A stretch of DNA of 64,000 nucleotides, taken from positions 60,329 to 124,328 of the IMG/VR virus record IMGVR_UViG_2974628344_000001. The stretch is one strand, 5' to 3'. Shown one piece after another: positions 1 to 64,000 of this stretch. The notes beneath the pieces are model-generated. The model did no database searches, was not told the origin of the DNA, and saw nothing but the letters and a program-made list of their open reading frames with translations. Origin of the DNA: Streptomyces virus Wollford (lineage: Duplodnaviria > Heunggongvirae > Uroviricota > Caudoviricetes). The translations under genes were made by a program, and so were the position numbers. Every line of letters starts with the position of its first letter. Positions within the stretch are counted from its first letter, which is position 1.

Positions 1-2470
1 CCGAACCGATATCATCACCAATACGAATCTCGTAGCGGACATGATTGGGGACTATCCTTACCACTCTGGTCTTGACCTTCTTCCTAAGCCGAAGAACGAA
101 GATCCGCAGGCTTTGCTCGAAAAGAAGGCTCGTGCCGGTCTAAAGGCTCTTGGTCTTGATGGGGACAAGAAGTACACTGAACGTCTCGAAGAAGAGCTAA
201 GCATTATCAAGCAGAAGGACTTCTCTGTCTACTTCATCATTGTAGGCAACATGATCAAGTGGGCTAAGGATCAGGGCATTCGTGTTGGTCCTGGCCGTGG
301 TTCTGCCGCCGGAAGCCTTGTGTGCTACACGCTGGGAATTACAGAAGTAGATCCGATCAAGTGGGGCCTGCTGTTTTTCCGATTTATTGACATTGGCCGT
401 GATGACTGGCCTGACATTGACGTTGACTTTGCTGACCGTGATCGTGATAAGGTCAAGCAGTATCTTCGTCGTCAGTACAAGCACGTGGCTGAGATTGCTA
501 CGATTAACAAGTTTCAGGGTAAGGCTGCCGTAAAGGCTGCTGCTCGTGTATTCCGAGTCCCGGTGGGAGAGGTCAACTCTGCTACAAAGGATGTAGACGC
601 ACCTGCCGATAAGCCTGACCTGTTCTTTGATCTATTTAGCAAGTCAGACAAGGGAAAGAAGTTCACCGAGAAGTATCCAGAGGTTCTTGAGCTTGCTCAC
701 CATCTCAGTGGACGTATTCAGTCAATGGGTAAGCACCCTGCTGGTATCGTAGTGGCGAAGGAAGAAATTTCTCGTTACGCACCAATCGAAACGGCAAAGG
801 ACCCCAACGACGCAAATGCGCCACGACTTCCTATCGTTGCTTATGACATGAACGAGGCGGCGGACATTGGGTTGATTAAGCTTGATGCCCTAGGTCTAAA
901 GACTCTGACTGTTATCGATGATACCCTTGCGATGATCAAGGATCGTACTGGTAAGGAAATCGATCTACATAAGATCAATCTGGAAGACCGAAGTGTATAC
1001 CAGATGCTTGCAGATGGTTACACCCTCGGTGTATTCCAGGCAGAAGGAAACACCTTCACCAAGTGGATTCTTGAGGCCGGTGCTAGTGAGTTCAACGATC
1101 TAGTCATTGGTACCTCAATCGCCCGTCCTGGTCCTCTAAACACCGTTGGTGTTAACTATAAGGCTAGGAAGAAGGGTAAGGAAAAGGTTGAGTATGACCA
1201 CTTCATCATGAAGAGGCACACGGAGGAAACTCTTGGTCTTATCATTTATCAGGAGCAGGTCATGCTTGCGATGACTGAGCTTGCCGGAATGTCAATGACA
1301 GAGGCAAACAAGGTCCGTAAGATCATCGGTAAGAAGCGAGATGCAAAGGAATTCGAGCAGTACAAGGACAAGTTCATTGAGGGGGCCAGCACGAAGGTTC
1401 ATCGTTCTGTAGCTGAAAAGCTATGGCACGATTTCGAGCAGCACGCAGGTTACTCATTTAACAAGTCTCACGCGGTTGTGTACTCCATGATCACGTACTG
1501 GACTGCTTGGTTGAAGAAGCATTATCCTCTGGAGTTTATGTGCGCTCTGCTCAGGAACGAAAAGGACACAAGTAAGAAGACTTCAAAGCTGACTGACTAT
1601 CTGATTGAGGCTAAGCGCCTGGGGATCAAGATCCTTCTTCCTCACGTAAACGCTTCTAAGGAGGAATTCAGCATTGAAGAAAATGCAATCAGGTTCGGTA
1701 TCACCAACGTAAAGTACATTCGTGGAAACACGGGTAAGAGGCTTCTGGAGCATGCTCCGTACGCCAACTACGCGGCGCTCTACGAAAAGGTCAATGAGAA
1801 GGGCAGTGGACTAACGTCCCGAGTCCTCACAGCCTTGAACGCGATTGGTGGAGCTGCATTCGAGGACAATCCTCGTACTGGACATGAGCGGGACAACTTC
1901 TACGAATATTTGATGATTCCTGCATTCGGGACTCAGAAGGTAATTCCTAGGGTCATGAATCAGTTCAGGACTCTGGACGAATATTCTGGCACCGGAGCCT
2001 TCGCTGTTCTTGCAATGGTCAAGGATGTTCGTAGAGGTGAAGGATGGGCGCGGGTGGAAATGGTTGATGAAACAGGTACGGCTGGTGTGTTCACCGATAA
2101 GGAAACTCCTATCGAAGCAGGCCAGATGTATGCTATCCTGGTATCTGACAACCGAGTCCACAGGTATGCTACGATGGATGAGTTGATCAGCAAGATCGAC
2201 ACACCGTTTGTCGAGTATCTGTATGCTAAGGACTACAGTGATATTCCTTCTGGAATGTACAAGGTTCTTAGCTTCCAACCATACAAGACAAAGGCAGGAA
2301 AGATGATGGCCTACACTGTTCTAGCTGATTCTGAAAAGGGTCTGCTTCCAGTGATGGCTTTCCCAACAACATTCCACAAGGCTTATGGTAAGTGCAAGCC
2401 CGGTGCAGTGATTGATCCTGTATTGAAGCAGACTCAAGAGGGCTCATTCTTTTTCGACAATATCCTATAA
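1..2470 (+). CDS. dnaE: DNA polymerase III alpha subunit (DnaE-like), C-terminal portion; 5' end cut by window start
   Basis: ORF open to window edge; translation contains Pol III alpha core motifs (GPGRGSAAGSLVCYTLGIT...WPDIDVDFAD) and C-terminal OB-like region. Confidence 0.85.
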   Translation, partial: RTDIITNTNLVADMIGDYPYHSGLDLLPKPKNEDPQALLEKKARAGLKALGLDGDKKYTERLEEELSIIKQKDFSVYFIIVGNMIKWAKDQGIRVGPGRGSAAGSLVCYTLGITEVDPIKWGLLFFRFIDIGRDDWPDIDVDFADRDRDKVKQYLRRQYKHVAEIATINKFQGKAAVKAAARVFRVPVGEVNSATKDVDAPADKPDLFFDLFSKSDKGKKFTEKYPEVLELAHHLSGRIQSMGKHPAGIVVAKEEISRYAPIETAKDPNDANAPRLPIVAYDMNEAADIGLIKLDALGLKTLTVIDDTLAMIKDRTGKEIDLHKINLEDRSVYQMLADGYTLGVFQAEGNTFTKWILEAGASEFNDLVIGTSIARPGPLNTVGVNYKARKKGKEKVEYDHFIMKRHTEETLGLIIYQEQVMLAMTELAGMSMTEANKVRKIIGKKRDAKEFEQYKDKFIEGASTKVHRSVAEKLWHDFEQHAGYSFNKSHAVVYSMITYWTAWLKKHYPLEFMCALLRNEKDTSKKTSKLTDYLIEAKRLGIKILLPHVNASKEEFSIEENAIRFGITNVKYIRGNTGKRLLEHAPYANYAALYEKVNEKGSGLTSRVLTALNAIGGAAFEDNPRTGHERDNFYEYLMIPAFGTQKVIPRVMNQFRTLDEYSGTGAFAVLAMVKDVRRGEGWARVEMVDETGTAGVFTDKETPIEAGQMYAILVSDNRVHRYATMDELISKIDTPFVEYLYAKDYSDIPSGMYKVLSFQPYKTKAGKMMAYTVLADSEKGLLPVMAFPTTFHKAYGKCKPGAVIDPVLKQTQEGSFFFDNIL

Positions 2471-2478
2471 GGAGTACA

Positions 2479-2676
2479 ATGGAAGAGGCAGTAAGGGCGG
2501 AGGATCTTCTTCGCCTACTGCTCCTTGTAAAGGGTGATATTGTAATCACCGCTGAGGAGCTTGGACGCGCAGTGAATGATCACACGCGCTATTCAGTGGG
2601 TCTAAGTCATGATCCGCTTAAGAAGGAATTCACATTTCACCTGATTGGAAACGATGAACGACCTGTCAATGACTGA
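2479..2676 (+). CDS. hypothetical protein
   Basis: 65-aa co-oriented ORF tightly packed between polymerase and MazG-like gene. Confidence 0.3.
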   Translation: MEEAVRAEDLLRLLLLVKGDIVITAEELGRAVNDHTRYSVGLSHDPLKKEFTFHLIGNDERPVND

Positions 2677-3004
2677 TTACCAGATGGCTGCCGCTGAGAC
2701 TGGCATCTATCCTGGGCATGGCGAAGCAACTACCGAGGCAATTGGATACACTGTTCTTGGCCTGGTGGGTGAAGCTGGCGAAATCGCCAATGGATTCAAG
2801 AAGTCCATTCGAGACGAGAATGGCGTAGTAACTGCGGAAAAGGCTCAGGCACTTGCAGCCGAGCTTGGAGATGTTCTCTGGTATGTTGCTAATCTAGCCA
2901 ATGAGCTAGGTTACCCACTAGAGCTTATTGCCAAGCAGAATCTACAGAAGCTAAAGTCTCGTCAAGCTCGTGGAGTAATTCAGGGTAGTGGCGACAACCG
3001 CTAA
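2645..3004 (+). CDS. MazG-like nucleoside triphosphate pyrophosphohydrolase
   Basis: 119 aa; paired EAGE...ELGDVLWY motifs typical of all-alpha NTP-PPase (MazG/HisE) fold. Confidence 0.65.
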   Translation: METMNDLSMTDYQMAAAETGIYPGHGEATTEAIGYTVLGLVGEAGEIANGFKKSIRDENGVVTAEKAQALAAELGDVLWYVANLANELGYPLELIAKQNLQKLKSRQARGVIQGSGDNR

Positions 3005-3168
3005 GAGCTGATATACTGGGTTCATGAGCACAGAAGCATATTTCCTCCGGGGAGTCGAAGAAGAACACCTATTGGTATTCCGAGGCGATGACCCGGAGGA
3101 AATTTTGTTTATTATTAAGCGGTTAGCCGCCTGCCGCGATAAGAAAATAAAGGCAATGGCAGAAAAAC

Positions 3169-4200
3169 TTGAAGAGGAATGGAATCAAAGAGAATATGGA
3201 AATCGAAGAGGAGATTCTGGCAAAGCTAAGCCCAAAAATTCTGGCAAGAGCTAAGATGGCCTCAGAGGTTGTTTTGGAAAAGCAGCCTACTCCAAGCACA
3301 GGACTTAATTCTGCATTGCGTGGAGGGCTAGGCTATGGCCGTCAGAGCCTTATTTGGGGAAGCAAGTCAGCAGGAAAGTCAACGTTCTGTCTAGGAACTA
3401 CTGCAATCGCTCAGTCATCCGGAAAGCGTGTGGCGTTCATTGACTCAGAGCAGTCATTCGACCCTTCTTGGGCTGCAAGACTGGGGGTTGATACAAGAAA
3501 GCTGATCTATACAGATGTAAAGACCATCGAAGATATGGTTGGAGCCGGTGTAGAGTTTATGAAGGCTGGTGTTGATCTTATTACAGTGGATTCAATCTCA
3601 GCACTTCTATCATCAGCCTACTTTGAGAAGGACAAGAAGGGCGATGAACTAAAGGATCTATCTGGTACTAAGCAGATTGGATCAGAGGCAAGAGAGCTTG
3701 CGAACGGCGTAAAGATGCTGAATTACGCCAACAAGAACACCGCGCTTGTTCTTATTTCTCAGGTAAGAAACAAGATTACAACTTATGGCGCAATGCATCA
3801 AGCGACCGGTGGTCATGCAGTAGACTTCTTTAGCAGTACTGTCATTAAGCTGTGGTCATCTGCCCGTGAGGCTGATCAAATTCAGGGTGAAATCTTCAAT
3901 GGAGACATGATCTTGAAGGAACCAATCGGACGAGAAGTGACTTGGAGCATTGACAAGAACAAGCTAGGTCCGCCTAACAAGACTGGCAGTTACAATCTCT
4001 TCTATGATGGATCATTCATCGGAATCGATAACCTTGGCGAAGCAATCGATCTAGCTATCGCTCTGGGCATTGTAGAAAAGAAGGGAAACTGGCTTTACTA
4101 CCAGGACATTAAGGAAAATGGTAAGGCTGGATTTACAGCCGTTCTACGTGCAAGCGAGGAGCTTTCTGCCAAGCTAATTGGGGAGGTAGAAAATGCATAA
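3169..4200 (+). CDS. RecA-like recombinase/ATPase (Sak4/RadA-like)
   Basis: Walker A GSKSAGKST, RecA-fold layout; real start may be the Met near 3250. Confidence 0.65.
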   Translation: MKRNGIKENMEIEEEILAKLSPKILARAKMASEVVLEKQPTPSTGLNSALRGGLGYGRQSLIWGSKSAGKSTFCLGTTAIAQSSGKRVAFIDSEQSFDPSWAARLGVDTRKLIYTDVKTIEDMVGAGVEFMKAGVDLITVDSISALLSSAYFEKDKKGDELKDLSGTKQIGSEARELANGVKMLNYANKNTALVLISQVRNKITTYGAMHQATGGHAVDFFSSTVIKLWSSAREADQIQGEIFNGDMILKEPIGREVTWSIDKNKLGPPNKTGSYNLFYDGSFIGIDNLGEAIDLAIALGIVEKKGNWLYYQDIKENGKAGFTAVLRASEELSAKLIGEVENA

Positions 4201-4393
4201 CCCGTTTGACGATGCTCCTGAGCCGAAGCAGAAGGCTGTATCTCCAGGAATCATCATTGAGGGTGATTTCAGATGTATGACATGTGGAGAGTCTGTTGAG
4301 ATAGCTGAGTTTTTGCCAGTCGACAAGATGCTTGGCTGGCTTTGCTCAGAAGGCCATAAGTCAATGATTGAAAACTTCACTCTAGGAATATAA
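4193..4393 (+). CDS. hypothetical zinc-ribbon protein
   Basis: 66 aa, CxxC...C..H pattern, overlaps stop of upstream gene. Confidence 0.35.
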   Translation: MHNPFDDAPEPKQKAVSPGIIIEGDFRCMTCGESVEIAEFLPVDKMLGWLCSEGHKSMIENFTLGI

Positions 4394-4713
4394 TGTCAGA
4401 GCTAAATGAAATCAAAAGAGACGGTGGCAAAGCTCAGAAGAATTCCGGTCGAGGAAAGATTCAAAAGGGTGATGCCAAGCTGGGACCTTTCTGTTACGAC
4501 ATTAAGGAGTATGCTAATTCATTCAGTGTCTCCAAGGAGGTCTGGGGCAAGGTTTGCACAGATGCCTTCCGATCTGGTAGGATGATACCGGCACTGAAAC
4601 TTGTACTGGGATCTGGTGACGCCAAGACTAGAGTCTGGGTTATCGGAGATAATATGTTTCACGAAATGCTAGAAGCTTGGGAGGAGAAATATGGTGAATC
4701 TAACGAGAATTGA
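4393..4713 (+). CDS. hypothetical protein
   Basis: 106-aa ORF, start overlaps upstream stop (ATGA). Confidence 0.35.
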   Translation: MSELNEIKRDGGKAQKNSGRGKIQKGDAKLGPFCYDIKEYANSFSVSKEVWGKVCTDAFRSGRMIPALKLVLGSGDAKTRVWVIGDNMFHEMLEAWEEKYGESNEN

Positions 4714-4903
4714 GTTTATTCGTCGTGATAACGGCGAGTGGATGGCCTATCAGAAGTTCGAGGACGGAGCTGAACAGGGAGGCCCGGTGGGCTATGAAGA
4801 GGCCCGACAAATCCTTTCATCCGCCTTTGGTGAAGATGAATATGGACCATTCACTATGGATCTAGTAAAGGAAAACAATGAAGCTGATAATCAGAGTTCC
4901 TGA
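4691..4903 (+). CDS. hypothetical protein
   Basis: 70-aa ORF in co-oriented tightly packed gene train. Confidence 0.3.
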   Translation: MVNLTRIEFIRRDNGEWMAYQKFEDGAEQGGPVGYEEARQILSSAFGEDEYGPFTMDLVKENNEADNQSS

Positions 4904-5063
4904 GCAGGTCTTTGAATACGAAATTCCAGAGTATGTAGCAGAGCGATATCGAGAGATGATGGCCGCTCCTCATGAAGATTGGGAGGAGACAGACTTCTGG
5001 GATACTTGGTCATCTGATACGTGGCCCGAAACATATTTGGAGGTAGAAGATGACTGCGAATGA
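4878..5063 (+). CDS. hypothetical acidic protein
   Basis: 61-aa ORF, acidic, in gene train. Confidence 0.3.
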   Translation: MKLIIRVPEQVFEYEIPEYVAERYREMMAAPHEDWEETDFWDTWSSDTWPETYLEVEDDCE

Positions 5064-5394
5064 GGAAAATCCCCTCGTTCTCATTTCAAAGATTTCCGAG
5101 TTCCAAGACGTTCATGAATTCATGGAAGACGAAGATCTTGACAGAGCGCTGCATTATGTCATTAAGCTGATGATGAAGCCAGATGTAAAAGATCCTCTAA
5201 AGGCGCAGCAGCTTATTATTCAACTGCAAGCGTATGCTGCCAAGTTTGCCATGATGGCCACGATCTATAGCACAATTAAGAAGGATCGCGGTGGAACAGT
5301 AAACGGAATGAAGAAGAATATCTACTACACAGCAGCCGCAGAATTGGATAAGGTCGTACAGTCCTTGAAGTATTCATTCAAGACTCACCTGTGA
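5050..5394 (+). CDS. hypothetical protein
   Basis: 114-aa ORF, overlaps neighbours by a few nt. Confidence 0.4.
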   Translation: MTANEENPLVLISKISEFQDVHEFMEDEDLDRALHYVIKLMMKPDVKDPLKAQQLIIQLQAYAAKFAMMATIYSTIKKDRGGTVNGMKKNIYYTAAAELDKVVQSLKYSFKTHL

Positions 5395-5421
5395 TATACT
5401 TGTATTCAACAAGAGAAATGG

Positions 5422-6201
5422 ATGAAAATGGCAACGGAACTGATTAAAACTGTACGGCTTGGAAAGAAGCTTTCTTTTGATACAAAGAAGTTCCTTTCTG
5501 TTATTGAGCAGGCTTATGTCAACTCAAGGCCGAAGAGTAGATATTCCAAGAAGGTTTCATTCTCTCCCTCTTCAATTGGCTATGGTGCTGGTACCTGTCC
5601 TAGGTACTGGTACCTAGCTTTTACTGGGGGAGAGTTTGTTGACACCTTTGACGGACTAAGTGTCGCCAATATGGCAAACGGTACAGCAGCACACGACCGA
5701 ATTGAAAAGCTTTTTGCTGATGCTGGCGTACTGGAAGAAGCAGAACGAGAGATTACCCATCAGAATCCCCCAATCAGGGGATTTGTTGATGTTATCGTGA
5801 ATTTTGAGGGAAAGAGAGTTGTTGGCGAGTTCAAGACTACTCGTCAGGAGTCTTACATTCATCGTGAGGCCAATGGAACAGCTATCGATTACCACAAGGT
5901 TCAAGTCCTTGTATACATGAAGGTTCTCGGTCTTGATGAGGGATTTGTTCTTTACGAGAACAAGAACACGCAGGAACTGTTCCTGGTCCCAGTAATCATG
6001 GACGAAGCCAATAAGGAATACACTGACTATATCTTCAATTGGATGAACGAGGTTAGAAACCTATGGGAGGCGGAAACCCTTCCTACTCGTCCATTTACAC
6101 AGAAGAGTAAGGCGTGCAAGTCATGTGCGCTATTTAATGTTTGTTGGAACGAATCTCCAGAAGGCGACATTGATTACGCACCATTGGGGGTGAGAAAGTA
6201 A
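5422..6201 (+). CDS. Cas4-like PD-(D/E)XK exonuclease with C-terminal Cys cluster
   Basis: N-terminal CPRYWY, DVIV...EFK nuclease core, C-terminal CKSCALFNVCW (Fe-S like) as in Cas4/RecB-family phage exonucleases. Confidence 0.6.
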   Translation: MKMATELIKTVRLGKKLSFDTKKFLSVIEQAYVNSRPKSRYSKKVSFSPSSIGYGAGTCPRYWYLAFTGGEFVDTFDGLSVANMANGTAAHDRIEKLFADAGVLEEAEREITHQNPPIRGFVDVIVNFEGKRVVGEFKTTRQESYIHREANGTAIDYHKVQVLVYMKVLGLDEGFVLYENKNTQELFLVPVIMDEANKEYTDYIFNWMNEVRNLWEAETLPTRPFTQKSKACKSCALFNVCWNESPEGDIDYAPLGVRK

Positions 6202-6483
6202 TTGATTTGCGCCTATGGAGAATGCGGCAACATGTTTGAGCCCAAGACTCATAATCAGAAGTTTTGTAGCTCAACATGTTGCCGTAAGGCGACCAACGCA
6301 CGAATTATGGAAAAGTATTACGCCAGACGTGATCGTAAAAGAGGAAAAATACGAACATGCTCTGAGTGCCCCACTGTCCTTTCCCGATACAATAGTTCAA
6401 ATAAGTGTGAAGGTTGTCAGGGAAAAGCCCGGCGGGATGAACGAGCGGAACTATTGGAGTTGATCGGAAATGCCTCTGTCTGA
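6202..6483 (+). CDS. hypothetical Cys-rich (zinc-finger) protein
   Basis: 93 aa with 4 CxxC pairs. Confidence 0.4.
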   Translation: MICAYGECGNMFEPKTHNQKFCSSTCCRKATNARIMEKYYARRDRKRGKIRTCSECPTVLSRYNSSNKCEGCQGKARRDERAELLELIGNASV

Positions 6484-7039
6484 TATACATAAGACAAGAG
6501 CACAGAAGGTCATGGGTATCGACTGCTCCACTAAAACCATCGCGTTTACCATCTTTGATGGAGAAAACTTCCACAAGTGTGGCGAAGTAAGCTTCAATGG
6601 ATCTACCGTATTTGAAAGAGCTTATGACGCACACGCAAAGACTTTGGCACTATATGAAGATTTTGATCCTGACTTTGTTGCTATTGAAGCTGCGATCATG
6701 GTAAGGAGCACATCAGTAGCCATTAAGATGGCATATGTATTTGGAGCTGTAATTGCCGCTCTTTTGAAGGGCGGAGCTAAGGTGATTGAAGTTCCACCTA
6801 TTTCTTGGCAATCATTCATTGGAAACAAGAATCTTACGAAAGCTGAGAAGGACGCGATAAAAGCTGAATTTCCTGGAAAATCTGCTAGTTGGTATCAGAA
6901 TAAGGGAAGACAGATCAGGAAGCAGCGAACCATTGACTTTGCCAAAAGAGAATTTGGCATTGAGCTTGAAAGTGATAACGTAGCTGACTCACTGGGAGTT
7001 GCCTGGTGGGCAGTTCAGAACAAGACTAAAAGGAGCTGA
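6470..7039 (+). CDS. RuvC-like Holliday junction resolvase (putative)
   Basis: N-terminal MGIDCSTKTIAFTIFDG...AIEAA resembles RuvC-fold resolvase catalytic start. Confidence 0.45.
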   Translation: MPLSDIHKTRAQKVMGIDCSTKTIAFTIFDGENFHKCGEVSFNGSTVFERAYDAHAKTLALYEDFDPDFVAIEAAIMVRSTSVAIKMAYVFGAVIAALLKGGAKVIEVPPISWQSFIGNKNLTKAEKDAIKAEFPGKSASWYQNKGRQIRKQRTIDFAKREFGIELESDNVADSLGVAWWAVQNKTKRS

Positions 7040-7040
7040 C

Positions 7041-7505
7041 ATGATAGTAGCGGGAACTGGACATAGAGATCTGAGGGACCGAGACTGGATTGCTAGCCAA
7101 ACGGAGAAGGCCCTCATCGATATGGGGGCCTCTCTTGTTTATGTTGGCATGGCCTCTGGCTTCGATCTGCTATTGGCTAAAATCTCTTGGGGTCTAGGTA
7201 TTCCATTCATTGCTGCAAAGCCCTGGAGGGGCCACAAGCCTCGTATAACTGATGAGTATGACTATGGCCGAGCGCTGCATTACGCTCAAGAGGTTGTTAA
7301 TGTAACTAGCTATGATGACTACCCTGGAGCATGGGTGTATGATGAGCGCAACAGGTTCATGGTTGACAAGTCAGATGCTTGTCTGGCAGTATTAGAGGCC
7401 GGACGTACTGGCGGAACATACAACTGCATGAAGTATGCTTCACGCAAGGGCAAGCCTGGGATAATCATTGATCCACTAATGAAGGAAGTGACAAAGATTG
7501 GCTAA
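7041..7505 (+). CDS. hypothetical Rossmann-like (SLOG/DprA-like) protein
   Basis: MIVAGTGHRDL... GxGxR motif; ORF in track starts 6999, internal Met 7041 more plausible. Confidence 0.3.
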   Translation: MIVAGTGHRDLRDRDWIASQTEKALIDMGASLVYVGMASGFDLLLAKISWGLGIPFIAAKPWRGHKPRITDEYDYGRALHYAQEVVNVTSYDDYPGAWVYDERNRFMVDKSDACLAVLEAGRTGGTYNCMKYASRKGKPGIIIDPLMKEVTKIG

Positions 7506-7648
7506 TCTTTATGAAAGCAAGACGTGGCTACAGGAGAAGTACAGAACGATGACTGCTAAGCAAATTGCTGATCTATGCGGCAAGTCAGAAATGACTATCA
7601 CTCGATGGCTTGCCAGGCATGGTATTCCAATCAGAAGGAGTCGTTGAT

Positions 7649-8269
7649 ATGATCAAGATCGGGATGACTGGTGCTCATGGTACTGGTAAAACATCAATGG
7701 CTCAGGCTATGACAGAAAGCCCGGCGTTTAAGGATTTCGTCCTTGTGCCTTCTTCTGCTCGTCAAATTAAAGAGTATGGATATCCCATCAATAGGGAAGC
7801 AACAGAACTAAGTCAGTTGCTCGTTCCAATTCTCAGAATGGTAGACGAGCATGAGGCAATGACAAATCCTCAGAACACTCTGTATAAGCATGGAATCATC
7901 TCTGATCGAACACTGATCGACTCTCTTGCCTATACATATTATCAGAATGAAAAAGTATGGGACAACGGCGCTCTCGTTGAGAATGTAACTCGAAGACTGA
8001 CAGAGATGCACATGTCAACATATCACTTCGTTCTTTACTTCCCAGTTTACTGGGATCTGGAAGCAGATGGAGTTAGAGATCCAGACGAAGATTACCGAGT
8101 CAAAATTGATGACTACGTAATCCAGGCGCTAGAACTTCTTGGTGTCCCATACTTCACAGTTCCAGACGTTAATCCTTCTGAAAGGGTTGACTGGTTTGTT
8201 GAAGAGATTCAGCAGATCTATGCAGAGGCGGAACGCAGATATCGAAGGCGCTTTGGCGATCTGCTATAA
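7649..8269 (+). CDS. P-loop NTPase (AAA_28/NadR-kinase-like)
   Basis: MIKIGMTGAHGTGKTS Walker A right at N-terminus. Confidence 0.55.
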   Translation: MIKIGMTGAHGTGKTSMAQAMTESPAFKDFVLVPSSARQIKEYGYPINREATELSQLLVPILRMVDEHEAMTNPQNTLYKHGIISDRTLIDSLAYTYYQNEKVWDNGALVENVTRRLTEMHMSTYHFVLYFPVYWDLEADGVRDPDEDYRVKIDDYVIQALELLGVPYFTVPDVNPSERVDWFVEEIQQIYAEAERRYRRRFGDLL

Positions 8270-8291
8270 TAAATCTTGAAAGTGAGGAAAC

Positions 8292-8618
8292 ATGGGAACC
8301 GTTAGACGCTTTAGGCAAAAGGCTGAAAAGAATCCTGATTCATGGTGGCAGTCAGGTGCTTATGGTGGTACGCCGCACATTGTGCCAGCATTTGAATTTG
8401 AATTTGAGGGAGAGACGATCTACCCGAAGGCTTTGATCAAGTTCAAGAACACCAGAGGAACATTCAAGTTCCGCTGTGTGGCAACCAACATCCATACTGG
8501 AAAGACATGGATCGATTGCATCAATGCTGACACAGGAGAATGGAAGTCATTTTATGTTGAAAAGCTCAAGGGACCTGTGAAGCCTCGTAAGACACGTAGG
8601 AGGAGAAAGGTTGCCTAA
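8292..8618 (+). CDS. hypothetical protein with basic C-terminus
   Basis: 108-aa ORF; KPRKTRRRRK tail. Confidence 0.35.
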   Translation: MGTVRRFRQKAEKNPDSWWQSGAYGGTPHIVPAFEFEFEGETIYPKALIKFKNTRGTFKFRCVATNIHTGKTWIDCINADTGEWKSFYVEKLKGPVKPRKTRRRRKVA

Positions 8619-9135
8619 AGAGCTAGAGCAGATCGACAGAATTGAAAGAATGAATGATGTTGTAACTGCTCATCTAAAGGGCGACAATCCAACTCAGATT
8701 GCTAAGCTTACTGGTCTAAAGCGCGCCGAGGTGCTTCAATACCTTGACGAATGGAAGTCCATAGCTCAGAACAATAAGACAATTCAGGCGCGTGCCCAAG
8801 AAGCCATTACCTCAATGGATGAGCATTACAATATGATCATCCGTGAGCTGTGGGAAACAATGGAGCAAGCAGACCTGAACAATGATCTTAAAACAAAGGC
8901 ATCTGTGCTGAAAAGCCTGGCAGATGTTGAAGGCAAGAGAGTCGATCTCTTGCAGAAGGCAGGTCTTCTAGACAATCAGCAAATTGGTGATGAAGTTGCG
9001 GAAATGGAAAAGAAGCATGAAATCCTCATCAACATCTTGAGAGATGTTACATCTGATTGTCCACACTGCAAGGTTGAAGTAGCAAGAAGGCTTTCCACAG
9101 TCACCGGCCAAACAGAGACGATTGTCGTCAACTAA
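8611..9135 (+). CDS. putative terminase small subunit / HTH DNA-binding protein
   Basis: 174 aa immediately upstream of large terminase; HTH-like segment NPTQIAKLTGLKRAEVLQYL. Confidence 0.35.
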   Translation: MPKELEQIDRIERMNDVVTAHLKGDNPTQIAKLTGLKRAEVLQYLDEWKSIAQNNKTIQARAQEAITSMDEHYNMIIRELWETMEQADLNNDLKTKASVLKSLADVEGKRVDLLQKAGLLDNQQIGDEVAEMEKKHEILINILRDVTSDCPHCKVEVARRLSTVTGQTETIVVN

Positions 9136-9137
9136 TT

Positions 9138-9194
9138 AAATCCTATATCCTTTCATGATATACTGTTCAATATGAAAGGATATAGGATTTTTTA
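9138..9194 (+). terminator. Rho-independent terminator (long perfect inverted repeat + T-run)
   Basis: aaatcctatatcctttcat ... atgaaaggatataggattt tttt. Confidence 0.6.
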
Positions 9195-11015
9195 ATGCCA
9201 GCAGATTTTACTGAGTTTTTCAATGCTCTCTCCGATGAGGATTTCGAAGAGATTCCTGTTGATATTGAGACTTTCGTACAGAGCCAAGACTACTTGGGAA
9301 TGCCTCACCTGTCCGAATATCAATATCAGCTTATTCGTGCCTCCAGTCAAATCTATAAGGAGAGCACGCTTTACAACATTTACGAGGCACAAAAGGCCCG
9401 GCGCAGATGGGAAGAGACATGCAATGAAGTAATTGCATGTCTAGGTAAGGGAAGTGGTAAGGACTTCACATCTACCATTGCCTGTGCCTATATCGTCTAT
9501 CTATTGCTATGTCTTCGTAATCCGGCAAAGTACTTTGGAAAGCCGGTGGGAGACAGCATTGATATCTTGAATATTGCTATTAACGCAGCACAGGCAAACA
9601 ACGTCTTCTTCAAGGGGTTTAAGAGCCGTATCGAAGGCTCACCTTGGTTTGTAGGAAAGTTCACCACTAAGGCGGGTCACATTGCTTTCGATAAAAACGT
9701 CAATGTCTACTCAGGCCACTCAGAGCGTGAAGCCTGGGAGGGCTATAACCTGATCTATTGCGTACTTGACGAGATCTCTGGTTTCGCCATCGACAATACT
9801 TCTGGAAACGAACAGGCTAAGACTGCTGATGCCGTTTATAAGATGTATCGAGCATCTGTCGACTCAAGATTCCCGGCGGAAGGCAAGGTAGTTCTTCTAT
9901 CATTCCCTCGATTCAAGAATGACTTTATCTCTCAGAGATACGATGCAGTAGTTGCTGAAAAGCAGGTGGTTGAAAGAAGTCACACATTCAAGCTTGATCC
10001 AGATCTTCCCGATGAAATTGAAGAAAATAAGTTCAGCATCGCATGGGAAGAGGATCATATTATTTCTTATACCATTCCACGTGTTTATGCTCTAAAGCGT
10101 CCAACATGGGAAGTGAACCCTACAAAGAAGATCACTGACTTCACTAGAGCATTCTTCACTGATCCTGTTGACGCATTGTCTAGATTCGCATGCATGCCGC
10201 CAGACGCAATTGACGCATTCTTCAAGGACAAGGAGAAGGTTGAATCTTCATTCTGCCGACAAAATCCAATTGATGAGGATGGAACGTACTCTCCTGACTT
10301 TGTTCCAAAGGAGGGTGTGCGTTACTATGTCCATGTTGACTTGGCGCAGAAGCACGACCGGTGTGCAGTTGCCCTTGCCCATGTAGAGAAGTTTGTTCAA
10401 AAGAAGATTGGTGGCGAACTAAATGAAGTGCTTCCATTTGTAGTAGTAGATGCTGTACGCTGGTGGACACCTAAGCCTGGTCATGATGTTGACTTTGCCG
10501 ACGTAAGAGAGTATATTACTGGATTGAAGCGCAGAGGTTTCGACCTTCGCCTAGTAACATTTGACCGATGGAACTCTAATGATCAAATGAAGTATTTGCG
10601 CGGTGTAGGAATCAATTCAGAAGTGCTTTCCGTAGCAAAGAAGCATTATGAAGATCTTAGCTGGGTAGTGTATGATCAAAGACTCATCGGTCCTGATGCT
10701 GGTGTTCTTCGCAGAGAGCTGCTACAGTTGAGGATCATGCCCAACGACAAGATCGATCACCCAAGAACTGGATCAAAGGACTTGGCTGACGCTGTCTGCG
10801 GCGCTGTTCACAATGCAATTACACATACTCCTCGCGAAGACAATGCTGTTATTGAAGTGCAGACTTATCAGACTCTTCGACGTGCTGAAATCAAGGCTCG
10901 TGAGGAAGAGCTTGACAGCCAGCGAGAACGTGATAATGTGATTATAGCTCCACGTGAGAGACGAGAGATGCCAGATGACATTCAAGAATATCTCACGAAG
11001 CTAGAAATTATCTAA
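9195..11015 (+). CDS. terL: terminase large subunit
   Basis: Walker A GKGSGKDFT, Walker B VLDEISG, C-terminal RNaseH-like nuclease region; 606 aa. Confidence 0.85.
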   Translation: MPADFTEFFNALSDEDFEEIPVDIETFVQSQDYLGMPHLSEYQYQLIRASSQIYKESTLYNIYEAQKARRRWEETCNEVIACLGKGSGKDFTSTIACAYIVYLLLCLRNPAKYFGKPVGDSIDILNIAINAAQANNVFFKGFKSRIEGSPWFVGKFTTKAGHIAFDKNVNVYSGHSEREAWEGYNLIYCVLDEISGFAIDNTSGNEQAKTADAVYKMYRASVDSRFPAEGKVVLLSFPRFKNDFISQRYDAVVAEKQVVERSHTFKLDPDLPDEIEENKFSIAWEEDHIISYTIPRVYALKRPTWEVNPTKKITDFTRAFFTDPVDALSRFACMPPDAIDAFFKDKEKVESSFCRQNPIDEDGTYSPDFVPKEGVRYYVHVDLAQKHDRCAVALAHVEKFVQKKIGGELNEVLPFVVVDAVRWWTPKPGHDVDFADVREYITGLKRRGFDLRLVTFDRWNSNDQMKYLRGVGINSEVLSVAKKHYEDLSWVVYDQRLIGPDAGVLRRELLQLRIMPNDKIDHPRTGSKDLADAVCGAVHNAITHTPREDNAVIEVQTYQTLRRAEIKAREEELDSQRERDNVIIAPRERREMPDDIQEYLTKLEII

Positions 11016-11028
11016 GGAAAGGCATGCC

Positions 11029-11550
11029 GTGGCAATCTTAAAGCCTAATCGAAAGGAGATTGTTCGGGCCCTTACTGATCGTGATGGACTCATTTGCCAG
11101 TACCCTGGCTGTGTGTTACCCTTCACGAAGGATAATGGTCCGACAATCGACCACTGGTTTCCATTAAGCGCCGGTGGAACTTGGGATTTAGAAAATCTCA
11201 AGCTTATGCACAAGAAGTGTAATGCCGCTAAGGGAGACAAGATCCCTCTTGACGACGGAACCCTTCCTGTGGTAGAAAGAAAGCCGAGAGTAAATCGTGC
11301 TCTCAAGCGTGCTGAGCGTCCAGTAATTTGTGAGTCCTGTCAGTCAGGTCGCCTGCTTGGACCAGATGAAGAATGCGCAAAGTGCGGCAGTGGACCAATG
11401 CCACCAACTTACCCTCAATGGGCTAAGGTAAAGCCAAACGAATGTCCTCACGAGGGCATCTGGTGGTGCTGGTGCTGTATGTCTGGTATCATCGAAAGAG
11501 TACCAGCAAGCAAGTATGTATTTAATGACGGTGAGCCGGGTATCGACTGA
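11029..11550 (+). CDS. HNH endonuclease
   Basis: DHWFPLSAGGTWDLENLKLMHKKCNAAKGD HNH core plus C-terminal Cys cluster; adjacent to terminase. Confidence 0.8.
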   Translation: MAILKPNRKEIVRALTDRDGLICQYPGCVLPFTKDNGPTIDHWFPLSAGGTWDLENLKLMHKKCNAAKGDKIPLDDGTLPVVERKPRVNRALKRAERPVICESCQSGRLLGPDEECAKCGSGPMPPTYPQWAKVKPNECPHEGIWWCWCCMSGIIERVPASKYVFNDGEPGID

Positions 11551-11573
11551 TACCCGGCCCCGGGAAGGATAAA

Positions 11574-12191
11574 ATGTCAACTACAGCAATGTTGCTCATC
11601 GTTGATCGTTCTGGTAGCATGGCTAGCATCCAGATGGAAGCAGAGCAAGCGCTCAATGACTTCCTGTCCAGTCAGAAGGAACTACCTGGACGATGTGGTA
11701 TTCATGTGGTACAGTTCGATGGACAGGTTGAAGATCTGTTTGGACCGCTGCCTCTGGCTGATGCACCTGAGATCAAGATTGTACCTCGCGGAATGACTGC
11801 ACTACTTGACGCAATTGGCAAGTCTGTGACAGAATTCAGACAGACAATGGACCATTTGCCGGTGGATAAGCGACTTGTCGTTATTCTCACCGATGGTCTT
11901 GAGAATGTTTCTCAGGAGTGGGAAGTAAATGCAGTCAATAAGCTGATCAATGAGTCAAGGGAACTTGGTTACGAGTTCATCTTCCTTGCTGCAAATCAGG
12001 ATGCGATTGCAACCGGTGCTCAGATGGGCATTCCAACAGCTTCAAGTCTAACCTTTGCGGCAAGTCCTGCTGGTGTACGTGGTCTTGGTAAGACAATGGA
12101 CGCGTATGTCACCAATTATCGCGCAGGCAAGGCTGCTCAGTTTACTGATCAAGATCGGCAGACAGCGAGCGGCTTGACAGACGAAGACTGA
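11574..12191 (+). CDS. von Willebrand factor A (vWA) domain protein
   Basis: LLIVDRSGSM MIDAS motif, TDGLEN, 205 aa. Confidence 0.7.
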   Translation: MSTTAMLLIVDRSGSMASIQMEAEQALNDFLSSQKELPGRCGIHVVQFDGQVEDLFGPLPLADAPEIKIVPRGMTALLDAIGKSVTEFRQTMDHLPVDKRLVVILTDGLENVSQEWEVNAVNKLINESRELGYEFIFLAANQDAIATGAQMGIPTASSLTFAASPAGVRGLGKTMDAYVTNYRAGKAAQFTDQDRQTASGLTDED

Positions 12192-12297
12192 TCTGTTAAA
12201 GTAGTAAATGTGGGTCGAAGGGCTCGGTCGGTTATCTTACATTGGAATCAGATCGCCATTAAATTGGCACCCGACTCCCAACACTTATCCACATTAT

Positions 12298-12371
12298 GCG
12301 GATGTAGTTTAATGGTAAAACCCCTGCCTTCCAAGCAGACGACGGGAGTTCGATTCTCCTCATCCGCTCCA
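12298..12371 (+). tRNA. tRNA-Gly (UCC), CCA encoded
   Basis: cloverleaf by hand: acceptor gcggatg/catccgc, loop cuUCCaa, T-arm gggagTTCGATTctcct, 3' cca. Confidence 0.8.
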
Positions 12372-12500
12372 TAGACCCGGATTCGCCTCTGTCATCTTTT
12401 GTGATATGCTACCGGCGAGATGTAGTCTAGAATGCATCTCGGTATCTGACCCGGATACGTTAAGAGAGCGCCAGGCTCTACAACTGGCAGGGTAACACAT

Positions 12501-12573
12501 TCCCCATTGGTGTAACTGGCAACACAGCAGACTCTGACTCTGTCGTTCCTAGTTCGAATCTAGGGTGGGGAGC
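12501..12573 (+). tRNA. tRNA-Gln (CUG)
   Basis: acceptor tccccat/gtgggga, anticodon loop cuCUGac, T-arm cctagTTCGAATctagg. Confidence 0.6.
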
Positions 12574-12804
12574 TGGTCCGACTTTACGATATCGGCGGAA
12601 ATAATCGAATCGGAACGCACGCAATAACCTAGGTAAAGGTGCGGAATGAGGAGAGGAAATATGCGGGAAGCGATGGGTAAAACCTCCTCGGACCGACAAT
12701 TTGCGGCCTAGTTGCAGGCCAGAATAGAACAATGGATTTCCCTGGGTTAGGCGCTTACGCCGTTCATTGTTTGAATTCAAAGGGGTCACGCCCAAGCAAC
12801 TTAT

Positions 12805-12876
12805 GCGTCCTTAGTGTAATGGTTTGCACACGAGCTTCCAAACCTCTTAGAGTGGGTTCGATTCCTACAGGACGTG
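12805..12876 (+). tRNA. tRNA-Trp (CCA)-like, weak anticodon stem
   Basis: acceptor gcgtcct/aggacgt, loop uuCCAaa, T-arm gtgggTTCGATTcctac; only 3 bp of anticodon stem pair. Confidence 0.45.
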
Positions 12877-12883
12877 CTTTGAA

Positions 12884-12916
12884 TAAAACCCCGGTGTCTA
12901 ATAGCACCGGGGTTTA
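12884..12916 (+). terminator. Rho-independent terminator
   Basis: aaaaccccggtg tctaata gcaccggggttt. Confidence 0.65.
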
Positions 12917-12930
12917 GCATTAGGAGACAA

Positions 12931-13377
12931 ATGGGATACTACACTAGATATCAATTAGAAATCGTAAGAGACAGTGAAAGAGCCAACGATCTCATTGACG
13001 ATGCTGAGAATGTCACAATTCCTGGAAGCTACGATCTGAATCTATCTAGATTGATCAATGGCAATTACGATACCATGAAGTGGTATGACTGGGAAAAGGA
13101 CATGGCATCTCTATCAAGAGATTGGCCAAACGTCCTCTTTGCTCTAAGTGGAGAGGGCGAAGAGCCTGGTGATCTCTGGAAGGCTTGGGTAAGAAACGGT
13201 AAGGTCATTAAGGTTCAAGGTAGAATCGTCTACGATGTACCCGACCTTGACAAGGTGCTTCCAGTCAACGATACTGTGGAAAAGGAATACAAGGCACAGA
13301 AGAAGGCAGAGCTTCAAGCCACCATTATGGATCTTGAGAACAGGTTGGCGAAGCTAAAGGGACTATCTAAGGATTGA
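12931..13377 (+). CDS. hypothetical protein (C-terminal coiled coil)
   Basis: 148-aa ORF after terminator. Confidence 0.45.
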   Translation: MGYYTRYQLEIVRDSERANDLIDDAENVTIPGSYDLNLSRLINGNYDTMKWYDWEKDMASLSRDWPNVLFALSGEGEEPGDLWKAWVRNGKVIKVQGRIVYDVPDLDKVLPVNDTVEKEYKAQKKAELQATIMDLENRLAKLKGLSKD

Positions 13378-13378
13378 A

Positions 13379-13537
13379 ATGGCACTAGTTGGAACTGGCA
13401 ATACTTGTTGGTTTCAGCGATGTGGCAATGCTCCAATTCACCGAATTAGATATCATAATAAAACTGTGATGGTTTGCAATAAGCACAAGAATCTCGATGG
13501 ATTAGGATGTTTGCCAAGTCGCAGACGACCAAAGTGA
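13379..13537 (+). CDS. small Cys-rich zinc-ribbon protein
   Basis: 52-aa ORF not in track (below 60 aa): MALVGTGNTCWFQRCGNAPIHRIRYHNKTVMVCNKHKN... Confidence 0.3.
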   Translation: MALVGTGNTCWFQRCGNAPIHRIRYHNKTVMVCNKHKNLDGLGCLPSRRRPK

Positions 13538-13609
13538 TTGAGAAATTTGCTTGATATCCGAATATCCTTTACTCTAGTTATGACCTTTTAAGGTCAATCT
13601 TTAACTGGG

Positions 13610-14605
13610 GTGAAGGATATGGTCGATAGACCACCCACAGAACAAATGCCTTCCAGAAAGAGAAGAGAAGGCATTGACCTAGAGGCCATTGTTGCAGCCG
13701 TTAATGCACAAGTTATTGCAGAACGAGATGTTATTTCTATTCCTGGCCCTAAAGGTGAAAAGGGTGATAAAGGTGAAGACGGTCCGCAAGGAGAATCAGG
13801 AAAGTCTGCCTGGAAAGAATGGATTGACGCAGGCAATTCTGGAGATGCCAGAGAGTTTCTGAATGCTCTCACTGGACCAATGGGTCCTCAAGGAATCGAA
13901 GGTCCGCAAGGACCACGCGGTGAACCTGGAAGAGATGGAACATCTGTAAAGGGTGAAACAGGCCCAAAGGGTGAAAGAGGAGATCCAGGACCAGTTGGAA
14001 TGACTGGACCTCAAGGTGTCCAGGGCCCTCCAGGCGAATCAATCATTGGTCCAAAGGGAGATCAGGGGCCGCAAGGAATTCAAGGCGTGCCTGGTCCTGT
14101 AGGCCCAGAAGGATCACAGGGTATTCAAGGACCAATTGGACCTCCGGGACCCAAAGGTGACCAAGGAATTCAGGGCCTAAAGGGCGATAAGGGAGATTCC
14201 GGCATTCAGGGAATTCCTGGCCCACAAGGCTTGAAGGGTGATCAAGGTATAGCTGGCCCAAGTGGATCAAAGGGTGACAAGGGTGACCCTGCTACTGTAT
14301 ACTCAGATGGACAGGCAAGAACGAATGTCAAGATCATCACCGGAAAGGTGTTGACAGATGCCACCGGAAAGTTTACAGTAGATCTATCAGGTGCTGGACT
14401 TACAACGATCTATTCAGCTACGGCGACTGCTGCTGCAACGGATGCGACAGCGGCCGGTGTTGGAATGGTCAGCATTCAGACCTTGACAACTACCTCTCTA
14501 GTAGGTACAGTAGTAAGAGCATCACAACTAAGTGTTCTTGGTATCCTATCTGTAACACTTGTTGGATCTGGAAGAAATGTCTACTACACCGTAATAGGAA
14601 GTTGA
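13610..14605 (+). CDS. collagen-like (Gly-X-Y repeat) structural protein, probable tail fibre
   Basis: about 70 uninterrupted G-X-Y triplets ([19 protein letters not shown]...) followed by a non-collagen Thr/Ala-rich C-terminal domain. Confidence 0.85.
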
Positions 14606-14675
14606 CACGATCTGCTGGGTCTGCTAAGATTAAGTACAACGCAGCAAGCAAACATCACACATTGGTTGCTGCTAT

Positions 14676-14747
14676 CAGGCACGGGGAAGATGGTAATCCG
14701 TTGGCTTTGGAAGCCTAAGACACTCGGTTCGATTCCGAGGTGCCTGA
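14676..14747 (+). tRNA. tRNA-Pro (UGG)
   Basis: acceptor caggcac/gtgcctg, loop uuUGGaa, T-arm ctcggTTCGATTccgag. Confidence 0.65.
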
Positions 14748-14771
14748 CCGAATGCAGTTCCTAGGGGCTGC

Positions 14772-14850
14772 ACGTCCTGCGGGCGCGATGATTGGAATGG
14801 TAAGGTGACGTCCTGCCATCAAGGTTCAACTCCTTGCGCGTCGCGAACTG
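14772..14850 (+). tRNA. tRNA-like element (T-arm caaggTTCAACTccttg); acceptor pairing not resolved by eye
   Basis: canonical T-loop at 14823-14833 inside ORF-free stretch between two tRNAs. Confidence 0.3.
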
Positions 14851-14876
14851 GGTGTGATACGATAACTCACAACAAC

Positions 14877-14947
14877 TGGTACTAGTGTATGGGGAAGCAC
14901 GAGACATTTGGGATGTTTTAGGCGGAGTTCGAGTCTCCGGTACCGGA
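14877..14947 (+). tRNA. tRNA-Pro (UGG) second copy (G37)
   Basis: acceptor ctggtac/gtaccgg, anticodon stem agaca/tgttt, loop uuUGGga, T-arm cggagTTCGAGTctccg. Confidence 0.55.
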
Positions 14948-14949
14948 CA

Positions 14950-15015
14950 ATTTGGGTCGAATGGGATACGGTTATCACTCAATGGATAATAGGTTCGATT
15001 CCTATCGCTGGGTTC
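14950..15015 (+). tRNA. tRNA-like element (T-arm ataggTTCGATTcctat), 5' half not resolved
   Basis: T-loop at 14993-15003; no matching acceptor found by eye. Confidence 0.25.
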
Positions 15016-15110
15016 GCCTGGTAGATACAAGTCATCTGAGATTGTGTGTGGTAGGATGACATTAAGGACTACACACTCTCCGTTCCCGCCTTATACCTAA
15101 AGGAATTACC

Positions 15111-15632
15111 ATGACAGTACTTCTGAGAACGATTCATGGCTCTCATTTGTATGGCCTAGCTCATGCAGATTCCGACAAAGACATTTACGAAGTAATTGCT
15201 ACCAGTCGGACTAAGCGTAAGCGAAACATTAAGCAAACCATTTCTGATGGAGTTGACAAGACAGTAGTCGATATGTCAACATTTATGAGAATGGTTGATG
15301 AATGCGTACCTCAAGCACTTGAAGCGCTATGGACGCCGGTAGCTGAGATCGACAAGATCCACGAATTCCGGACACAATATCGAGTGAATCGCGCCAAGAT
15401 GAAAGATGTGTACGTACGAACTGCCCTTAACTTTGCTAAGGGTGATGGGGTAAAGCAGAAGAAGCACGCAGTGCGATTGCTGCTGAATCTTGGTCACACT
15501 TTGGAGTTTGGAAAGTTCAATCCTCGATTGGATGCAATGGATAAGATCATTATCAATGCATCTGTCGGAGACGCGGGAAAGTATGATGCCGTGTTCGACG
15601 CTCTAATTGATGAGGTCGGCCGGTGGATATGA
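15111..15632 (+). CDS. small Pol-beta-superfamily nucleotidyltransferase (putative)
   Basis: N-terminal hGSHLYGLAHADSDKDIY = GS-x9-13-DxD nucleotidyltransferase signature; 173 aa. Confidence 0.45.
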   Translation: MTVLLRTIHGSHLYGLAHADSDKDIYEVIATSRTKRKRNIKQTISDGVDKTVVDMSTFMRMVDECVPQALEALWTPVAEIDKIHEFRTQYRVNRAKMKDVYVRTALNFAKGDGVKQKKHAVRLLLNLGHTLEFGKFNPRLDAMDKIIINASVGDAGKYDAVFDALIDEVGRWI

Positions 15633-15641
15633 TCCCACCAC

Positions 15642-15718
15642 TGGGGCGTATACCCTCTGTCTGATAAACAGTTGAAAGGTTAAGTGGTCACATGTGGGTT
15701 CAACTCCCACCGTCCCAA
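15642..15718 (+). tRNA. tRNA-like (possible Ile GAU), atypical D region
   Basis: acceptor tggggcg/cgtccca, stem-loop ctgt-cuGAUaa-acag, T-arm gtgggTTCAACTcccac; D arm too short, extra 22 nt before T arm. Confidence 0.35.
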
Positions 15719-15755
15719 CTGGTCTCCTTGGTGAGACAATAACGAAAATAGAATC

Positions 15756-17570
15756 ATGGTGGAACTCAACAAGACACATTCAAAAGAACTTGTGAGCCGC
15801 CCCAGCTCAGACCTAGAGCCCAGCTCTAGGTCTTTTAGGCTTTTCAATGCCAAGCATAGGGGCGTATTTAAGCATGTCTCAGGGGGAGCAAGACTGAGCT
15901 TGACAAGTCTTGTTGACTGGTTGACCGTAGCTGACTACAAAATTGAGATTGCTAAGGCTAAGCATGATGGCAACTTCGAGAAGGCACGTAAGCTACGAAA
16001 TGAACAAATGCAGGCGGCACAACCACGCAGGAAGCGTTTTTACATTGCTTCTGCTGGTGTTCTAGCCGGTCTGACGTACCTTGTCAGTAAGATGGGTGGA
16101 GTCGTCCTCGGGGCGGTGCTAGTAGCTATGCTTGTGTACTTTGTCATTACAGCAATGAATAATAAGTCATTTGTGTTTGGTGAAGAAGCAGAAGAGGAAT
16201 CTCTAACAGAACCATTTCCTATTGCTGATGCTCGAAACAGAGATGAAGCAATTGAATGTCTGCGCAGGGCGCTTATTGCAGAAGGTCTGACTCCAAGAAC
16301 TATTCTTGATCCAACTAGATATGATTGGGGATGGGAATTTACGGTCGTCCTTCGCAAGGGAAAGCCTGATGATGTACAGGCAAAGGCAAAGGAAATGGAA
16401 ACTCTGATGAGACTTCCAACTGATGGAATGCTTATTGCAGCAACTCGTTTCCGTGCAGAGATCATCATCAGACTTATGGAAAGAGACCCATTTGAAAATA
16501 TGGTTGCACTTCCAAAGGCTGAGCCTCTTAGCAGAACGATCAATAGCAAGTACAAGATTGCACAGAGAATGGATGGCGTTCCTCTAGAGCTGTCATTGCT
16601 TAGAAATCATGCAGTCATTATCGCCGCGCCCGGTGGTGGTAAGTCCATGTTCATGAGAGCACTAGCAGAAATTACTACTAGCTGCAAAGACTGCGTGACA
16701 TGGGACATTGATGCTGCTGGTAACGGTCTTGAAGTCTTTGGAGATGCTGTTTCCAGGCGAGGCAGGACTGATGAGGAAATTGAAGAAATGCTAGCCGAGG
16801 CTTTGGAGTACACGAAGATTCGTGCAAAGAAGCTGACGAAGCTACGCATGGGAGATAATTGGCGTCCAAGCCCTGAGCATCCAGCTATTGTGATCTTTAT
16901 TGATGAGTTTATCCAGCTCAGCAGAAAGGCGAAGGATCTTGCTATTGAGATCATTCGTAACGGACGAAAGTCTGCAATCACAGTAATTCTGGCCGCGCAG
17001 GAAGCAACGAAGGATGCTCTTGGTGCTGCTATTGCCAATGGAATTTCCATTAAGATCATGTTTGCTTCTCGTCACGCAGATATCACTTTGGTATTTGGTG
17101 AAGGTTCAATCAGTCAAGGATGGCGTCCAGACAAGCTACATCCTGCTTCCGGTGATGATCCAGAAGATGCAGGTAAGTGTTACATTATGGGCGGCGGATC
17201 AAGAGAGCCTTATCTATATAAGGCATATCCAATCGAGCCTGATACTGCTATTGAGATAGGTGATGAAAGAGCCGGTGCAGGAATGCCAGAGCTTGACAAG
17301 GATACCTACCTTGATGTTACAGTGACAGACACAACAGACCGAGTGCTTCTTGAAAACATCATTGATGTGTTTGAGAACTTTGACGAACACGACTGGTTGC
17401 CTGCCAAGATCCTAATCTCTGAACTACGAGGTTACGGACACAACTTGACAGCACGTCAGTTGCATGAGATTCTTGGTGATACCGGTCGAGACAGCCGTAT
17501 CTGGGAAGGTTCCAAGTACAAGGTCGCCGGTTACTTTAGAAAGAACATCGAGAAGCAACTGGAGCAATAA
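15756..17570 (+). CDS. FtsK/SpoIIIE-like DNA translocase ATPase with N-terminal membrane segments
   Basis: two hydrophobic helices near N-terminus; Walker A AAPGGGKS, Walker B VIFIDEF; 604 aa. Confidence 0.65.
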   Translation: MVELNKTHSKELVSRPSSDLEPSSRSFRLFNAKHRGVFKHVSGGARLSLTSLVDWLTVADYKIEIAKAKHDGNFEKARKLRNEQMQAAQPRRKRFYIASAGVLAGLTYLVSKMGGVVLGAVLVAMLVYFVITAMNNKSFVFGEEAEEESLTEPFPIADARNRDEAIECLRRALIAEGLTPRTILDPTRYDWGWEFTVVLRKGKPDDVQAKAKEMETLMRLPTDGMLIAATRFRAEIIIRLMERDPFENMVALPKAEPLSRTINSKYKIAQRMDGVPLELSLLRNHAVIIAAPGGGKSMFMRALAEITTSCKDCVTWDIDAAGNGLEVFGDAVSRRGRTDEEIEEMLAEALEYTKIRAKKLTKLRMGDNWRPSPEHPAIVIFIDEFIQLSRKAKDLAIEIIRNGRKSAITVILAAQEATKDALGAAIANGISIKIMFASRHADITLVFGEGSISQGWRPDKLHPASGDDPEDAGKCYIMGGGSREPYLYKAYPIEPDTAIEIGDERAGAGMPELDKDTYLDVTVTDTTDRVLLENIIDVFENFDEHDWLPAKILISELRGYGHNLTARQLHEILGDTGRDSRIWEGSKYKVAGYFRKNIEKQLEQ

Positions 17571-17785
17571 TGGAAATGTTGATGGTTGGCCCGGTGTTCC
17601 TGTGGGGTCTGGTCAGTCTCTTTCTTGTAAAGAAGAAGGGCAGGCAGTGGCCAGACCTTATTTGGGGAATTCTCGGTGGACTTATTGTCGCCAAGCTATT
17701 TCCGCAAACCGTAGACAGCGTATTTAACCTGTTTAGCGGTGCATGGGATGCCATTGTCAGTGTCTTCAACAGTGTTAGTGGTTGA
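17570..17785 (+). CDS. small membrane protein (2 TM)
   Basis: 71 aa, two hydrophobic helices, start overlaps upstream stop (TAATGG). Confidence 0.4.
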   Translation: MEMLMVGPVFLWGLVSLFLVKKKGRQWPDLIWGILGGLIVAKLFPQTVDSVFNLFSGAWDAIVSVFNSVSG

Positions 17786-17833
17786 CAGATTGTCTGACAC
17801 GTTGTAAGCTTTAGCTAAAGGTCTTCGGACCGA

Positions 17834-17907
17834 GCGCCTGTAGCATATTAGGTAGATGCGCCAGTCTTATATACTGGAGAAAGCGGGTTCAAATCCCGCC
17901 GGGCGTA
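17834..17907 (+). tRNA. tRNA-Ile (UAU)
   Basis: acceptor gcgcctg/cgggcgt, D gcat/atgc, anticodon stem ccagt/actgg, loop cuUAUau, T-arm gcgggTTCAAATcccgc. Confidence 0.75.
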
Positions 17908-17934
17908 CTTGTACTGTTAATTGAGAGGATCAGT

Positions 17935-18102
17935 ATGGCTCTTTCTAATTTGTTTCCTGTGGGAACGCGAGTGAAGGTTACTCGTGGATCTTTTAAGAAC
18001 AAGCGGGGACGGGTTGAAAAGCTTGGCCCTGGAAAGATCGTCGTCCTTGACGATGGAACACCATTGTACGGTTTCAGCGATGAAATGGTAAAGGCGGTAT
18101 GA
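17935..18102 (+). CDS. KOW-like small protein (paralogue family)
   Basis: 55 aa not in track; VGTRVKVTRGSFKNKRGRVEKLG = KOW/SH3-like motif. Confidence 0.45.
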   Translation: MALSNLFPVGTRVKVTRGSFKNKRGRVEKLGPGKIVVLDDGTPLYGFSDEMVKAV

Positions 18103-18309
18103 TGGAAAACAAGGAACAACTAGAAGAGGGAACAAAGATTCTCATTGGCCGTGAGAAGGCTAAGGCCGAGGTCTTTTCCCTTGGAACAAATCCAGATCTC
18201 ATCAAGGCTCTTATGCTTGATGGAGCGCATGAGGGATCAGTTATGCATGTTGTACTTAAGCAAGTACAGCTTGACAACTGAACACCGGGCCTGATATAGT
18301 CAGGCTATT

Positions 18310-18394
18310 GGCGGGTAAGCGATTGGTTAGCAGTCGTGTTGGAAGCACGATAAGGGTGTTAAAGCCCGGCAGAGTTCGATTCTCTGGCCCGCCG
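18310..18394 (+). tRNA. tRNA-Ser (GGA), long variable arm
   Basis: acceptor ggcgggt/gcccgcc, loop uuGGAag, extra arm, T-arm cagagTTCGATTctctg. Confidence 0.75.
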
Positions 18395-18405
18395 CTGGAG
18401 GTGCT

Positions 18406-18633
18406 ATGATTATCTGTGGAGACATGGTTAGAGTAAAGCACAACCGTGAGAATGTTGATCCTGCTTATTACGGTAAGCGTGGTCGGGTTCACAAGCGTAC
18501 TCGATTTCTTAAGAGGCTCGGTGCCGGTGAGTACGAAATTATGTTCTTCGAAAAGGATCTAAATCATCCAATTATGGGTGTAATGGGAGGATTCCTTGAA
18601 GAGGATCTAGAAGTTGTTGGCGGTAAGTGCTGA
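18406..18633 (+). CDS. KOW-like small protein (paralogue family)
   Basis: GDMVRVKHNR...YYGKRGRVHKR motif. Confidence 0.45.
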   Translation: MIICGDMVRVKHNRENVDPAYYGKRGRVHKRTRFLKRLGAGEYEIMFFEKDLNHPIMGVMGGFLEEDLEVVGGKC

Positions 18634-18642
18634 CAGCTTTAT

Positions 18643-18730
18643 GGAAGTGTTAACGTTGGCAGCGTGGAAGGCTCTTGAAAAGCCTACGGTATAGTGATAT
18701 ACCGCGTGAGTTCGAATCTCACCACTTCCG
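18643..18730 (+). tRNA. tRNA-Ser (UGA), long variable arm
   Basis: acceptor ggaagtg/cacttcc, loop cuUGAaa, extra arm, T-arm gtgagTTCGAATctcac. Confidence 0.75.
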
Positions 18731-18733
18731 CTT

Positions 18734-18764
18734 AGTCCGGTGCATAATAGCACCGGACTTTTTC
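18734..18764 (+). terminator. Rho-independent terminator
   Basis: agtccggtgc ataata gcaccggact ttttc. Confidence 0.7.
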
Positions 18765-18923
18765 ATAGGAGCACTATGCTAGGAAAAGGAAAGAAGCAAA
18801 AGGACTGCTATCACATCAATGTGAGATCAATTCACGGTGATGAGATTATCCACAGTGGATACAAGCGGGCCTACTGCTACGATTGCGAACGATATCTACA
18901 AACATTGCCACCGAAAGGGCGAA

Positions 18924-19112
18924 ATGGCTAAGTCAAAGAAAGAGCTGGAAGCCCAGCTAAAGACTTTCCAGAAGGACGTTTCAAAGTACGAAGCCCTTAG
19001 AGATAAGGCATTAAAGGATGGAAATAAGAAAAAGGCTGCCGATTATGCAATGGCTGTAGCCGGACTCAAGAATTCCATCAAGGAAATCGGAACACAACTA
19101 AGGAATATGTGA
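18924..19112 (+). CDS. small basic coiled-coil protein
   Basis: MAKSKKELEAQLKTFQKDV...; internal Met of track ORF 18837..19112. Confidence 0.35.
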   Translation: MAKSKKELEAQLKTFQKDVSKYEALRDKALKDGNKKKAADYAMAVAGLKNSIKEIGTQLRNM

Positions 19113-19501
19113 ACGCTGTACTCATTGGCGTTCTGCTGCATTTTGTTGGTGACTATCTAATCCAGACAGATTGGATGGCCCAATTGAAGACAAAGAGGTG
19201 GGCTCCTGCAATTCTTCACGGAATTACTTATGGTGCTCCATTTCTTTTCGTCACGCAGTCATGGCTAGCTCTACTAGTCATCATCGGAACGCATATCGTA
19301 ATTGACCATTATCGCCTGGCTCGTCATGTAGTCTGGGCGAAAAACCAATTCGCTCCGCGCGAATTCAGATATTCTTGGGCCGAAGGCAGCAAGACGGGGT
19401 ACAGAGATGATGCACCTGTCTGGCTCACCACATGGCTCATGATCATCGCTGACAATACAATACATGTTGCTATCAACACTCTAGCCATCCTCTACCTATG
19501 A
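19109..19501 (+). CDS. integral membrane protein (3-4 TM)
   Basis: 130 aa, multiple hydrophobic helices. Confidence 0.45.
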   Translation: MNAVLIGVLLHFVGDYLIQTDWMAQLKTKRWAPAILHGITYGAPFLFVTQSWLALLVIIGTHIVIDHYRLARHVVWAKNQFAPREFRYSWAEGSKTGYRDDAPVWLTTWLMIIADNTIHVAINTLAILYL

Positions 19502-19504
19502 GGG

Positions 19505-19590
19505 TGGCTTTTGTCATGTCACGATCTTGTCACTGTCATGACACTCTGATGACATGTCACGGTTGTCATGACACTTTTGTCACGGCCTCT
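19505..19590 (+). promoter_or_regulatory. array of TGTCATGACA-type palindromes/half-sites (candidate operator or origin element)
   Basis: ttgtcatgtcac / ttgtcactgtcatgacac / tgatgacatgtcac / ttgtcatgacac / tgtcacgg within 80 bp. Confidence 0.5.
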
Positions 19591-19735
19591 GTTGTGTGTT
19601 GTAACAAATTAGAAAATGCGGCAGGCGTCAGGGTGCCACTGTCATTTCTTCAATTCGTCATGGCCGCGCGGCGGCCCGGCGGCGGGGTTACGTCTTTGCG
19701 GTTCTCCATATATCTAAGAGATGCAAGGAGAGGAG

Positions 19736-19764
19736 TTGACAGAACTACAGAGACCTGTTAAGGT
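19736..19764 (+). promoter_or_regulatory. sigma-A-like promoter TTGACA-N17-TAAGGT
   Basis: matches promoter family seen at least 12 times in window; followed by 85-bp AT-rich tract. Confidence 0.45.
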
Positions 19765-19849
19765 AAATTATACTGGGAAAAGATAAAAGAAGAAGATAAG
19801 TGAAATCGATTTGAAAATCGATACAAGATAATATATTAGGATAATATAT

Positions 19850-20128
19850 ATGAAACTGTTTGAGCTGCACAGAGATGTAGATGCATCAGGAGTCAGCGGT
19901 ACTGGCATCGTTGCTCAAGGTGTACAGTTTGACAACGGACAGTGTGCTATGTCATGGTTGTCTCAGTGGACCTCAGTCGCCTTGTATCCAGATATTGAAA
20001 CGCTGGAAGCGATTCATGGACACAACGGCAACACTCGTGTAGTATGGCTAGAAGAAGAACTGGACTTCCACACTCCCCTTGATCCAGATGTTCGGGCAAA
20101 GCTTGTGGAAAAATACTCTAAGGACTGA
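19850..20128 (+). CDS. hypothetical protein
   Basis: 92-aa ORF after AT-rich leader. Confidence 0.4.
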   Translation: MKLFELHRDVDASGVSGTGIVAQGVQFDNGQCAMSWLSQWTSVALYPDIETLEAIHGHNGNTRVVWLEEELDFHTPLDPDVRAKLVEKYSKD

Positions 20129-20294
20129 CATGTTCAATGGTTTTGGTGACTTCCTTGACACGATGAACAAGAGTATGGCACAGTGGGAAGCAGAGCAAGA
20201 GAAGATCCGAGAAGCATTTGCGGCCGGTGTAGAGGTTGAGTTCGAAGATGGTGAAGTACGAGAGTACGGACCGTTTGACAAGCCCTCTCCTTGA
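20129..20294 (+). CDS. hypothetical acidic protein
   Basis: internal Met of track ORF 20079..20294 (MFNGFGDFLDTMNKSMAQWEAEQEK...). Confidence 0.3.
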
Positions 20295-20425
20295 TGCTAA
20301 TGTAGTTTTAGGTGGTCAGCCATAAGGCGGTAACGTTGAATTGGCCCGCTGCCTATGAATGGTCGGCAAGCAGGTAAATGAGGAACACAGGAGCTTGAGC
20401 AACAACCCCTCTACCATTCAATCTT

Positions 20426-20502
20426 GGCCTATGGGACTGCTAGGTTGTGGTCACCGCCCTGTCAAGGCGGATATCAGGCGGGTTCGATTCCCGTATAGGT
20501 CG
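20426..20502 (+). tRNA. tRNA-Asp (GUC)
   Basis: acceptor ggcctat/ataggtc, anticodon stem ccgcc/ggcgg, loop cuGUCaa, T-arm gcgggTTCGATTcccgt. Confidence 0.65.
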
Positions 20503-20522
20503 CTCTTGTAATCAATCTAAGG

Positions 20523-20747
20523 ATGACTATGGCTAAGACATTCGAAGTGAATGGCACTTACAAGGTTGGCAAGGACGTTCGTCCGTTTTCCAATCTGTAT
20601 ATGGCGGATTCTGCTTCTGCTGCTGAGAAGTTTGCTAAGAAGGAGTTCGAGAAGGAATGCCATCACTATGGCGTGCCTCGTGGTACAAAGCTAAATGTCA
20701 CAAATTCTAGGCCGATCTCAGAAGCAGAGATCAAGCGTAGGAAGTAA
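20523..20747 (+). CDS. hypothetical protein
   Basis: 74-aa ORF between tRNAs. Confidence 0.4.
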   Translation: MTMAKTFEVNGTYKVGKDVRPFSNLYMADSASAAEKFAKKEFEKECHHYGVPRGTKLNVTNSRPISEAEIKRRK

Positions 20748-20767
20748 TAAATGCGCTTCGGCGCTAT

Positions 20768-20839
20768 CCCGGCGTGGTGAACTGGTTATCATGCTTGTCT
20801 GTCGAACAAGAGTAGAGGGTTCAATTCCCTTCGTCGGGG
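20768..20839 (+). tRNA. tRNA-Asp (GUC)-like second copy (G37)
   Basis: acceptor cccggcg/cgtcggg, D gtga/tcat, stem cttgt/acaag, loop cuGUCga, T-arm gagggTTCAATTccctt. Confidence 0.5.
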
Positions 20840-21060
20840 CTTTGAGGGTCGAATGATTATCGGTTATCTGTCTATGAAACAGACTGAAACACGGTTCGAA
20901 TCCGTGGATTGCTTTGGCGCTAGGTTTACGGTCGATATCAACAACTTATCCTCATACAACTTAATTCGGGCCGAAGAAGTTCGATTATCTTACACTGCAA
21001 ATATAAGATCGATCTTCACCAACTTGCCCGATCTTTTCATTTCTACGGAAGGATCAAAGG
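20840..21060 (+). ncRNA. candidate structured ncRNA (Y-RNA/YrlA-like?) upstream of Ro60 gene
   Basis: 220 nt with no convincing ORF; contains tRNA-like T-arm cacggTTCGAATccgtg (20888-20905) without full cloverleaf; track ORF 20853..21083 is low-complexity. Confidence 0.3.
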
Positions 21061-21396
21061 TTGGACACCGAAGCACGCATTGAACGCTTCAAGCAGCTAT
21101 GGCAGTCTGGCGATAGCTATTGGGCAGAAGACATTGTTGACGAGATCAATGAGTCTCTTGCTGATGATGAATTCAAGCTAAGGCATGTAGATCAAATTGA
21201 GGAAGATACTTCCCGGTGGATGGATCACATGCTTGACATTGTTGAGATTGACGAAGGTGTCTTTGTTGGAGTACGCTGGGACAGCGGTAAGACAGAGATG
21301 CAAGAGAATATGTACGAAGACGACAATGTCTATCTACTTGAACGTGTAGAACGAGTTGTTACCACTGTTGAGTGGAATGACGTAAAGACTGTCTAA
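21061..21396 (+). CDS. hypothetical acidic protein
   Basis: 111 aa, Asp/Glu-rich, directly upstream of Ro60 gene. Confidence 0.5.
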   Translation: MDTEARIERFKQLWQSGDSYWAEDIVDEINESLADDEFKLRHVDQIEEDTSRWMDHMLDIVEIDEGVFVGVRWDSGKTEMQENMYEDDNVYLLERVERVVTTVEWNDVKTV

Positions 21397-21431
21397 AATC
21401 AAATGCCCTACGAGGGCCGGAAAGGAAAGAA

Positions 21432-23060
21432 ATGTCCAACGCACTAACTAATGCCGCAAAGGCAACCAACAAGACTTCTCAGTCAATGAAGGCCAAGGAT
21501 GGACAGGTCAAGAACAACGCTGGTGGATTCGTCTTCCAGGTTTCTGATCAGTCACGCCTGGAGCGCTTCTTGATTCTAGGAACTGATGGAGGAACGTATT
21601 ACGTCTCTGAGGTTAACCATACTCAGTCAAACGTGAACTTCCTCAATGAGTTCATTGCTCGTGATGAGGCTAATGTGCTGAACACAATCGTTGATGTATC
21701 TGTCAATGGTCGTGCGTACAAGCAGTCTCCAGCCCTATTTGCTCTGGCTTCTGTCATTGTCAACGGCAAGGACAAGCAGGCAGTTAAGGCTGTATTCAAC
21801 AAGGTCGTAAGGACTGCTACTCATCTCTACGAGGTGGTTAACTATCTTAACGAGCTTGGTGGATGGGGTCGTGCAAAGCGTGAGATCGTAGCTGGTTGGT
21901 TCGATAAGGAAGCTGATAAGCTTGCTTATCAGGCAGTCAAGTATCGTTCCCGTACCTTTGGTGGAAACACCTGGACGCTACGAGACGTAATGCGAAAGGC
22001 TCACCCACAGAACGTCGACACGTCTGTTGCTGATTTCGTTCTAGGCAAGGAGCGCGATGCTACTGATAACCTTCGGGTTATTGAGGGCTTCAAGCTTATG
22101 CAGAAGGCGGAGTCTGTAGAGAGTGTTCATGCAGTTCTGCGGGATTACGAGATGCTTTCTTGGGAGACAATTCCAACGCAGTTCCTCACGGATGCTAGTG
22201 TTTGGAAGCGACTCTTCGCAAATGGTCAGCTTCGTGGTCAGGCTGCTGTTCGAAACATTACTCGCCTTGCGCGCATTGGTGCTTTCAAGGACATGCAGTT
22301 TGCTGCAAGCTTCGCCAGTCAGCTAACGAATGAGGAAATGATTCGTCAGTCTCGACTGCACCCAATTAACTTCCTCAACGCTGCTGTTGTTTATGCAGAA
22401 GGTCAGGTGGATCGAAAGAACATCTGGGGCGAACGTGTAAAGAACTGGGAGACTGAGGCCGTTATTGTCGATGCAATCGATGAGGCGTTCCACAAGTCAT
22501 TCAAGACCATTGAGCCAGCCGGTAAGAGGACGATGCTAGCCATCGACTGTTCCGGATCAATGAGTACACAGGCTATGGGTCTCGACCTAAGCTGTGCACA
22601 AGTTGCTGGTGCTATGGCGATGACCATTGCACGTACTGAGCCAGCTCACATCCTTCGTGGCTTTTCAAGCGCGGGATACAACTGGCGTGATAGCGGTATG
22701 GCCGAACTAAAGATTACTGGTCGCAGCTCTCTTGCTCAGGCAATGAGTGCAATGCGTGCGGTAAACTGGGGCGGTACAGACTGTTCACTGCCAATGACGT
22801 GGGCTCTTGAGAATGGTGTAGAAGTTGACACCTTCGTTGTTCTAACGGATAACGAAACATGGGCTGGAAAGATTCACCCATTCCAGGCTCTCAAGAACTA
22901 TCGTAAGAGCACAGGTATTGATGCACGACTTGCTGTTCTAGGAGTCGCTTCAACTCCATTCACTATTGCTGACCCAAGTGATAGTGGAATGATGGACTTC
23001 GTTGGCTTTGATAGCAACGCTCCACGTGTTCTAGCAGATTTTTCCGCCGGTCGAATCTGA
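21432..23060 (+). CDS. rsr: Ro60/Rsr orthologue (TROVE domain + C-terminal vWA)
   Basis: N-terminal NNAGGFVFQVSDQSRLERFLILGTDGGTYY TROVE signature; C-terminal LAIDCSGSM MIDAS (vWA); 542 aa. Confidence 0.85.
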   Translation: MSNALTNAAKATNKTSQSMKAKDGQVKNNAGGFVFQVSDQSRLERFLILGTDGGTYYVSEVNHTQSNVNFLNEFIARDEANVLNTIVDVSVNGRAYKQSPALFALASVIVNGKDKQAVKAVFNKVVRTATHLYEVVNYLNELGGWGRAKREIVAGWFDKEADKLAYQAVKYRSRTFGGNTWTLRDVMRKAHPQNVDTSVADFVLGKERDATDNLRVIEGFKLMQKAESVESVHAVLRDYEMLSWETIPTQFLTDASVWKRLFANGQLRGQAAVRNITRLARIGAFKDMQFAASFASQLTNEEMIRQSRLHPINFLNAAVVYAEGQVDRKNIWGERVKNWETEAVIVDAIDEAFHKSFKTIEPAGKRTMLAIDCSGSMSTQAMGLDLSCAQVAGAMAMTIARTEPAHILRGFSSAGYNWRDSGMAELKITGRSSLAQAMSAMRAVNWGGTDCSLPMTWALENGVEVDTFVVLTDNETWAGKIHPFQALKNYRKSTGIDARLAVLGVASTPFTIADPSDSGMMDFVGFDSNAPRVLADFSAGRI

Positions 23061-23061
23061 G

Positions 23062-23090
23062 CAAAGCCCCTCTTCGGAGGGGTTTTTTGC
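23062..23090 (+). terminator. Rho-independent terminator
   Basis: gcaaagcccctc ttcg gaggggtttttt. Confidence 0.75.
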
Positions 23091-23102
23091 TATACTTGAC
23101 AG

Positions 23103-23243
23103 ATGATTAGTAAAGAAGAACGAAAGCAATTGAAGCTAGCAAGATCAAAGGCAGAGCTAGTAAGAACTGTGACAAGCATCTTTCAGATGATTATTGCATC
23201 TGCCACTCTCATCATTCTGGTGTACGTAAACTTCATGCGTTGA
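23103..23243 (+). CDS. small membrane peptide
   Basis: 46-aa ORF not in track; hydrophobic C-terminal helix IIASATLIILVYV. Confidence 0.25.
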   Translation: MISKEERKQLKLARSKAELVRTVTSIFQMIIASATLIILVYVNFMR

Positions 23244-23268
23244 CAAGCTGAGCGAGATGCGATAGCTT
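23240..23268 (+). promoter_or_regulatory. promoter TTGACA-N17-TAGCTT
   Basis: member of recurrent promoter family. Confidence 0.35.
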
Positions 23269-23414
23269 AGAGACATGAACAGCAACGAGCCAGGTGTAAC
23301 GCTCTCAAGCCTATTGCGAATGATCTTCAAGAGATCTGTTAAAGTTCGCCCGGCGGTGATAGAGTCAACCTGTGGCCATTGTAAGACTAAATACAATATT
23401 AACGTAGGACATAT

Positions 23415-23681
23415 GTGTCCCTACATCAAAGACCTATACTCCAAATTGGGGGAGCGATGACAGAGCACAAGTACGAAACTCGAACCTACCGCTTTGAAGG
23501 AACACATAAGCTCGCAGACGAAGTTGCACATCTTGCAATTACAAATGACTGTCGAGTAAGCACACGTACTGCTTCTGGAATGCTTCGAAAGAAGAAGCAT
23601 CTCTTTGTAGTGTTTGGTGCCGTGGCTCGTCTTGAGCGTTTCGAAACGCAGATGGAAAAGGCGAAGGGACGGATTCAGTGA
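23415..23681 (+). CDS. hypothetical protein
   Basis: 88-aa ORF. Confidence 0.35.
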   Translation: MSLHQRPILQIGGAMTEHKYETRTYRFEGTHKLADEVAHLAITNDCRVSTRTASGMLRKKKHLFVVFGAVARLERFETQMEKAKGRIQ

Positions 23682-24022
23682 CATTCGAGAAGAAGTTCAA
23701 GCAGGCATTCAAGGACACTCGTAAGGCTGGCATTGTTGCTAAGATGCAGGTCTGGGAATGCTGCCGAGGATGCATTGGTAAGGAAAAGCTTGGGATGACC
23801 TCTGACAATGATCCATATGTTTACACGTATGCTGGTCAGGGATCAAGGGTCAAGTTCGATGGTGATTCCGTAATGTACGCTGACAATGGTCATTCTGTTT
23901 CTCACATCTATGTTTACCACGGAAATGGCGGCGGCGAAAAGTTCACAGAGGTTGCCAAGTCCCTCGGTCTTGATGTAGAGTGGGACGGAGACAAGTGGTC
24001 AGCAATCGTAGTGAAGGTGTGA
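23678..24022 (+). CDS. hypothetical protein
   Basis: 114-aa ORF, start overlaps upstream stop. Confidence 0.45.
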   Translation: MTFEKKFKQAFKDTRKAGIVAKMQVWECCRGCIGKEKLGMTSDNDPYVYTYAGQGSRVKFDGDSVMYADNGHSVSHIYVYHGNGGGEKFTEVAKSLGLDVEWDGDKWSAIVVKV

Positions 24023-24023
24023 G

Positions 24024-24341
24024 ATGAAGCTCTGTCCCATCTGTGACAATGAGAAGCCTCTCAATGAATTTGGCAGGCAGGTCACTAATCCTGCTAAGTT
24101 CTACAAGTGGTGTCGCGACTGTCGTCTGACACTGATTCGTAAGAAGAAGAACAATTACGATGAAGGTCGACAGCTTCGGTCAAAGACTGTTCAGCTAAGA
24201 AAGCTGACTGACGCTCAAGTTGCAGAGGTCAAGCTTCTTGCCGAATGGAAGACTCCATATACTGAGATTGCTCAGCAGTACGGTGTATCTGCAACTACAA
24301 TTTCAAGGGTCGTAAACAGAGGTTATGCAAACGTTTACTGA
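24024..24341 (+). CDS. zinc-ribbon + helix-turn-helix DNA-binding protein
   Basis: N-terminal CPICDN...CRDC; C-terminal IAQQYGVSATTISRVVNRG HTH. Confidence 0.45.
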   Translation: MKLCPICDNEKPLNEFGRQVTNPAKFYKWCRDCRLTLIRKKKNNYDEGRQLRSKTVQLRKLTDAQVAEVKLLAEWKTPYTEIAQQYGVSATTISRVVNRGYANVY

Positions 24342-24567
24342 CATGACTGGTCGTCCGCTTAATGTGGGCGATCGTGTCATTTTTGCCAGGCCACAAGGTG
24401 GCAACTCAAAGGGTGGCATGCTAGACTCTGGAACGATAACCAAGATCAGCAAGGACTCTGGGGTGATCTCCATCCGTGTTGACAACGGTCCCAAGTCTAG
24501 GTATGGTAGAAGGACAGTTGCCACTCCGTGGCACGAAAGAAAGTTCTATAAGCTGGAGGACCAATGA
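24325..24567 (+). CDS. KOW-like small protein (paralogue family)
   Basis: VGDRVIFARPQGGNSKGGMLDSGTITKI motif. Confidence 0.4.
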   Translation: MQTFTDMTGRPLNVGDRVIFARPQGGNSKGGMLDSGTITKISKDSGVISIRVDNGPKSRYGRRTVATPWHERKFYKLEDQ

Positions 24568-24675
24568 TAAGGATCTCAGAAGCATACTTTGACGATGCAA
24601 GCGGCCTGGTGCTAGTAAAGACCAAGAGTGGTTCCTATGCAACGTATGTTTCAACAGATACAGTAGAAGAAGAAC

Positions 24676-25152
24676 TTGAGCGTTACAGAATTCGTAGCGA
24701 CATTTCTACGGTTGTTGCCTCCTCTCTTAAGCGTCTCATTGGATTCCTTGGGAGGCAGAGTGTCTAATAGCTGGTTTCATGCCGTAAGCAGCTCTCGTAA
24801 GTGGGGCGGAAAGCCAGAAGACTACCTAGCTATCCATGAATGGATTGATGGATCAAAGGCTCATTTTGGTGATGCTCGTCACCGGGCCTTGCGTCATCAC
24901 ACAGAAGGATGCTGGGAGGCTGAGAGGGTCTTCGGACCGACTCTCACGGTAATGAAGAAAAACGGCATGGGTTCCCATCAGGTTCCTGTTAGAGAAATTG
25001 CAGAGCAGCACGTTTTCGAGGATCTAGGGCGCATCCCTAGCCTTGCTGACTGGCTAGAATGCATGACTCTCAAGACTTGGATGGGTGGCAAGATCAAGAA
25101 GTTTCTAGGACGCGAGGACGTTCTAAACAACGTTGTTAAGGATGCTAAGTGA
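24676..25152 (+). CDS. hypothetical protein
   Basis: 158-aa ORF; true start uncertain (overlaps 24564..24767). Confidence 0.35.
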   Translation: MSVTEFVATFLRLLPPLLSVSLDSLGGRVSNSWFHAVSSSRKWGGKPEDYLAIHEWIDGSKAHFGDARHRALRHHTEGCWEAERVFGPTLTVMKKNGMGSHQVPVREIAEQHVFEDLGRIPSLADWLECMTLKTWMGGKIKKFLGREDVLNNVVKDAK

Positions 25153-25694
25153 GCGAAGTAGAAGAAGTAACGGGACGCCCTATTACGGGTGATCGTCAGT
25201 ATGCCTCAAGCCATATGGTTGAACAGCGCGATCCGCGTGAGTTTGTTGAGGCAATGGATGCAGTACTTGCGCATCCTAATGTAGTTGCTGTAAAGTGGAC
25301 TCAGTACACACCGGGCTTTAATGACGGAGAGCCATGCACCTTTGATGGTCATTCTCCAGAGGTTAAGCTTGTCGGTTTTCCGAATCCAGATGGAAGTGTT
25401 GAGCTGGAGTCTGGCGATTATCTAGATGATTCAGAGGATGGCACATGGCTATCTGAGTATGATCTCTATGATTATCGAAACGAGGCCGGTGAGAGAGATT
25501 ACCGCAATGGTAAGCGAGTCTATGAAGTAGGTGGACTCAACACCAAGGAAGTCTCCGAACTGCTAGGAAACTTCGAGGCTGTTGTAACAAGTGGTGCACA
25601 TGACGTATGGATGAATACCAACTTTGGTGATCCTGCGGAAGTTGTTGCCACGACCGAGGGCTTTGAAGTAGAATACTACGAGTGCGGCTACTGA
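25149..25694 (+). CDS. hypothetical acidic protein
   Basis: 181-aa ORF, overlapping stop/start. Confidence 0.45.
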   Translation: MSEVEEVTGRPITGDRQYASSHMVEQRDPREFVEAMDAVLAHPNVVAVKWTQYTPGFNDGEPCTFDGHSPEVKLVGFPNPDGSVELESGDYLDDSEDGTWLSEYDLYDYRNEAGERDYRNGKRVYEVGGLNTKEVSELLGNFEAVVTSGAHDVWMNTNFGDPAEVVATTEGFEVEYYECGY

Positions 25695-25888
25695 GGAGTT
25701 ACATGCCTGTTGACAAGGTAGATGCTGAGCGCATCCTAGACGTTCTGACCAGTCATGTTGACGGAGACTGGAACGATGGACTAGAGTGTTACGTATCAGC
25801 AAGTCACGATGGTGAAACGCTGAAGGTCACTGTTACTGACGACGATGAGAAGAAGAAGGTTTTCTATCTCACCGTTGAAAGTGACTGA
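25682..25888 (+). CDS. hypothetical protein
   Basis: 68-aa ORF. Confidence 0.35.
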   Translation: MRLLRSYMPVDKVDAERILDVLTSHVDGDWNDGLECYVSASHDGETLKVTVTDDDEKKKVFYLTVESD

Positions 25889-25929
25889 TCGTTAGAATCT
25901 CTATTGTAGTACAATAGACACCGAAGGAG

Positions 25930-26250
25930 GTGTTACTATTGGCTTACATTGAGATTAACAGCTTCCACTTCGATACTGAAACTGGAAACATCATTGTACA
26001 GTTCTCCAGACCAGTCAATGTCTCATATGATGTTGAAGAGATGTCTGGAGAAGCATATGAAGTTCTAGAGGGAGAGCTGTTTCTTGACGCAAACAGTCAG
26101 GTCATTGGAAATTGGTGGCCCGCGTCCCTTGACGGTGAGATTGAACAAGGACAGTCAGGAAGACAGCAAGGTCAGACAAGAGATGTAGTTCCTGAGACTC
26201 CATTGCAGGATGTTCCAACATCTGATGAAGTTCCTCAGCCTGAACTATGA
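25930..26250 (+). CDS. hypothetical protein
   Basis: 106-aa ORF with Gln-rich C-terminus. Confidence 0.4.
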   Translation: MLLLAYIEINSFHFDTETGNIIVQFSRPVNVSYDVEEMSGEAYEVLEGELFLDANSQVIGNWWPASLDGEIEQGQSGRQQGQTRDVVPETPLQDVPTSDEVPQPEL

Positions 26251-26252
26251 GC

Positions 26253-26281
26253 TTGACACAGTAGCCTACTCACTGTAGACT
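26253..26281 (+). promoter_or_regulatory. promoter TTGACA-N17-TAGACT
   Basis: recurrent promoter family; precedes tRNA-Glu. Confidence 0.4.
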
Positions 26282-26325
26282 GGTTACACAGCGCAGGACG
26301 GAGCGCAGCAACTTAATCCGTTCAT

Positions 26326-26396
26326 GCCCCTATAGTCTAAGGGTAGGATACAAGATTCTCAATCTTGTGGTCGGAGTTCAACTCTCCGTAGGGGTA
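26326..26396 (+). tRNA. tRNA-Glu (CUC)
   Basis: acceptor gccccta/taggggt, stem caaga/tcttg, loop uuCUCaa, T-arm cggagTTCAACTctccg. Confidence 0.75.
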
Positions 26397-26397
26397 C

Positions 26398-26649
26398 GTG
26401 CCAGCAAAGATACCAACCCAAATAGAAGCAAGAATAGTAGTGGCCATTTTAGCAGGAGTAATTGGTGCACTACTCTCAAGCTTTCTCATGATGGGATGTA
26501 TCGCTGAGACAAATGAAACAAGCAAAATGAAGTCCTGCGTCTCAAAAGGTTACGAATGGGTAAACGCGCCCGGCGGGCCAGAATGCAGAAAGCCTCACCT
26601 TGACACCATAGTACAACCAAGCTATAGTAGTACCAGTAAGCCAGAGTAA
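26398..26649 (+). CDS. small secreted/membrane protein
   Basis: 83 aa, N-terminal hydrophobic helix then Cys. Confidence 0.4.
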   Translation: MPAKIPTQIEARIVVAILAGVIGALLSSFLMMGCIAETNETSKMKSCVSKGYEWVNAPGGPECRKPHLDTIVQPSYSSTSKPE

Positions 26650-26673
26650 GTCCTCACGAAGTCACATCAGAAG

Positions 26674-26931
26674 TTGACAAGAGGAGGCACGATGGATTAC
26701 GATGAGTACATGAAGCGGTACGAAGGCTTCAAGCAGTGCGAGCGATGTGGGAAGTATGACATGCCGCCTACGAGATGGCCTAACAAGTACAGCTACAGAA
26801 TGGATTACAGCATGGTCTGTGATGGAATTCCTACATGGGGTCCTGATCCATTCGCAGAAGAGATTCATGGCGATCACTCTGATTACTTCATGTGTGATGG
26901 TGAGCGTTATGAATCTGGTCAGGATATCTGA
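26674..26931 (+). CDS. Cys-rich hypothetical protein
   Basis: 85-aa ORF CERCGKYD...C..C. Confidence 0.4.
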   Translation: MTRGGTMDYDEYMKRYEGFKQCERCGKYDMPPTRWPNKYSYRMDYSMVCDGIPTWGPDPFAEEIHGDHSDYFMCDGERYESGQDI

Positions 26932-26947
26932 CAGCCCGTAAGGGCAA

Positions 26948-27019
26948 AGCCCCCATCGTCTAGTGGCTAGGATCTGAGACTTTCAATCTCAAGGGGAGGG
27001 TTCAATTCCCTCTGGGGGT
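26948..27019 (+). tRNA. tRNA-Glu (UUC)
   Basis: acceptor gccccca/tgggggt, stem tgaga/tctca, loop cuUUCaa, T-arm gagggTTCAATTccctc. Confidence 0.8.
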
Positions 27020-27088
27020 ACGTGGGCCGTGACGCAACAAACTCTTTAAGAGAAAATCCTATGGCGTACGCATAGGAACACGGCTTAT

Positions 27089-27161
27089 GCGGGTGTCGTC
27101 TAGCGGCAAAGGCTCCTGCCTTACAAGCAGGTAATCGGAGGTTCGAGTCCTCTCACCCGTA
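27089..27161 (+). tRNA. tRNA-Val (UAC)
   Basis: acceptor gcgggtg/cacccgt, stem cctgc/gcagg, loop cuUACaa, T-arm ggaggTTCGAGTcctct. Confidence 0.8.
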
Positions 27162-27162
27162 C

Positions 27163-27327
27163 GTGAGATATAAAAAGGGAACACGAATTCAATTCGTTGA
27201 AGGTGGCCTAAGAGGTAAAAAGGGCAGGGTTGTTCGATGGGATAGCCCCGGTGTTCATAGAGTTGTTTTAGATGAACTTCCAGATAAGGAATTCATCGCT
27301 CAAACTCACAGATTCATGAAGATTTAG
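27163..27327 (+). CDS. KOW-like small protein (GTG start)
   Basis: 54 aa not in track; GTRIQFVEGGLRGKKGRVVRWD motif. Confidence 0.35.
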   Translation: MRYKKGTRIQFVEGGLRGKKGRVVRWDSPGVHRVVLDELPDKEFIAQTHRFMKI

Positions 27328-27419
27328 TAATAAACGCAATAAACAAAGTTCCTGTTCAAGAGTAAACTTCGTAGGAGCCTGGCAAAAGCCATAAGGTGAC
27401 CGCAAGAGGTTTATTCTTT

Positions 27420-27497
27420 GGGTCTGACAGGTGTGACGTTACTGAAAGCCGACAATGGACCGGTAACGGATAGTGGGTTCGACTCCCACCAGATCCA
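27420..27497 (+). tRNA. tRNA-like element, 78 nt, anticodon arm ambiguous
   Basis: acceptor gggtctg/cagatcc, T-arm gtgggTTCGACTcccac; interior does not fold into a clean D/anticodon pair by eye. Confidence 0.35.
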
Positions 27498-27606
27498 CGC
27501 TGGAGAATTGAAAGTCTTGAAAAGTTGGTCACTCAGTAGAGATTGTTTCACATGCAGGTCTAACCAGCCTCCATGCCGGGCTCAAATCCGGATTCTTCGT
27601 TAACTT

Positions 27607-27681
27607 GCTCCCATAGCCCAACTGGCAGGAGGCACAAGGCTTAGACCCTTGGTAGTGTCGGTTCGAATCCGACTGGGAGTA
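27607..27681 (+). tRNA. tRNA-Leu (UAG), short variable arm
   Basis: acceptor gctccca/tgggagt, stem caagg/ccttg, loop cuUAGac, T-arm gtcggTTCGAATccgac. Confidence 0.6.
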
Positions 27682-27686
27682 CGCAA

Positions 27687-27761
27687 GCCCGCGTAGGCAA
27701 ATTTGGCAAAGCCGTCGGATTTAGGCTCCGGAATTTGCGAGTTCGAGTCTCGCCGTGGGTA
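27687..27761 (+). tRNA. tRNA with UAG anticodon (second copy, G37)
   Basis: acceptor gcccgcg/cgtgggt, stem tcgga/tccgg, loop uuUAGgc, T-arm gcgagTTCGAGTctcgc. Confidence 0.5.
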
Positions 27762-27762
27762 C

Positions 27763-27812
27763 TTTGAGAATACTCGCGATATTCTCAAATGCATATCAGG
27801 TCGCTCCTGATA
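27763..27812 (+). promoter_or_regulatory. two tandem perfect hairpins between tRNAs
   Basis: tttgagaata ctcgcg atattctcaaa then atatcagg tcgctc ctgatat. Confidence 0.4.
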
Positions 27813-27814
27813 TG

Positions 27815-27941
27815 AGGAATGTAGTTTAATGGCAAAACCGCGAAATGCAATGTCGAACGAGAAGTGCTGCTGAGCTAAAGGCGGGTCTTCTACTAGTAGA
27901 TAACAGAGTAGCAGTTGTGGGTTCGAATCCCGCCATTCCGC
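27815..27941 (+). tRNA. tRNA-like with about 55-nt insertion between D arm and T arm (interrupted or pseudo tRNA)
   Basis: 5' part aggaatg-ta-gttt-aatggca-aaac matches tRNA-Gly 12298 D-arm; 3' part gtgggTTCGAATcccgc-cattccg; 75 nt intervening. Confidence 0.3.
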
Positions 27942-28085
27942 TAGCCTGCACTAAATAGTCGGGTATAAGTCGGCAAAGGAGTGTACAATCCTGACCCGCT
28001 TCCCACAAAGTTCCTTGCAAGGTCTATTTAGTTATAGGGTGAGAGCGTCTTGGCAGGTTCCGGCTCATAACAGGAACCTCCACAA

Positions 28086-28157
28086 GGTCCTTTGGCAGAG
28101 ATGGTAATGCACTCGGTTGAAGCCCGAGATATTGCGGTTCGATTCCGCAGGGGACCA
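28086..28157 (+). tRNA. tRNA-Phe (GAA)
   Basis: acceptor ggtcctt/ggggacc, stem ctcgg/ccgag, loop uuGAAgc, T-arm tgcggTTCGATTccgca. Confidence 0.8.
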
Positions 28158-28205
28158 CTAGGGTTGAAGTTTGACAGATTATTTCAACCCATGTATACTT
28201 ACCAT

Positions 28206-28649
28206 ATGAAGACATGTACTGTATGTGGTAAGGAGAAGGACTCAGATTCATTCGCGTTTAGAAATAAAGCGAAGGGAATCCGACGAGCACAATGTAAATC
28301 TTGCATGAGTGATTACGACAAGTCTAAATATCAGACTCCTGAACGAAAGCAAGCAATCAAGGAGAATGATGCAAGAAGACGACAAGAACTGATTGACAGA
28401 GTTTGGGCAATTAAAAACAACGCCTCATGTGCAGACTGTGGCTATTCAAATCCAATAGCTCTAGAGTTTGACCATCTTCCTCAATTTCAGAAGAGTTACA
28501 ATGTCTCTGAGATGGTTGACAGAAGGTTCGCCTGGAGTAAGATTGAAGAAGAGATAGCCAAGTGCGAGATAGTCTGTGCAAACTGTCATAAGATTCGAAC
28601 TCATACAAGAGACCCACGAAGGGTCAGAAATATTACAGTAGCTTGTTGA
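28206..28649 (+). CDS. HNH homing-type endonuclease
   Basis: MKTCTVCG... zinc ribbon N-term, C-terminal DHLPQFQK...CANCH HNH core; paralogue of 36056..36514; track ORF start 28092 overlaps tRNA-Phe and is rejected. Confidence 0.75.
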   Translation: MKTCTVCGKEKDSDSFAFRNKAKGIRRAQCKSCMSDYDKSKYQTPERKQAIKENDARRRQELIDRVWAIKNNASCADCGYSNPIALEFDHLPQFQKSYNVSEMVDRRFAWSKIEEEIAKCEIVCANCHKIRTHTRDPRRVRNITVAC

Positions 28650-28674
28650 CTCAGTTCGATTCTGAGGGGGACCA
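28650..28674 (+). other. orphan tRNA 3' fragment (T-arm + acceptor 3' strand) duplicating end of tRNA-Phe
   Basis: ctcagTTCGATTctgag ggggacc a versus tgcggTTCGATTccgca ggggacc a at 28135-28157; begins 1 nt after HNH stop. Confidence 0.55.
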
Positions 28675-28747
28675 CAATGAGTAGGTAAGGAACGGTTCGA
28701 TTCCGTGTTTCCCGGGTTGGTGTATGGCGCATAGACCTGCTCAGTAT

Positions 28748-28818
28748 TCCGCAGTGGTGAAATGGTATCACATGGCCTTGCCAAGGCTAAAGCGCGAGTT
28801 CGATTCTCGTCTGCGGGA
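28748..28818 (+). tRNA. tRNA-Gly (GCC)
   Basis: acceptor tccgcag/ctgcggg, D gtga/tcac, stem tggcc/ggcta, loop uuGCCaa, T-arm gcgagTTCGATTctcgt. Confidence 0.7.
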
Positions 28819-28821
28819 CTG

Positions 28822-28920
28822 GTGAATGTAAATGGAGGTAGTATGGTTCGATTCCATACGGCCGGTGGCCCGGTATAAAAAGTTAGCTACTGCCCAAGGT
28901 TCGATTCCTTGACATTCACT
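28822..28920 (+). other. aberrant 99-nt tRNA-like element with two T-arm hairpins
   Basis: 8-bp closing stem gtgaatgt/acattcac enclosing tatggTTCGATTccata, ggccggtggcccgg hairpin and caaggTTCGATTccttg. Confidence 0.3.
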
Positions 28921-28924
28921 TAAT

Positions 28925-28997
28925 GCCTCTGTAGAGTAATGGATAACTCAACAGCCTTCTAAGCTGAAAATTGCAGGTTCGAATCCTGTCAGGGGTA
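28925..28997 (+). tRNA. tRNA-Arg (UCU)
   Basis: acceptor gcctctg/caggggt, loop cuUCUaa, T-arm gcaggTTCGAATcctgt. Confidence 0.75.
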
Positions 28998-29017
28998 CTT
29001 TCTACAATGGAGACACC

Positions 29018-29203
29018 ATGCCTGTAACGATGACTGAGCTATTTCTGGCCGGTGTGATTGAGCACCACGGAATAGAACCAAATGGCGAAGCTCTAATTAA
29101 GATCAATTGGGATGTTCTTCGTGAGTATAACTATGATCTCTATGTACATATGCGGGCGGCGGAGATTGACGCCGACCTAGATGGTGATACAATGGAGTCA
29201 TGA
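29018..29203 (+). CDS. hypothetical protein
   Basis: 61-aa ORF. Confidence 0.35.
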   Translation: MPVTMTELFLAGVIEHHGIEPNGEALIKINWDVLREYNYDLYVHMRAAEIDADLDGDTMES

Positions 29204-29353
29204 ATACGTACGAAGTAACTGTATCCCTATTGGTTACAGTGGAAGCACCTGATGAGTCAGACGCAAGAGAAGCCGTTCAAGATGCATTTGACGTTGGCGA
29301 GTTCTGCGGTCTTGATGTAAAGGATGTAGAGGTTGAGATCATTGAATCTTGAT
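29201..29353 (+). CDS. hypothetical acidic small protein
   Basis: 50-aa ORF not in track, start overlaps upstream stop. Confidence 0.3.
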
Positions 29354-29521
29354 TTCAACACTCTGGCAAAGATGACTGACTCAGATGATATTGAGTTCAT
29401 GATGAAATGCACATTCTGTACAGAACCAGCAACTACAGAGTTGACAGTAAAGGTTGGACCTGATATGGTAGTACCAATGCCGAGCTGCGAAAGCTGTAGG
29501 GCAGATGGCTGAAAGGCCAAT

Positions 29522-29593
29522 GGGCGATTAGTGTTAATGGTAGCACGAGTGACTTGCAATCACTTAGAGCGGGTTCGAACCCCGCATTGTCCA
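29522..29593 (+). tRNA. tRNA-Ala (UGC)
   Basis: acceptor gggcgat/attgtcc (G3:U70), stem agtga/tcact, loop cuUGCaa, T-arm gcgggTTCGAACcccgc. Confidence 0.8.
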
Positions 29594-29687
29594 CGCGATG
29601 AGTTAGGCCAGTACAGCTGCAATTTGAACAATTGCGGTGTCTAACGGTAGAAAACCTGGCGAACTTCCTGCGCAGGAGGTGAAGTAA

Positions 29688-29762
29688 ATGCGAGAAGGTA
29701 GTGTACTTTGGACGATTGTTGCGATTCTCGCAATCGTCGCCCTACTAATTTTCATTCTTTAA
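29688..29762 (+). CDS. 24-aa hydrophobic micro-peptide (speculative)
   Basis: MREGSVLWTIVAILAIVALLIFIL between two tRNAs, GGT-rich upstream. Confidence 0.15.
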   Translation: MREGSVLWTIVAILAIVALLIFIL

Positions 29763-29825
29763 GATTTTGGCTGGCCGGTACGAACCCCATCGTATCCTTT
29801 GCCCGAGGGTTAGGGACCAGCGCTT

Positions 29826-29898
29826 GATCCGGTAGCTCAGTCTGGCCGAGCGGAGGGCTCTTAACCCTTGGACGTGAGTTCGAATCTCACTCGGATCA
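29826..29898 (+). tRNA. tRNA-Lys (CUU)
   Basis: acceptor gatccgg/tcggatc, D gctc/gagc, stem gaggg/ccctt, loop cuCUUaa, T-arm gtgagTTCGAATctcac. Confidence 0.8.
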
Positions 29899-29905
29899 CA
29901 TAAAC

Positions 29906-29934
29906 CACCCGGCCCCTTGTGGGCCGGGTTTATT
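29906..29934 (+). terminator. Rho-independent terminator
   Basis: cacccggccc cttgt gggccgggtttatt. Confidence 0.65.
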
Positions 29935-29953
29935 CATATGTTACAATGTCTAT

Positions 29954-30508
29954 ATGACTACACCAAAGAAGTACACACCAAAGCCCGGTGACATTGGGCT
30001 CACCCGGATTGGTGGTCTAACAGGAGTCCTAGTGGGTCTAGGACAATTTATCATTAGAGATGCAAGTCGATACACCCATGTGTTTGTTGTATTGGATGAT
30101 GACACCGTTCTAGAGGCCATGCCAGGCGGAGCGATCATCAGTCCACTTAGCAAGTATGCTGGAACTACCAAGTATGGAAGCCCGGTGGCAGCGTACCTTG
30201 ATATCAAGTTGACAGCAGAGCAGCGAACACGTATCGTAGAAGAAGCTAGACAGCTCGTAGGAACGCCGTACAGCTTCCTTGACTATGTTGCCTTGGCTCT
30301 GGAAAGATTTGGTCTTAGCTGGAAGAGACTTGAGAACTATGTAGCTTCTACTAAGCATATGATCTGTTCTCAGCTAGCTGACGAGGTATACAAGAGAGCT
30401 GGCGTTCATCTGTTTGAAGATGGTAGACTGTCTCAGAAGGTCACTCCTGGTGATCTTACCTACGTTGGAATGGACCAGCGATATGAAGAAGAACTGCCTG
30501 GGCTGTAA
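29954..30508 (+). CDS. hypothetical protein
   Basis: 184-aa ORF. Confidence 0.5.
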   Translation: MTTPKKYTPKPGDIGLTRIGGLTGVLVGLGQFIIRDASRYTHVFVVLDDDTVLEAMPGGAIISPLSKYAGTTKYGSPVAAYLDIKLTAEQRTRIVEEARQLVGTPYSFLDYVALALERFGLSWKRLENYVASTKHMICSQLADEVYKRAGVHLFEDGRLSQKVTPGDLTYVGMDQRYEEELPGL

Positions 30509-30671
30509 GAAGGACAAGCCTGTCAGTGATTTTGGTACGACTGGCAACGCGAGGGCCTTGTGCTCCAAGTGTCGATCTGCTAGAGTAGTTACCAACAAGA
30601 AGTCCGGTGGCAAGGGTTTTGCTGATGCTATTGGAGACTTCTTCGATGGGATCGGTGATCTGTTCTCTTGA
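30414..30671 (+). CDS. zinc-ribbon small protein
   Basis: CLGCKK...CSKCRS; overlaps end of previous ORF in another frame, start uncertain. Confidence 0.3.
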   Translation: MKMVDCLRRSLLVILPTLEWTSDMKKNCLGCKKDKPVSDFGTTGNARALCSKCRSARVVTNKKSGGKGFADAIGDFFDGIGDLFS

Positions 30672-30696
30672 CAAGAACTCAACTACTTGCTAAGCT
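30668..30696 (+). promoter_or_regulatory. promoter TTGACA-N17-TAAGCT
   Basis: recurrent promoter family. Confidence 0.35.
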
Positions 30697-30861
30697 TGAA
30701 CACAAGCTGAAGATGGCAAAGCGAAACATGTCAGCCGCTAATCAGCGAGACGATCGCGTAGCAATACGTGGCTTTGCTGTAGAAGTAAATGATACAAACA
30801 GCTTTATTCAAGAACTCAAGAGACTCAAAAGTCTCGATTAGTAAATGCCCGAAAGGGCTAT

Positions 30862-30938
30862 TCTCACGATACACCTGTGTGGCTTGGTGTAGCAGACTGT
30901 TAATCTGCCGGTCGTAGGTTCGACTCCTACCGTGAGAG
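30862..30938 (+). tRNA. tRNA-Asn (GUU)
   Basis: acceptor tctcacg/cgtgaga, stem gcaga/tctgc, loop cuGUUaa, T-arm gtaggTTCGACTcctac. Confidence 0.65.
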
Positions 30939-31070
30939 CTGGCCGCCAAAGCTAGAGGAGATAGCTACTTCTAGCAAGGATAAACCGGATGATAGATCAT
31001 AGTTTTCTAGATAAGCTGTGGTTGAAGACAAGGTGGAAACCCGGAGGCAAACCGGGGCACGGCCAACCAC

Positions 31071-31099
31071 TTGACACAGTAGCTATCACGCACTAGGAT
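31071..31099 (+). promoter_or_regulatory. promoter TTGACA-N17-TAGGAT
   Basis: 7 nt upstream of small ORF 31107..31274 (leaderless-type spacing). Confidence 0.4.
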
Positions 31100-31106
31100 G
31101 GGAACA

Positions 31107-31274
31107 TGAACGAAATCGAAGCGTGGCTTCTGAACATCGAAGGCGTCCCTACCTGGAAGGGCCTCTACCGAGAAGAGGCTGTAGTGGCGAATAACGAGGT
31201 CTGGGTTTGGTTCAAGATCGATGGAGGTCAATGGGCTCTCCAGCGGCCACAGTGGATCGTTATTCCTGACTGAC
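31107..31274 (+). CDS. hypothetical small protein
   Basis: 55-aa ORF not in track: MNEIEAWLLNIEGVPTWKGLYREEAVVANNEVWVWFKIDGGQWALQRPQWIVIPD. Confidence 0.35.
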
Positions 31275-31472
31275 TTAGCTCATGGCACGTAGATTCTAAG
31301 ATCGAAGGGGTTTTACGTCTTTTCAAATCCCGGCGTCGAAGATGAAGAACAGTTTAGCGGCTGTACTTGTACAAGAGGAAGACGTTGAGTACAATCGTGC
31401 TAGAGTAAAAGAAGCTGACGGACAGCTTAGAGCAAGAGACCTCGCTCAAAGAGGGAGTGCTGCATCCGACTA

Positions 31473-31545
31473 TGGCCTATAGCTTAATTGGCAGAGCGGT
31501 TGGTTGTTACCCAATCTGGTGCAGGTTCGAGTCCTGCTAGGTCAG
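31473..31545 (+). tRNA. tRNA-Asn (GUU)-like second copy; 3' CUCCA follows
   Basis: acceptor tggccta/taggtca, stem gttgg/ccaat, loop uuGUUac, T-arm gcaggTTCGAGTcctgc. Confidence 0.5.
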
Positions 31546-31573
31546 CTCCAACAATGGCTAACAAAGGAAACAA

Positions 31574-32443
31574 ATGGCATATCTGGTATTCGCCATCATC
31601 ATGGTGGTAATTATCCTCGGCGGTGCAGTTGGTTATCTGTTCACTAAGGATAAGCTAGGTGTACTAGTAGCTGTTGGTGGCGTAGCGGTACTAGGTGCTG
31701 TATCATTTATTTGGTCCATCACCAGTGTCGATAGTCGTAGCGTTGGTATCCAGACCTCATTCAATCGATACCAGGGAACACTTGACAGTGGTTTCCAGCT
31801 AACGGCTCCTTGGACAGAGCACGAAGACTTTACTACCCGTATTCAGTACCTTGATCTAGATGGTGAGAAGTGGTCCGATGGAGCACCTGTCACTTTTAAG
31901 GGCGGCGGTCGTGGTGTTGTCTTTGCTACTCCTCGCTGGAAGATTGACGAGGACTCTGCTGGTAAGCTTTGGAACAAGTACAAGACTTTCGACAATGTTC
32001 GGGATCAGCTTGTCCGTTCCTCAGTAAAGGATTCATTCCGAGCTGTGCTTACTGGCTATACTCCTAATGAGGCTCGTGAGAATGTTCGCGAGATCACTAT
32101 GGCAGTAGAAAAGGATCTGGCCAAGACCCTTACTGATGATGGTATCAAGATCGACTCCATCAGCATTAAGGACATTAAGCTTGACGACCGCACACAGTCT
32201 TCACTAGACAAGATTGTTCAGGCCAACAACGATATTGAGCGTGCTCGTGCCGAGCAGGAGCGTGCAAAGATCGATGCTGAGACCCTGAAGATCAAGGAGA
32301 AGGCTGGTAACCTGTCTGATGGTGGTCTTATGGACAAGTGCCTGACCATGATGGACAAGTGGGACGTCAAGAAGAACGGTAACCTGCCTGCTGGCTTTAG
32401 CTGCAATGGTTCTGGTGCTCCGTTCACCGTCACTAACAAGTAA
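31574..32443 (+). CDS. SPFH/band-7 (prohibitin/HflK-like) membrane protein
   Basis: N-terminal TM helix, SPFH core (QTSFNRYQGTLDSGFQLTAPW...), C-terminal coiled coil. Confidence 0.65.
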   Translation: MAYLVFAIIMVVIILGGAVGYLFTKDKLGVLVAVGGVAVLGAVSFIWSITSVDSRSVGIQTSFNRYQGTLDSGFQLTAPWTEHEDFTTRIQYLDLDGEKWSDGAPVTFKGGGRGVVFATPRWKIDEDSAGKLWNKYKTFDNVRDQLVRSSVKDSFRAVLTGYTPNEARENVREITMAVEKDLAKTLTDDGIKIDSISIKDIKLDDRTQSSLDKIVQANNDIERARAEQERAKIDAETLKIKEKAGNLSDGGLMDKCLTMMDKWDVKKNGNLPAGFSCNGSGAPFTVTNK

Positions 32444-32448
32444 TGTCA

Positions 32449-32472
32449 TGCCGCCCTTCGGGGCGGCTTTTG
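32449..32472 (+). terminator. Rho-independent terminator
   Basis: gccgccc ttcg gggcggctttt. Confidence 0.75.
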
Positions 32473-32499
32473 GCAGTTAGAGGCCCGGCGCAGAAGATG

Positions 32500-32528
32500 T
32501 TGACACGACTCCTTGCCTCTAGTAGAGT
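32500..32528 (+). promoter_or_regulatory. promoter TTGACA-N17-TAGAGTAGTA
   Basis: exact copy of the consensus seen at 33498, 35851, 46876. Confidence 0.5.
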
Positions 32529-32596
32529 AGTACATATCAACAAGCAAACAACTAGAAAATGTGTTATCCTTTAATACACAATTAAAGGAGCCGCAC

Positions 32597-32764
32597 ATGA
32601 TTAAGTTTGCTAAGAGTCTCAAGCCTGGTGACGTGACAATGTATGGACGTGTGGTTGCGAATCAGGTACTATGGACTAACAACACTGTTCAGCTAACGAT
32701 TGCAGAACAGAGCGAGAACGTTTACCTTAAGAAGTATAAGATCGTTCGGACTAACAAAGGATAA
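32597..32764 (+). CDS. KOW-like small protein
   Basis: MIKFAKSLKPGDVTMYGRVVANQVLW; internal Met of track ORF 32561. Confidence 0.4.
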   Translation: MIKFAKSLKPGDVTMYGRVVANQVLWTNNTVQLTIAEQSENVYLKKYKIVRTNKG

Positions 32765-32767
32765 GAA

Positions 32768-33154
32768 TTGAGCATCGAAGACGACATTGCCAAGGAGATT
32801 GCAGGCGAAGCTGAGGCTGAGGCTGCTTCTGGTAAGTCATGGAAGCGTATTGCCGCTGAGTCCGCCTGGAAGTTTTCCAGGGAAAAGGGTTATCCTGCCT
32901 TCAAGGCTGGTGTAAAGTTCCTTTACGCTCAGGGTAAGGATCTCAAGAACAAGCCCACAAAGCCCGGCGACAAGAAGGCATCTGCCCTTCGTCCTGGTGA
33001 TGTAACTGTTCTTGGTCAGGTTTCTGAGTCCAAGAAGGACCCTATTGCCAGAGGTCAGTATCAGATCTCATTCATCTCCTCACGAGGAGTTGTTGTTGAG
33101 ACTGTTCCTGGCAACAAGAAGTTTGGCGTTGTAGAGCGTCGACAGGTTAAGTGA
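32768..33154 (+). CDS. hypothetical protein with KOW-like C-terminal half
   Basis: LRPGDVTVLGQVSESKKDPIARGQY resembles neighbours. Confidence 0.45.
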   Translation: MSIEDDIAKEIAGEAEAEAASGKSWKRIAAESAWKFSREKGYPAFKAGVKFLYAQGKDLKNKPTKPGDKKASALRPGDVTVLGQVSESKKDPIARGQYQISFISSRGVVVETVPGNKKFGVVERRQVK

Positions 33155-33174
33155 TCATCGGCCTCCGGGCCTAA

Positions 33175-33246
33175 GTTCCTGTAGTTTAATGGAAAGAACT
33201 GACGCCTCCTAAGCGTCCAATCCCAGTTCGAGTCTGGGCAGGAACA
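33175..33246 (+). tRNA. tRNA-Arg (CCU)
   Basis: acceptor gttcctg/caggaac, stem gacgc/gcgtc, loop cuCCUaa, T-arm cccagTTCGAGTctggg. Confidence 0.8.
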
Positions 33247-33247
33247 C

Positions 33248-33496
33248 ATGGACGATAAAATGTATATAGTGATTCAGTGGGCAGACAATGATGATCCCGA
33301 TGATCCGACTTATTACGAGTATCTAGGGGTTGCTATGTCAGAGGACCGCGCAAATGATTTCATGAAGTCATTCAATCCTGGACCAGGATGGGATAAGACT
33401 GATGAATTTGAGTGGCGATGGAGCGAAAAGAATCAATACGGCTGGACCCGTTGGGCTGAGACAGGCTTGTTTGTAGAAGCTGTCAACGTTCTTTGA
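33248..33496 (+). CDS. hypothetical protein
   Basis: 82-aa ORF. Confidence 0.4.
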   Translation: MDDKMYIVIQWADNDDPDDPTYYEYLGVAMSEDRANDFMKSFNPGPGWDKTDEFEWRWSEKNQYGWTRWAETGLFVEAVNVL

Positions 33497-33497
33497 G

Positions 33498-33526
33498 TTG
33501 ACAGATCGGCCCAGTGGGAGTAGAGT
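33498..33526 (+). promoter_or_regulatory. promoter TTGACA-N17-TAGAGTAGT
   Basis: consensus copy. Confidence 0.5.
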
Positions 33527-33577
33527 AGTTAACAGATCGACAGTGAGCGTCTTAAGTACACACACTGGAGGTTAAAA

Positions 33578-33731
33578 TGAAGGTATGGTTGGTAGTTGCA
33601 GAGTGTGAGTGCAACTGGTATGGCGGCGAAGAAATCAAAAAGGCTTTCGATTCAGAAGAAAAGGCGAAGGACTACATTGCCAAGCACAAGGATGGCAAGT
33701 GGTTTTACACTTCTGAACTGGAGGTCGAATA
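33578..33731 (+). CDS. hypothetical small protein
   Basis: 50-aa ORF MKVWLVVAECECNWYGGEEIKKAFDSEEKAKDYIAKHKDGKWFYTSELEVE. Confidence 0.3.
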
Positions 33732-33746
33732 AGCCGAAAGGCTTCT

Positions 33747-33822
33747 GGGGTTGTAGCTCAATTGGAAGAGCAGTTCAATGGCATTGAACAGGTTGTGGGT
33801 TCGAGTCCCATCTTCTCCACCA
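33747..33822 (+). tRNA. tRNA-Ala (GGC)-like with poorly paired acceptor; CCA encoded
   Basis: D gctc/gagc, stem gttca/tgaac, loop auGGCau, T-arm gtgggTTCGAGTcccat, 3' ...a cca; 5' ggggttg does not pair with 3' cttctcc. Confidence 0.35.
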
Positions 33823-34070
33823 GTTTTTATCAGTTTTCTCCACTAGTTACCTGAAAACTGAACGAGGCAGGTTCTAGCAGACCTTATTGGATGCAAGGTA
33901 TAGCCCGTATACCCCTTGCAAAGAACAGACTACATGTGCTAGCATGGTTCTTATGCGGCGAAGGGTTAGTCACCCTGACCTAGCTTTTATATCGAGGCCC
34001 TAAGCCTCAAGCCTAGCCTAATAGGAACAGCCGCTGATGAAGTTGGCACTCATCGGTGAGGTTGTGTAAG

Positions 34071-34143
34071 CTCCGGTAGCTCAGTTGGTAGAGCAGTTGA
34101 CTCTTAATCATCAGGTCCACGGTTCGAGTCCGTGTCGGAGTAC
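34071..34143 (+). tRNA. tRNA-Lys (CUU)-like (anticodon stem 4/5)
   Basis: acceptor gctccgg/tcggagt, D gctc/gagc, loop cuCUUaa, T-arm cacggTTCGAGTccgtg. Confidence 0.55.
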
Positions 34144-34267
34144 AAAGCGATTATGCATGATCGCTCAATCGTATTGGGGTTCGATTCCCTCTGGTGAAAC
34201 AATACGGTGTAATTGAGCAGGAAAAGGCGGTCCCATTATGCGGGATGCTGTCTAGCCTCTCTCTTAT

Positions 34268-34344
34268 GATTCGGTAGCTCAATCTGGTTGCAGCGGCAGG
34301 CTCTTAACCTGTGTCTTATGTGGGTTCAAATCCCACCCGAATCA
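34268..34344 (+). tRNA. tRNA-Lys (CUU)
   Basis: acceptor gattcgg/ccgaatc, stem gcagg/cctgt, loop cuCUUaa, T-arm gtgggTTCAAATcccac. Confidence 0.65.
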
Positions 34345-34528
34345 CGTTTGGAAGCAGGCAAGCACACACCCCACGACTAGCCCAGAAGCCTGTGTAAGCT
34401 AGTCCGGCATAGAAGCGGCGCAGACAAGGGAAGGGCCGCCAGGTGGGAGTACCGCTACAGTGTGGCGATTGTAGTAGGCACAAGGGATGAGACCACCAGC
34501 CAACATTTATTCAAATCTCTGGGGAGCT

Positions 34529-34699
34529 ATGGCTAACAACAAGGTATGGAAGGTCGGAGACAAGGTAAAGTCTAACGACAACAAGTACAGTGGCAAGGTT
34601 GTTGAGATTATCAACGAGACGCATGTAAATGTAAACGTTGACGGACATGGCAAGATGCAATTTCGTAATAGAGAGCTGAAGCGCCAGTTTGGTGGCTGA
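34529..34699 (+). CDS. KOW-like small protein
   Basis: VGDKVKSNDNKYSGKVVEI motif. Confidence 0.45.
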   Translation: MANNKVWKVGDKVKSNDNKYSGKVVEIINETHVNVNVDGHGKMQFRNRELKRQFGG

Positions 34700-34706
34700 T
34701 GCCCAA

Positions 34707-34779
34707 GATTCCTTAGCTCAGTTGGTAGAGCAGCGGACTTTTAATCCGAAGCGCGTCAGTTCGAGTCTGACAGGAATCA
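34707..34779 (+). tRNA. tRNA-Lys (UUU)
   Basis: acceptor gattcct/aggaatc, D gctc/gagc, loop cuUUUaa, T-arm gtcagTTCGAGTctgac. Confidence 0.8.
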
Positions 34780-34807
34780 CGTAAGAAAGGTGTAAAGCCT
34801 TATTTAT

Positions 34808-34880
34808 CCCTCTGTGGCGCAACGGATAGCGCAGCGGTCTTCGAAGTCGTTGGTTGGGGGTTCGAATCCCTCCAGAGGGG
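34808..34880 (+). tRNA. tRNA-Arg (UCG)
   Basis: acceptor ccctctg/cagaggg, D gcgc/gcgc, loop cuUCGaa, T-arm gggggTTCGAATccctc. Confidence 0.7.
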
Positions 34881-35057
34881 CCTTGACATAGCCAGACTGG
34901 CATGTCAGTATGTAAGAGAGCACACGGACAAGGCTTTGGCGGATGAGAGTAGTTCAAGCGGTGGTAACTTAAATGCCCACTTAATGATGCTCAACAAGCC
35001 GGTGGGATGCGAGTGGTGATGCTCTCTTTTGATATTCAATCCTATTCAAGGAGTAAC

Positions 35058-35849
35058 ATGGGATTCCTTCCCCGTAAGAAGAAGGCTTTTATTCCGGCGA
35101 AGAATCTGTCAGCCAAGAAGACTGTTTCTCTGACTCCGATCGAGTCTGGTAAGCCTGCTGCAAATGTCAGCCTTATCAAGCAAAACGGCGTGAACTTCGA
35201 GAAGAAGGTCAACAGCGCTGTTAGTCTCCAGAAGGACATGGGCGTTGCAAATCGATTCGATGTTATCGGTCTGATCGATGAGTCATACTCAATGGACGAT
35301 CTGTTTGACAACGGAACTGTTCAGGAGATCACCGAGCGTATTCTTGCTTGGACTGCTGGAGTTGATGCTGACGGAATGGCCCCGGTGGGAGGATTTGCCT
35401 CCGGTTTCGAATGGCATGGAGAAATTGACCTAAGCAACGTTATGGGTTGTGCCTCTACCTGGAACACCTGGGGCGGAACTGATCTAACTGCTGGTCTTCG
35501 CGAAGCCTTTGAGGTTGCCAAGGGCGCTGACAACCCTGTTTATCTGTTCATTGTCACCGATGGTGCTCCGAACGACCGACAGGCTGTCATCGACCTTATC
35601 GCTCAGATGAGTGAGTACCCGATCTTCATCAAGATTGTCCTTGTTGGTGATGATCCGCAGGGCAAGAAGTTCGTTGAGTACCTTGACGATCTTGAGAAGC
35701 ACGAGCCTGGTCGTCGTCTCTTCGACAACACTGACGCTCAGCACATCCGTGACGCCTCTCGTGTCAGCGATGACGATTTCAACAAGGCGATGACGGAGGA
35801 AGTTCCTTCTGCGATTGACGCAATGCGTCAGGTTGGTCTGGTCGTCTGA
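35058..35849 (+). CDS. vWA domain protein (TerY/TerF-like)
   Basis: IGLIDESYSMDD MIDAS motif, FIVTDGAPND; internal Met of track ORF 35007. Confidence 0.6.
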   Translation: MGFLPRKKKAFIPAKNLSAKKTVSLTPIESGKPAANVSLIKQNGVNFEKKVNSAVSLQKDMGVANRFDVIGLIDESYSMDDLFDNGTVQEITERILAWTAGVDADGMAPVGGFASGFEWHGEIDLSNVMGCASTWNTWGGTDLTAGLREAFEVAKGADNPVYLFIVTDGAPNDRQAVIDLIAQMSEYPIFIKIVLVGDDPQGKKFVEYLDDLEKHEPGRRLFDNTDAQHIRDASRVSDDDFNKAMTEEVPSAIDAMRQVGLVV

Positions 35850-35850
35850 T

Positions 35851-35879
35851 TTGACAAGCGCTGCTTGATCCTGTAGAGT
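35851..35879 (+). promoter_or_regulatory. promoter TTGACA-N17-TAGAGTAAT
   Basis: consensus copy, precedes tRNA-Met. Confidence 0.5.
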
Positions 35880-35907
35880 AATTACTACAGAAGCCCGAAA
35901 GGGCAAT

Positions 35908-35979
35908 GGCTCGGTAGTGAAACGGCTATCACGCTTCGCTCATAACGAAGTATTTCGGGTTCGAGTCCCGGCTGAGCTA
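35908..35979 (+). tRNA. tRNA-Met/Ile2 (CAU)
   Basis: acceptor ggctcgg/ctgagct, D gtga/tcac, stem cttcg/cgaag, loop cuCAUaa, T-arm tcgggTTCGAGTcccgg. Confidence 0.75.
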
Positions 35980-35981
35980 CA

Positions 35982-36022
35982 AAGCGGATTAGTGAAACGG
36001 TATCACGCGAGGCTCATAATCT
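35982..36022 (+). other. 5' half of a CAU-type tRNA (acceptor + D-arm + partial anticodon arm)
   Basis: gcggatt ag tgaa acggta tcac g cgaggCTCATAAtctgc; no T-arm follows, HNH gene starts 34 nt later. Confidence 0.4.
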
Positions 36023-36055
36023 GCTTCATAATATGAGTCAAGATACAATGGCTTT

Positions 36056-36514
36056 ATGAAGACGTGTATCAAGTGTAAGAATTCACTAGAGCTTAGTGCA
36101 TTCAGCAAGAATGCTGCTAAGAAGGATGGTCTCCAGAACACATGCAAGGAATGTCGTAAGGCATACCAGAAGACATGGTATAAGGAGAATTCAACTGTCC
36201 ACAAACAAAGAGTTTACTCATCCAGAAACCTGATTAAGCAGTGGGTTTACGATTATCTAGCAAGTCATCCCTGCGTTGACTGTGGAGAATCAAGAATTCC
36301 ATGCCTAGACTTTGACCATCGAGACCCATCAGAAAAGTCATTCAATATTGGTGGTCTTGGAGCTTCAATCAATGGGCTTGACAGGGTGAAGGCTGAGGTA
36401 CTAAAATGTGACGTACGATGTTCAAACTGCCACAGAGTAAGAACGGCTGAACAGTTTGGATGGTACGCATTCACGATGCAGGATGGTGGAGGTAGTTCCA
36501 TGTCGGGCTCATAA
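36056..36514 (+). CDS. HNH homing-type endonuclease
   Basis: MKTCIKCK... zinc ribbon, C-terminal DFDHRDP...CSNCH HNH; C-terminal 9 residues (GGGSSMSGS) read into tRNA-like sequence. Confidence 0.75.
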   Translation: MKTCIKCKNSLELSAFSKNAAKKDGLQNTCKECRKAYQKTWYKENSTVHKQRVYSSRNLIKQWVYDYLASHPCVDCGESRIPCLDFDHRDPSEKSFNIGGLGASINGLDRVKAEVLKCDVRCSNCHRVRTAEQFGWYAFTMQDGGGSSMSGS

Positions 36515-36545
36515 CCCGAAGACCCCAGTGCGACTCTGGGTCCTG
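36484..36545 (+). other. D-armless tRNA-like element with CAU loop and non-canonical T-loop TGCGACT
   Basis: tcgggCTCATAAcccga ... cccagTGCGACTctggg tcctgcc; overlaps 3' end of HNH ORF. Confidence 0.3.
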
Positions 36546-36723
36546 CCACTATGAAAAAGCAATGCCGAATAGGTAGGAAAATCACCATTGATGGTGTAAC
36601 ATTTCCTAAGAGGTGTCTACTCGCTGTGCATGGAGAAGACGTAGCTCATTATGATGGCGATGAATGGTTCATCACTTTTGAGAAGATTAATCCAGATTCT
36701 GAAAGTTCAGTAGTCGTTTACGA

Positions 36724-36930
36724 GTGATTCCTGTTCGAATCAGGGTCCGCCCCCACTTACTTGGAGACAACATGGCTTGCTTTGAAGTTGATGAAGAACT
36801 GGTTGCCAAGAGGGCAGCCGAGATGCTACGATATTTCAAGAGTCAGGAAGCAAAGAAGAAGATGCTGGAGATAGCACGAGAGCTTCCAGAGGTCGCCAAG
36901 GTAGACTACATTTCACTTATGTCAAAGTGA
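36724..36930 (+). CDS. hypothetical protein
   Basis: 68-aa ORF. Confidence 0.35.
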   Translation: MIPVRIRVRPHLLGDNMACFEVDEELVAKRAAEMLRYFKSQEAKKKMLEIARELPEVAKVDYISLMSK

Positions 36931-37128
36931 TAGTGAAAGGAAGCATCATAAAGATGCGATACGATTAATCTCCCTCTACTAACAGTAGAGGGAGGTGGAA
37001 AATGCCAGGACCAATGAGTCGTCCAGATGGTGTTCGCGAGAATGCCGAACAGCGCAAGGAGCGCGGACGAAAGATTATTGCCGGTAAGCCTGTTAAGACA
37101 GGCAAGACTGCGAAGAAGTGAGGTGTTC

Positions 37129-37314
37129 ATGGCTGATCGCTTCGTCAAGGATCTTGGCGAGGCCGATAGTGAAGAACATGCTTGGGCAATCTGTGTAGAA
37201 CTTAGGCAGAAAATGTCAAAGGGAGCAGTTGCTGAATTCAAGCGTAAGAATTACATCTTCAAGGCTCACAAGATTAAGAGCAGATGGCACGCCTGTCTGT
37301 TCCAGAAAACATGA
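37129..37314 (+). CDS. hypothetical protein
   Basis: MADRFVKDLGEADSEEHAW...; internal Met of track ORF 37027. Confidence 0.35.
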   Translation: MADRFVKDLGEADSEEHAWAICVELRQKMSKGAVAEFKRKNYIFKAHKIKSRWHACLFQKT

Positions 37315-37334
37315 TAAACGGCCTTCGGGCCTAA

Positions 37335-37417
37335 GCATGAGCGGCGAAGTTGGAGAGACGCGACGGTCTGTAAAACCGTTCCCTCTGGGTGAGTCAGTTC
37401 GAATCTGACCTCATGCA
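37335..37417 (+). tRNA. tRNA-Tyr (GUA), long variable arm
   Basis: acceptor gcatgag/ctcatgc, stem acggt/accgt, loop cuGUAaa, extra arm, T-arm gtcagTTCGAATctgac. Confidence 0.8.
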
Positions 37418-37419
37418 CG

Positions 37420-37607
37420 CAACAGGCAAAGTCATACCTTAACTAGCTAGGGGTCCTGGAGAAAAGTGACTAGCTGAGCGGGAAGCGATTCCCCTTCTGG
37501 GCTGACAACCGCGACTGTCAATCCGTGCGCGGCACACGGAAAAGCTATCGAGCTTACCCATGAGGGCGACGGTCCAAAATGCGTAAACTCGATAGCATGC
37601 CCCATCT
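37420..37607 (+). ncRNA. structured non-coding spacer (unknown RNA) with 9-bp and 5-bp perfect stems
   Basis: no ORF; gctatcgag...ctcgatagc inverted repeat (37543-37595), ccgcg...cgcgg stem, gggaAGCGATTcccc T-arm-like hairpin. Confidence 0.3.
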
Positions 37608-37679
37608 GCATGTAAGCCAGGGATAAGCTAGGCGGGCCTGTAAAGCCCTACCTCGTTGGTTCGAATCCAACTACATGCA
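37608..37679 (+). tRNA. tRNA-Tyr (GUA)-like, short variable arm
   Basis: acceptor gcatgta/tacatgc, stem gggc/gccc, loop cuGUAaa, T-arm gttggTTCGAATccaac. Confidence 0.5.
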
Positions 37680-37681
37680 CT

Positions 37682-37754
37682 GTGACGTAAGCCGAGCGGT
37701 TAAGGCACTTGGTTGTGACCCAAGGTTTGGCGGGTTCGACTCCCGTACGTCACC
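37682..37754 (+). tRNA. tRNA-His (GUG)
   Basis: acceptor gtgacgt/acgtcac, stem cttgg/ccaag, loop uuGUGac, T-arm gcgggTTCGACTcccgt. Confidence 0.8.
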
Positions 37755-37756
37755 CC

Positions 37757-37828
37757 GGGCATGTAGCTCAGTTGGTAGAGCACTGGTGTGAAGTACCAGG
37801 CGCGAGGGTTCGATTCCCTACTTGCCCA
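37757..37828 (+). tRNA. tRNA-Phe (GAA)-like second copy (G37, one acceptor mismatch)
   Basis: acceptor gggcatg/cttgccc, D gctc/gagc, stem ctggt/accag, loop guGAAgu, T-arm gagggTTCGATTcccta. Confidence 0.5.
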
Positions 37829-37829
37829 C

Positions 37830-38159
37830 ATGAAAAGAATGAGAATAGTGGCCGGTGCTGCTATGCTTCTCGTTCTTGTTGGTTGCAATAGCGATAACAA
37901 GGATAATCTTACCAATAGAGATAAGGCGTATGTTCATACGTTGAGAGAAGAGATCACTGGCGTAAAGGAAATGTCCGATGGAAAGCTTATTGCTATAGGA
38001 CATGAAGCCTGTGCATCTTCTGACAACGGAGATGATTTTGGCCAGGTGGTTGACAAGGTCAGTTCATACGATCTGACTCATAGCGACTCTGCATATCTTA
38101 TCGGAGCCGCATTCATGGCTTACTGCCCTGAAAATCTAGAATTTGGATCTGGGAGATAA
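37830..38159 (+). CDS. lipoprotein
   Basis: MKRMRIVAGAAMLLVLVGCNSD lipobox LVGC; track start 37788 overlaps tRNA and is rejected. Confidence 0.55.
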   Translation: MKRMRIVAGAAMLLVLVGCNSDNKDNLTNRDKAYVHTLREEITGVKEMSDGKLIAIGHEACASSDNGDDFGQVVDKVSSYDLTHSDSAYLIGAAFMAYCPENLEFGSGR

Positions 38160-38160
38160 G

Positions 38161-38412
38161 ATGCAGATCGGTTTTGAATACATTGAAGGCGAAGGTCCAT
38201 TTACTGTAGTTGGATTCATTGGTGATAGCTTCAATCCTTTGAAGCAGCCGTTTGAACTTCACTATCATGATGGATTTGCTGAGCTAGTGGTGATCACAGA
38301 TGACTATGTAGCTTATGCAACTGGAGAGTATAATAGAGGCATTGGGGTTCTCAATGCGGGCGAAACCGGTCAACTTATCTTCAATCTTGTCAACGAGCTT
38401 GACAAGGAATGA
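38161..38412 (+). CDS. hypothetical protein
   Basis: MQIGFEYIEGEGPF...; 83 aa. Confidence 0.4.
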   Translation: MQIGFEYIEGEGPFTVVGFIGDSFNPLKQPFELHYHDGFAELVVITDDYVAYATGEYNRGIGVLNAGETGQLIFNLVNELDKE

Positions 38413-38434
38413 TGACTACTGTAATGTAGTTAAT

Positions 38435-38509
38435 GGCGCTGTTGTAGAGAGTTTCTGCCGGTAGTCTGCAAAACTACTTGATTAGAGGGTGCGACTCCCT
38501 CCAGTGCTT
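38435..38509 (+). tRNA. tRNA-Cys (GCA)-like with non-canonical T-loop TGCGACT
   Basis: acceptor ggcgctg/cagtgct, stem gtagt/actac, loop cuGCAaa, T-arm gagggTGCGACTccctc (G at position 55). Confidence 0.4.
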
Positions 38510-38555
38510 CGAAGCCTTTAGGAAACCGTTGGGCTGCTGGACAACGGAACCACTT

Positions 38556-38630
38556 GCCGGATTAGCTCATTTGGTGTAGAGCGGCGCTCTTGTAAAGCGC
38601 AGGCGATCGGTTCGAAACCGATATCCGGCT
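38556..38630 (+). tRNA. tRNA-Thr (UGU)
   Basis: acceptor gccggat/atccggc, D gctc/gagc, stem gcgct/agcgc, loop cuUGUaa, T-arm atcggTTCGAAAccgat. Confidence 0.8.
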
Positions 38631-38722
38631 CAATGGAGGACCAACCTAGGGAGAATGCAACCGAACTAGGCAATGGGAATTCAGGACGGTCTAGTACCTA
38701 GTTGCAGGGGAACGGCCTTTAT

Positions 38723-38794
38723 GCCCCCATAGTGCTAGTGGTAACACGGTATCTTGGTAAGATACTATCGTCAGTTCGATTCTGACTGGGGGAT
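38723..38794 (+). tRNA. tRNA-Thr (GGU) with G1-A72 mismatch
   Basis: acceptor gccccca/tggggga, stem gtatc/gatac, loop uuGGUaa, T-arm gtcagTTCGATTctgac. Confidence 0.7.
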
Positions 38795-38812
38795 CTGGAA
38801 GGGTGTGATTTC

Positions 38813-38905
38813 ATGTACAGGCTAAAGGCTCTAGTAGCAAGACTTAAGCCACATCTGCCAACAATTCTTGCTTGGTGGAAGACCCGTAAGAACAGGACTC
38901 GATAA
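38813..38905 (+). CDS. 30-aa basic micro-ORF (speculative)
   Basis: MYRLKALVARLKPHLPTILAWWKTRKNRTR between tRNAs. Confidence 0.15.
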   Translation: MYRLKALVARLKPHLPTILAWWKTRKNRTR

Positions 38906-38913
38906 GAGTCTAT

Positions 38914-38985
38914 CTCTCCATAGGCTAATGGATAAACCAGAAGACTACGAATCTTCTATTGTCGGTTCGAGTCCGGCTGGAGAGA
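38914..38985 (+). tRNA. tRNA-Arg (ACG)
   Basis: acceptor ctctcca/tggagag, stem gaaga/tcttc, loop cuACGaa, T-arm gtcggTTCGAGTccggc. Confidence 0.75.
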
Positions 38986-38987
38986 CT

Positions 38988-39024
38988 GGCCGGTGCTTAT
39001 TGCACCGGCCTTACTTTATGTTTA
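38988..39024 (+). terminator. Rho-independent terminator
   Basis: ggccggtgc ttatt gcaccggcc ttactttatgttt. Confidence 0.7.
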
Positions 39025-39036
39025 AGGTGATTTAAC

Positions 39037-39180
39037 ATGTGTGAAATCGAACGGTGGGAAGGTGAAGGAGGAAAGTCCACCAAGACACCTTGCATCTTTC
39101 ATGGTAAAGAATACAAACAACACGACTTCTATTATGGTGATCAATGCCGTAGATGCGGAGTCTGGAAGGATGAAGATTGA
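39037..39180 (+). CDS. Cys-rich small protein
   Basis: 47-aa ORF MCEIERWEGEGGKSTKTPCIFHGKEYKQHDFYYGDQCRRCGVWKDED. Confidence 0.3.
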   Translation: MCEIERWEGEGGKSTKTPCIFHGKEYKQHDFYYGDQCRRCGVWKDED

Positions 39181-39734
39181 AGATCTTCTATGATACAGAA
39201 TTTTATGAAACTGGGCCAGAGGAGCCAATTAGGTTCATCAGTCTCGGCGCGGTGCGTGAGGATGGCGAACGACTCTACCTGATCACGAACAACCTCTATA
39301 CGCTCAACAGAGCAAATGAAAATCCGTGGTTGAGGGAGAACGTCATCAGTCATTTGCCAGTAAAGCAGAACGGCGATGGAAGCCTCTCATGGGACACTCA
39401 GCACCCTGACTATTCAAGGGTTCTGCCCAACGAAGCGATTGCTGGATTGTGGAGAGACTTTGTGCTGGACTATGATGCCCACCACGACCTTGACAGGCCA
39501 GAGCTGTGGGCTTACTATGGTGCTTATGACCACGTGGTAGTCAGTCAGCTTTTTGGAAGAATGATTGACTTGCCAGAAGGCATGCCAATGTATACTATGG
39601 ATCTCAAGCAGCGTTGGCACAGAGAAGGAAGGCCACAACTGCCTGATCAAGAAGGCGCTGAGCACAACGCCCTTGACGATGCCATATGGAATAAGGTAGT
39701 ATCAGAGTATCTAGACGCTTATGGCGAAAGGTAA
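39177..39734 (+). CDS. DEDDh-family 3'-5' exonuclease (DnaQ/oligoribonuclease-like)
   Basis: Exo I FYDTEFYETG, Exo III AEHNALDDA (H-x4-D) motifs; 185 aa. Confidence 0.6.
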   Translation: MKIFYDTEFYETGPEEPIRFISLGAVREDGERLYLITNNLYTLNRANENPWLRENVISHLPVKQNGDGSLSWDTQHPDYSRVLPNEAIAGLWRDFVLDYDAHHDLDRPELWAYYGAYDHVVVSQLFGRMIDLPEGMPMYTMDLKQRWHREGRPQLPDQEGAEHNALDDAIWNKVVSEYLDAYGER

Positions 39735-39738
39735 TTAG

Positions 39739-40134
39739 ATGGGTGATCGTACCAATGTTGGCGTAGTTATGCGTAACAGCAATGGACAAGAAATGCTTGG
39801 AATCCTCTGGGTTTATTCACACTGGGGTCTGCCTGGCATCACTACTTCTGTTGCGAAGGCTCTTGACAACGCTAAGGGTCGATGGGATGATGACATGTAT
39901 GGGCAGCGAATCTTCGTTCAGTCCATCATGGAGGCCGGTGGCATGGAAGCTGACTCTGAGCTAGGCGGTGGACTAAGCTTCAATTTCATCGCTGACAATG
40001 AGCATAAGCTTTGGGTCGCTGACTTTTATGACCAAACAATGTATCTGTTCCCTCAGTACAGCGGAGGTCTTGACACACCGGAGCCTCTTGTAGTAACATC
40101 ATTTCAGAACTTCGTCACTAAGTATCTTAAGTGA
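39739..40134 (+). CDS. hypothetical protein
   Basis: 131-aa ORF. Confidence 0.45.
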   Translation: MGDRTNVGVVMRNSNGQEMLGILWVYSHWGLPGITTSVAKALDNAKGRWDDDMYGQRIFVQSIMEAGGMEADSELGGGLSFNFIADNEHKLWVADFYDQTMYLFPQYSGGLDTPEPLVVTSFQNFVTKYLK

Positions 40135-40339
40135 CGTAAGCCCTTCGGGGCTCTAGGGGATGTAATGGTTTCGACTGGCGCGGATAGCTTTAGTTTGCAG
40201 CCTGACATTGAGGAAATGTCATTAAAAAGCCTCAAACAAATAAATGCCAACTCTAACGTTGCATCTGCCTACGCCCTAGCGGCGTGATGGCCGGGCGGCA
40301 ACTGCCTAGGAACAGAAAGTTGCGAATGTTTGGCCCGGT

Positions 40340-40434
40340 GGGGATAAACACACTGTACAACCTGCTTGACACATGGCTGTGTATAGACTACTGTTAGATT
40401 CGTCAGGACGCGGGTTCGACTCCCGCCATCTCCA
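40340..40434 (+). tRNA. tRNA-like element (T-arm gcgggTTCGACTcccgc), about 95 nt if closed by ggggata/catctcc
   Basis: canonical T-arm 40410-40426; 5' boundary and anticodon unresolved. Confidence 0.25.
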
Positions 40435-40447
40435 CTTAAGGATCATC

Positions 40448-40762
40448 ATGAACTTGACAGGTCGCTCCACTATGGTAGACTTCGATCTGAGCGAGCAAGA
40501 CGCTAGAACGATCCAGAAGAGCATGCGAACTGGACTTGTGACTCTCAAGGTTACTAGGGTTCAGATAAGTTATACATATGGCGCGGTGCTAGTTGGTCTT
40601 GATCGTAATCCTGGTCCTCATTACAAGGTAAGGGTATCAGGATATCGAATGAAGGCTGGCATGAAGCAACGTGATACTGTTGTTCAGCACAGCTATCTCA
40701 ATCCTGATCTCCCTGACTGGCTAGAACAAATGGTTGTTGACAATGCTCCCAACTGGTACTAG
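40448..40762 (+). CDS. hypothetical protein
   Basis: internal Met (MNLTGRSTMVDFDL...) of track ORF 40373, whose 5' part overlaps tRNA-like element. Confidence 0.4.
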   Translation: MNLTGRSTMVDFDLSEQDARTIQKSMRTGLVTLKVTRVQISYTYGAVLVGLDRNPGPHYKVRVSGYRMKAGMKQRDTVVQHSYLNPDLPDWLEQMVVDNAPNWY

Positions 40763-40771
40763 GATGTAAAC

Positions 40772-40996
40772 ATGCCGAAATGGATGCGACTTCCGGGAAC
40801 GGATAAGGAGGCCAGTCTTAGTGACAGGGTTGGCTCTGCCTTTGAAAATGGTTATGGCGATGAAGGGCCTCTGGCCAGGGGAATCGTCATCGGAGGATGT
40901 ATTTTTCTCCCTCTATTGATTACTGCTGGCGCCTTTGGTGGCGCTGCGTATGGACTCTGGAGACTTGCCGAATGGCTCTGGACTATGATAGCCTGA
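40772..40996 (+). CDS. small membrane protein
   Basis: 74 aa, Gly/Ala-rich hydrophobic helices. Confidence 0.4.
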   Translation: MPKWMRLPGTDKEASLSDRVGSAFENGYGDEGPLARGIVIGGCIFLPLLITAGAFGGAAYGLWRLAEWLWTMIA

Positions 40997-41047
40997 TGAA
41001 GAAGTGGATGGAAACAATCCGCAGGATCGAACAGCGTAAGGATTGAA

Positions 41048-41452
41048 ATGCGTACCAAAACAGTTACTAAGCTGGTGCGTAATCTCACGCAAAAGGAATA
41101 CAGTCAGTGCAAGTCTCTGAACTTTCGCTATGATGGCTGTATGATGTATGATCTTCCCTGGTCCAAGAAGGCTTTTCCAAATGACGCCAGGGTTGTCATG
41201 ATCAAGGATGCTCAAACAGACTTGCTCATCGCATGGTGTCTTGCGTATCCAAACAACTCAGGTGACAACTTCATCACTCAGTATTACACTAGAGTGAAGT
41301 TCCGTAACATGGGCTATGGAAGCCGTCTAATCTTTCACGTAAGAAAGTTTGCTCCAAGTCCAGTAGTAATGCCGCACGATCCAAATAGTCGTGCATTCTT
41401 CCGTAAGCACGAAGACAAGATCACTGTCCGTGCTTCTCACTCACTTTACTGA
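41048..41452 (+). CDS. GNAT-family acetyltransferase (putative)
   Basis: RNMGYGSRLI resembles GNAT motif A (Q/R-x-x-G-x-G/A). Confidence 0.45.
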   Translation: MRTKTVTKLVRNLTQKEYSQCKSLNFRYDGCMMYDLPWSKKAFPNDARVVMIKDAQTDLLIAWCLAYPNNSGDNFITQYYTRVKFRNMGYGSRLIFHVRKFAPSPVVMPHDPNSRAFFRKHEDKITVRASHSLY

Positions 41453-41462
41453 AAGGCCCAAA

Positions 41463-41678
41463 ATGGCTAAGCGTGTCAAGGCTCTTGAGCTTCGTTCCAC
41501 CGACCGTGACAACTTCTTCAACCTCTACGTTTCTGGTGTTTGGAAGGGTCTCGTTGAGACCAGCAAGGTCGGCCGTAAGACCAACTTCCGCGTTCACGGT
41601 GCAAAGCGTAACTTCGAGGACTTCACCGGCACCAAGAAGGACTTTGAGGCTTTTGCCAAGGATCGCTTCTCCAACTGA
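41463..41678 (+). CDS. hypothetical basic protein
   Basis: MAKRVKALELRSTDRDNFFNLYVSGVWKG... Confidence 0.4.
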   Translation: MAKRVKALELRSTDRDNFFNLYVSGVWKGLVETSKVGRKTNFRVHGAKRNFEDFTGTKKDFEAFAKDRFSN

Positions 41679-41687
41679 GAGGTAACG

Positions 41688-41942
41688 ATGTTTGACAGAC
41701 TTGTAAGGAGTTATGACTACTCTTGCAATGCCTGTCCGGTGATTGTAGATGGCTTCCTGATTAGCGGGGAGCCTTTCTATTTCCGCCTCCGTCATGGTGT
41801 TGCTAGGCTTGTTCTAGAAGACACAAAACGCGCGGCGGTAATGAATGCAATCGATGGTCTAGATGGTACATGTAGCAATGAGCAATTCAAGCAAATGTTC
41901 ATGCGACTCTACCTTGAGATCATCACAAAGGACCCGGCGTAA
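41688..41942 (+). CDS. hypothetical protein
   Basis: 84-aa ORF. Confidence 0.4.
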   Translation: MFDRLVRSYDYSCNACPVIVDGFLISGEPFYFRLRHGVARLVLEDTKRAAVMNAIDGLDGTCSNEQFKQMFMRLYLEIITKDPA

Positions 41943-42017
41943 AAGACAATATCAATTAGACTTCATAATCTTCCTCCTGCTATACTATAACTGCCTAATC
42001 CATCAGAGGCAGGAGGA

Positions 42018-42473
42018 TTGAATATGGACTTTGTGGAACACCTAGGTTACCAATACCTCTCTGATCTTCTGACGGAAATCCGAATGGGCCAGCAGAGATT
42101 GGAGGATAGAATGGCAGACCTAACAACTGAGGTTGCAAACCTCCGCGATGCGGTATCAGGCGTAAGTGCAAGAGTTGATGCCCTTGTTGGCCCTCTTGCG
42201 GATGCCGTTAGAGAGGCACAGGATGCTCTAGCAGCCGAGCGTGAGGCCGCTGAGGCATTGCGTGTAGCTGAGGATCAGGAAGACGTAGAGCAGAATGCTG
42301 CATTGCAGGACGCTCAGACTCGTCTCGATTCAGCGCTTGCTCAGGCATCTGACGCAGCCGATCAGATCAGTGCAGAAACAGCACGTCTGAATGAGGTTGC
42401 AAAGCCAGCAGAGGCAGAACAGCCTAGCGAACCAACACCAGACCAGCCTTCTGGTCCCGGTACAGAACTCTGA
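42018..42473 (+). CDS. Ala/Glu-rich coiled-coil protein
   Basis: 151 aa, long heptad-like AEA repeats. Confidence 0.45.
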   Translation: MNMDFVEHLGYQYLSDLLTEIRMGQQRLEDRMADLTTEVANLRDAVSGVSARVDALVGPLADAVREAQDALAAEREAAEALRVAEDQEDVEQNAALQDAQTRLDSALAQASDAADQISAETARLNEVAKPAEAEQPSEPTPDQPSGPGTEL

Positions 42474-42584
42474 TAAAGAGTCTTGACAGCCAGCTTAATA
42501 AATATTAAGCTGGCTGTCGCATGCCAGGGAAGTTCTTTGGTAAGAACAGTCTCTCTATAGTGTCATTTGACTGTGCACGGTCTC

Positions 42585-42613
42585 TTGACACCTCTTAGTA
42601 GCGCTGCTAAGAT
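42585..42613 (+). promoter_or_regulatory. promoter TTGACA-N17-TAAGAT
   Basis: recurrent family. Confidence 0.35.
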
Positions 42614-42657
42614 GACAGAGTAGAAAGGTTGGAGGTTCGATTCCTCCCCCTGGCCCT
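42595..42657 (+). tRNA. tRNA-like fragment (T-arm ggaggTTCGATTcctcc)
   Basis: T-loop 42631-42647; no complete cloverleaf found. Confidence 0.25.
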
Positions 42658-42689
42658 ACAATCTTGGCCCCAAGAGGCAACTAATGGTC

Positions 42690-42794
42690 ACCGGGATGCA
42701 TACCGCCCATTGGTCCTTATCTGGGTACCACGTTTATGCAACCGACGGGTTGAGCCCATAAATAATGGGGCAGGTTCAAATCCTGCTGGGGTCT
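42690..42794 (+). other. tRNA-like 3' module (T-arm gcaggTTCAAATcctgc + acceptor tggggtc) on an over-long (about 129 nt) element
   Basis: nearest complementary 5' strand ggcccca lies 129 nt upstream. Confidence 0.25.
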
Positions 42795-42835
42795 CTATGA
42801 AAATATATGAGCCTGGTTAAGTAGCTTGACAAGCT

Positions 42836-42864
42836 ACACTACAACAACTAGGATGTGATGTATG
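42836..42864 (+). promoter_or_regulatory. promoter TTGACA-N17-TAGGAT
   Basis: recurrent family; 8 nt before ATG 42862 (leaderless-type). Confidence 0.4.
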
Positions 42865-43146
42865 GCTACTGGCAAGGAGCGAGGCTTTAAGGAATGGAAG
42901 GGTTCCAAGAACTTCCGTCGTAGCGCTCGCAACTACACCGAGTCCGACACCGTTGGCAAGGCTAAGAAGAAGAACACCCGTAAGTGGTGTAAGGGTAAGG
43001 AAGGACGTAAGCACGTTCTTGCTCTGTACAACAAGTACACTTTGATCTACAATCGCAAGTGTGTGAATTGCGGTAAGGAAATGTGGGGTCCTCTCAACCG
43101 CGAGGATTTCGATTTCGTAGAGAAGCGCTGGGAAGACTTCCACTGA
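42862..43146 (+). CDS. basic zinc-ribbon protein
   Basis: 94 aa, Lys/Arg-rich, CVNCGK. Confidence 0.45.
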   Translation: MATGKERGFKEWKGSKNFRRSARNYTESDTVGKAKKKNTRKWCKGKEGRKHVLALYNKYTLIYNRKCVNCGKEMWGPLNREDFDFVEKRWEDFH

Positions 43147-43331
43147 TGCAAATGAAGATGTACGCTATTGCCTGTGACCAAGCAGAAGCTATCAAAAACT
43201 GCTACACAGGCAAGTACACTAACCAACCATTTTGGCCAGATCATAAGACTCTGGTCCCATATCTAGAAAAGGCTAAGGAAGAGAATCCTGGCCTTCCACT
43301 AAAGATCTTTGTCATTAAGGTGAGTGGATAA
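43146..43331 (+). CDS. hypothetical protein
   Basis: MQMKMYAIACDQAEAIKN... Confidence 0.35.
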   Translation: MQMKMYAIACDQAEAIKNCYTGKYTNQPFWPDHKTLVPYLEKAKEENPGLPLKIFVIKVSG

Positions 43332-43333
43332 AA

Positions 43334-43597
43334 TTGGCCGGTAACAAGAACAGCCGTAAGAAGTGGCTTTGTCTGGACTGTGGCGTTGACACAGGAAAGA
43401 TTGGCGAACACTTTTTTCTCGACATGAACGTCTGGTCCTTGACGGGACTTGGACACGAAGGTATGCTCTGTGTAGCAGATGTTGAGAAGCGACTCGGCAG
43501 GCGTCTTGTTCCGGCCGATTTTACGTCTGCCTACATCAACCGCTTGAACAACGGGTTCAAGTCTGCTAGGCTGGTCTCACGAATCAAGGGGAACTAG
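43334..43597 (+). CDS. zinc-ribbon protein
   Basis: LCLDCGVDTGK... Confidence 0.4.
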   Translation: MAGNKNSRKKWLCLDCGVDTGKIGEHFFLDMNVWSLTGLGHEGMLCVADVEKRLGRRLVPADFTSAYINRLNNGFKSARLVSRIKGN

Positions 43598-43813
43598 ATG
43601 ATTACATGGTATTGGCTTGACGCAGCGCCAGAGGCCGTGGCATACTTCAAAAAGAAGAAAGCCGTGAAGGTGAACACCATCAATGGCATTGAAATTTGGA
43701 GAGATGCTTTCGGCTACTCTCGGCTCATAAAAGAGTCTGATGGCAAGATTCAAATCAGCTCTCATGACTTCCTGTCAATCAAGGAAGCAACTAACGCAAT
43801 TAACGATATGTAA
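43598..43813 (+). CDS. hypothetical protein
   Basis: 71-aa ORF. Confidence 0.4.
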   Translation: MITWYWLDAAPEAVAYFKKKKAVKVNTINGIEIWRDAFGYSRLIKESDGKIQISSHDFLSIKEATNAINDM

Positions 43814-43825
43814 ACAGGAGGACCG

Positions 43826-44893
43826 ATGAAGTTCACCAAGATTTTCTCACATGAGCTGCTTGATGAGATGATCTCTGAGGGATACGTCCGGGTGCAAACT
43901 CATCCGGTCCTGCCTCTCAAGATTCTCAATTACAGCGAGAAGACTCAGTTCGCCGGAAAGTGGAACGAGTGCACGCTTAACTGTCGTGGCACGATCGTTG
44001 ACTTTGATGGCAATCTGATCGCTCGTCCTTTCATGAAGTTCTTCAATCTTGGTGATTCTCAGTCAGCACAACTCGACTGGGATGCGCCTGTTGAGGTGAC
44101 AGATAAGAAGGACGGATCTATGGGAGTTCTGTACTCCTATGGTGGTCAGATGGCGATTGCCACGCGTGGTTCATTCATGTCAGATCAGGCAATTCATGCG
44201 ACTCGTGTTCTTAACGAGCGCTACAGCCACATTCAGTTCGTATCAGACTACACATTCATCTTTGAGATCGTTTATCCTGAGAACAGGATTGTTCTGGACT
44301 ACGGTTCAATGGACGATCTGATTCTTCTGGGAGCGGTTCACAAGGAGTATGGCTACGTCTGTGGTCCTGTAGAGGCTCAGGCAATTGTAAATTGGGACGG
44401 GCCGGTGACGGAGGTCTTCAATTACCACTCTTTGCGTGAGGCTGCTGTAGCAGATTACCGTAAGAATGCAGAGGGTTTCGTAGTCCGTTCTGGCAACAAG
44501 ATGGTTAAGATCAAGCAGGCAGATTACGTTGAGTTGCACCGCATGATCTCCATGCTTTCTGAGCGTTCTGTATGGAGTCAGCTTTCCCAGGGAAAGACCA
44601 TTCTGGAGATTTGTGAGGCTCTGCCTGACGAGTTTCACCAGTTCGTCAAGGATGTTGGTGGAGAGTTGCTGCGGCAGTTCCGTGACACTGAGATCCTTGT
44701 GTGGGACCACTTCAATGCGTTGATTGAGAGTCTTCCTAGTGATTTCTCTCGGCGTGACTTCGCAATGAAGGCAAACGGAGTGGATCTTTACCGTTCTCAC
44801 ATGTTCAACCTGCTTGACGGGAAGAGCATCGATGAGCTAGTCTGGAAGCAGTTGAAGCCAGAGGCTAAGAAAGAGGATGGTTACCCGCAGTGA
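43826..44893 (+). CDS. ATP-dependent RNA ligase (Rnl-type nucleotidyltransferase)
   Basis: motif I K-x-D-G (VTDKKDGSM) of covalent nucleotidyltransferases; 355 aa; adjacent to Pnkp. Confidence 0.6.
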   Translation: MKFTKIFSHELLDEMISEGYVRVQTHPVLPLKILNYSEKTQFAGKWNECTLNCRGTIVDFDGNLIARPFMKFFNLGDSQSAQLDWDAPVEVTDKKDGSMGVLYSYGGQMAIATRGSFMSDQAIHATRVLNERYSHIQFVSDYTFIFEIVYPENRIVLDYGSMDDLILLGAVHKEYGYVCGPVEAQAIVNWDGPVTEVFNYHSLREAAVADYRKNAEGFVVRSGNKMVKIKQADYVELHRMISMLSERSVWSQLSQGKTILEICEALPDEFHQFVKDVGGELLRQFRDTEILVWDHFNALIESLPSDFSRRDFAMKANGVDLYRSHMFNLLDGKSIDELVWKQLKPEAKKEDGYPQ

Positions 44894-45180
44894 AAGCAAA
44901 TGAAGCGTGGCGCAAAGATCCTCGTCGTCGTGTGCTGGCAAGGCGTCTCTGTTCAAAGAGGGCTCGGCTGTACAAAATGATGATCGAGGATCTTGAGCGC
45001 GCAGAGCGTGCCCTTCGAATGATTCGAGAAACAGGCGAAGAAATTCCTAATGCCTACAATGGCTATCGGGCAATCAGCCTTTACTCTGACATTCAAGAGG
45101 CAAAGAGGAAGTACGATCACTGGAACAATCCCACAGATGCCCTGATTGGGAATCTTGCTGCATTTGGAGAGGGTGCATGA
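44890..45180 (+). CDS. hypothetical protein
   Basis: 96-aa ORF. Confidence 0.4.
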   Translation: MKANEAWRKDPRRRVLARRLCSKRARLYKMMIEDLERAERALRMIRETGEEIPNAYNGYRAISLYSDIQEAKRKYDHWNNPTDALIGNLAAFGEGA

Positions 45181-45368
45181 ATCCTAGAAAGATGGCTGCT
45201 GATGCAGTCAAGAACAAGAAGTGTGTCAAGCTTAATGCTTATGTCGGATGCGGCAAGTCTATTGATCCTGACACTGAGTTTAATGACCAAACATCAGCAC
45301 AGGAATATATGATCACCGGCCTGTGTCAGTCTTGTCAGGACAGATTCTATGGTGATCTCGATGAGTGA
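45177..45368 (+). CDS. Cys-rich small protein
   Basis: 63 aa. Confidence 0.35.
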   Translation: MNPRKMAADAVKNKKCVKLNAYVGCGKSIDPDTEFNDQTSAQEYMITGLCQSCQDRFYGDLDE

Positions 45369-45540
45369 AGCCATTAGCTTTGCAGGAGGAGTAGTGGTTG
45401 GTCTTCTAGCAGGGCTTGTCATTGGGTGTACAGCTCTTATATATGGATTCATTGATGGGTTGACAAACATCGATGGTCCGCCTAAGATGGGTATCATCCA
45501 AGACTGGAAGAATCGAAGGGCTTACAAGAAGGGTAAGTGA
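45349..45540 (+). CDS. small membrane protein
   Basis: 63 aa, one TM. Confidence 0.35.
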   Translation: MVISMSEAISFAGGVVVGLLAGLVIGCTALIYGFIDGLTNIDGPPKMGIIQDWKNRRAYKKGK

Positions 45541-46427
45541 TGCAGCTTCTCATTCTCCGGGGTATTCCCGGTTGTGGAAAGAGCACTTGGGCCCACGAGT
45601 GGCTTAAGGAAAATCCGAACGGCGTTCGTGTCAATCGAGACGACATTCGTATGCAGCTCTTTGGCCGAGAGGTCGGAGTAGATGAGCAGCTTGTTACTCG
45701 GATTGAGCATTCAATGGTTGATGGCGCGCTAGCGCAAGGTTACTCAGTCATTGTTGATGACACAAACATCCGTCACAAGTACATCAAGGAATTTGTTAAG
45801 ATCGGGCAGCGCTTTGGTGCTAATGTCTCAGTGAAGCAGTTCGATGTTTCTGTTGAAACTGCCATTGAGCGTAACAGCGCTCGTGCTGCGGCCGGTGGTC
45901 GAGATGTTCCTGAGTCTGTTATTCGTAAGATGCATCAGTCAATGAAGTCTAGTGGAGTCTTCACTGATTTCCACACGACTGTTACGGCTGTTCGTCAGTA
46001 TGAGCGTCCTGACAATGCAGAGATGGTCTACCTATTTGACATTGATGGCACGCTTGCTGAGATGAACGATCGTGATCCCTTCTACTGGAAGGGTGTTGGC
46101 AATGATGATCCGCGTCGACAAGTGATTCTTACTGCTCAGGCTCACGCCAAGGCAGGATATAAGATCATCGTCATGAGTGGACGAGATGGCTCATGTCGCA
46201 ATGAAACAATCGCTTGGCTGGACCTATACGACATTCCTTTCTCAGAATTGCACATGCGTGCTGAGGGAGACATGCGTAAGGATTCTATCGTCAAGCAAGA
46301 GCTGTTTGATCAGCACATCCGTGACATTTACGATGTTGTGGCTGTGTACGATGATCGTCAGCAAGTTGTTGACATGTGGCGTGCAATGGGCATAGACTGT
46401 TTCCAGGTAGCACCCGGAAACTTCTGA
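45537..46427 (+). CDS. pnk: bifunctional polynucleotide 5'-kinase / 3'-phosphatase (T4 Pnkp-like)
   Basis: N-terminal P-loop GIPGCGKST + RDD; C-terminal HAD phosphatase motif FDIDGTLA ... GRD. Confidence 0.8.
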   Translation: MMQLLILRGIPGCGKSTWAHEWLKENPNGVRVNRDDIRMQLFGREVGVDEQLVTRIEHSMVDGALAQGYSVIVDDTNIRHKYIKEFVKIGQRFGANVSVKQFDVSVETAIERNSARAAAGGRDVPESVIRKMHQSMKSSGVFTDFHTTVTAVRQYERPDNAEMVYLFDIDGTLAEMNDRDPFYWKGVGNDDPRRQVILTAQAHAKAGYKIIVMSGRDGSCRNETIAWLDLYDIPFSELHMRAEGDMRKDSIVKQELFDQHIRDIYDVVAVYDDRQQVVDMWRAMGIDCFQVAPGNF

Positions 46428-46460
46428 CAAAAGGGAGCTTCGGCTCCCTTTTGTTGTTTG
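46428..46460 (+). terminator. Rho-independent terminator
   Basis: aaagggagc ttcg gctcccttttgttgttt. Confidence 0.75.
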
Positions 46461-46467
46461 GAGACAT

Positions 46468-46656
46468 ATGGAAATCATAGGAATGATCGCAGTCACATTG
46501 TTTTTTGGTTGGCTGGCGCTCATGGGAATTGCAATCAATATGATTCCTGCTGAGATGAATGGATACCAAAGAATTGCTGCTCTGGCATGGACTGCCGGAT
46601 GGGTATATCTTTGGTGGATCGTAGTAGGAACTAATATACAAGTGACGGTGGGATGA
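46468..46656 (+). CDS. small membrane protein (2 TM)
   Basis: 62 aa. Confidence 0.4.
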   Translation: MEIIGMIAVTLFFGWLALMGIAINMIPAEMNGYQRIAALAWTAGWVYLWWIVVGTNIQVTVG

Positions 46657-46889
46657 TGTACGCTAATCCAGAAAAGTTTGAATTTATCACTGTATGGGAG
46701 TCTGGATTCAGAAAGTGGTCTGTTCTTGGCGTTGAAAACAATGGACAAGAGCAGATTATTAAGGGCGGATTCAGCAGCAAGATCCTGGCACAGTACTGGA
46801 TGGATGAATATCTAAACAGATACGTAAAGGAACACATGTTCCCCCACGATCTTGATGAGTTCGAGTTCGAGTACCTTGACGGCGAGTGA
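46653..46889 (+). CDS. hypothetical protein
   Basis: 78-aa ORF. Confidence 0.4.
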   Translation: MMYANPEKFEFITVWESGFRKWSVLGVENNGQEQIIKGGFSSKILAQYWMDEYLNRYVKEHMFPHDLDEFEFEYLDGE

Positions 46890-46904
46890 CGACTACGATA
46901 GAGT
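46876..46904 (+). promoter_or_regulatory. promoter TTGACG-N17-TAGAGTAGT
   Basis: consensus copy overlapping end of upstream ORF. Confidence 0.45.
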
Positions 46905-46933
46905 AGTACCAACAACAAAGACGAAGGGTCGAA

Positions 46934-47326
46934 ATGAACAAGCTGACTAATTTCGCTGTGTCATCCGTTGTCGTTGGTGGTCTTGCCTTCGGTTTGGTAG
47001 GATGCAACAACGATGCTCCTGATGATTTTCAGAAGCGGTGTGACAAGGCAAATGGTAAGGTAATGCGCGAGGACGATTTCGAGGGCGAAACTCTCGGAAT
47101 GGCTCCAGTTGCTTTTGTTGCTGGTAAGGGCGGCGGCGGAAGTCGTGGCGGATCTGGCTCAAAGAGCGGCGGTTCAAAGTCCAGCAAGGGGTCTAAGTCC
47201 AAGGGCCTTGGCATGGGGAGCGGAGAAAACAGCAAGCCGAAGCCGAAGAAGAGTAAGAAGTCCAAGAAGCATGACAATGAGTGGATCTGTGTCAAGAATG
47301 ACGAGATCCTTTTCGAAGAGGACTGA
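46934..47326 (+). CDS. lipoprotein with Gly/Ser/Lys-rich low-complexity region
   Basis: signal + LVGCNND lipobox; GGGGSRGGSGSKSGGSKSSKGSKSKG. Confidence 0.5.
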   Translation: MNKLTNFAVSSVVVGGLAFGLVGCNNDAPDDFQKRCDKANGKVMREDDFEGETLGMAPVAFVAGKGGGGSRGGSGSKSGGSKSSKGSKSKGLGMGSGENSKPKPKKSKKSKKHDNEWICVKNDEILFEED

Positions 47327-47329
47327 TAC

Positions 47330-47728
47330 ATGGGTTTGATGGACTTTTTGACCGGTGTGGGTAATCCAATGAGCGCAACTTCCCGCGCCGGTCGAAAGCT
47401 GGAAAACGAAGCACTTCGATGGGCATGTAATAGGTGCAAGCTTCACACGCCCTATTACGTACGCATGGAGATTGCTGATAGCTATAAGGCTACGTATAGT
47501 GGAACAAATCCTGATGGCTATGTGTACATGGAGTACGTCTTCACAAAGAAGACTCGGATTCACAAGATTCCGATGACTGCTCATGGCGCACGAGCCAATC
47601 AGATTTACTACTACTACAATGGTGAAATCACTTCAAAGCGTCCCAAGAATTACCTGACTAGCAAGCAGCTAAAGCAGCTTGAGGACAGGATTATGCGGGA
47701 ATGCTCTGAGGGGTTCACCTTCGATTGA
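47330..47728 (+). CDS. hypothetical protein
   Basis: 132-aa ORF. Confidence 0.45.
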   Translation: MGLMDFLTGVGNPMSATSRAGRKLENEALRWACNRCKLHTPYYVRMEIADSYKATYSGTNPDGYVYMEYVFTKKTRIHKIPMTAHGARANQIYYYYNGEITSKRPKNYLTSKQLKQLEDRIMRECSEGFTFD

Positions 47729-47747
47729 TTAAAGGCCGAAAGGCCCG

Positions 47748-47820
47748 GCGCTTGTAGGCAAATGGCAAAGCCACTGGACTTAAAATCCGGAGTATGAGAG
47801 TTCGAATCTCTCCAGGCGCA
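47748..47820 (+). tRNA. tRNA-Leu (UAA), short variable arm
   Basis: acceptor gcgcttg/caggcgc, stem ctgga/tccgg, loop cuUAAaa, T-arm gagagTTCGAATctctc. Confidence 0.65.
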
Positions 47821-47821
47821 C

Positions 47822-47986
47822 ATGGCAAGTTACAAAGAGGGCGATAAGGTGGAGTTCATCCGAGGCCCATACGATGGCAAAAGAGGAACAATCAAGTTCG
47901 TCACAGCTCACGGCAAGTTGCTTGTTGACTTGAAGGACGGCAGTGATGTATACTCAAATTCAGAGGATGTGAAGAAGGTTGGCTAA
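47822..47986 (+). CDS. KOW-like small protein
   Basis: EGDKVEFIRGPYDGKRGTIKFV. Confidence 0.45.
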   Translation: MASYKEGDKVEFIRGPYDGKRGTIKFVTAHGKLLVDLKDGSDVYSNSEDVKKVG

Positions 47987-47996
47987 GCTAGGCGAC

Positions 47997-48131
47997 ATGG
48001 TCACTGTGAAGAAGACTGCTATGCTTGCTAAGGTTATTGGCAAGTCTGAGGTCTTTGGCAAGGTGACTTACGAAGTTGAACAGCTTAACGGCAGACGAGT
48101 TACAGTAAAGCAGAACGAGATCAAGGAATGA
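47997..48131 (+). CDS. KOW-like small protein
   Basis: 44 aa. Confidence 0.3.
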   Translation: MVTVKKTAMLAKVIGKSEVFGKVTYEVEQLNGRRVTVKQNEIKE

Positions 48132-48137
48132 TCTCTA

Positions 48138-48219
48138 GCGCCTATGGTGGAATGGCAGACACACTAGACTGAGACTCTAGGCTCGAAAGGGCGTCCGGGT
48201 TCAAGTCCCGGTAGGCGTA
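48138..48219 (+). tRNA. tRNA-Leu (GAG), long variable arm
   Basis: acceptor gcgccta/taggcgt, stem ctaga/tctag, loop cuGAGac, extra arm, T-arm ccgggTTCAAGTcccgg. Confidence 0.8.
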
Positions 48220-48220
48220 C

Positions 48221-48424
48221 ATGGTATATCTAAGAGTTGGCGGTTGGGCAATGGTTGTAGAAGATCATTGGATCGGACCAGTCAACTATAAGAATAAGTA
48301 TGGCCGAGTTGTTATGATGACCAGGAAAAAGATCGTTATTGACTTTCCTGGTCATAAGCAATTTGAAGACATTCCGAGGATAAAGGTGGTTGCCTATCAG
48401 CCGCCTAATAAGGAGATAACATGA
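48221..48424 (+). CDS. KOW-like small protein
   Basis: NKYGRVVMMTRKKIVIDF. Confidence 0.4.
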   Translation: MVYLRVGGWAMVVEDHWIGPVNYKNKYGRVVMMTRKKIVIDFPGHKQFEDIPRIKVVAYQPPNKEIT

Positions 48425-48537
48425 GCTGGTGGGCAATTGTTCTGATCACTCTTGGATCACTTGGTCTCGCCTTGTTCGGACTTTTCATATGGGCAATGAT
48501 TCGTGTGGCAAAGTCTCCTGGTAACTGGTCACTATAA
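48421..48537 (+). CDS. small membrane peptide
   Basis: 38-aa ORF MSWWAIVLITLGSLGLALFGLFIWAMIRVAKSPGNWSL. Confidence 0.3.
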   Translation: MSWWAIVLITLGSLGLALFGLFIWAMIRVAKSPGNWSL

Positions 48538-48548
48538 TAAGGAGAAAT

Positions 48549-48770
48549 GTGGATAAGGAACTAAAGAAGTTCGTTGACTCTCTCAAGGATGTTGGCAGCA
48601 TGACGCTAGACGCTCTTGAGATTGCACTTCTTGCCCGTAAGGCTGATCCTGCTCAGCGTAAGGCTGCCGAAGCATATGTCTCTATGTTTGAGGAGCAGCG
48701 AGGCAAGATCAAGACTCAGGAAGACTGGAAGAGGCTTTACAACGGCGTGAAGAAGCGTCTAACTGTTTGA
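48549..48770 (+). CDS. hypothetical protein
   Basis: 73-aa ORF. Confidence 0.4.
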   Translation: MDKELKKFVDSLKDVGSMTLDALEIALLARKADPAQRKAAEAYVSMFEEQRGKIKTQEDWKRLYNGVKKRLTV

Positions 48771-48796
48771 AAAATAGGAGTGGCAACACTCCACCA

Positions 48797-48867
48797 GCCC
48801 GCTTAGTTCAATGGTAGAACGCCTGCACGACACGCAGGGAACGGGAGTTCAATTCTCTCAGCGGGTA
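48797..48867 (+). tRNA. tRNA-Val (GAC)-like (C33 in loop; anticodon uncertain)
   Basis: acceptor gcccgct/agcgggt, D gttc/gaac, stem cctgc/gcagg, loop acGACac, T-arm gggagTTCAATTctctc. Confidence 0.5.
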
Positions 48868-48890
48868 CTCCATCGACCGAAGGGTTTCAA

Positions 48891-49328
48891 ATGAATCTCA
48901 TTCGCGCCGAGCGCCTTGCGCGCGATCTCATGTGGGAGTACGATCTCTTTACCAGAGGTTGGGACTTTGGTTGGAATCGTATGGTGAAGACATACGGAAC
49001 AACTTACCACGTTCAAAAGATGATCAAGCTGTCAAAGACCTGCACTCCGAATCTAACAGAGGATCAGGTTGACAACGTAATTCGTCATGAAATTGCACAC
49101 GCTTTGGTCGGGCCGGGACATGGTCATAATGCTGTATGGCGTGCTAAGGCAATTGAGATTGGCTGCACAGGAAATACCTGTGAGAATTACAAGCCTGCTA
49201 CTCCAAAGTGGAAGGCTGTTTGTCCTGATGGGCATACTGCGGGAACGCGCTATCGCCGCCCGGCGAAGACGAGAGTCCTTGTTTGCACTGTTCATCGTAA
49301 GCAAGTAGATTGGGTAGCAAATGTCTAA
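48891..49328 (+). CDS. SprT-like zinc metalloprotease domain protein
   Basis: IRHEIAHALVGPGHGHN (HExxH + downstream His), C-terminal Cys cluster. Confidence 0.55.
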   Translation: MNLIRAERLARDLMWEYDLFTRGWDFGWNRMVKTYGTTYHVQKMIKLSKTCTPNLTEDQVDNVIRHEIAHALVGPGHGHNAVWRAKAIEIGCTGNTCENYKPATPKWKAVCPDGHTAGTRYRRPAKTRVLVCTVHRKQVDWVANV

Positions 49329-49521
49329 TGGAGAAGTAAAGGTCGCTATGATTGCTGCATCAGTGTTCATTACATTGTTCGCAGCAGTTGGAGTCAGCGT
49401 CAACTACAATGATTATCTAAAGAATCAGACTGCTCAGAAGTGTATTGCTTCTGGCAAGATCTGGGGCGAGGACGCTTGTGTTGACAACGTAGAAGATCTC
49501 AAGTATATTGATAATGACTGA
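49321..49521 (+). CDS. small membrane protein
   Basis: 66 aa, N-terminal TM. Confidence 0.4.
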   Translation: MSNGEVKVAMIAASVFITLFAAVGVSVNYNDYLKNQTAQKCIASGKIWGEDACVDNVEDLKYIDND

Positions 49522-49543
49522 ACGAGACAACGTTAGGAACTAA

Positions 49544-49789
49544 ATGCATTCTTCACGACACCCTCTGGCTGGTCAGACTGTGACTGTTAAGTCTGGTCCT
49601 TATGCCGGTCAGTCATATAAGATCGAAGACTGGTTTGACCGAGTGGTTGGAAAGTCCTGGAAGGATCTGGCTTTTCGTAATCATGGCGCTGCTACAAAGT
49701 ACGCGCAGAGCGGTCAGCCAAACAACGATGAGGTTGTTTACGGTAAAATCGGCTGGAGTGGAGAGGCTATCAACGTAGTCCATCTCTGA
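49544..49789 (+). CDS. KOW-like small protein
   Basis: AGQTVTVKSGPYAGQSYKIEDW. Confidence 0.4.
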   Translation: MHSSRHPLAGQTVTVKSGPYAGQSYKIEDWFDRVVGKSWKDLAFRNHGAATKYAQSGQPNNDEVVYGKIGWSGEAINVVHL

Positions 49790-49814
49790 TGCCAAGCCAT
49801 CTTATGATGGCCCT

Positions 49815-49891
49815 GTCCCTGTAGCAGAATCAGGCAGATGCGCCGGTCTCAAAAACCGGGTCTTATGTGGGTTCGAGTCCCACCAGGGATA
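49815..49891 (+). tRNA. tRNA-Leu (CAA)
   Basis: acceptor gtccctg/cagggat, stem ccggt/accgg, loop cuCAAaa, T-arm gtgggTTCGAGTcccac. Confidence 0.6.
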
Positions 49892-49906
49892 CTTTGAAGG
49901 AGGAAT

Positions 49907-50134
49907 ATGCTACCTGAGCTGTCAACTCCCCCAAATGGATATACGTGGGAGCTTAAGGAGTCAAATGGTGATCCACTGTTTGGCGACATGAAGGGAATGA
50001 CTTACGAAATTTATCTTCGTAAGGACAACAAGATCGTAGAACGTCGGGGAGTATTTGTCCCTGAGAATCGAATGGATGAACTTCCACAATTCATCAAAGG
50101 AATGGAAGAGAGTCTACGTCTCACTCTTAAGTGA
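49907..50134 (+). CDS. hypothetical protein
   Basis: 75-aa ORF. Confidence 0.4.
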   Translation: MLPELSTPPNGYTWELKESNGDPLFGDMKGMTYEIYLRKDNKIVERRGVFVPENRMDELPQFIKGMEESLRLTLK

Positions 50135-50140
50135 GATTTT

Positions 50141-50229
50141 GGAAGTGTGGCTGAGAGGCTTAAGGCACCAGTTTGCTAAACTGGCGAGTGAATAAAGTAG
50201 CTCCGCAGGTTCAAATCCTGTCACTTCCG
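50141..50229 (+). tRNA. tRNA-Ser (GCU), long variable arm
   Basis: acceptor ggaagtg/cacttcc, stem ccagt/actgg, loop uuGCUaa, extra arm, T-arm gcaggTTCAAATcctgt. Confidence 0.8.
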
Positions 50230-50233
50230 CTTA

Positions 50234-50264
50234 TAGAGGGAAGACTTGTTCTTCCCTCTTTTTG
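50234..50264 (+). terminator. Rho-independent terminator
   Basis: agagggaag acttgtt cttccctctttttg. Confidence 0.75.
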
Positions 50265-50424
50265 TTGCCACGATCTAGTCGATCTGCTAAGATCTTAGTA
50301 GGAGGCAAGATGTTTTACATTAACTGCTCTCACTGTGGTCCGCACTACAGCGATGATGACTACATGGAGAATGGAGTTTGTGGACCGTGCATCCTCGTGG
50401 AAATTACTGAAGAGTTGGGATTGT

Positions 50425-50634
50425 ATGAATCAAAAGACAAGGTGGATTAAGCCTGGTTCTCGCATTATGGACCTGGCTTATATGTATGACAAGAGTGGCA
50501 ATGTCCACACTGGTGAGGCTCTATTGCTAGCGCTACTCCTGCATGCCAAAGGAAAGACAAAGCGCGGTGTCAAGGAGCTTCAAGAAGTAAGCAAGATTAT
50601 GAAGGACCCGAATCTACCAAAGGACAAGAAGTGA
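50425..50634 (+). CDS. hypothetical protein
   Basis: MNQKTRWIKPGSRIMD...; internal Met of track ORF 50335. Confidence 0.35.
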   Translation: MNQKTRWIKPGSRIMDLAYMYDKSGNVHTGEALLLALLLHAKGKTKRGVKELQEVSKIMKDPNLPKDKK

Positions 50635-51014
50635 TTTACAGCGTTCTTCCCGAGAAGGTCACCTATCTTGAGTGGCATTACATTGACATGGAAGAGTTTG
50701 TCAAGAATCTGTATGGTCAGGAATGGGAAGGCGCAGCCGCTCTAGGCTTTCCTGCCCAGGACACCTACCATGACTTTGACGTCACTGGCGGTCAGGTGTA
50801 TGATGGCATCAATGACGAAGGCGAAGAGGTCAATGCTCTTTGGATGGATGAAGGTCACACCTTCGATCAAGCCAAGGCTGTGATTGAAAAGTTCAAGACT
50901 GAGGGCATGCCTCGCGAAGAGTTTGCTGACCCTGGTGCTGAACTGATGCTAAACTGGCTTTGTCATGAGGGTCACATTCCTGCGGGCAAGTACCGCATTA
51001 TCGTTTGGTGGTGA
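50631..51014 (+). CDS. hypothetical acidic protein (paralogue of 51005..51295)
   Basis: shared C-terminal ...GHIPAGKYRIIVWW versus ...EILPSGKYLVEVCW. Confidence 0.45.
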   Translation: MIYSVLPEKVTYLEWHYIDMEEFVKNLYGQEWEGAAALGFPAQDTYHDFDVTGGQVYDGINDEGEEVNALWMDEGHTFDQAKAVIEKFKTEGMPREEFADPGAELMLNWLCHEGHIPAGKYRIIVWW

Positions 51015-51295
51015 CAATGTTTAATCCGAAGCGCGAAGTGTACTACACCATTGATGCATTCGATCTGAACGAACTTGTTGAGAGCGAGTTTGGAACTGCT
51101 TGGGACTTCGTGGCCGCAGAAGAATGCAGCAATGACAGTGCTCATGTGATTCATCCTGATCTTAATGGTCTGGGTGAGGACGGAACTGAGGATGCAGAGG
51201 GAATGCAATATGCTTCTGCAAGGGACGTCATTGGTGAACTTGTGAAGCGAGAGATTCTTCCTTCTGGTAAGTATCTCGTGGAGGTTTGCTGGTAA
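51005..51295 (+). CDS. hypothetical acidic protein (paralogue)
   Basis: see 50631..51014. Confidence 0.45.
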   Translation: MVVTMFNPKREVYYTIDAFDLNELVESEFGTAWDFVAAEECSNDSAHVIHPDLNGLGEDGTEDAEGMQYASARDVIGELVKREILPSGKYLVEVCW

Positions 51296-51528
51296 TGGGT
51301 TGGGGATCAGGAACGCGCTACTTTGACTATCCTCTAGACCTCATGTTAGAGTGTGTCCCAGAAGAAAAGCGCAAGGAAGTCATTGAGAAGCTTTATCAAT
51401 TCATCAGAGATGGTGACTGGGACACAGTAAACGAGTCAGCATACTTCGACTTGCTTGTCGAATATGACATTGATAGCTATGGGGTCTATGCTGATGAATA
51501 TGAGAACGAGACAGAGGAACCTTGGTAA
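51286..51528 (+). CDS. hypothetical acidic protein
   Basis: 80-aa ORF. Confidence 0.4.
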   Translation: MLVMGWGSGTRYFDYPLDLMLECVPEEKRKEVIEKLYQFIRDGDWDTVNESAYFDLLVEYDIDSYGVYADEYENETEEPW

Positions 51529-51913
51529 GTGTAAGTGTGGTCGGAATAAGCTAACCGGCCACCTTCGTACCTACAACGGTTATGACAAGAATCTTTGTCC
51601 ACAGTGCAATGCAGAAAGAATGATTTATGAAATCACGGGTCGTACTCCTGCTAACCATCTTGATAGCAATCGGAGTGCTGGGCAATCTGACTCTGATGCT
51701 TGCACTGAATGAGGCAAAGGACTCATTCGTAAAGGAAATATCAATTGACTTACAGTGAGATGCGCATCGATATGCGCATTCGGCATATAACAACTGGCCT
51801 CAAGGCAACCATTGGAAAGATTGAAGGTGGAAAGTTCACATATGTCGATGAAAAAGGACGGACCCGCACACTCGACCGATACTATGCAGGTGAGTGGGAG
51901 CGGATCATATAAC

Positions 51914-52270
51914 ATGGACACCGGTCTTTCTAAGAAGGACCGGTCATTCCTGTCTCTCGCTATGGAACTGTCTGCTAATTCAAATATGAAGCAGAAGCAT
52001 GGCGCGGTGATTGTTAGGTCTGGTCGGGTTCTGTCTCGTGGATGGAACACTTTGAAGAACGATCCTAACAATATCAGTGATGAGCACATTGAGCGGTTCT
52101 GCTCTGTGCATGCCGAAGCAATGGCCATCGCCCGATGCAAGAAGGCCGCTGGAGCAATTATTTATATCGCTCGTAACAAGGATGGCAAGGCTGTTTTTTC
52201 AAAGCCCTGTGACGCCTGTGAGCGATCCATCCTTCTTGCTGGCATTAAGCGTGTGGTCTACACAGGTTGA
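51914..52270 (+). CDS. deoxycytidylate (dCMP)/cytidine deaminase
   Basis: zinc-binding HAEAMAI ... PCDACERSI motifs; internal Met of track ORF 51812. Confidence 0.75.
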   Translation: MDTGLSKKDRSFLSLAMELSANSNMKQKHGAVIVRSGRVLSRGWNTLKNDPNNISDEHIERFCSVHAEAMAIARCKKAAGAIIYIARNKDGKAVFSKPCDACERSILLAGIKRVVYTG

Positions 52271-52324
52271 CTCTTCGATCATCGCTGTGTTAATGTTGTA
52301 CTAACAACGAACGAAGGGAACATC

Positions 52325-53095
52325 ATGGCTAAGATCATGATCGCTGGTGACTGGCATGGCGACACTGTTCATGCTCGTAAGACTGTCCGACGTGCGGATG
52401 CTATGGGTGTTCGTAAGATCATGCAGGTTGGTGACTTTGGTTACTGGGAGCATGACGAGGATGGTGTCACTTATCTTGACGCTCTGAATGAGGAGTGTCG
52501 GAAGTATGGCATCAAGGTTTACTTTGTTGCCGGTAACCATGAGAATTGGGATCGACTCGACTGGCTTGAGAAGAACAATCCCAAGACTTACAATGGACTG
52601 ACAATTATCCGAAGTCACATTCGTTACACCGGGCGAGTTAACCGGTGGCGATTTGACGACAGATGGTTCCAGGCTGTTGGTGGTGCCGTTTCAATTGACA
52701 AGAATCGGCGTAAGCTTGGTAAGACTTGGTGGGCTCAGGAGGCTGTTCCTGAGCGAGTCGTTAAGAGTCTTGAGATTCATGGCAATCAGTCTGATATTCT
52801 TCTGACTCACGACTGCCCAACTCATGCACCATTCGGTTTCCGGTTGAAGGACGATCCTGATTCAACAGCTCATCGTCAGCTTATGGACAGGGTTGGCCGT
52901 GTGGTCCGTCCTACATTGTGGTTTCACGGTCACTATCACACGTGGATGGAGAATTATCCATTTGCTCATCAGCTTGGAGAGGCCAGCGTTTACGGCCTTG
53001 AGATGAACGGGATGTTCTACAACTACTGTGTTCTTGACACGGACAACCTCTCTGTTCAGACTGCAACTGGAAAGATCAACCATCTGCTTGCTTGA
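52325..53095 (+). CDS. calcineurin-like metallophosphoesterase
   Basis: GDWHGD, GDFGYW, GNHEN, HGHYH motif series. Confidence 0.7.
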   Translation: MAKIMIAGDWHGDTVHARKTVRRADAMGVRKIMQVGDFGYWEHDEDGVTYLDALNEECRKYGIKVYFVAGNHENWDRLDWLEKNNPKTYNGLTIIRSHIRYTGRVNRWRFDDRWFQAVGGAVSIDKNRRKLGKTWWAQEAVPERVVKSLEIHGNQSDILLTHDCPTHAPFGFRLKDDPDSTAHRQLMDRVGRVVRPTLWFHGHYHTWMENYPFAHQLGEASVYGLEMNGMFYNYCVLDTDNLSVQTATGKINHLLA

Positions 53096-53181
53096 TCCGC
53101 CTCATAAACAAGTCTGTGCTATTCTTTTAGAGAATTCTTCAAGAATGCGCAGACTTGGAGAGAAGGAGGTGAAAGTAAGAA

Positions 53182-53547
53182 ATGGCAAATGACAAGGATT
53201 ACCAGTACCGTAGCTCTCAGGACGTTGTTGCTCCCCACCTAGATCCACTAGCAGATGAGGATGCAAAGCGTGCAGAGGAAGCCGGTGTTAAGGACTCAGC
53301 TTTTGTTGACTATGAGCAGGCTCTAGACAACTACCAGTCTCGTCCAGATGTTGAAACTCTTGCAGCACGTCGTGCACGTGAGGGTGGATGGAAGTTTGAA
53401 GATGCGGCTTTCCGTCGCTCCACTGAAAAGGACGAACTAACTGGTGGTGGTGTTGTTACAACTGATGACGCTACTGCAAAGAAGACCGAGCAGCAGAATG
53501 AAGTCAAGGACACCAATTCAGCACCAGCTCGTAAGTCAAGCAAGTAA
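53182..53547 (+). CDS. hypothetical charged protein
   Basis: 121-aa ORF, Asp/Glu/Lys-rich. Confidence 0.4.
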   Translation: MANDKDYQYRSSQDVVAPHLDPLADEDAKRAEEAGVKDSAFVDYEQALDNYQSRPDVETLAARRAREGGWKFEDAAFRRSTEKDELTGGGVVTTDDATAKKTEQQNEVKDTNSAPARKSSK

Positions 53548-53636
53548 TCAGACTTTGTAGTACAATTGAACAGGAGGGATCTTCCTTCCTGTTCTTTTGT
53601 ATCTAACAAACAAATAAGCACTATCTAAGGAAAAAT

Positions 53637-53876
53637 ATGTCTGTTGTTCTGGATTACAATTCAGTCGAAGCATTCGTCACTGAGCAGCGCAAGCTAAAGA
53701 ATGACGTTCGCTGGGATGGCTGGACACTTGTTTTCTTCCGCAAGAGTCGCAATTTCTCAGGTTGGAGTAAGCCTAATGGGGCCTACCGCAACAACAACTG
53801 GGGTTTTGAAACTCGTATCGCGGTGGGCAATGATGGGAAGTGGAGGGTACCTTCTCGCAATGTCCGGAATTCTTGA
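53637..53876 (+). CDS. hypothetical protein
   Basis: 79-aa ORF, 17-nt overlap with WhiB start. Confidence 0.35.
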   Translation: MSVVLDYNSVEAFVTEQRKLKNDVRWDGWTLVFFRKSRNFSGWSKPNGAYRNNNWGFETRIAVGNDGKWRVPSRNVRNS

Positions 53877-54171
53877 GCAGAGGGGCATAAGTCCGGAGGA
53901 AGTACAGTGGGAAGACTTGGCTCTATGTCGTGGTCTTCCCACTTCTTTCTTCTTCGAGACTTATGAAGAGGATAAAATCTCAGCCCGATACGTAGATGAA
54001 ATGTGCCTTCGCTGTCCAGTCATGAAGCAATGTGCAATGGCAGCTAAGGAGAACTCAGGATTCGGAGTTTGGGGCGGTGTTTATTGGAACGCTGCTAGGG
54101 TAGATAAGTATCGTAATGCCCATAAGACTCCGGAAACATGGGAGAGAATCAGAGAAAGGCTGGCGGAGTGA
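53860..54171 (+). CDS. whiB: WhiB-like Fe-S transcription factor
   Basis: CRGLPTSFFF ... CLRCPVMKQC four-Cys cluster and GVWGG turn; internal Met of track ORF 53701. Confidence 0.8.
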   Translation: MSGILEQRGISPEEVQWEDLALCRGLPTSFFFETYEEDKISARYVDEMCLRCPVMKQCAMAAKENSGFGVWGGVYWNAARVDKYRNAHKTPETWERIRERLAE

Positions 54172-54476
54172 GCGCAGAGAATGCATACGCTCTCTTGCAG
54201 ATAGAGAACGCCAGGAAGCTGTTCAGGGAATTTGTTTTTGAGCCTGGCACTGGATTCGTCTGTGACTTTGTTCAATACCCTGCAACGCAGCATGACGTTC
54301 CTAACTTCGCTCTGAGAGCCTACAGCAACACCTTTGACAATCTTTCACAGAAGAACAAGCTGTTGATCACCGAGCAGATCGGCAGCTTGATTCAGAAAAT
54401 CCGTTCTCTTGGTGTCAACTGTATTTTGGAGGTAGAGGATGCACCGGGAAAGCCAAGTGGTTCTGGTCGTCAGTGA
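54138..54476 (+). CDS. hypothetical protein
   Basis: 112-aa ORF. Confidence 0.4.
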   Translation: MGENQRKAGGVSAENAYALLQIENARKLFREFVFEPGTGFVCDFVQYPATQHDVPNFALRAYSNTFDNLSQKNKLLITEQIGSLIQKIRSLGVNCILEVEDAPGKPSGSGRQ

Positions 54477-54611
54477 AGGTGTTTACGGAATAATCACCCA
54501 GGTACATAGCTATATGTGCAAGGTGCAGTACTCTGTGGACGGAATTGAGTTTCACGAGTATTTCGATAATGATGACCTTGAAGTCATCGGAGAAATTGGA
54601 TATGAGGAGGA

Positions 54612-54842
54612 GTGAGCGAACTGGTTTGTCAAATCTGTGACAAGCAGAGGAATTCACTGGTTAATTACAAGTCAAGGCTTAATCCAGATATGGAATTCAT
54701 GGCTTGCTCTCCGTGTGCAAGTGGTGAAATCGAGCCTCGATGGCTTGTAATTCTTATGGCTCGTTCTGGAACTGATGTGAGCCGGTGGGTAGAGAATCGT
54801 CTTTACTATGGAGACGACATTACATCAGACCATTTGAATTAA
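54612..54842 (+). CDS. zinc-ribbon small protein
   Basis: CQICDK...CSPCASGE. Confidence 0.4.
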   Translation: MSELVCQICDKQRNSLVNYKSRLNPDMEFMACSPCASGEIEPRWLVILMARSGTDVSRWVENRLYYGDDITSDHLN

Positions 54843-54848
54843 GCCATC

Positions 54849-54906
54849 AGGCCGGGTATACTAGCCAAGACTAGGGAACTATGGGGTTCGAATCCCTACC
54901 GGCCAC
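54849..54906 (+). other. truncated (about 58 nt) D-armless tRNA-like element
   Basis: acceptor aggccgg/ccggcca, 4-bp hairpin ctag-ccaaga-ctag, T-arm tggggTTCGAATcccta. Confidence 0.3.
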
Positions 54907-55176
54907 AATAAATCCCCTTGACGGGAGGAAAATGTACTTTGATGACGAATATTCAACGGCAGAATGCATAAAGGATCTCACAAAGAGCATTTGGATTACC
55001 ATTAAGCTCGTACTGAGATCAGAGGCAACTCCAGAAGAAATTGCTGGTGCTGCTGAGAGGGCTAAATTTCTACGCCTTTATCTAACTAGATATCACAACA
55101 AGAGAATGGCGACGCTCACTGACACAGAAGTTTGGCTTGCACAAGAGGTGGCCGAGGCCGTTGAAGATTTGATTGA

Positions 55177-55205
55177 TTGACTTTTAACTCATCAGTGATT
55201 ACAAT
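55177..55205 (+). promoter_or_regulatory. promoter TTGACT-N17-TACAAT
   Basis: canonical -35/-10 spacing; ATG 6 nt after -10 implies leaderless transcript. Confidence 0.5.
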
Positions 55206-55211
55206 TTGCAT

Positions 55212-55613
55212 ATGTCCAGAATATCTACAGCGTTTGTGAAGATGTACAAGCATCCCCTCGGTACTATCGAGGTGATGATTGCTGTTGGTCTTTTGGTTTC
55301 AGGATTGTATACGATGAGTTGGTTTTATGAACCTGCATCAACGACTCCCTTGGGTGTAGCTGTTGATTCAACCGCAGTGAGAATGAGTATTGGAGCATTT
55401 TATTCACTCTCCGCTCTGACTGTCATTTTTGGATCTGTTAGATCAAATGACGGCTGGCGTGCAAAAGGTTTGTTTGCTATTTCTCTGAGCTATGGGTTTA
55501 TGACATTGCTCAGATGGCTAACTATTGGAATTACTCCATTGACTTGGGTGTTCAGCCTTACTCTCATGTTCATCGTTGCATTCCTTTACTTTAGGATAAG
55601 GTTGCTGAGATGA
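55212..55613 (+). CDS. integral membrane protein (4 TM)
   Basis: four hydrophobic helices; holin-like size. Confidence 0.4.
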   Translation: MSRISTAFVKMYKHPLGTIEVMIAVGLLVSGLYTMSWFYEPASTTPLGVAVDSTAVRMSIGAFYSLSALTVIFGSVRSNDGWRAKGLFAISLSYGFMTLLRWLTIGITPLTWVFSLTLMFIVAFLYFRIRLLR

Positions 55614-55909
55614 TGCCCGAGATGACTACGGCTTGGATTGCCCTATTGGGAACGGTGCTGGGGGGTGTTGGACTTAAGTTTGTTGAACACTGGCTCAGTC
55701 GTAGCAAGGTACGGGATGACACAGCCGCTCAGCTTAGAAATGAGCTAAGGACTGAAATTCAGGGCCTCAAGCAGGAGCTGAACAATGTTGAAGCCGACCT
55801 AGACAAGTGGCGTGGAAAGTATTACGAATTGATGGACAACTTCATCAAGGTAAAGAGTGAGCTAGAAGCAGCCATGAGGCAGCTACAAAACAATCAACCC
55901 CCTGGCTAA
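55610..55909 (+). CDS. membrane-anchored coiled-coil protein
   Basis: N-terminal TM then coiled coil LRNELRTEIQGLKQELNNVEADLDKWRGKYYEL. Confidence 0.35.
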   Translation: MMPEMTTAWIALLGTVLGGVGLKFVEHWLSRSKVRDDTAAQLRNELRTEIQGLKQELNNVEADLDKWRGKYYELMDNFIKVKSELEAAMRQLQNNQPPG

Positions 55910-55942
55910 TGCTGGGGGTGTTGTGTTATAGTAAGGAGCAAT

Positions 55943-56134
55943 ATGCAAACAGTTGCGGAACGTCCGCTGAATAAGACAGAAGATCGTTGCGATAAGTGCA
56001 GCGCTCAGGCATTTGTAATTGCAGAGAAGGAAGATCTTGTACTTCTGTTCTGCGGGCATCATGGCAAGCAATACAAGCAATCACTTGAGGTAAAGGGATG
56101 GAGTCTACTAGACTTCACAGATGAGATCGGATGA
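55943..56134 (+). CDS. zinc-ribbon small protein
   Basis: CDKCSAQ...CGHH. Confidence 0.35.
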   Translation: MQTVAERPLNKTEDRCDKCSAQAFVIAEKEDLVLLFCGHHGKQYKQSLEVKGWSLLDFTDEIG

Positions 56135-56137
56135 TCA

Positions 56138-56353
56138 ATGGGCTACATAGAAGTATGGGTAGATGAAGAGGAATTCGAAGACGACTTCCTTGACGCTCTA
56201 CAGAGTGGCGAGTATGATGAACATGTAAGACGCCGAGCCGAAATGCTTGGACTAGATGTTTCTATAGCTCAGAAGTTTCACGAGCTGCTGCATCCGCAGG
56301 GCACGTTGACAATCGAGCGGTGCAGAGAGTATCCTTGTAACGAAGCCACCTGA
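56138..56353 (+). CDS. hypothetical acidic protein
   Basis: 71-aa ORF. Confidence 0.35.
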   Translation: MGYIEVWVDEEEFEDDFLDALQSGEYDEHVRRRAEMLGLDVSIAQKFHELLHPQGTLTIERCREYPCNEAT

Positions 56354-56366
56354 TGAAAGGTAAGTA

Positions 56367-56780
56367 ATGGAAATCGGAGATATTGTAATTCTTGCCAACG
56401 ACCCTGATGCCGGAAGTGGCTGGGAGGGTCTTATGTGCGAGGTTACTGAGATTAACGAATCCAGGGGTGGATATACATGGGTACGACCTTTTAGCAATCG
56501 ACCTGATGGATTCAAGAAGGCTCCATTCTTCTGGAAGACAAGGAATATGCAGACAAGAAGGATCGAAGATCCTGGCCCTGCAAAGGGTGCTCTAGCTATG
56601 ATTGTTGTCCCCCAGGAAGAAATTGACAGCAATCCCAATCTTGCAAAGTGGCAGGGATTTGAAGCCACTGTAGAAAGGGTTGATGGTAGCATGGTCAGAA
56701 TTCGTGCCCTGTCTCCTCGCCCTGATGGAAACAAGATACTTTCCTTTTATTGGGAAAAGAAGTGGCTCATCTTCGAATGA
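56367..56780 (+). CDS. tandem-duplicated KOW/SH3-like protein
   Basis: two repeats each ending RP(D/F)...RPDG(F/N)K... FxWxK. Confidence 0.45.
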   Translation: MEIGDIVILANDPDAGSGWEGLMCEVTEINESRGGYTWVRPFSNRPDGFKKAPFFWKTRNMQTRRIEDPGPAKGALAMIVVPQEEIDSNPNLAKWQGFEATVERVDGSMVRIRALSPRPDGNKILSFYWEKKWLIFE

Positions 56781-56800
56781 GTCTCGCCCTTCGGGGCTAT

Positions 56801-56875
56801 TCCCCCGTGGTCTGCTGGCATGGCCCACCTGACTTTGAATCAGGTTGTTCGTAGGTTCGATTCCTGCCGGGGGAG
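56801..56875 (+). tRNA. tRNA-Gln (UUG)
   Basis: acceptor tcccccg/cggggga, stem cctga/tcagg, loop cuUUGaa, T-arm gtaggTTCGATTcctgc. Confidence 0.7.
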
Positions 56876-56896
56876 CTTTTAATTGGAGGAGATAAT

Positions 56897-57142
56897 ATGG
56901 CTGCACAGTTCAGCTTTAATGATCCAAACGGTAAGCCTGTAAACAAGGTCGACTACGTAAAGGTAAAGAACGCACCTCGTAATCTAAGTGAGTGGAATGG
57001 TGTAGTGGCAATGGTCATGAGCGTCCCTCTTACAGATCGTACAGTTCTTCTTTCAATTGAGAAGAACAAGCCAAAGAATTACGACCAGCGAATTGTCTAC
57101 ATTTCAACTCAGTACCTATATCTTGAGAAGAAGAGGACTTGA
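56897..57142 (+). CDS. small protein (KOW/SH3-like family)
   Basis: 81-aa ORF. Confidence 0.4.
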   Translation: MAAQFSFNDPNGKPVNKVDYVKVKNAPRNLSEWNGVVAMVMSVPLTDRTVLLSIEKNKPKNYDQRIVYISTQYLYLEKKRT

Positions 57143-57152
57143 TTTGGAAGAC

Positions 57153-57347
57153 ATGGCAGGCAATAAGATCCAGGGTGATAGCATCGTTGAGTTGTACCAT
57201 GAAGGCCCCTGGAACGGCTTTAGAGCAAAGGTTTTAAAGCACCGGGGCAAGAGCATGGTATGGCTTTCTCCATTAGAGCCTAGGCCAGATGGCAACGGTA
57301 TGAGCAAGTTCGTATGGCCACTAAACAGCTTGACGGTGGTCAGCTAA
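57153..57347 (+). CDS. KOW/SH3-like small protein (single-repeat paralogue of 56367)
   Basis: LSPLEPRPDGNGMSKFVWP matches repeat of 56367..56780. Confidence 0.4.
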   Translation: MAGNKIQGDSIVELYHEGPWNGFRAKVLKHRGKSMVWLSPLEPRPDGNGMSKFVWPLNSLTVVS

Positions 57348-57379
57348 TCAACTACTATGGAGGTAGTTGAAAGGAAGAT

Positions 57380-57607
57380 ATGGAACAGTACAGACTGACA
57401 GTAGACGGAGCAGTTCTAGACTCAGATAAGGCAGCAATTCGAAGTCTTAATATGGGAATGGCACTGCTTCTTTCTATTTTGATGGATGAAATCGAAGAGC
57501 CTGATCACTACACAAAGCAGGCTTTCATGGTGACAACTCAGCTACATGACGCTGTTGCTATGTATCTTGAGAGGCATGGTGAATGGGACCTCTCACCAGA
57601 GAGCTAA
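57380..57607 (+). CDS. hypothetical protein
   Basis: 75-aa ORF. Confidence 0.35.
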   Translation: MEQYRLTVDGAVLDSDKAAIRSLNMGMALLLSILMDEIEEPDHYTKQAFMVTTQLHDAVAMYLERHGEWDLSPES

Positions 57608-57843
57608 AGGCTCTGTTTGATCAAAAGGGTTATCGATGGAGAGTTGATGGCAAACTAAAGAAGCCAACGCTCAAGGATATTGATAACGCATTAGAGAAGA
57701 TCACTGAGAAAATGGCCAATGAACCTGTGGGAACATGGGTATATGTTGGCCGTTTGATCGTTGTCAAGGATGCTGATGGTATGCTTGACGTATATGTACA
57801 TCACGGAACAATTGAAGAGGAAAGTGCGAACGCTAGTCAATAA
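57583..57843 (+). CDS. hypothetical protein
   Basis: 86-aa ORF. Confidence 0.35.
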   Translation: MGPLTRELKALFDQKGYRWRVDGKLKKPTLKDIDNALEKITEKMANEPVGTWVYVGRLIVVKDADGMLDVYVHHGTIEEESANASQ

Positions 57844-57873
57844 GCTTCGCAGATTCATCTACGAAGGAATACA

Positions 57874-58302
57874 ATGAATTCATATCAGTACGAATTTCCC
57901 TACACCGACTTTTTCAATGCAGACAGCTCTGCTATTGATGTGATTTTCTACAATAAGGAGGATCGCAGGCTTGCCGTTCTGTTCAATCATGGAACTGTTT
58001 CTGTTTACTCCGAGGTCGGCGTAGATGAATTCAATAAGCTTCACTCAGCCCTGAGTGTTGGTGTTTATTACAATCGATACATCAAGGGCCGCTACATTTC
58101 CGAGAACTGGGGAGACAGGGTTAAGTTCTACAAGCAGGTAGAAAAGAAGCCTCTTAACGAGCATCCTGCGTATGCTCCAGTTGTTGAAGAAAAGCCCGGC
58201 GATGTAAATGTGACTGTTAACATTTATGTCAATGGTAATCCAGAGGACATTGCAAGGGCTGTCGAACGTCTTGCTCCGTCATTCCGAGCAATGAAGAGGT
58301 GA
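57874..58302 (+). CDS. hypothetical protein
   Basis: 142-aa ORF. Confidence 0.45.
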   Translation: MNSYQYEFPYTDFFNADSSAIDVIFYNKEDRRLAVLFNHGTVSVYSEVGVDEFNKLHSALSVGVYYNRYIKGRYISENWGDRVKFYKQVEKKPLNEHPAYAPVVEEKPGDVNVTVNIYVNGNPEDIARAVERLAPSFRAMKR

Positions 58303-58303
58303 A

Positions 58304-58600
58304 ATGATAAAGGTAAACAATCTGCATGATCTGGTAAGCAACACAGATAAGGCTGTCGTTGTTTTCTCCGCTCCAGATTGGTGTGTACCTTGTCAAAGAC
58401 TGCAACCACATCTTGAGAAGCTGGCTGAGAAGCTTGACTATCCTGTCGTGTATGTAGACATTGACAAGGCAGAGGAAATTAGGGATGAGTACGGCATCAT
58501 GTCTGTACCGCGCATTTTTGAATTCGCCAACGGCGATCCTGTGCGTGAATTGACTGGTCGTACAGTCATCGCTCTTGAGAGGGAACTAGCCGCTGAGTGA
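58304..58600 (+). CDS. trx: thioredoxin
   Basis: active site WCVPCQRL (CxxC), thioredoxin-length (98 aa). Confidence 0.75.
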   Translation: MIKVNNLHDLVSNTDKAVVVFSAPDWCVPCQRLQPHLEKLAEKLDYPVVYVDIDKAEEIRDEYGIMSVPRIFEFANGDPVRELTGRTVIALERELAAE

Positions 58601-58620
58601 TCAGCGGCTTTTCTCATAGG

Positions 58621-58649
58621 TTGACACCTAATCAGCTCAGGCGTAAGGT
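58621..58649 (+). promoter_or_regulatory. promoter TTGACA-N17-TAAGGT
   Basis: recurrent family. Confidence 0.35.
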
Positions 58650-58889
58650 GTATATACACGAACTTACAAGGAGATGATCACAGTGACGTGTGCTCAGTGT
58701 GGTGGCGAATGTGATGAATCAGTATGCTTTGAGACATTTGCTGACAAGGTGAAGAGACTGTTCTTTTGCAGTGTTGCACATCGTACCGCCTGGTTCTTTG
58801 GGTGGATGTAATGAGAATTGTTTTAATAGGAGGGGTCATACTATGGCTCCTTCTTATTCTTTTAATTTGCAGGTGGACTTATGTGACCA

Positions 58890-59390
58890 GTGAAAGGCGA
58901 AGTAATGGGTCCAAGAGTAAATCCAATCATTCAGTTCGTTGGTGAGCATTACTATCTCTCCAACTTCTACACCGCGCCAGTCAAACTTGGCAATCTCACA
59001 TTCAAAACCAATGAGGCTGCATTTCAGGCATCTAAGTATAAGGCTATGATTGGGACACAACAAGAACAGTATGCATTCATTGCAGCAATTCTTGACTGTG
59101 ATACGCCCGGTGAGACTAAGAAGCTTGGCAAGAATGTGAGCATCGACCTTGACAAGTGGGAGCAAATCAAGGTACGTTGTATGAGGGATGTTGTTAAGGC
59201 CAAGTTCGATCAAAACGATGACTTGAGAATCAAGCTCATTGAAACCGGCGCTGCTCTGCTAGTCGAAGGAAACGACTGGGGAGATAAGTTCTGGGGCCGG
59301 TGTGATGGAAAGGGTCTCAACATCCTTGGTTCTATCCTAATGGAACTAAGAGGCTACTATTTCTGGAAGGAATACCAGAGTATATGGTGA
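58890..59390 (+). CDS. NADAR-domain protein (YbiA-like; candidate ADP-ribose-nucleotide glycohydrolase)
   Basis: FVGEHYYLSNFY ... GDKFWG motifs of NADAR/DUF1768 fold. Confidence 0.65.
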   Translation: MKGEVMGPRVNPIIQFVGEHYYLSNFYTAPVKLGNLTFKTNEAAFQASKYKAMIGTQQEQYAFIAAILDCDTPGETKKLGKNVSIDLDKWEQIKVRCMRDVVKAKFDQNDDLRIKLIETGAALLVEGNDWGDKFWGRCDGKGLNILGSILMELRGYYFWKEYQSIW

Positions 59391-59887
59391 ACGTACTAAG
59401 AGACATTCGTAAGATGCGTGATCTTCCTGATGCTGAGGTTTCTGGTAGATTCGCTGGTCTTGTTGATGCCTATGTCAAGGGATTGAACGATCCCAAGAAC
59501 AACAAGGGCAATCCTGGTATGGGCTCTGTGCCCAGTAGAAGGGTCAGCAAGATTAAGAGAAAGAAGGGGCAGCTAACTCCCTCAGAGATTCTTTTTGCAA
59601 TGCATGGAGCGCTCTGGAAGATTGGCTGGACACAAGGTGTGCTACGAGACAACGAAGGTCGGATGTGCCTTCGAGGCGCATTAATCTACATGAATCTTAA
59701 GGGTCATGTGCACCCTGATGACTTGAACATTGTTGCTGAGTATCTGCACAATGAGACCCGGCGCAAGAATGGTGACAGTCGTCAGTACAATTTCATCTAT
59801 TGGAACAACGATCCTAAGCGCACACTAGGAGATGTTCTTAAGCTTCTGGAGGATTGCAAGAACCGTGCCAAGCTCGCAGGAGAATGA
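59384..59887 (+). CDS. hypothetical protein
   Basis: 167-aa ORF. Confidence 0.45.
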   Translation: MVNVLRDIRKMRDLPDAEVSGRFAGLVDAYVKGLNDPKNNKGNPGMGSVPSRRVSKIKRKKGQLTPSEILFAMHGALWKIGWTQGVLRDNEGRMCLRGALIYMNLKGHVHPDDLNIVAEYLHNETRRKNGDSRQYNFIYWNNDPKRTLGDVLKLLEDCKNRAKLAGE

Positions 59888-60266
59888 GGATGCTGCCGCA
59901 GTAGTAGAAAGAATTACTGCGGCACTCAATCAGATTGCCGAATCCTTTGAGAGACTAAGTCTCATTGAAGCTTCTTTTGCAGATATAAGGGAGGTGATGG
60001 AAACGGCAGTGGATATCAGACACAATGAATATCCTATGAGAGACGGCTATGGAACCTATTGGTATGATCCAAGTGGATTCCATGCTGACTCTGAGGGCGA
60101 ATGCTTTATGTGCAAGAATCTGACAAGCAGAATTGATATTGACTATCATGGCTACTTCTGCGACTCACATGATTGCAATGAGGCAGTCAGAAAGGAGTTG
60201 GAGCGCCTTAACGGTGGTCCAGAGGAAACAGATGAAAATCGGAATAGAAGTCAGAACGATCAATAA
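59832..60266 (+). CDS. hypothetical Cys/His-rich protein
   Basis: 144-aa ORF; FMCKN...HGYFCDSHDCN. Confidence 0.4.
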   Translation: MFLSFWRIARTVPSSQENEDAAAVVERITAALNQIAESFERLSLIEASFADIREVMETAVDIRHNEYPMRDGYGTYWYDPSGFHADSEGECFMCKNLTSRIDIDYHGYFCDSHDCNEAVRKELERLNGGPEETDENRNRSQNDQ

Positions 60267-60459
60267 GACTTCTTACTACTCAGATCTTCTAGACATGTCT
60301 GGCAAGACTGAGGAGGAGATTGCCACGATCATCAGCGATATTGAATCAATTCTTGATGGGGTGGCGAGTGACAGCGGTCTTACTATTTTGATGGACGGCA
60401 GAAGGTATGCCTTCCCGCCTAGTGCAATCGAATATGCAACAACATACGAGGCTGATTGA
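60234..60459 (+). CDS. hypothetical protein
   Basis: MKIGIEVRTINKTSYYS...; internal Met of track ORF 60133. Confidence 0.3.
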
Positions 60460-60485
60460 CAAAACCATATGTTCTGATCTAGCAT
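60456..60485 (+). promoter_or_regulatory. promoter TTGACA-N18-TAGCAT
   Basis: recurrent family. Confidence 0.3.
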
Positions 60486-60494
60486 GAGAACATT

Positions 60495-60731
60495 ATGAGA
60501 TATACAATCGTAAAGGAGCCTCTTAAAAGAGGTAGAACGGTGGAAGGCTACAACTGGTGCATCCTTGATACTAAGGTCAACAGAGTAGTCTTTCGCCATT
60601 CTAATGAATTCAAAGCTGAGTTCATCAAAGACACCTTCAATGACGCAAATGTAAGCAGTCGATTCGAGTATGAATTGCCAGGCGATGAAACCATTGAAGA
60701 CCTAGATGATTCAGCATTTCAAGGGGAATGA
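60495..60731 (+). CDS. hypothetical protein
   Basis: 78-aa ORF. Confidence 0.4.
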   Translation: MRYTIVKEPLKRGRTVEGYNWCILDTKVNRVVFRHSNEFKAEFIKDTFNDANVSSRFEYELPGDETIEDLDDSAFQGE

Positions 60732-61010
60732 ATGCTGGAGAAATTGGCCTGGCGATATTTGGCCCGGCGCATGGAAGTCCATCGTAAGTCTGGTAGACAC
60801 CATGAAGCAGACCATATAAGAGCAGCACTAGCAACCCAAATACAGAAGCAGTGTGCGCTTTGCTGCGTATTGGAGAATACAGACTGGCTGGCATGGGCAA
60901 CACGTTTTGATCCAACAGCCAATGAATGCAAGGACAACGAGCTATATGCAAGTATTGTTGCAGATGAATCCCGGTTTGGAGATGTGGTTCGGAGAAGTGG
61001 TCTGGACTGA
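60732..61010 (+). CDS. hypothetical protein
   Basis: 92-aa ORF; last + strand gene before repeat tract. Confidence 0.4.
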   Translation: MLEKLAWRYLARRMEVHRKSGRHHEADHIRAALATQIQKQCALCCVLENTDWLAWATRFDPTANECKDNELYASIVADESRFGDVVRRSGLD

Positions 61011-61079
61011 CGAATGGGATTGGGATGAAGAGGACCGGCTTAGTGCTGGTCCTTTCCCATTTTATTGAACATGTTCAAA

Positions 61080-61150
61080 TTCCATAGATTTTTAGTCAGT
61101 GGCCGATTTTTTAGTCACGACATGATCCAATAGATTTTTAGTCACAAAAC
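61080..61150. repeat. three direct repeats AGATTTTTAGTCA(C)
   Basis: tccatagatttttagtcagtggccgattttttagtcacgacatgatccaatagatttttagtcacaaaacg. Confidence 0.6.
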
Positions 61151-61169
61151 GCCCGGCGGCTAGAGTTCC

Positions 61170-62045
61170 TTGTATCATATAAGACTCATAGACATAACCA
61201 TATAAGACAGACTAAACAGAAAGCCCTACAAGCCCTTGTAATAAAGAAGGCATAGTCAGAGACACCAATCATTTAAAGCATTGTGAGAAGTGAACGTAGG
61301 CATGCTAGTGGCCTTGTTGAGAGCACTATATAAGACGTGTTCATAGTGGATAGAAGAAGGAAGTGTCAACCAATGGTTGTCAACTTATCCACAGCCTGTG
61401 GATAACTTTCTGAGATTCACATTTAATCTTCTATTGATACACTAACTAAAAGATAGTGTGTAATGATTGGGGTAATTGAACGCGTTCAAAAAGCACATTT
61501 CCTTACATTCATAGGTAAGAAGGGGGTTCCAGCCTTAGAATCACAGCCAAAATAGCCAGCCAGCCTAATAAACTATGGATTCAAGGGCATAATGGGCCTC
61601 TAAAAACCAGCAAAAATAGCCCCAAAACCTATGAAATCTGTCAATAATCGGCCCAAATCCTTAGAAAACACGGCATTTCTGCACATTTTTGGATGCATTC
61701 GTAAAGGGCATGCCAGATAGACCTTAGAATCATAGCTATGCATGCCTATTTTGCCTTCGATTCGTAAGTCAGCCCACTATGACAGCCAAAGTATGCAGCC
61801 ATGCTATACAGCCTGAGTATCTGATTGAATATTCAGACAAGACATGTTGGTTGTAGTCTTATATGGGGAATTAAAGCCCGGTGGGTATATATGCTTTGTT
61901 CTATGTCTTATATAGAAGGACACCTAACACCACCGGCCAACAATCTCTCCTTGTCCTATGTCTTATATCGTAAAACAGAAGAAGCCTCCCAAAAGCGGGA
62001 GGCTTTGTTTGCTTTCAGCTTGGATATGTCTTATATAAGACAGCA
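61170..62045. repeat. dispersed short repeats (TCTTATAT/ATATAAGAC at least 7 copies; CCTTAGAATCA 3 copies; CATTCGTAAA 4 copies) in ORF-poor tract
   Basis: tatgtcttatata at 61900, 61960, 62020; atataagac at 61182, 61204, 61327; ccttagaatca at 61532, 61715; cattcgtaaa at 61697, 62097, 62144. Confidence 0.55.
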
Positions 62046-62383
62046 GCAATAAATGATCTTCAATTCTAATTGGTAAATCGCCCGGGTTTTCAGGCTCATT
62101 CGTAAAGACGCTTGATCAAATATCGCTGGGAAATTTTGGACTCATTCGTAAACGGGAAAAATTCGGACATGATGGGTCAAATCAAAATATAGATGTACAG
62201 TGATGATGTTAGTTAGGGTAGGTAATGAACCGGGGCGGTCATCTTCGATGACATTGAAAGGTTCCTGGGCTGCTGCCGACCATCAGCTATTTAACCCCTT
62301 GCCCGACTGGACTGATAGGGGGCCCAGGAACACACCTTACTACCCTACTACAATAGTGTAACAAGGCAGTCGCTCTGTGTCAA

Positions 62384-62587
62384 TCACCACTCAAGTTCGT
62401 TCTGCACACAGTAGTGAGAGACGAAGGGGACTACCCACTGCTCATTGAGCAACGATCCCTTGACGGGAAGGACAAGGACACGGTCCTTGGAGTTGAACTC
62501 CATTCGATCTCCGTCGATGTTCTCGAAGATCAGTTCGGCTCGACGGTCATCCTCAAGCACGATGACAGTAATGCGCTTAGAAGCCAT
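62384..62587 (-). CDS. hypothetical protein (minus strand)
   Basis: 67-aa ORF; first of the minus-strand, higher-GC block. Confidence 0.4.
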   Translation of the reverse strand: MASKRITVIVLEDDRRAELIFENIDGDRMEFNSKDRVLVLPVKGSLLNEQWVVPFVSHYCVQNELEW

Positions 62588-62695
62588 TAGGTTCCTTCCC
62601 TAGTTGCTTGATACTAGTCTAACAGAGTAGAAGGGGAGTGTCTACCACCGGGCCAAAATAACCGGGGCGGCTAGCGGGCTTTCGCCCGCTGCCTG

Positions 62696-62845
62696 TCAGT
62701 CCTCTTCGCCAAGATCCTTCAACTTGGCAGTTGCTACCTCGTAGACACCCTTCCAGGGCTCGTAGTAGTCCTTGGGCTTCCTGTTGCCCATCGCAACCTG
62801 ACACGAAGCACGAATCAGGCGAAGCTGTTCTACGGTGAACTCCAT
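62696..62845 (-). CDS. hypothetical small protein (minus strand)
   Basis: 49-aa ORF not in track: MEFTVEQLRLIRASCQVAMGNRKPKDYYEPWKGVYEVATAKLKDLGEED. Confidence 0.35.
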   Translation of the reverse strand: MEFTVEQLRLIRASCQVAMGNRKPKDYYEPWKGVYEVATAKLKDLGEED

Positions 62846-62954
62846 GTTTCCTCCTTGGCTGGTAATCAGAGTCTATCAGAACGACACGAGGGTGTCTAGC
62901 CTTTTTCTATTTGACCGGGGCGGCCAAAAGGGCCCCCGAAGGGGCCCTAGTGAC

Positions 62955-63956
62955 TCAGGCAGCCAGAGCCAGACTCAGCACTGCCTTACGGATCTTGTTC
63001 TTGTCAGAGTTGGTGACCGGGTCGAAACCACTCGCCGCAGCGAACAGGTTATCCACGTTGCCGTTACGCGGCATACGGTACCAGTCCAGACGCTCCGTCA
63101 TGGCATTCAGCGCACCGGCCATCGTGCCAGCCAGAGACAGAGTGGTCTTGGGACCGTCACCAGTGTCGGTGAAGATGCCCATGAGCAGGTCACGCTTGTT
63201 GTCCCACTTGACCTGAGAGCCCTTGACGTTCTCCTTGGGACGCTCGCCGTACACCATCTTGATCAGCTCATCGAACTGATTCTTGGTGCACTCAGTGCGG
63301 AACAGTTCGTTCATCTCGCGCTCGAACTCATCCGCGTAGGCGAAGGTGATGTTCAGCGCCTCCCGCGCGGCGGCCATGCGTCCCTCGATAGTCTGAGTGT
63401 GGCGCATCTTGAACGTCTGCTTCACACCGTTACGGAGTGCGAAATTCAGCGTGTTCTGACACACGACACGGACCGGAGTGACACTCGCCTGAACCGCGAG
63501 AGAACCGTCGTGGGAGGTGTTGACCAGCAGATACATGTTGGTCACGTCGGAGTCACCAACCAGAACCTCTCGGCCGATACGCAGAGATCCGAAGACCTGC
63601 GTACCTTCCTTGATAGAACCGGCAGTCTCCCACGTTCCACCACCCGCGAGGATACCGTCACCAAAGGCGAACAGCTCCTCATTCTGCACCACCTTGTACC
63701 GCTCCGCCACGATGCCGAGGCTGTCAGCCTCCTGATCGAACGGGTTGGTACGGATCACCTCGAACATGTTCTTGGAGGTGCGTCCCTTGCGCTCCAGCGG
63801 CTCCAGTCGGACGTTCCAGTCGGACAGGTGGGCCAGACGAAGCATCTCGGAGGTGGTGAGTTCACCTTCGAAGACGGTGCCGAGGTTGTGCCACGCAGGC
63901 TCCAGACGAGAAGCGAACGCGACCTGACCACGGGTACCGATTTCAAGACCGTGCAT
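62955..63956 (-). CDS. DUF932-like phage/plasmid-related protein
   Basis: N-terminal MHGLEIGTRGQVAFASRLEPAWHNLGTVF...LSDWNVRLEPL resembles TIGR03299/DUF932 N-terminus; + strand ORF 62835..63968 is its antisense shadow. Confidence 0.5.
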   Translation of the reverse strand: MHGLEIGTRGQVAFASRLEPAWHNLGTVFEGELTTSEMLRLAHLSDWNVRLEPLERKGRTSKNMFEVIRTNPFDQEADSLGIVAERYKVVQNEELFAFGDGILAGGGTWETAGSIKEGTQVFGSLRIGREVLVGDSDVTNMYLLVNTSHDGSLAVQASVTPVRVVCQNTLNFALRNGVKQTFKMRHTQTIEGRMAAAREALNITFAYADEFEREMNELFRTECTKNQFDELIKMVYGERPKENVKGSQVKWDNKRDLLMGIFTDTGDGPKTTLSLAGTMAGALNAMTERLDWYRMPRNGNVDNLFAAASGFDPVTNSDKNKIRKAVLSLALAA

Positions 63957-64000
63957 TTGTACTCCTAGTGTAGGTGTTTCTTCTAGCTTACTTGCACGGA

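Follow-up and report, generated by a model that had tools for sequence, protein, structure and literature searches.

Several unrelated families of tiny, basic beta-barrel proteins lie among the tRNA genes of Streptomyces phage Wofford

The described proteins closest to those analyzed here carry the KOW domain of NusG, Spt5 and uL24 (PF00467) or the KOW-like domain I of EF-P, EfpL and a/eIF5A, or else belong to a scattered set of small SH3-/Tudor-like proteins from phages and bacteria (B. subtilis SP-beta YorP (2heq), PsaE, NdhS, OapB and 4p5n) whose functions are diverse and mutually unrelated and with which no significant sequence relationship was found. The SH3-like barrel is a very common small fold, and in EF-P it is the OB-fold domains II and III that anchor the protein on the ribosome. 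Large tRNA-rich phages are thought to carry their tRNAs against codon mismatch or host tRNA-targeting defences. In the phage group considered here, gp156 of Riptide (PV654398.1 89445–89597), a gene flanked by two tRNA genes, has been published as 'ribosomal protein uL24'; that report concerns one gene and does not describe a set of families (PMC12509530).

The window (the whole 64,000-nt stretch of DNA analyzed; window position = genome position − 60328) belongs to Streptomyces phage Wofford, cluster BE (annotation record NC_048722.1). It has a G+C content of 47% and contains 43 tRNAs and a tmRNA; the Wofford annotation names a Ro-like protein, an RNA ligase and a polynucleotide kinase nearby, and in other cluster BE phages a nucleotidyltransferase gene lies just upstream of an FtsK-like gene. 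The original prediction, made on this sequence, held that 15 short ORFs in this region form a single expanded family of KOW/SH3-like paralogues (13–15 copies), most of them next to tRNA genes. All 15 ORFs are present where predicted, on the plus strand (Table 1). The Wofford record has a CDS for thirteen of them; 27163–27327 and 47979–48131, which lack annotation there, are listed as genes 145 and 221 in Elmer, a phage 98% identical to Wofford. The predicted start of g212 (47822) is the one used in the Elmer annotation, and that of g166 (34529) is backed by the annotation of BoomerJR. Most of the 15 have orthologues, detected at the protein level, elsewhere in cluster BE.

Table 1. Candidate ORFs, in window coordinates
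ORF	Position	Strand	Length (aa)	Group	Features
g111	17935–18102	+	55	A	Stand-alone KOW-motif protein; 26 nt 3' of tRNA-Ile(tat)
g114	18406–18633	+	75	Singleton	Conserved; flanked by tRNA-Ser(gga) and tRNA-Ser(tga)
g130	24343–24567	+	74	C2	No adjoining tRNA
ORF 27163	27163–27327	+	54	A	KOW-motif protein; no Wofford annotation
g158	32597–32764	+	55	B	Stand-alone copy of the g159 beta domain
g159	32768–33154	+	128	B	Three predicted N-terminal helices, then beta domain (residues about 67–122); ends 20 nt before tRNA-Arg(cct)
g166	34529–34699	+	56	Probably A	Length from MANNK start; ends 7 nt before tRNA-Lys(ttt)
g212	47822–47986	+	54	A	KOW-motif protein; length from ATG at 47822
ORF 47979	47979–48131	+	50	Singleton	No Wofford annotation; Elmer gene 221 only
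g214	48221–48424	+	67	Singleton	ATG is first base past called end of tRNA-Leu(gag)
g220	49544–49789	+	81	Singleton	KOW-like stretch at N-terminus
g230	51745–51912	+	55	Singleton	Conserved
g244	56367–56780	+	137	C1	Two domains in tandem, W..G and RPDG motifs common to both; ends 20 nt before tRNA-Gln(ttg)
g246	56897–57142	+	81	C2	Weakly related to C1; 20 nt 3' of tRNA-Gln
g247	57144–57347	+	67	C1	One domain

The single family did not survive comparison of the ORFs with one another. An alignment and HMM of the supposed paralogues had been put forward as a check, and the candidates proved mostly not mutually alignable: by BLASTP and hhalign only seven of the 105 possible pairs have E < 1e-3, distributed over three or four groups. 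No such value occurs among 1155 candidate-versus-control pairs, and profile links join candidates alone. These groups are A (g111, ORF 27163 and g212), B (g158 and the C-terminal half of g159) and C1 (both domains of g244, and g247), with C2 (g246 and g130) tied weakly to C1; judged by sequence, there are at least three or four mutually unrelated families, plus singletons. An iterated family A profile converges at 12 members over five phages with none of the other candidates recruited, and its best sub-threshold matches are mostly other candidate families. What the region holds is therefore not one expanded gene family; it is several unrelated families of tiny basic proteins with a small beta-barrel shape.

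Family A consists, on profile evidence, of true KOW-motif proteins. Its three members are joined by hhalign (g212 to g111, E = 4.5e-7; ORF 27163 to g212, E = 5.6e-7, and to g111, E = 2.3e-6), and the family profile matches KOW domains in the PDB significantly (Spt5, 6e-13; uL24, 8e-5; NusG, 2.9e-4); the glycine/lysine KOW motif is common to these proteins. The motif G-D-x-V...G-x-x-K-G-x-x-G-x-V, said to be shared by all the ORFs, holds for family A, with G10, G18, K23 and G25 invariant, and in its full form is confined to it. Single family A sequences lie at or below Pfam and NCBIfam cut-offs: g111 alone scores 22.1 bits against the Pfam KOW cut-off of 22.3, and g212 gives weak matches to KOW and Spt5 KOW4 in Pfam and to UpxY, Spt5 and rplX in NCBIfam. 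The members differ in spread, with g111 syntenic in 89 cluster BE phage records (UniRef label 'KOW domain-containing'), g212 found by tblastn in 46 phage records (43 from Streptomyces phages) and ORF 27163 present only in Wofford and Elmer. A fourth protein, g166, is probably a divergent relative: it shares 40% identity with Riptide gp155 (E = 5e-7), and its subfamily profile matches A1 in hhalign with E = 1.3e-4 and a probability of 54%; its best PDB match, the SPF30 Tudor domain, is not significant.

The KOW domain of family A differs from its described relatives in standing alone. Unlike uL24 (about 100 aa), family A has no C-terminal extension, and against NCBIfam rplX_bact it scores 16.1 bits (cut-off 53.7) over profile positions 4–36 of 104. 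Riptide gp156 is itself a family A member, matching the profile with E = 4e-8. Its 50 aa span the KOW portion of uL24 and nothing beyond, and a KOW domain of this length does not make a 'ribosomal protein uL24'. In Wofford the corresponding locus, flanked by tRNA-Lys(ttt) and tRNA-Arg(tcg), is a 27-nt spacer with no gene. Unlike NusG and Spt5, family A has no NGN domain, for which 50–55 aa are too short; the KOW segment alone aligns, and scores at the family level are low (nusG, 12.9 against a cut-off of 135.7; UpxY, 14–17 against 100). These comparisons bear on the proposal that family A mimics the C-terminal KOW domain of NusG, the free domains competing with host NusG for S10 or Rho and so uncoupling transcription from translation, or lessening Rho-dependent termination on long phage transcripts. 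The match of the profile to NusG KOW would be expected on this proposal, as would the identity of the best weak NCBIfam matches (the KOW regions of UpxY, NusG and Spt5) and, by reading of the sequences, the 'GPY' of g212 and 'GSF' of g111 at the place of 'GPF' in E. coli NusG, which we take to contact S10 and Rho. However, the NusG score does not exceed those of uL24 and Spt5, so that the profile does not discriminate among the three, and with the NGN domain missing and scores of 12.9–17 bits far under family cut-offs of 100–150, mimicry of NusG in particular is improbable.

In family B, the supposition that only the C-terminal half of g159 is of this type was borne out, as g158 matches just that half (hhalign E = 1.3e-6); the four further phages of cluster BE that were compared each have a g158 orthologue. 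The model of the g159 C-terminal domain finds its best structural match, by two methods, in domain I of EF-P/eIF5A, a KOW-like barrel with an extended beta3/beta4 hairpin, and the two share a long beta-hairpin that ends in a short loop. Family B is thus predicted, at moderate model confidence, to resemble the KOW-like domain I of EF-P/eIF5A. It differs from these factors in having no sequence similarity to them: the hhalign probability against the EF-P domain I profile is 0.05%, none of 13 family B members matches Pfam EFP_N at E ≤ 10, and a PDB profile search with the family returns no EF-P among its matches. It also differs in architecture, since OB-fold domains II and III are absent and the domain is either the entire protein (g158) or is fused behind a helical N-terminus (g159). 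The structural likeness might be read to mean that family B supplies translation factors or decoys of the EF-P/eIF5A kind, which would reach the peptidyl-transferase centre or the tRNA acceptor end. Little probability attaches to this reading, given the missing sequence relationship and domains, the lack of a conserved basic hairpin tip in g158, the confidence of the model and the restriction of the family to 8 clusters worldwide.

The tandem arrangement ascribed to g244 is correct, its two domains being homologous. The g244 model superposes best on the KOW domains of Spt5 and NusG, and C1 is predicted to be a KOW-like barrel (RPDG-motif barrel); unlike PF00467, family C has no KOW sequence motif. 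Both g247 and g244 match PHROG 12836, and the two match each other in hhalign with E = 2.1e-8. The tie to C2 is looser, with reciprocal HMM matches between C1 and C2 at E = 1e-3 to 1.5e-2, hhalign probabilities of 76% for g130–g246 and 57% for g244–g246, and a match of g246 to PHROG 12836 at 0.019. For g130 the best PDB match (4p5n, E = 0.2) is not significant; it also weakly matches PHROG 7955, the PHROG of g212 (E = 0.0048).

The remaining ORFs are singletons. Identity of g114 is 65–81% in BoomerJR, Jay2Jay and NootNoot; it has no Pfam or PDB match, and hhalign links it to g111 at just E = 2.8e-3. The top sub-threshold match of the family A profile is g214 (E = 0.026–0.035), for which nothing was found in Pfam or PHROG. 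In g220 the Pfam KOW match (E = 0.014) covers residues 10–23 only; hhalign to g111 gives E = 1.4e-3, and its profile has no PDB match. Each of the four further cluster BE phages has an orthologue of g230, an ORF with no significant profile link to other candidates. The weakest of the 15 is ORF 47979, for which these four phages yield no orthologue and the other candidates no profile link.

Taken over all candidates, the KOW fold that had been claimed is upheld for family A by sequence and for B and C1 by predicted structure, and evidence of a KOW/SH3-like barrel exists for 11 of the 15. It is not upheld for g114, g214, g220, g230 and ORF 47979, whose motif resemblance stays below threshold in Pfam and profile searches. 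By sequence, none of B, C1, C2, g114, g220 and g230 qualifies as a PF00467 KOW protein. Structure prediction, named beforehand as a check, came out in favor of the fold: both models (g244 and the g159 C-terminal domain), from families picked for having no link to A, are KOW-like barrels. This result, together with the annotation of 13 of the 15 ORFs in Wofford, the protein-level conservation of most of them across phages and the occurrence of significant profile links among candidates only, largely refutes the notion that chance motif resemblance in spurious or unrelated short ORFs has been mistaken for a real feature. The confinement of the full motif to family A, the five unlinked ORFs and the want of orthologues of ORF 47979 in the four phages compared speak for that notion, which is nevertheless very improbable.

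The claim that most of the ORFs adjoin tRNA genes is true of Wofford, where a tRNA is found no more than 30 nt away from 11 of the 15 candidates and from 18 of the 77 remaining small genes (Fisher p = 3.5e-4), a test not fully independent, as the candidates were picked by a reader looking around tRNAs. Among the five phages examined the enrichment is found also in BoomerJR and is not significant in Jay2Jay, NootNoot and Coruscant. Nor is adjacency specific to barrel folds, since other small genes abut tRNAs likewise (e.g. the membrane-like ORF 26398–26649). The start codons of ORF 27163 (GTG), g212 (ATG) and g214 directly follow called tRNA 3' ends, those of tRNA-Val(tac) and tRNA-Leu(taa) in the first two cases; the g246 orthologue of Jay2Jay also begins at a called tRNA end, and its start in NootNoot is ambiguous. 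Over 202 tRNA genes, 29 have a start codon exactly at the first base past the called 3' end. The candidates are strongly basic (median pI 9.7 versus 5.7 for the 77 other small genes, p = 4e-4), a difference partly predetermined by their selection on a K/R/G-rich motif; g244 is acidic (pI 5.3).

The proteins, of 50–140 aa and mostly very basic, thus belong to several fast-evolving, lineage-restricted families, unrelated in sequence, that have in common a five-stranded SH3-like/KOW-type beta-barrel architecture. The reading preferred here is that they would serve as small modules for binding RNA, the ribosome or RNA polymerase; fold and role together are given a probability of roughly 0.4. The families and the phage tRNAs have the same orientation and are probably expressed from common transcripts, and the proteins would help to retool Streptomyces translation and RNA metabolism while the phage brings its own tRNA set. 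The roles offered with the original prediction (tRNA handling, ribosome modulation or antitermination) are likewise tentative, and what fits them is indirect: basic charge, the setting in a tRNA/tmRNA/RNA-repair island and the KOW or EF-P-like folds. A competing account, short of probable and still to be taken seriously, sees generic small accessory or host-takeover proteins with a very common fold (e.g. protein-protein interaction inhibitors or anti-defence factors) that collect in the tRNA region because its short, promoter-driven cassettes tolerate the gain and loss of small genes; functionally they would be unconnected with tRNAs, ribosomes or transcription. It accords with the lack of sequence relation among the families, with the non-barrel genes that likewise abut tRNAs and the weakness of the adjacency enrichment beyond the Wofford/BoomerJR lineage, and with rapid gene turnover around tRNAs (ORF 27163 just in Wofford and Elmer, the uL24-like gene missing in Wofford, g212 beside different tRNAs in Wofford and BoomerJR). 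Every PHROG matched is of unknown function, and an unrelated, actinophage-like contig carries a C1 domain fused to other sequence, with ArdA-like, WhiB and ThyX genes beside it. However, family A has a specific KOW sequence motif beyond the barrel alone, the nearest structures to family B are EF-P/eIF5A domain I and not generic SH3 domains, and the candidates are far more basic than their small-gene neighbours.

A more far-reaching and unlikely reading is that Streptomyces phages of cluster BE possess a kit of free-standing mini-domains shaped after the translation and transcription machinery (NusG/uL24-type KOW, EF-P-domain-I-like barrel, RPDG barrel) and expressed from tRNA-punctuated transcripts, in which tRNA 3' processing would yield mRNAs starting at or one base before the start codon; docking of the domains on host ribosomes, tRNAs or RNA polymerase would then reprogram gene expression during infection. 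The small genes threaded among phage tRNAs are nearly all annotated 'hypothetical'. That many are basic KOW/SH3-type barrels, one of them predicted to be EF-P-domain-I-like, makes them concrete candidates for phage factors touching the ribosome, tRNAs or transcription-translation coupling in Streptomyces. If the abutment of start codons and tRNA ends does reflect leaderless mRNAs generated by processing, bacterial viruses would have a counterpart to the tRNA punctuation of mitochondria.

The annotation source for this analysis was Streptomyces phage Wofford (NC_048722.1; Stanwilliamsviridae, Karimacvirus; actinobacteriophage cluster BE), to which window 47000-58000 is 100% identical by megablast; subtracting 60328 from a genome position gives the window position. 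The window has a G+C content of 47%. ARAGORN places 43 tRNA genes and a single tmRNA in it, every one of them on the + strand, and the region of the Wofford record holds ~100 small CDSs, nearly all labelled 'hypothetical protein'. Annotated neighbours encode a Ro-like RNA-binding protein, RNA ligase, polynucleotide kinase, RNase H/exonuclease, SprT-like protease and WhiB; in other cluster BE phages a nucleotidyltransferase gene lies directly upstream of an FtsK-like gene. The record also lists a second tRNA-Tyr(gta) at 37608-37679 that has no ARAGORN call, and labels as 'tRNA-Cys(gct)' the tRNA at 38435-38510, whose anticodon is read as gca by ARAGORN. HNH endonuclease gene g171 (36056-36514) shares 38 nt with the 5' part of the second tRNA-Met(cat) (36477-36549), an arrangement seen also at gene 160 and tRNA 161 of phage Riptide, and a second HNH gene lies among the tRNAs at 28206-28649.

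All 15 small ORFs of the original prediction (hereafter the candidates) were found as described, and 13 of them are annotated in Wofford. ORF 27163-27327 and ORF 47979-48131 are without Wofford annotation and correspond to genes 145 and 221 of the 98%-identical phage Elmer, whose annotation also agrees with the longer predicted start of g212 (47822). The candidates are co-oriented with the tRNA genes and interleaved among them, in an RNA-metabolism island. Four further cluster BE phages (Jay2Jay, BoomerJR, NootNoot and Coruscant) were compared over the homologous 50 kb, and for most candidates there is an orthologue at the protein level, 30-85% identical. For g111, synteny holds in 89 phage records (a homologue search with g111 alone gave 3 matches) and g212 is present in 46, of which 43 are Streptomyces phages; ORF 27163 is restricted to Wofford and Elmer, and an orthologue of ORF 47979 is absent from all four other phages compared.

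The candidates had been proposed to form one expanded family of KOW/SH3-like paralogues. Orthologue alignments covered 92 small genes in this region, and the 15 candidates were compared with all 92 using hhalign. At E < 1e-3, 7 of 105 candidate-candidate pairs are significant, versus none of 1155 candidate-control pairs, and the significant pairs fall into several groups (see table). Reciprocal HMM matches between C1 and C2 range from E = 1e-3 to 1.5e-2. Seeded with family A, an iterated HMM search of the five phages settles at 12 members, with none of the other candidates among them. Its best sub-threshold matches are mostly other candidate families, as is to be expected for ORFs that were originally picked by this motif. 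Gene g166 shares 40% identity with Riptide gp155 (E = 5e-7), and as the profile of this subfamily matches that of family A at E = 1.3e-4, it can be attached to family A at the profile level. The feature is real, but it comprises several distinct families of KOW/SH3-like mini-proteins and not a single expanded paralogue family.

Profile evidence makes family A a true KOW family, with matches to PDB chains that contain KOW domains: Spt5 (6e-13, a sum over several KOW repeats), uL24 (8e-5) and NusG (2.9e-4). Single family A sequences lie at or under curated cut-offs: with Pfam KOW, g111 reaches 22.1 bits (cut-off 22.3), and the NCBIfam models UpxY, NusG, Spt5 and rplX, which align to the KOW segment alone, give 13-17 bits where 54-150 are required. 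The family A proteins are therefore stand-alone KOW domains, and neither NusG nor uL24. It is possible that they act as putative mimics of the NusG C-terminal domain, the profile match to NusG being set here against scores far below the NusG family cut-off.

BoomerJR (gene 169), NootNoot and Coruscant have further family A members in the interval from tRNA-Lys(ttt) to tRNA-Arg(tcg). At the same locus in Riptide, the 50-aa gp156, published as 'ribosomal protein uL24' (PMC12509530), matches the family A profile at E = 4e-8; one member type is already in the literature, as 'uL24', and save for this annotation no earlier account of the gene set was found in the literature searched. The occupation of this spacer in four phages and its emptiness in Wofford show rapid gain and loss of KOW-like genes at tRNA junctions.

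Candidate groups, tRNA-Lys/tRNA-Arg spacers, tRNA end/start junctions and promoter-like sites (L003, L004 and L005, regions of other cluster BE phages; L008, Riptide locus)
Feature	Position	Strand	Content
Group A			g111, ORF 27163, g212; significant hhalign pairs
Group B			g158, C-terminal half of g159; significant hhalign pairs
Group C1			both halves of g244, g247; significant hhalign pairs
Group C2			g246, g130; tied to C1 at hhalign probabilities of 57-76%
tRNA-Lys(ttt)/tRNA-Arg(tcg) spacer, Wofford	window 34780-34808		empty 27-nt gap
Same spacer, Riptide	L008 1788-2098		KOW-like genes gp155 and gp156 'uL24'
Same spacer, BoomerJR	L003 20443-20589		one or two KOW-like genes
Same spacer, NootNoot	L004 18474-18796		one or two KOW-like genes
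Same spacer, Coruscant	L005 18928-19134		one or two KOW-like genes
tRNA end/start codon junctions	window 26397/26398, 27162/27163, 33247/33248, 37829/37830, 47821/47822, 48220/48221	+	
tRNA end	window 36549	+	start one base further on
Promoter-like (sigma-70-like) sites, examples	window 18271, 26253, 28909, 32500, 33498, 35851	+	

A sharper test of the barrel claim is offered by AlphaFold2 models of g244 and g159, both from families without a link to family A. The g244 model (seven-row orthologue alignment; mean pLDDT 87) has two five-stranded domains, the second with two short helices within its first loop, and that of g159 (13 rows) has three low-confidence N-terminal helices followed by a C-terminal beta domain (residues 67-122, pLDDT ~80). 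In an independent Foldseek search with the g159 beta domain, the top 28 places are all occupied by eIF5A, EF-P or EfpL; domain I of EF-P has itself been called KOW-like (PMC6544042, PMC5615199). A role for family B as a putative EF-P-like factor or decoy is possible. The likeness to EF-P is structural only: when the B profile is set against one for EF-P domain I, made from five PDB sequences, the hhalign probability is 0.05%, no family B member matches Pfam EFP_N, and family B, unlike EF-P, is without the OB-fold domains II and III. An exhaustive search of 1.84 billion proteins with the family B profile returned only 8 clusters; each belongs to this one lineage-restricted family, and none forms a bridge to EF-P.

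Against the PDB, the family B profile has no significant match, and the best matches of the C1 (head-to-tail stopper, E = 0.16), C2 (4p5n, E = 0.2) and g166 (SPF30 Tudor domain, E = 0.16) profiles are likewise non-significant. Neither Pfam nor NCBIfam matches B, C, g114, g214 or g230, and every PHROG match is of 'unknown function'. In each of the five phages, a small conserved array of C-family genes surrounds tRNA-Gln. One C1 domain (with an RPDG motif) also occurs in P0012, a 292-aa protein of an unrelated, actinophage-like Logan contig (SRR22868748; L007 3326-4204), with another barrel-like segment on its N-terminal side and a long region on its C-terminal side; the gene neighbourhood (ArdA-like, DUF2786, ThyX, WhiB, dCMP deaminase and serine-recombinase genes) gives no clue to function.

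In total, the KOW/SH3-like barrel is supported by sequence or model in 11 of the 15 ORFs (12 domains), family A by sequence and g244 and g159 by model, but g114, g214, g220, g230 and ORF 47979 show no significant link to anything in Pfam, NCBIfam, PHROG, hhalign and PDB profile searches between them; the g114, g220 and g230 profiles find nothing in the PDB. Gene g114 (75 aa, 18406-18633) has a fixed place, ~10 nt from tRNA-Ser(gga) on one side and from tRNA-Ser(tga) on the other, which it also occupies in BoomerJR, Jay2Jay and NootNoot, and its identity of 65-81% across phages is unusually high for the region. A concatenated search with g244 and g114 was productive for g244 but gave only one relative of g114. 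The IMG label 'F0F1-type ATP synthase epsilon subunit' carried by relatives of g114 was rejected, having no Pfam, NCBIfam or PDB support.

When 202 + strand tRNA genes of the five phages were scanned for ATG or GTG starts of ORFs 35 codons or longer, a start codon was found exactly at the first base past the ARAGORN-called tRNA end in 29, compared with 0-6 cases at each other offset from 1 to 60. Acceptor-stem pairing in 11 tRNA genes of the window shows that the discriminator base and one C are encoded, and then the start codon. Such starts occur also in the regions of the four other cluster BE phages; those in the window include ORF 27163, g212 and g214, and non-barrel genes abut tRNA ends as well. 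An example is the conserved ORF 26398-26649 (+), which begins at the first base past tRNA-Glu(ctc), encodes 83 aa with a membrane-like hydrophobic segment, and is absent from the Wofford annotation; it is 74-84% identical to BoomerJR gene 142, NootNoot gene 130 and a Jay2Jay ORF. The abutting start codons suggest that tRNA 3' processing may yield tRNA-punctuated, nearly leaderless mRNAs that have no more than one leader base; no earlier account of tRNA-abutting start codons in phages was found in the literature searched. Promoter-like sites on the + strand, many of the form TTGACA-N17-TAGAGT, number 39 in window 17-37 kb versus 23.8 ± 4.7 in shuffles, an excess consistent with many short promoter-tRNA-ORF units. 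Several sigma-70-like sites lie directly upstream of tRNA genes or g158, and terminator-like hairpins are also in excess (36 versus 15.1 ± 3.2, window 17000-37000).

The candidates are basic proteins, with a median pI of 9.7 versus 5.7 for the 77 other small genes (Mann-Whitney p = 4e-4); 12 of 15 have a pI above 8.5 versus 35% of controls, g244 (pI 5.3) being an exception. Their noted adjacency to tRNA genes holds in Wofford, where 11 of 15 lie within 30 nt versus 18 of 77 controls (Fisher p = 3.5e-4), and in BoomerJR (p = 5e-4), but the enrichment is non-significant in Jay2Jay, NootNoot and Coruscant. The original observation is confirmed in part, and its interpretation partly supported. Nearly equal weight with our main explanation is given to the alternative that these are unrelated small accessory proteins of a very common fold, gathered in a cassette region of fast turnover. 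The analysis shows basic proteins of several families with a common barrel fold, one of them with a KOW motif. In the main explanation, the proteins would bind RNA, or the ribosome or RNA-polymerase surfaces that are usual for KOW-type domains, and this putative binding would aid phage takeover of translation.

What the first reader, a model, noticed from the sequence alone, without database searches (positions are those of the whole stretch)
20840..23060. Ro60/Rsr orthologue with an untranslated tRNA-like segment upstream: candidate Y-RNA/YrlA locus
The ORF 21432..23060 has a TROVE N-terminus and a C-terminal vWA MIDAS, the architecture of Ro60/Rsr. In bacteria and in some mycobacteriophages, Rsr is partnered with Y-RNA-like ncRNAs (YrlA) that carry a tRNA-like T-arm module.

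The 220 nt at 20840-21060 are 370 nt upstream and contain a perfect T-arm (cacggTTCGAATccgtg, 20888-20905) without a complete cloverleaf. Their only ORF (20853..21083) is low-complexity and overlaps the preceding tRNA.
Basis: partly seen in the sequence, partly recalled or inferred. Interest (0 to 1): 0.75.

Follow-up and report, generated by a model that had tools for sequence, protein, structure and literature searches.

The report
Phage Ro60 gene with Y RNAs
A Streptomyces phage carries a Ro60-type RNA-binding protein gene, and just upstream lie two unannotated small RNAs of the kind that partner Ro60 in bacteria and animals; this is a known type of system, not recorded in this phage group's database entries or in the papers I could search.

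Summary
The window is Streptomyces phage Wofford. ORF 21432-23060 is a genuine Ro60/Rsr orthologue (TROVE plus Ro60-vWA domains; D. radiodurans Rsr E 4e-99).

The unannotated 220-nt gap after tRNA-Asp holds two Y-type RNAs, not one:
- RNA-1 (20843-20954) is YrlA-like. It has the 5' GNCGAAN0-1G motif, UUAU, a covarying T-arm at 20890-20906 and a GG-loop hairpin. It has no canonical D-arm.
- RNA-2 (20966-21031 plus a U-tract) is a plain stem-bulge-stem Y RNA. Its Ro-binding helix is nearly that of animal Y RNAs.

A covariance model of RNA-2-type phage RNAs finds 109 phage and 94 bacterial copies. All are on the Ro strand, and nearly all phage and all bacterial copies lie upstream of Ro/rsr, with strong covariation. 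ORF 20853-21083 is frameshifted or stopped in relatives. Rfam's YrlA and Y_RNA models miss both RNAs, and YrlA is also below threshold on a mycobacteriophage control.

Two more copies abut tRNAs at 12208-12294 and 14951-15101.

Phage Ro/Y RNA pairs are already published, so this is a new member of a known kind. Binding and function are inferred.

One new lead: a hairpin on the Ro ribosome-binding site (21404-21420) mimics the Y-RNA Ro-binding helix in phages and Nocardia. This suggests Ro may regulate its own translation.

The parts
20768..20840 (+). tRNA-Asp(GTC). Its 3' end lies 2-3 nt before RNA-1, and no CCA is encoded.
   Evidence: ARAGORN; Rfam tRNA 55.8 bits; GenBank gene 123.
20843..20954 (+). 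RNA-1, a YrlA-like Y RNA. Lower (Ro-binding) helix: 20843-20849 pairs with 20948-20954, with bulged C20850 and G20851/A20852 opposite UU20946-20947. Upper helix: 20854-20863 pairs with 20932-20940. UUAUC: 20864-20868. V hairpin: 20870-20884.
   Evidence: Motifs read from the sequence. Hand-registered alignment of 15 phages: 93% of cells paired against 28-49% when the partners are slid; 7 pairs have compensatory changes. BLAST conservation in 37 records, none annotated.
20890..20906 (+). T-arm of RNA-1 (CACGG-UUCGAAU-CCGUG).
   Evidence: Four of the five stem pairs covary across phages.
20909..20922 (+). Short hairpin after the T-arm (UUGC-UUUGGC-GCUA). Its loop GG is invariant in all 15 phages. 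It is proposed to stand in for the D-loop; no canonical D-arm is present.
   Evidence: Invariant GG columns. An indel (C versus AU) falls in the loop. The pairing is weak in Karimacviruses (helix 5).
20966..21037 (+). RNA-2, a simple stem-bulge-stem Y RNA. Lower helix: UCGGGC 20966-20971 pairs with GCCCGA 21026-21031, with bulged C20972 and GA opposite UU. Then the upper helix and loop, followed by UCUUUU up to 21037.
   Evidence: Rfam RF01656 (nematode stem-bulge RNA family) 37.1 bits against a gathering score of 38, E 3.4e-5. MFE equals the Y fold, z -2.8. RNAalifold: 12 of 15 pairs covary. Model R1 and the pair counts.
21061..21396 (+). gp124, a conserved 111-aa protein of unknown function lying between the Y RNAs and Ro.
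   Evidence: GenBank CDS; phrog_13073, unknown function, E 4.8e-46; syntenic in relatives.
21404..21431 (+). Ro leader element. Hairpin GCCCU(21405-21409)/AGGGC(21413-21417), then C21418, then G21419 opposite U21404. This reproduces the Y-RNA bulged helix. It runs straight into the Shine-Dalgarno (GGA 21424-21426) and the ATG at 21432.
21432..23060 (+). gp125, a Ro60/Rsr orthologue (TROVE ring plus vWA domain with MIDAS).
   Evidence: Pfam; PDB 2NVO E 4e-99, human RO60 9NEN E 4.4e-83, Xenopus 1YVP E 7.2e-82; phrog_850; annotated 'Ro-like RNA binding protein'.
23069..23090 (+). Intrinsic-terminator-like hairpin plus T-run, directly after the Ro stop codon.
   Evidence: Terminator scan: CCTCTTCGGAGGGG followed by TTTTTTGC.
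12208..12294 (+). RNA-3, a third (simple) Y RNA. It lies 4 nt before tRNA-Gly and just downstream of a by-eye TTGACA-N17-TAAAGT (not tested with the promoter scan).
   Evidence: Model R1 41.3 bits, E 2.3e-7, and this RNA was not in the seed. MFE equals the Y fold. Conserved in 86 phage records. Stems kept in 3 phages.
14951..15101 (+). RNA-4, a fourth Y-like RNA with a T-arm (14988-15004) and an extra hairpin domain. It lies 3 nt after tRNA-Pro and before the nucleotidyltransferase gene.
   Evidence: Motif scan. RNAalifold on 6 phages gives the lower and upper helices, the T-arm and 3 covarying pairs. Conserved and unannotated in 83 records.

Best explanation
Proposed arrangement. The locus is a phage-encoded Ro60/Y-RNA ribonucleoprotein module. 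gp125 is a Ro60 ring protein. The unannotated gap upstream encodes two of its RNA partners. These are probably transcribed together with tRNA-Asp and released by the tRNA-processing enzymes: RNase Z or 3' trimming after the tRNA would set the 5' end of RNA-1.

Proposed mechanism. Each RNA closes its 5' and 3' ends into a helix with a single bulged C (GGGY-C-GA opposite UU-RCCC). This is the site that Ro60 grips in animals and in Deinococcus. RNA-2 is a bare stem-bulge-stem Y RNA and ends in a U-tract that could also act as a partial terminator. RNA-1 carries an effector module built like a tRNA elbow (a T-arm plus a hairpin with a GG loop), as in YrlA and Yrn1. By analogy with Deinococcus, Salmonella and Thermus phage phiLo, the RNAs would gate the Ro ring and tether it to a host enzyme. 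The most likely enzyme is the exoribonuclease PNPase. This would direct degradation or quality control of structured RNAs during infection by a phage that itself carries 44 tRNA genes, a tmRNA, a nucleotidyltransferase and an RNA ligase.

Shown here: the protein family; the existence, conservation, covariation and non-coding nature of the RNAs; and their family relationship to RNAs next to bacterial rsr genes.

Inferred: expression, processing, Ro binding, the effector and the biological role.
For: - Protein.
- RNA-2: Rfam stem-bulge RNA family at 37.1 bits against a gathering score of 38. RNAalifold finds 12 of 15 covarying pairs in 16 diverse phage RNAs.
- Model R1 finds 109 hits in 91 phage sources. 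All are on the Ro strand and nearly all lie upstream of Ro.
- R1 also finds 94 hits in 80 bacterial rsr loci. All are on the + strand and lie just upstream of rsr.
- On the R1 alignment, 91.6% of cells are paired against 34-43% when slid, and 414 double-change cells are seen against 125 in shuffles.
- RNA-1: it has the YrlA motifs of PMC4201824. In 15 phages 93% of cells are paired against 28-49% when slid, and the T-arm covaries at 4 of 5 pairs. Wofford differs from LukeCage by a U-A to C-G double change in the upper helix. BLAST links it to Naboo RNA-1, which R1 scores at 37.9 bits.
- Non-coding: the ORF is frameshifted or stopped in six relatives and is never annotated.
- Motif enrichment: 4 observed against 0.003 expected.
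- tRNA abutment: 32 of 109 phage Y RNAs lie within 15 nt of a same-strand tRNA.
- Precedent: 22 phages with YrlA-like RNAs (PMC4201824). Thermus phage phiLo Yrl1 and Yrl2 bind phiRo60 and host PNPase (PMC12135203).
Against: - There are no expression, end-mapping or binding data for this phage.
- Rfam YrlA (RF02553) and Y_RNA give no hit at E<10.
- My own model R1 does not align RNA-1 full length.
- For RNA-1 alone, the comparative fold (-20.5 to -23.8 kcal/mol) is less stable than the MFE (-27.2). The T-arm has only 0.06 ensemble probability, and the z-score is -0.7.
- RNA-1 lacks a canonical D-arm, and the hairpin after the T-arm pairs weakly in Karimacviruses.
- The RNA-1 alignment was registered by hand, and the R1 alignment is fitted to the model. 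Both lean towards the proposed structure.
- The PNPase link is pure analogy.
Confidence: 0.82

Rival explanations
1. The segment is debris from the tRNA array. RNA-1 would be a decayed tRNA (a T-arm plus an anticodon-like hairpin with loop AUGAAAC) and RNA-2 merely a terminator hairpin. Neither would have any relation to Ro.
For: The window has 44 tRNA genes and at least eight further orphan T-arm motifs between genes. The V hairpin has a 7-nt loop with U33-GAA-A37-like spacing. RNA-2 ends in UCUUUU. RNA-1's own thermodynamics are unremarkable.
Against: There is no acceptor stem. Instead the ends form the bulged Ro-type helix with the GNCGAA motif. That helix covaries across genera and is shared with RNAs next to rsr in bacteria without tRNA arrays. 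The element keeps its place upstream of Ro in three phage genera while the flanking genes change. RNA-2's internal helices covary, which a terminator does not need.
Confidence: 0.05
2. The structures act mainly in cis. They would be a leader, processing or attenuation signal that controls the gp124-Ro message (RNA-2 as an attenuator, with Ro possibly binding it to regulate read-through), not stable trans-acting RNAs.
For: RNA-2's GC-rich closing helix plus U-tract ends 24 nt before the gp124 start. Ro is followed by its own strong terminator, so the unit reads tRNA-RNA-1-RNA-2-gp124-Ro. A Ro-helix mimic sits on the Ro ribosome-binding site, so cis regulation by Ro is plausible at this locus.
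Against: The same RNA types occur far from Ro, embedded in tRNA clusters (RNA-3 and RNA-4). They occur in arrays of up to six in other phages. In M. smegmatis and Thermus phage the equivalent RNAs are stable and Ro-bound (PMC4201824, PMC12135203). Samistiviruses have RNA-1 without a U-tract. The cis and trans roles are not mutually exclusive.
Confidence: 0.1
3. The region encodes the small protein of ORF 20853..21083 (76 aa).
For: The ORF is open in Wofford and starts with ATG.
Against: The frame shifts after about 30 codons in LukeCage and Birchlyn. It is interrupted by stops in StarPlatinum, Yaboi, Tomas and Naboo. There is no Pfam hit. It is never annotated in 37 records. Substitutions follow base-pairing, not codons.
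Confidence: 0.01

Closest known systems
YrlA (Y RNA-like A) of Salmonella Typhimurium, Mycobacterium smegmatis and mycobacteriophages such as ET08 (Chen et al. 2014, PMC4201824; Rfam RF02553)
   Same: It is encoded on the Ro strand, within 4 kb and upstream of Ro. It has the 5' GNCGAAN0-1G motif, a YUAY after the 5' strand, a V hairpin and a T stem-loop with the tRNA T-loop sequence. The 5' and 3' ends pair. A second, simpler Y RNA lies beside it.
   Different: RNA-1 has no canonical D-arm and no separate acceptor-like (AS) hairpin; one short GG-loop hairpin stands in their place. It scores nothing with RF02553. It directly abuts a tRNA gene. Full YrlAs with T, AS and D arms do exist in the sister subfamily Loccivirinae (Belfort, TunaTartare).
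Deinococcus radiodurans Yrn1
   Same: It is a Y RNA with a T-arm-like stem-loop but no full D-arm. It binds Rsr through the conserved helix and tethers PNPase (as described in PMC4201824).
   Different: No detectable sequence relationship was tested here. Yrn1 has an anticodon-like arm with a 6-nt loop. Its function has been shown experimentally, whereas nothing is known for RNA-1.
YrlB of Salmonella and M. smegmatis, and Yrl1/Yrl2 of Thermus phage phiLo (PMC12135203)
   Same: Like RNA-2 and RNA-3, these are short stem-bulge-stem RNAs with the CGAA motif. They lie upstream of the Ro gene, with two per locus. In phiLo they bind the phage Ro60 and host PNPase.
   Different: The phage lineage and host differ. 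RNA-2 carries a U-tract, and RNA-3 lies 9 kb away at the head of a tRNA cluster.
Animal Y RNAs and nematode stem-bulge RNAs (Rfam RF00019, RF01656)
   Same: The bulged-C helix is almost the same: GGGCCGA/UUGCCC against GGUCCGA/UUGACC (the animal sequences are from my own knowledge). A GUUAUC-like motif follows the upper 5' strand, the 3' strand reads CACCAACUUG, and there is a terminal U-tract. RF01656 scores RNA-2 at 37.1 bits against a gathering score of 38. It scores a Nocardia Y RNA at 38.9 bits, above its gathering score.
   Different: There is no hit to RF00019. The loop differs. A Pol III transcription context does not apply. The resemblance may be shared ancestry of the Ro site or convergence on one protein surface.

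Membership tests
Ro60/Rsr (TROVE) protein family | TROVE HEAT-repeat ring domain followed by a Ro60-type vWA domain | tested here: met
   Pfam TROVE 4.4e-35 and vWA_Ro60 1.5e-59, both above their cut-offs. Full-length match to Rsr 2NVO (4e-99), human RO60 and Xenopus Ro.
Ro60/Rsr (TROVE) protein family | MIDAS motif (DxSxS...T...D) in the vWA domain | tested here: met
   D372, S374, S376, T449 and D473 are invariant in eight phage orthologues.
Y RNA (Ro-binding module, any lineage) | 5' and 3' ends pair into a conserved helix with a bulged C (GGNCCGA-type 5' strand) | tested here: met
   For RNA-1, RNA-2, RNA-3 and RNA-4 this can be read from the sequence. Covariation supports it.
Y RNA (Ro-binding module, any lineage) | Physically bound by the Ro60 orthologue | not testable with these tools
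   This needs RIP or EMSA with gp125.
YrlA | Encoded within 4 kb of Ro on the same strand | tested here: met
   RNA-1 ends 478 nt upstream of the Ro ATG, on the same strand.
YrlA | GNCGAAN0-1G motif near the 5' end | tested here: met
   GTCGAATG at 20848-20855.
YrlA | Conserved T stem-loop resembling the tRNA T-arm | tested here: met
   CACGG-UUCGAAU-CCGUG at 20890-20906. Four of the five pairs covary.
YrlA | Conserved D stem-loop, with an AS hairpin between T and D | tested here: not met
   Only 25 nt lie between the T-arm and the 3' strand. They hold one short GG-loop hairpin and no D-arm sequence. Loccivirinae relatives do have T, AS and D arms.
YrlA | Score at or above the Rfam RF02553 gathering threshold (69 bits) | tested here: not met
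   No hit at E<10. The control is weak too: Catera 36 bits and Boopy 52 bits, and none in 16 rsr loci, most of them actinobacterial.
Nematode stem-bulge RNA / animal Y RNA (Rfam RF01656, RF00019) | Score at or above the gathering threshold | tested here: not met
   RF01656 scores 37.1 against 38 for RNA-2, just below threshold. RF00019 gives no hit.
tRNA | Complete cloverleaf with acceptor stem and anticodon arm | tested here: not met
   ARAGORN and Rfam tRNA give no call in 20841-21060.

The most novel reading that the evidence does not exclude
The Ro mRNA carries, directly on its ribosome-binding site (21404-21431), a circularly permuted copy of the Y-RNA Ro-binding helix. It reads AU-GCCCn, loop, nGGGC, bulge-like C, then G opposite the U. 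It runs straight into CGRA-AGGA and the ATG.

Free Ro would bind this mimic and block its own translation, and Y RNAs would compete for Ro and relieve the block. That would be autogenous control by molecular mimicry, as for ribosomal proteins.

The element recurs at the Ro/rsr start codon in several phage lineages and in Nocardia, with compensatory stem changes. I found no report of it in the searchable literature.
Probability: 0.4. Interest if true: 0.75.

Novelty: new member of a known kind. Interest (0 to 1): 0.5.

Why it matters
Ro60 and its Y RNAs are studied as an RNA quality-control machine and as a lupus/Sjogren autoantigen. What phages use them for is unknown.

This locus shows that the large Streptomyces BE-type phages (over 80 sequenced genomes) carry three or four unannotated Y RNAs each. 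These are wired into their tRNA operons. They include a minimal "T-arm plus GG-loop" version of the tRNA-like module and a Y RNA whose Ro-binding helix is almost the animal one.

That gives a tractable, non-pathogenic host-phage pair in which three things could be tested:
- which part of the tRNA mimic matters;
- which host enzyme is recruited;
- whether Ro controls its own synthesis through an mRNA mimic of its RNA partner.

It also shows that current Rfam models miss most actinobacterial and phage Y RNAs, so genome annotation under-reports them.

Tried and rejected
- Rfam at gathering and at E<10 over 19800-23600 and 12100-15200 gave no YrlA or Y_RNA hit. I kept this as a limitation, not a refutation, because the YrlA model also fails on the positive controls.
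- Model R1 did not align RNA-1 full length, even with filters off on the 137-nt stretch. I could not explain why, since it does align the homologous Tomas, Naboo and Samistivirus RNAs.
- Single-sequence folding of the whole gap pairs RNA-1's 5' strand with RNA-2's 3' strand. I rejected this because each RNA closes on itself in all relatives, and Samistiviruses have RNA-1 alone.
- RNAalifold on the plain MAFFT alignment of RNA-1 paired CGA with UCG locally instead of forming the upper helix. This traced to a 1-nt misregister between genera. I corrected it by hand with N-padding.
- A broader seed for a T-arm model misaligned at the 3' end, so I did not build a second model.
- RNAalifold on 26 unselected Ro leaders gave no consensus. 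The hairpin is short and MAFFT splits its inner pairs, so I used motif-conditioned counts with controls instead.
- The supplements of Chen et al. 2014 (their alignment and phage table) are not held. The Annual Review on bacterial Ro60 is not held.
- I considered whether the leader hairpin is a minus-strand terminator (flagged). This is unlikely: all annotated neighbouring genes (gp98-gp203) are on the + strand, and the Nocardia versions lack the T-run.
Full report
**Identity of the window.**
- The region 20200-23100 is 100% identical to Streptomyces phage Wofford (MH576968, Karimacvirus, 133 kb; window coordinate = record coordinate - 60328).
- GenBank annotates tRNA-Asp (20768-20840), gp124 (21061-21396) and gp125 "Ro-like RNA binding protein" (21432-23060). 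Nothing is annotated in 20841-21060.
- The surrounding 35 kb is a run of + strand genes. It has dozens of tRNA genes, a tmRNA, a nucleotidyltransferase and an RNA ligase.

**The protein.**
- gp125 matches Pfam TROVE and vWA_Ro60 far above their cut-offs.
- It aligns end to end with D. radiodurans Rsr (2NVO, 4e-99), human RO60 and Xenopus Ro.
- The MIDAS residues are invariant among eight phage orthologues.
- Ro homologues occur in 358 phage records: 212 Mycobacterium, 115 Streptomyces, and others.

**The gap holds two RNAs.** I extracted the equivalent gap from ten Streptomyces phages of five genera. A modular RNA recurs in all of them:
- a 5' strand NNGGGUCGAA(A/U)G...UCGGUUAUC;
- a variable hairpin;
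- a T-arm;
- a hairpin with a GG loop;
- a 3' strand CCGA...CACCAAyAUAUCCNN that pairs back to the 5' strand.

The genera differ in copy number and order:
- Karimac- and Tomasviruses add a second, shorter RNA.
- Samistiviruses have only the first.
- Loccivirinae have the short one first, then a full version with T, acceptor-like and D arms.

**RNA-1 (20843-20954).**
- It has the published YrlA hallmarks (PMC4201824). These are GNCGAAN0-1G (GTCGAATG), YUAY (UUAU), a V hairpin and a T stem-loop (20890-20906).
- After I corrected a 1-nt misregister in the MAFFT alignment, the proposed structure is paired in 93% of cells in 15 phages. The figure is 28-49% when the partners are slid.
- Seven pairs carry compensatory changes, four of them in the T-arm. 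The Wofford and LukeCage upper helices differ by a U-A to C-G double change.
- The structure was partly derived from these sequences and the alignment was registered by hand. These numbers therefore lean in its favour.
- Thermodynamics alone does not support RNA-1. The comparative fold is 3-7 kcal/mol above the MFE, and the T-arm has 6% ensemble probability.
- There is no canonical D-arm. The 25 nt after the T-arm hold one short hairpin whose loop GG is invariant. I read this as a reduced tRNA-elbow mimic, comparable to Deinococcus Yrn1. That reading is an inference.

**RNA-2 (20966-21031, U-tract to 21037).**
- It folds by itself into stem-bulge-stem (z -2.8).
- Its closing helix is UCGGGC-C-GA over UU-GCCCGA. 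This is the animal GGUCCGA/UUGACC helix with one compensated pair.
- Rfam's nematode stem-bulge RNA family, which my own knowledge places as Y-RNA homologues, scores it 37.1 bits against a gathering score of 38.
- Sixteen such RNAs from diverse phage contigs give an RNAalifold consensus in which 12 of 15 pairs covary.
- I built covariance model R1 from these sixteen.
- R1 finds 109 matches in 91 phage sources. All are on the Ro strand and nearly all lie upstream of Ro. They include mycobacteriophage Catera, Rhodococcus phage Trina and Gordonia phage Boopy.
- R1 also finds 94 matches in 80 bacterial rsr loci (Nocardia, Actinomyces, Cellulomonas, Nocardioides). All are on the + strand and lie just upstream of rsr.
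- On the phage alignment, 91.6% of cells pair, against 65% in shuffles and 34-43% when slid. There are 414 double-change cells against 125 in shuffles.
- RNA-2 therefore belongs to one family with the Y RNAs next to bacterial Ro genes.

**Not a protein.** ORF 20853-21083 changes frame in LukeCage and Birchlyn. It is stopped in StarPlatinum, Yaboi, Tomas and Naboo.

**Curated models.**
- Rfam YrlA and Y_RNA give nothing here at E<10.
- YrlA reaches only 36 bits on Catera and 52 bits on Boopy, against a gathering score of 69.
- At gathering threshold it reaches nothing in 16 rsr loci, most of them actinobacterial.
- The negative result is therefore uninformative for this clade.

**More copies.**
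- The motif GGGYCGAA-N8-16-TTATC occurs four times in the window, all on the + strand, against 0.003 expected.
- The two extra sites are RNA-3 and RNA-4.
- RNA-3 (12208-12294) scores 41 bits with R1 and was not in the seed. It lies 4 nt before tRNA-Gly and behind a by-eye TTGACA-17-TAAAGT that I did not test with the promoter scan.
- RNA-4 (14951-15101) has a T-arm and an extra domain. It lies 3 nt after tRNA-Pro.
- Both are conserved and unannotated in more than 80 phage records.
- Other phage contigs carry up to six copies upstream of Ro.
- Of the 109 phage hits, 32 lie within 15 nt of a same-strand tRNA. This fits the idea that RNase P and RNase Z set the RNA ends, which is an inference.

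**Comparison with the literature.**
- Chen et al. 2014 reported YrlA-like RNAs in 254 bacteria and 22 phages.
- A 2025 paper showed that Thermus phage phiLo Ro60 binds two upstream Y-like RNAs and assembles with host PNPase.
- A 2026 genome note on BE2 phages lists the Ro-like protein but no Y RNA.
- I found no report for Streptomyces phages.
- The finding is thus a new, unannotated member of a known kind. Its distinctive points are a reduced tRNA-like module and multiple copies that abut tRNAs.

**A new lead inside the coordinates.**
- The 28 nt before the Ro ATG read aAUGCCCUacgAGGGC-C-GGAAAGGAAAGAA.
- This is a 5-bp hairpin whose 3' arm plus the next bases spell the Y-RNA 5' motif. Its 5' arm, with the preceding U, spells the Y-RNA 3' motif.
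- The result is the bulged-C helix closed by a loop, opening onto the Shine-Dalgarno.
- I conditioned only on CGRA plus a Shine-Dalgarno plus a start codon near the Ro start. Under that condition, 34 of 71 distinct sites have a hairpin of 5 bp or more ending at the C. At control sites in the same loci the figure is 29 of 356.
- A stricter scan finds the element at the Ro start in 38 loci, including 11 Nocardia rsr genes. It finds 54 hits in the other 986 kb.
- The stems differ compensatorily: GCCCU/AGGGC, GCCCG/CGGGC, GCCCC/GGGGC, UCCCA/UGGGA, GCUCGA/UCGAGC and GUCCGA/UCGGAC.
- In 26 unselected leaders, the U·G pair across the bulge position holds in 18 of 24.
- RNAalifold gave no consensus on that alignment, and formal covariation is modest.
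- In the window, only the Ro leader shows the element.
- I propose that Ro represses its own translation through this mimic. I found no report of such control, but the searchable library is incomplete.

**Verdict.**
- The mechanism (a Ro-Y RNA particle, probably tethering a host exoribonuclease) is inferred from characterised relatives.

Noticed in passing
window 21404-21431: A hairpin on the Ro ribosome-binding site reproduces the Y-RNA bulged helix (AU-GCCCU/AGGGC-C-G) and runs into the Shine-Dalgarno and the ATG. It recurs at Ro/rsr start codons in several phage lineages and in Nocardia, with compensatory stem changes. It may be an operator through which Ro regulates its own translation.
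   Followed up: partly
window 12208-12294: RNA-3 is an unannotated simple Y RNA 9 kb from Ro. It lies 4 nt before tRNA-Gly and just after a sigma-70-like TTGACA-N17-TAAAGT seen by eye. It is conserved in 86 Streptomyces phage records.
   Followed up: partly
window 14951-15101: RNA-4 is an unannotated Y-like RNA with a T-arm (14988-15004) and an extra long hairpin. It lies 3 nt after tRNA-Pro and directly before the nucleotidyltransferase gene (15111-15632). It is conserved in 83 records.
   Followed up: partly
window 28820-28924: An unannotated 105-nt cloverleaf-like element between tRNA-Gly and tRNA-Arg. It has a 9-bp acceptor-like stem and two T-arm hairpins (both GGUUCGAUUCC), one of them in the D-arm position. 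MFE z is -2.3. No tRNA finder calls it.
   Followed up: partly
window 27476, 28654, 28694, 34178, 42634, 54885: Further orphan T-loop motifs (GGTTCGAWTCC or close variants, most with a stem) sit in unannotated intergenic gaps among the tRNA genes. They lack the Y-RNA 5' motif. Their nature is unknown.
   Followed up: no
L006 (phage EGole) 336-778: An HNH endonuclease gene is inserted between tRNA-Asp and the Y RNA. Its annotated CDS (336-686) overlaps the first 17 nt of the Y RNA (670-778).
   Followed up: no
L013 (Rhodococcus phage Trina) 1131-1339: RefSeq annotates a 209-nt 'tRNA-OTHER' pseudogene right upstream of Ro. The region contains a Y-like RNA with T-, acceptor-like and D-type hairpins, so it is probably a mis-called YrlA.
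   Followed up: no
L108 (Nocardia flavorosea) 1732-1837: Rfam's nematode stem-bulge RNA family RF01656 scores a bacterial Y RNA next to rsr at 38.9 bits, above its own gathering threshold of 38. RF02553 YrlA finds nothing in 16 rsr loci, most of them actinobacterial.
   Followed up: partly
L097 (contig binned as an 'uncultured cyanobacterium' MAG): It carries a Ro gene 58% identical to Wofford's, at least 17 tRNA genes within 5.6 kb and R1-type Y RNAs. It is probably a phage contig that was mis-binned.
   Followed up: no
window 14876-14948 and 20426-20503: Two annotated tRNAs are weak. tRNA-Pro(TGG) 14876-14948 is called by ARAGORN but gets no Rfam tRNA hit even at E<5. The first tRNA-Asp scores only 35 bits. 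A 131-nt unannotated stretch (20295-20425) precedes the latter.
   Followed up: no
window 24517-24545: A second hairpin followed by CGAAAG (UGCCAC-UCC-GUGGCA-CGAAAGAAAG) lies inside gp130, about 30 nt before the gp131 start. It loosely resembles the Ro leader element and may be chance.
   Followed up: no
window 21061-21396: gp124 (111 aa, phrog_13073, unknown function) keeps its place between the Y RNAs and Ro in Karimac-, Tomas- and Samistiviruses. It may be a functional partner of Ro.
   Followed up: no
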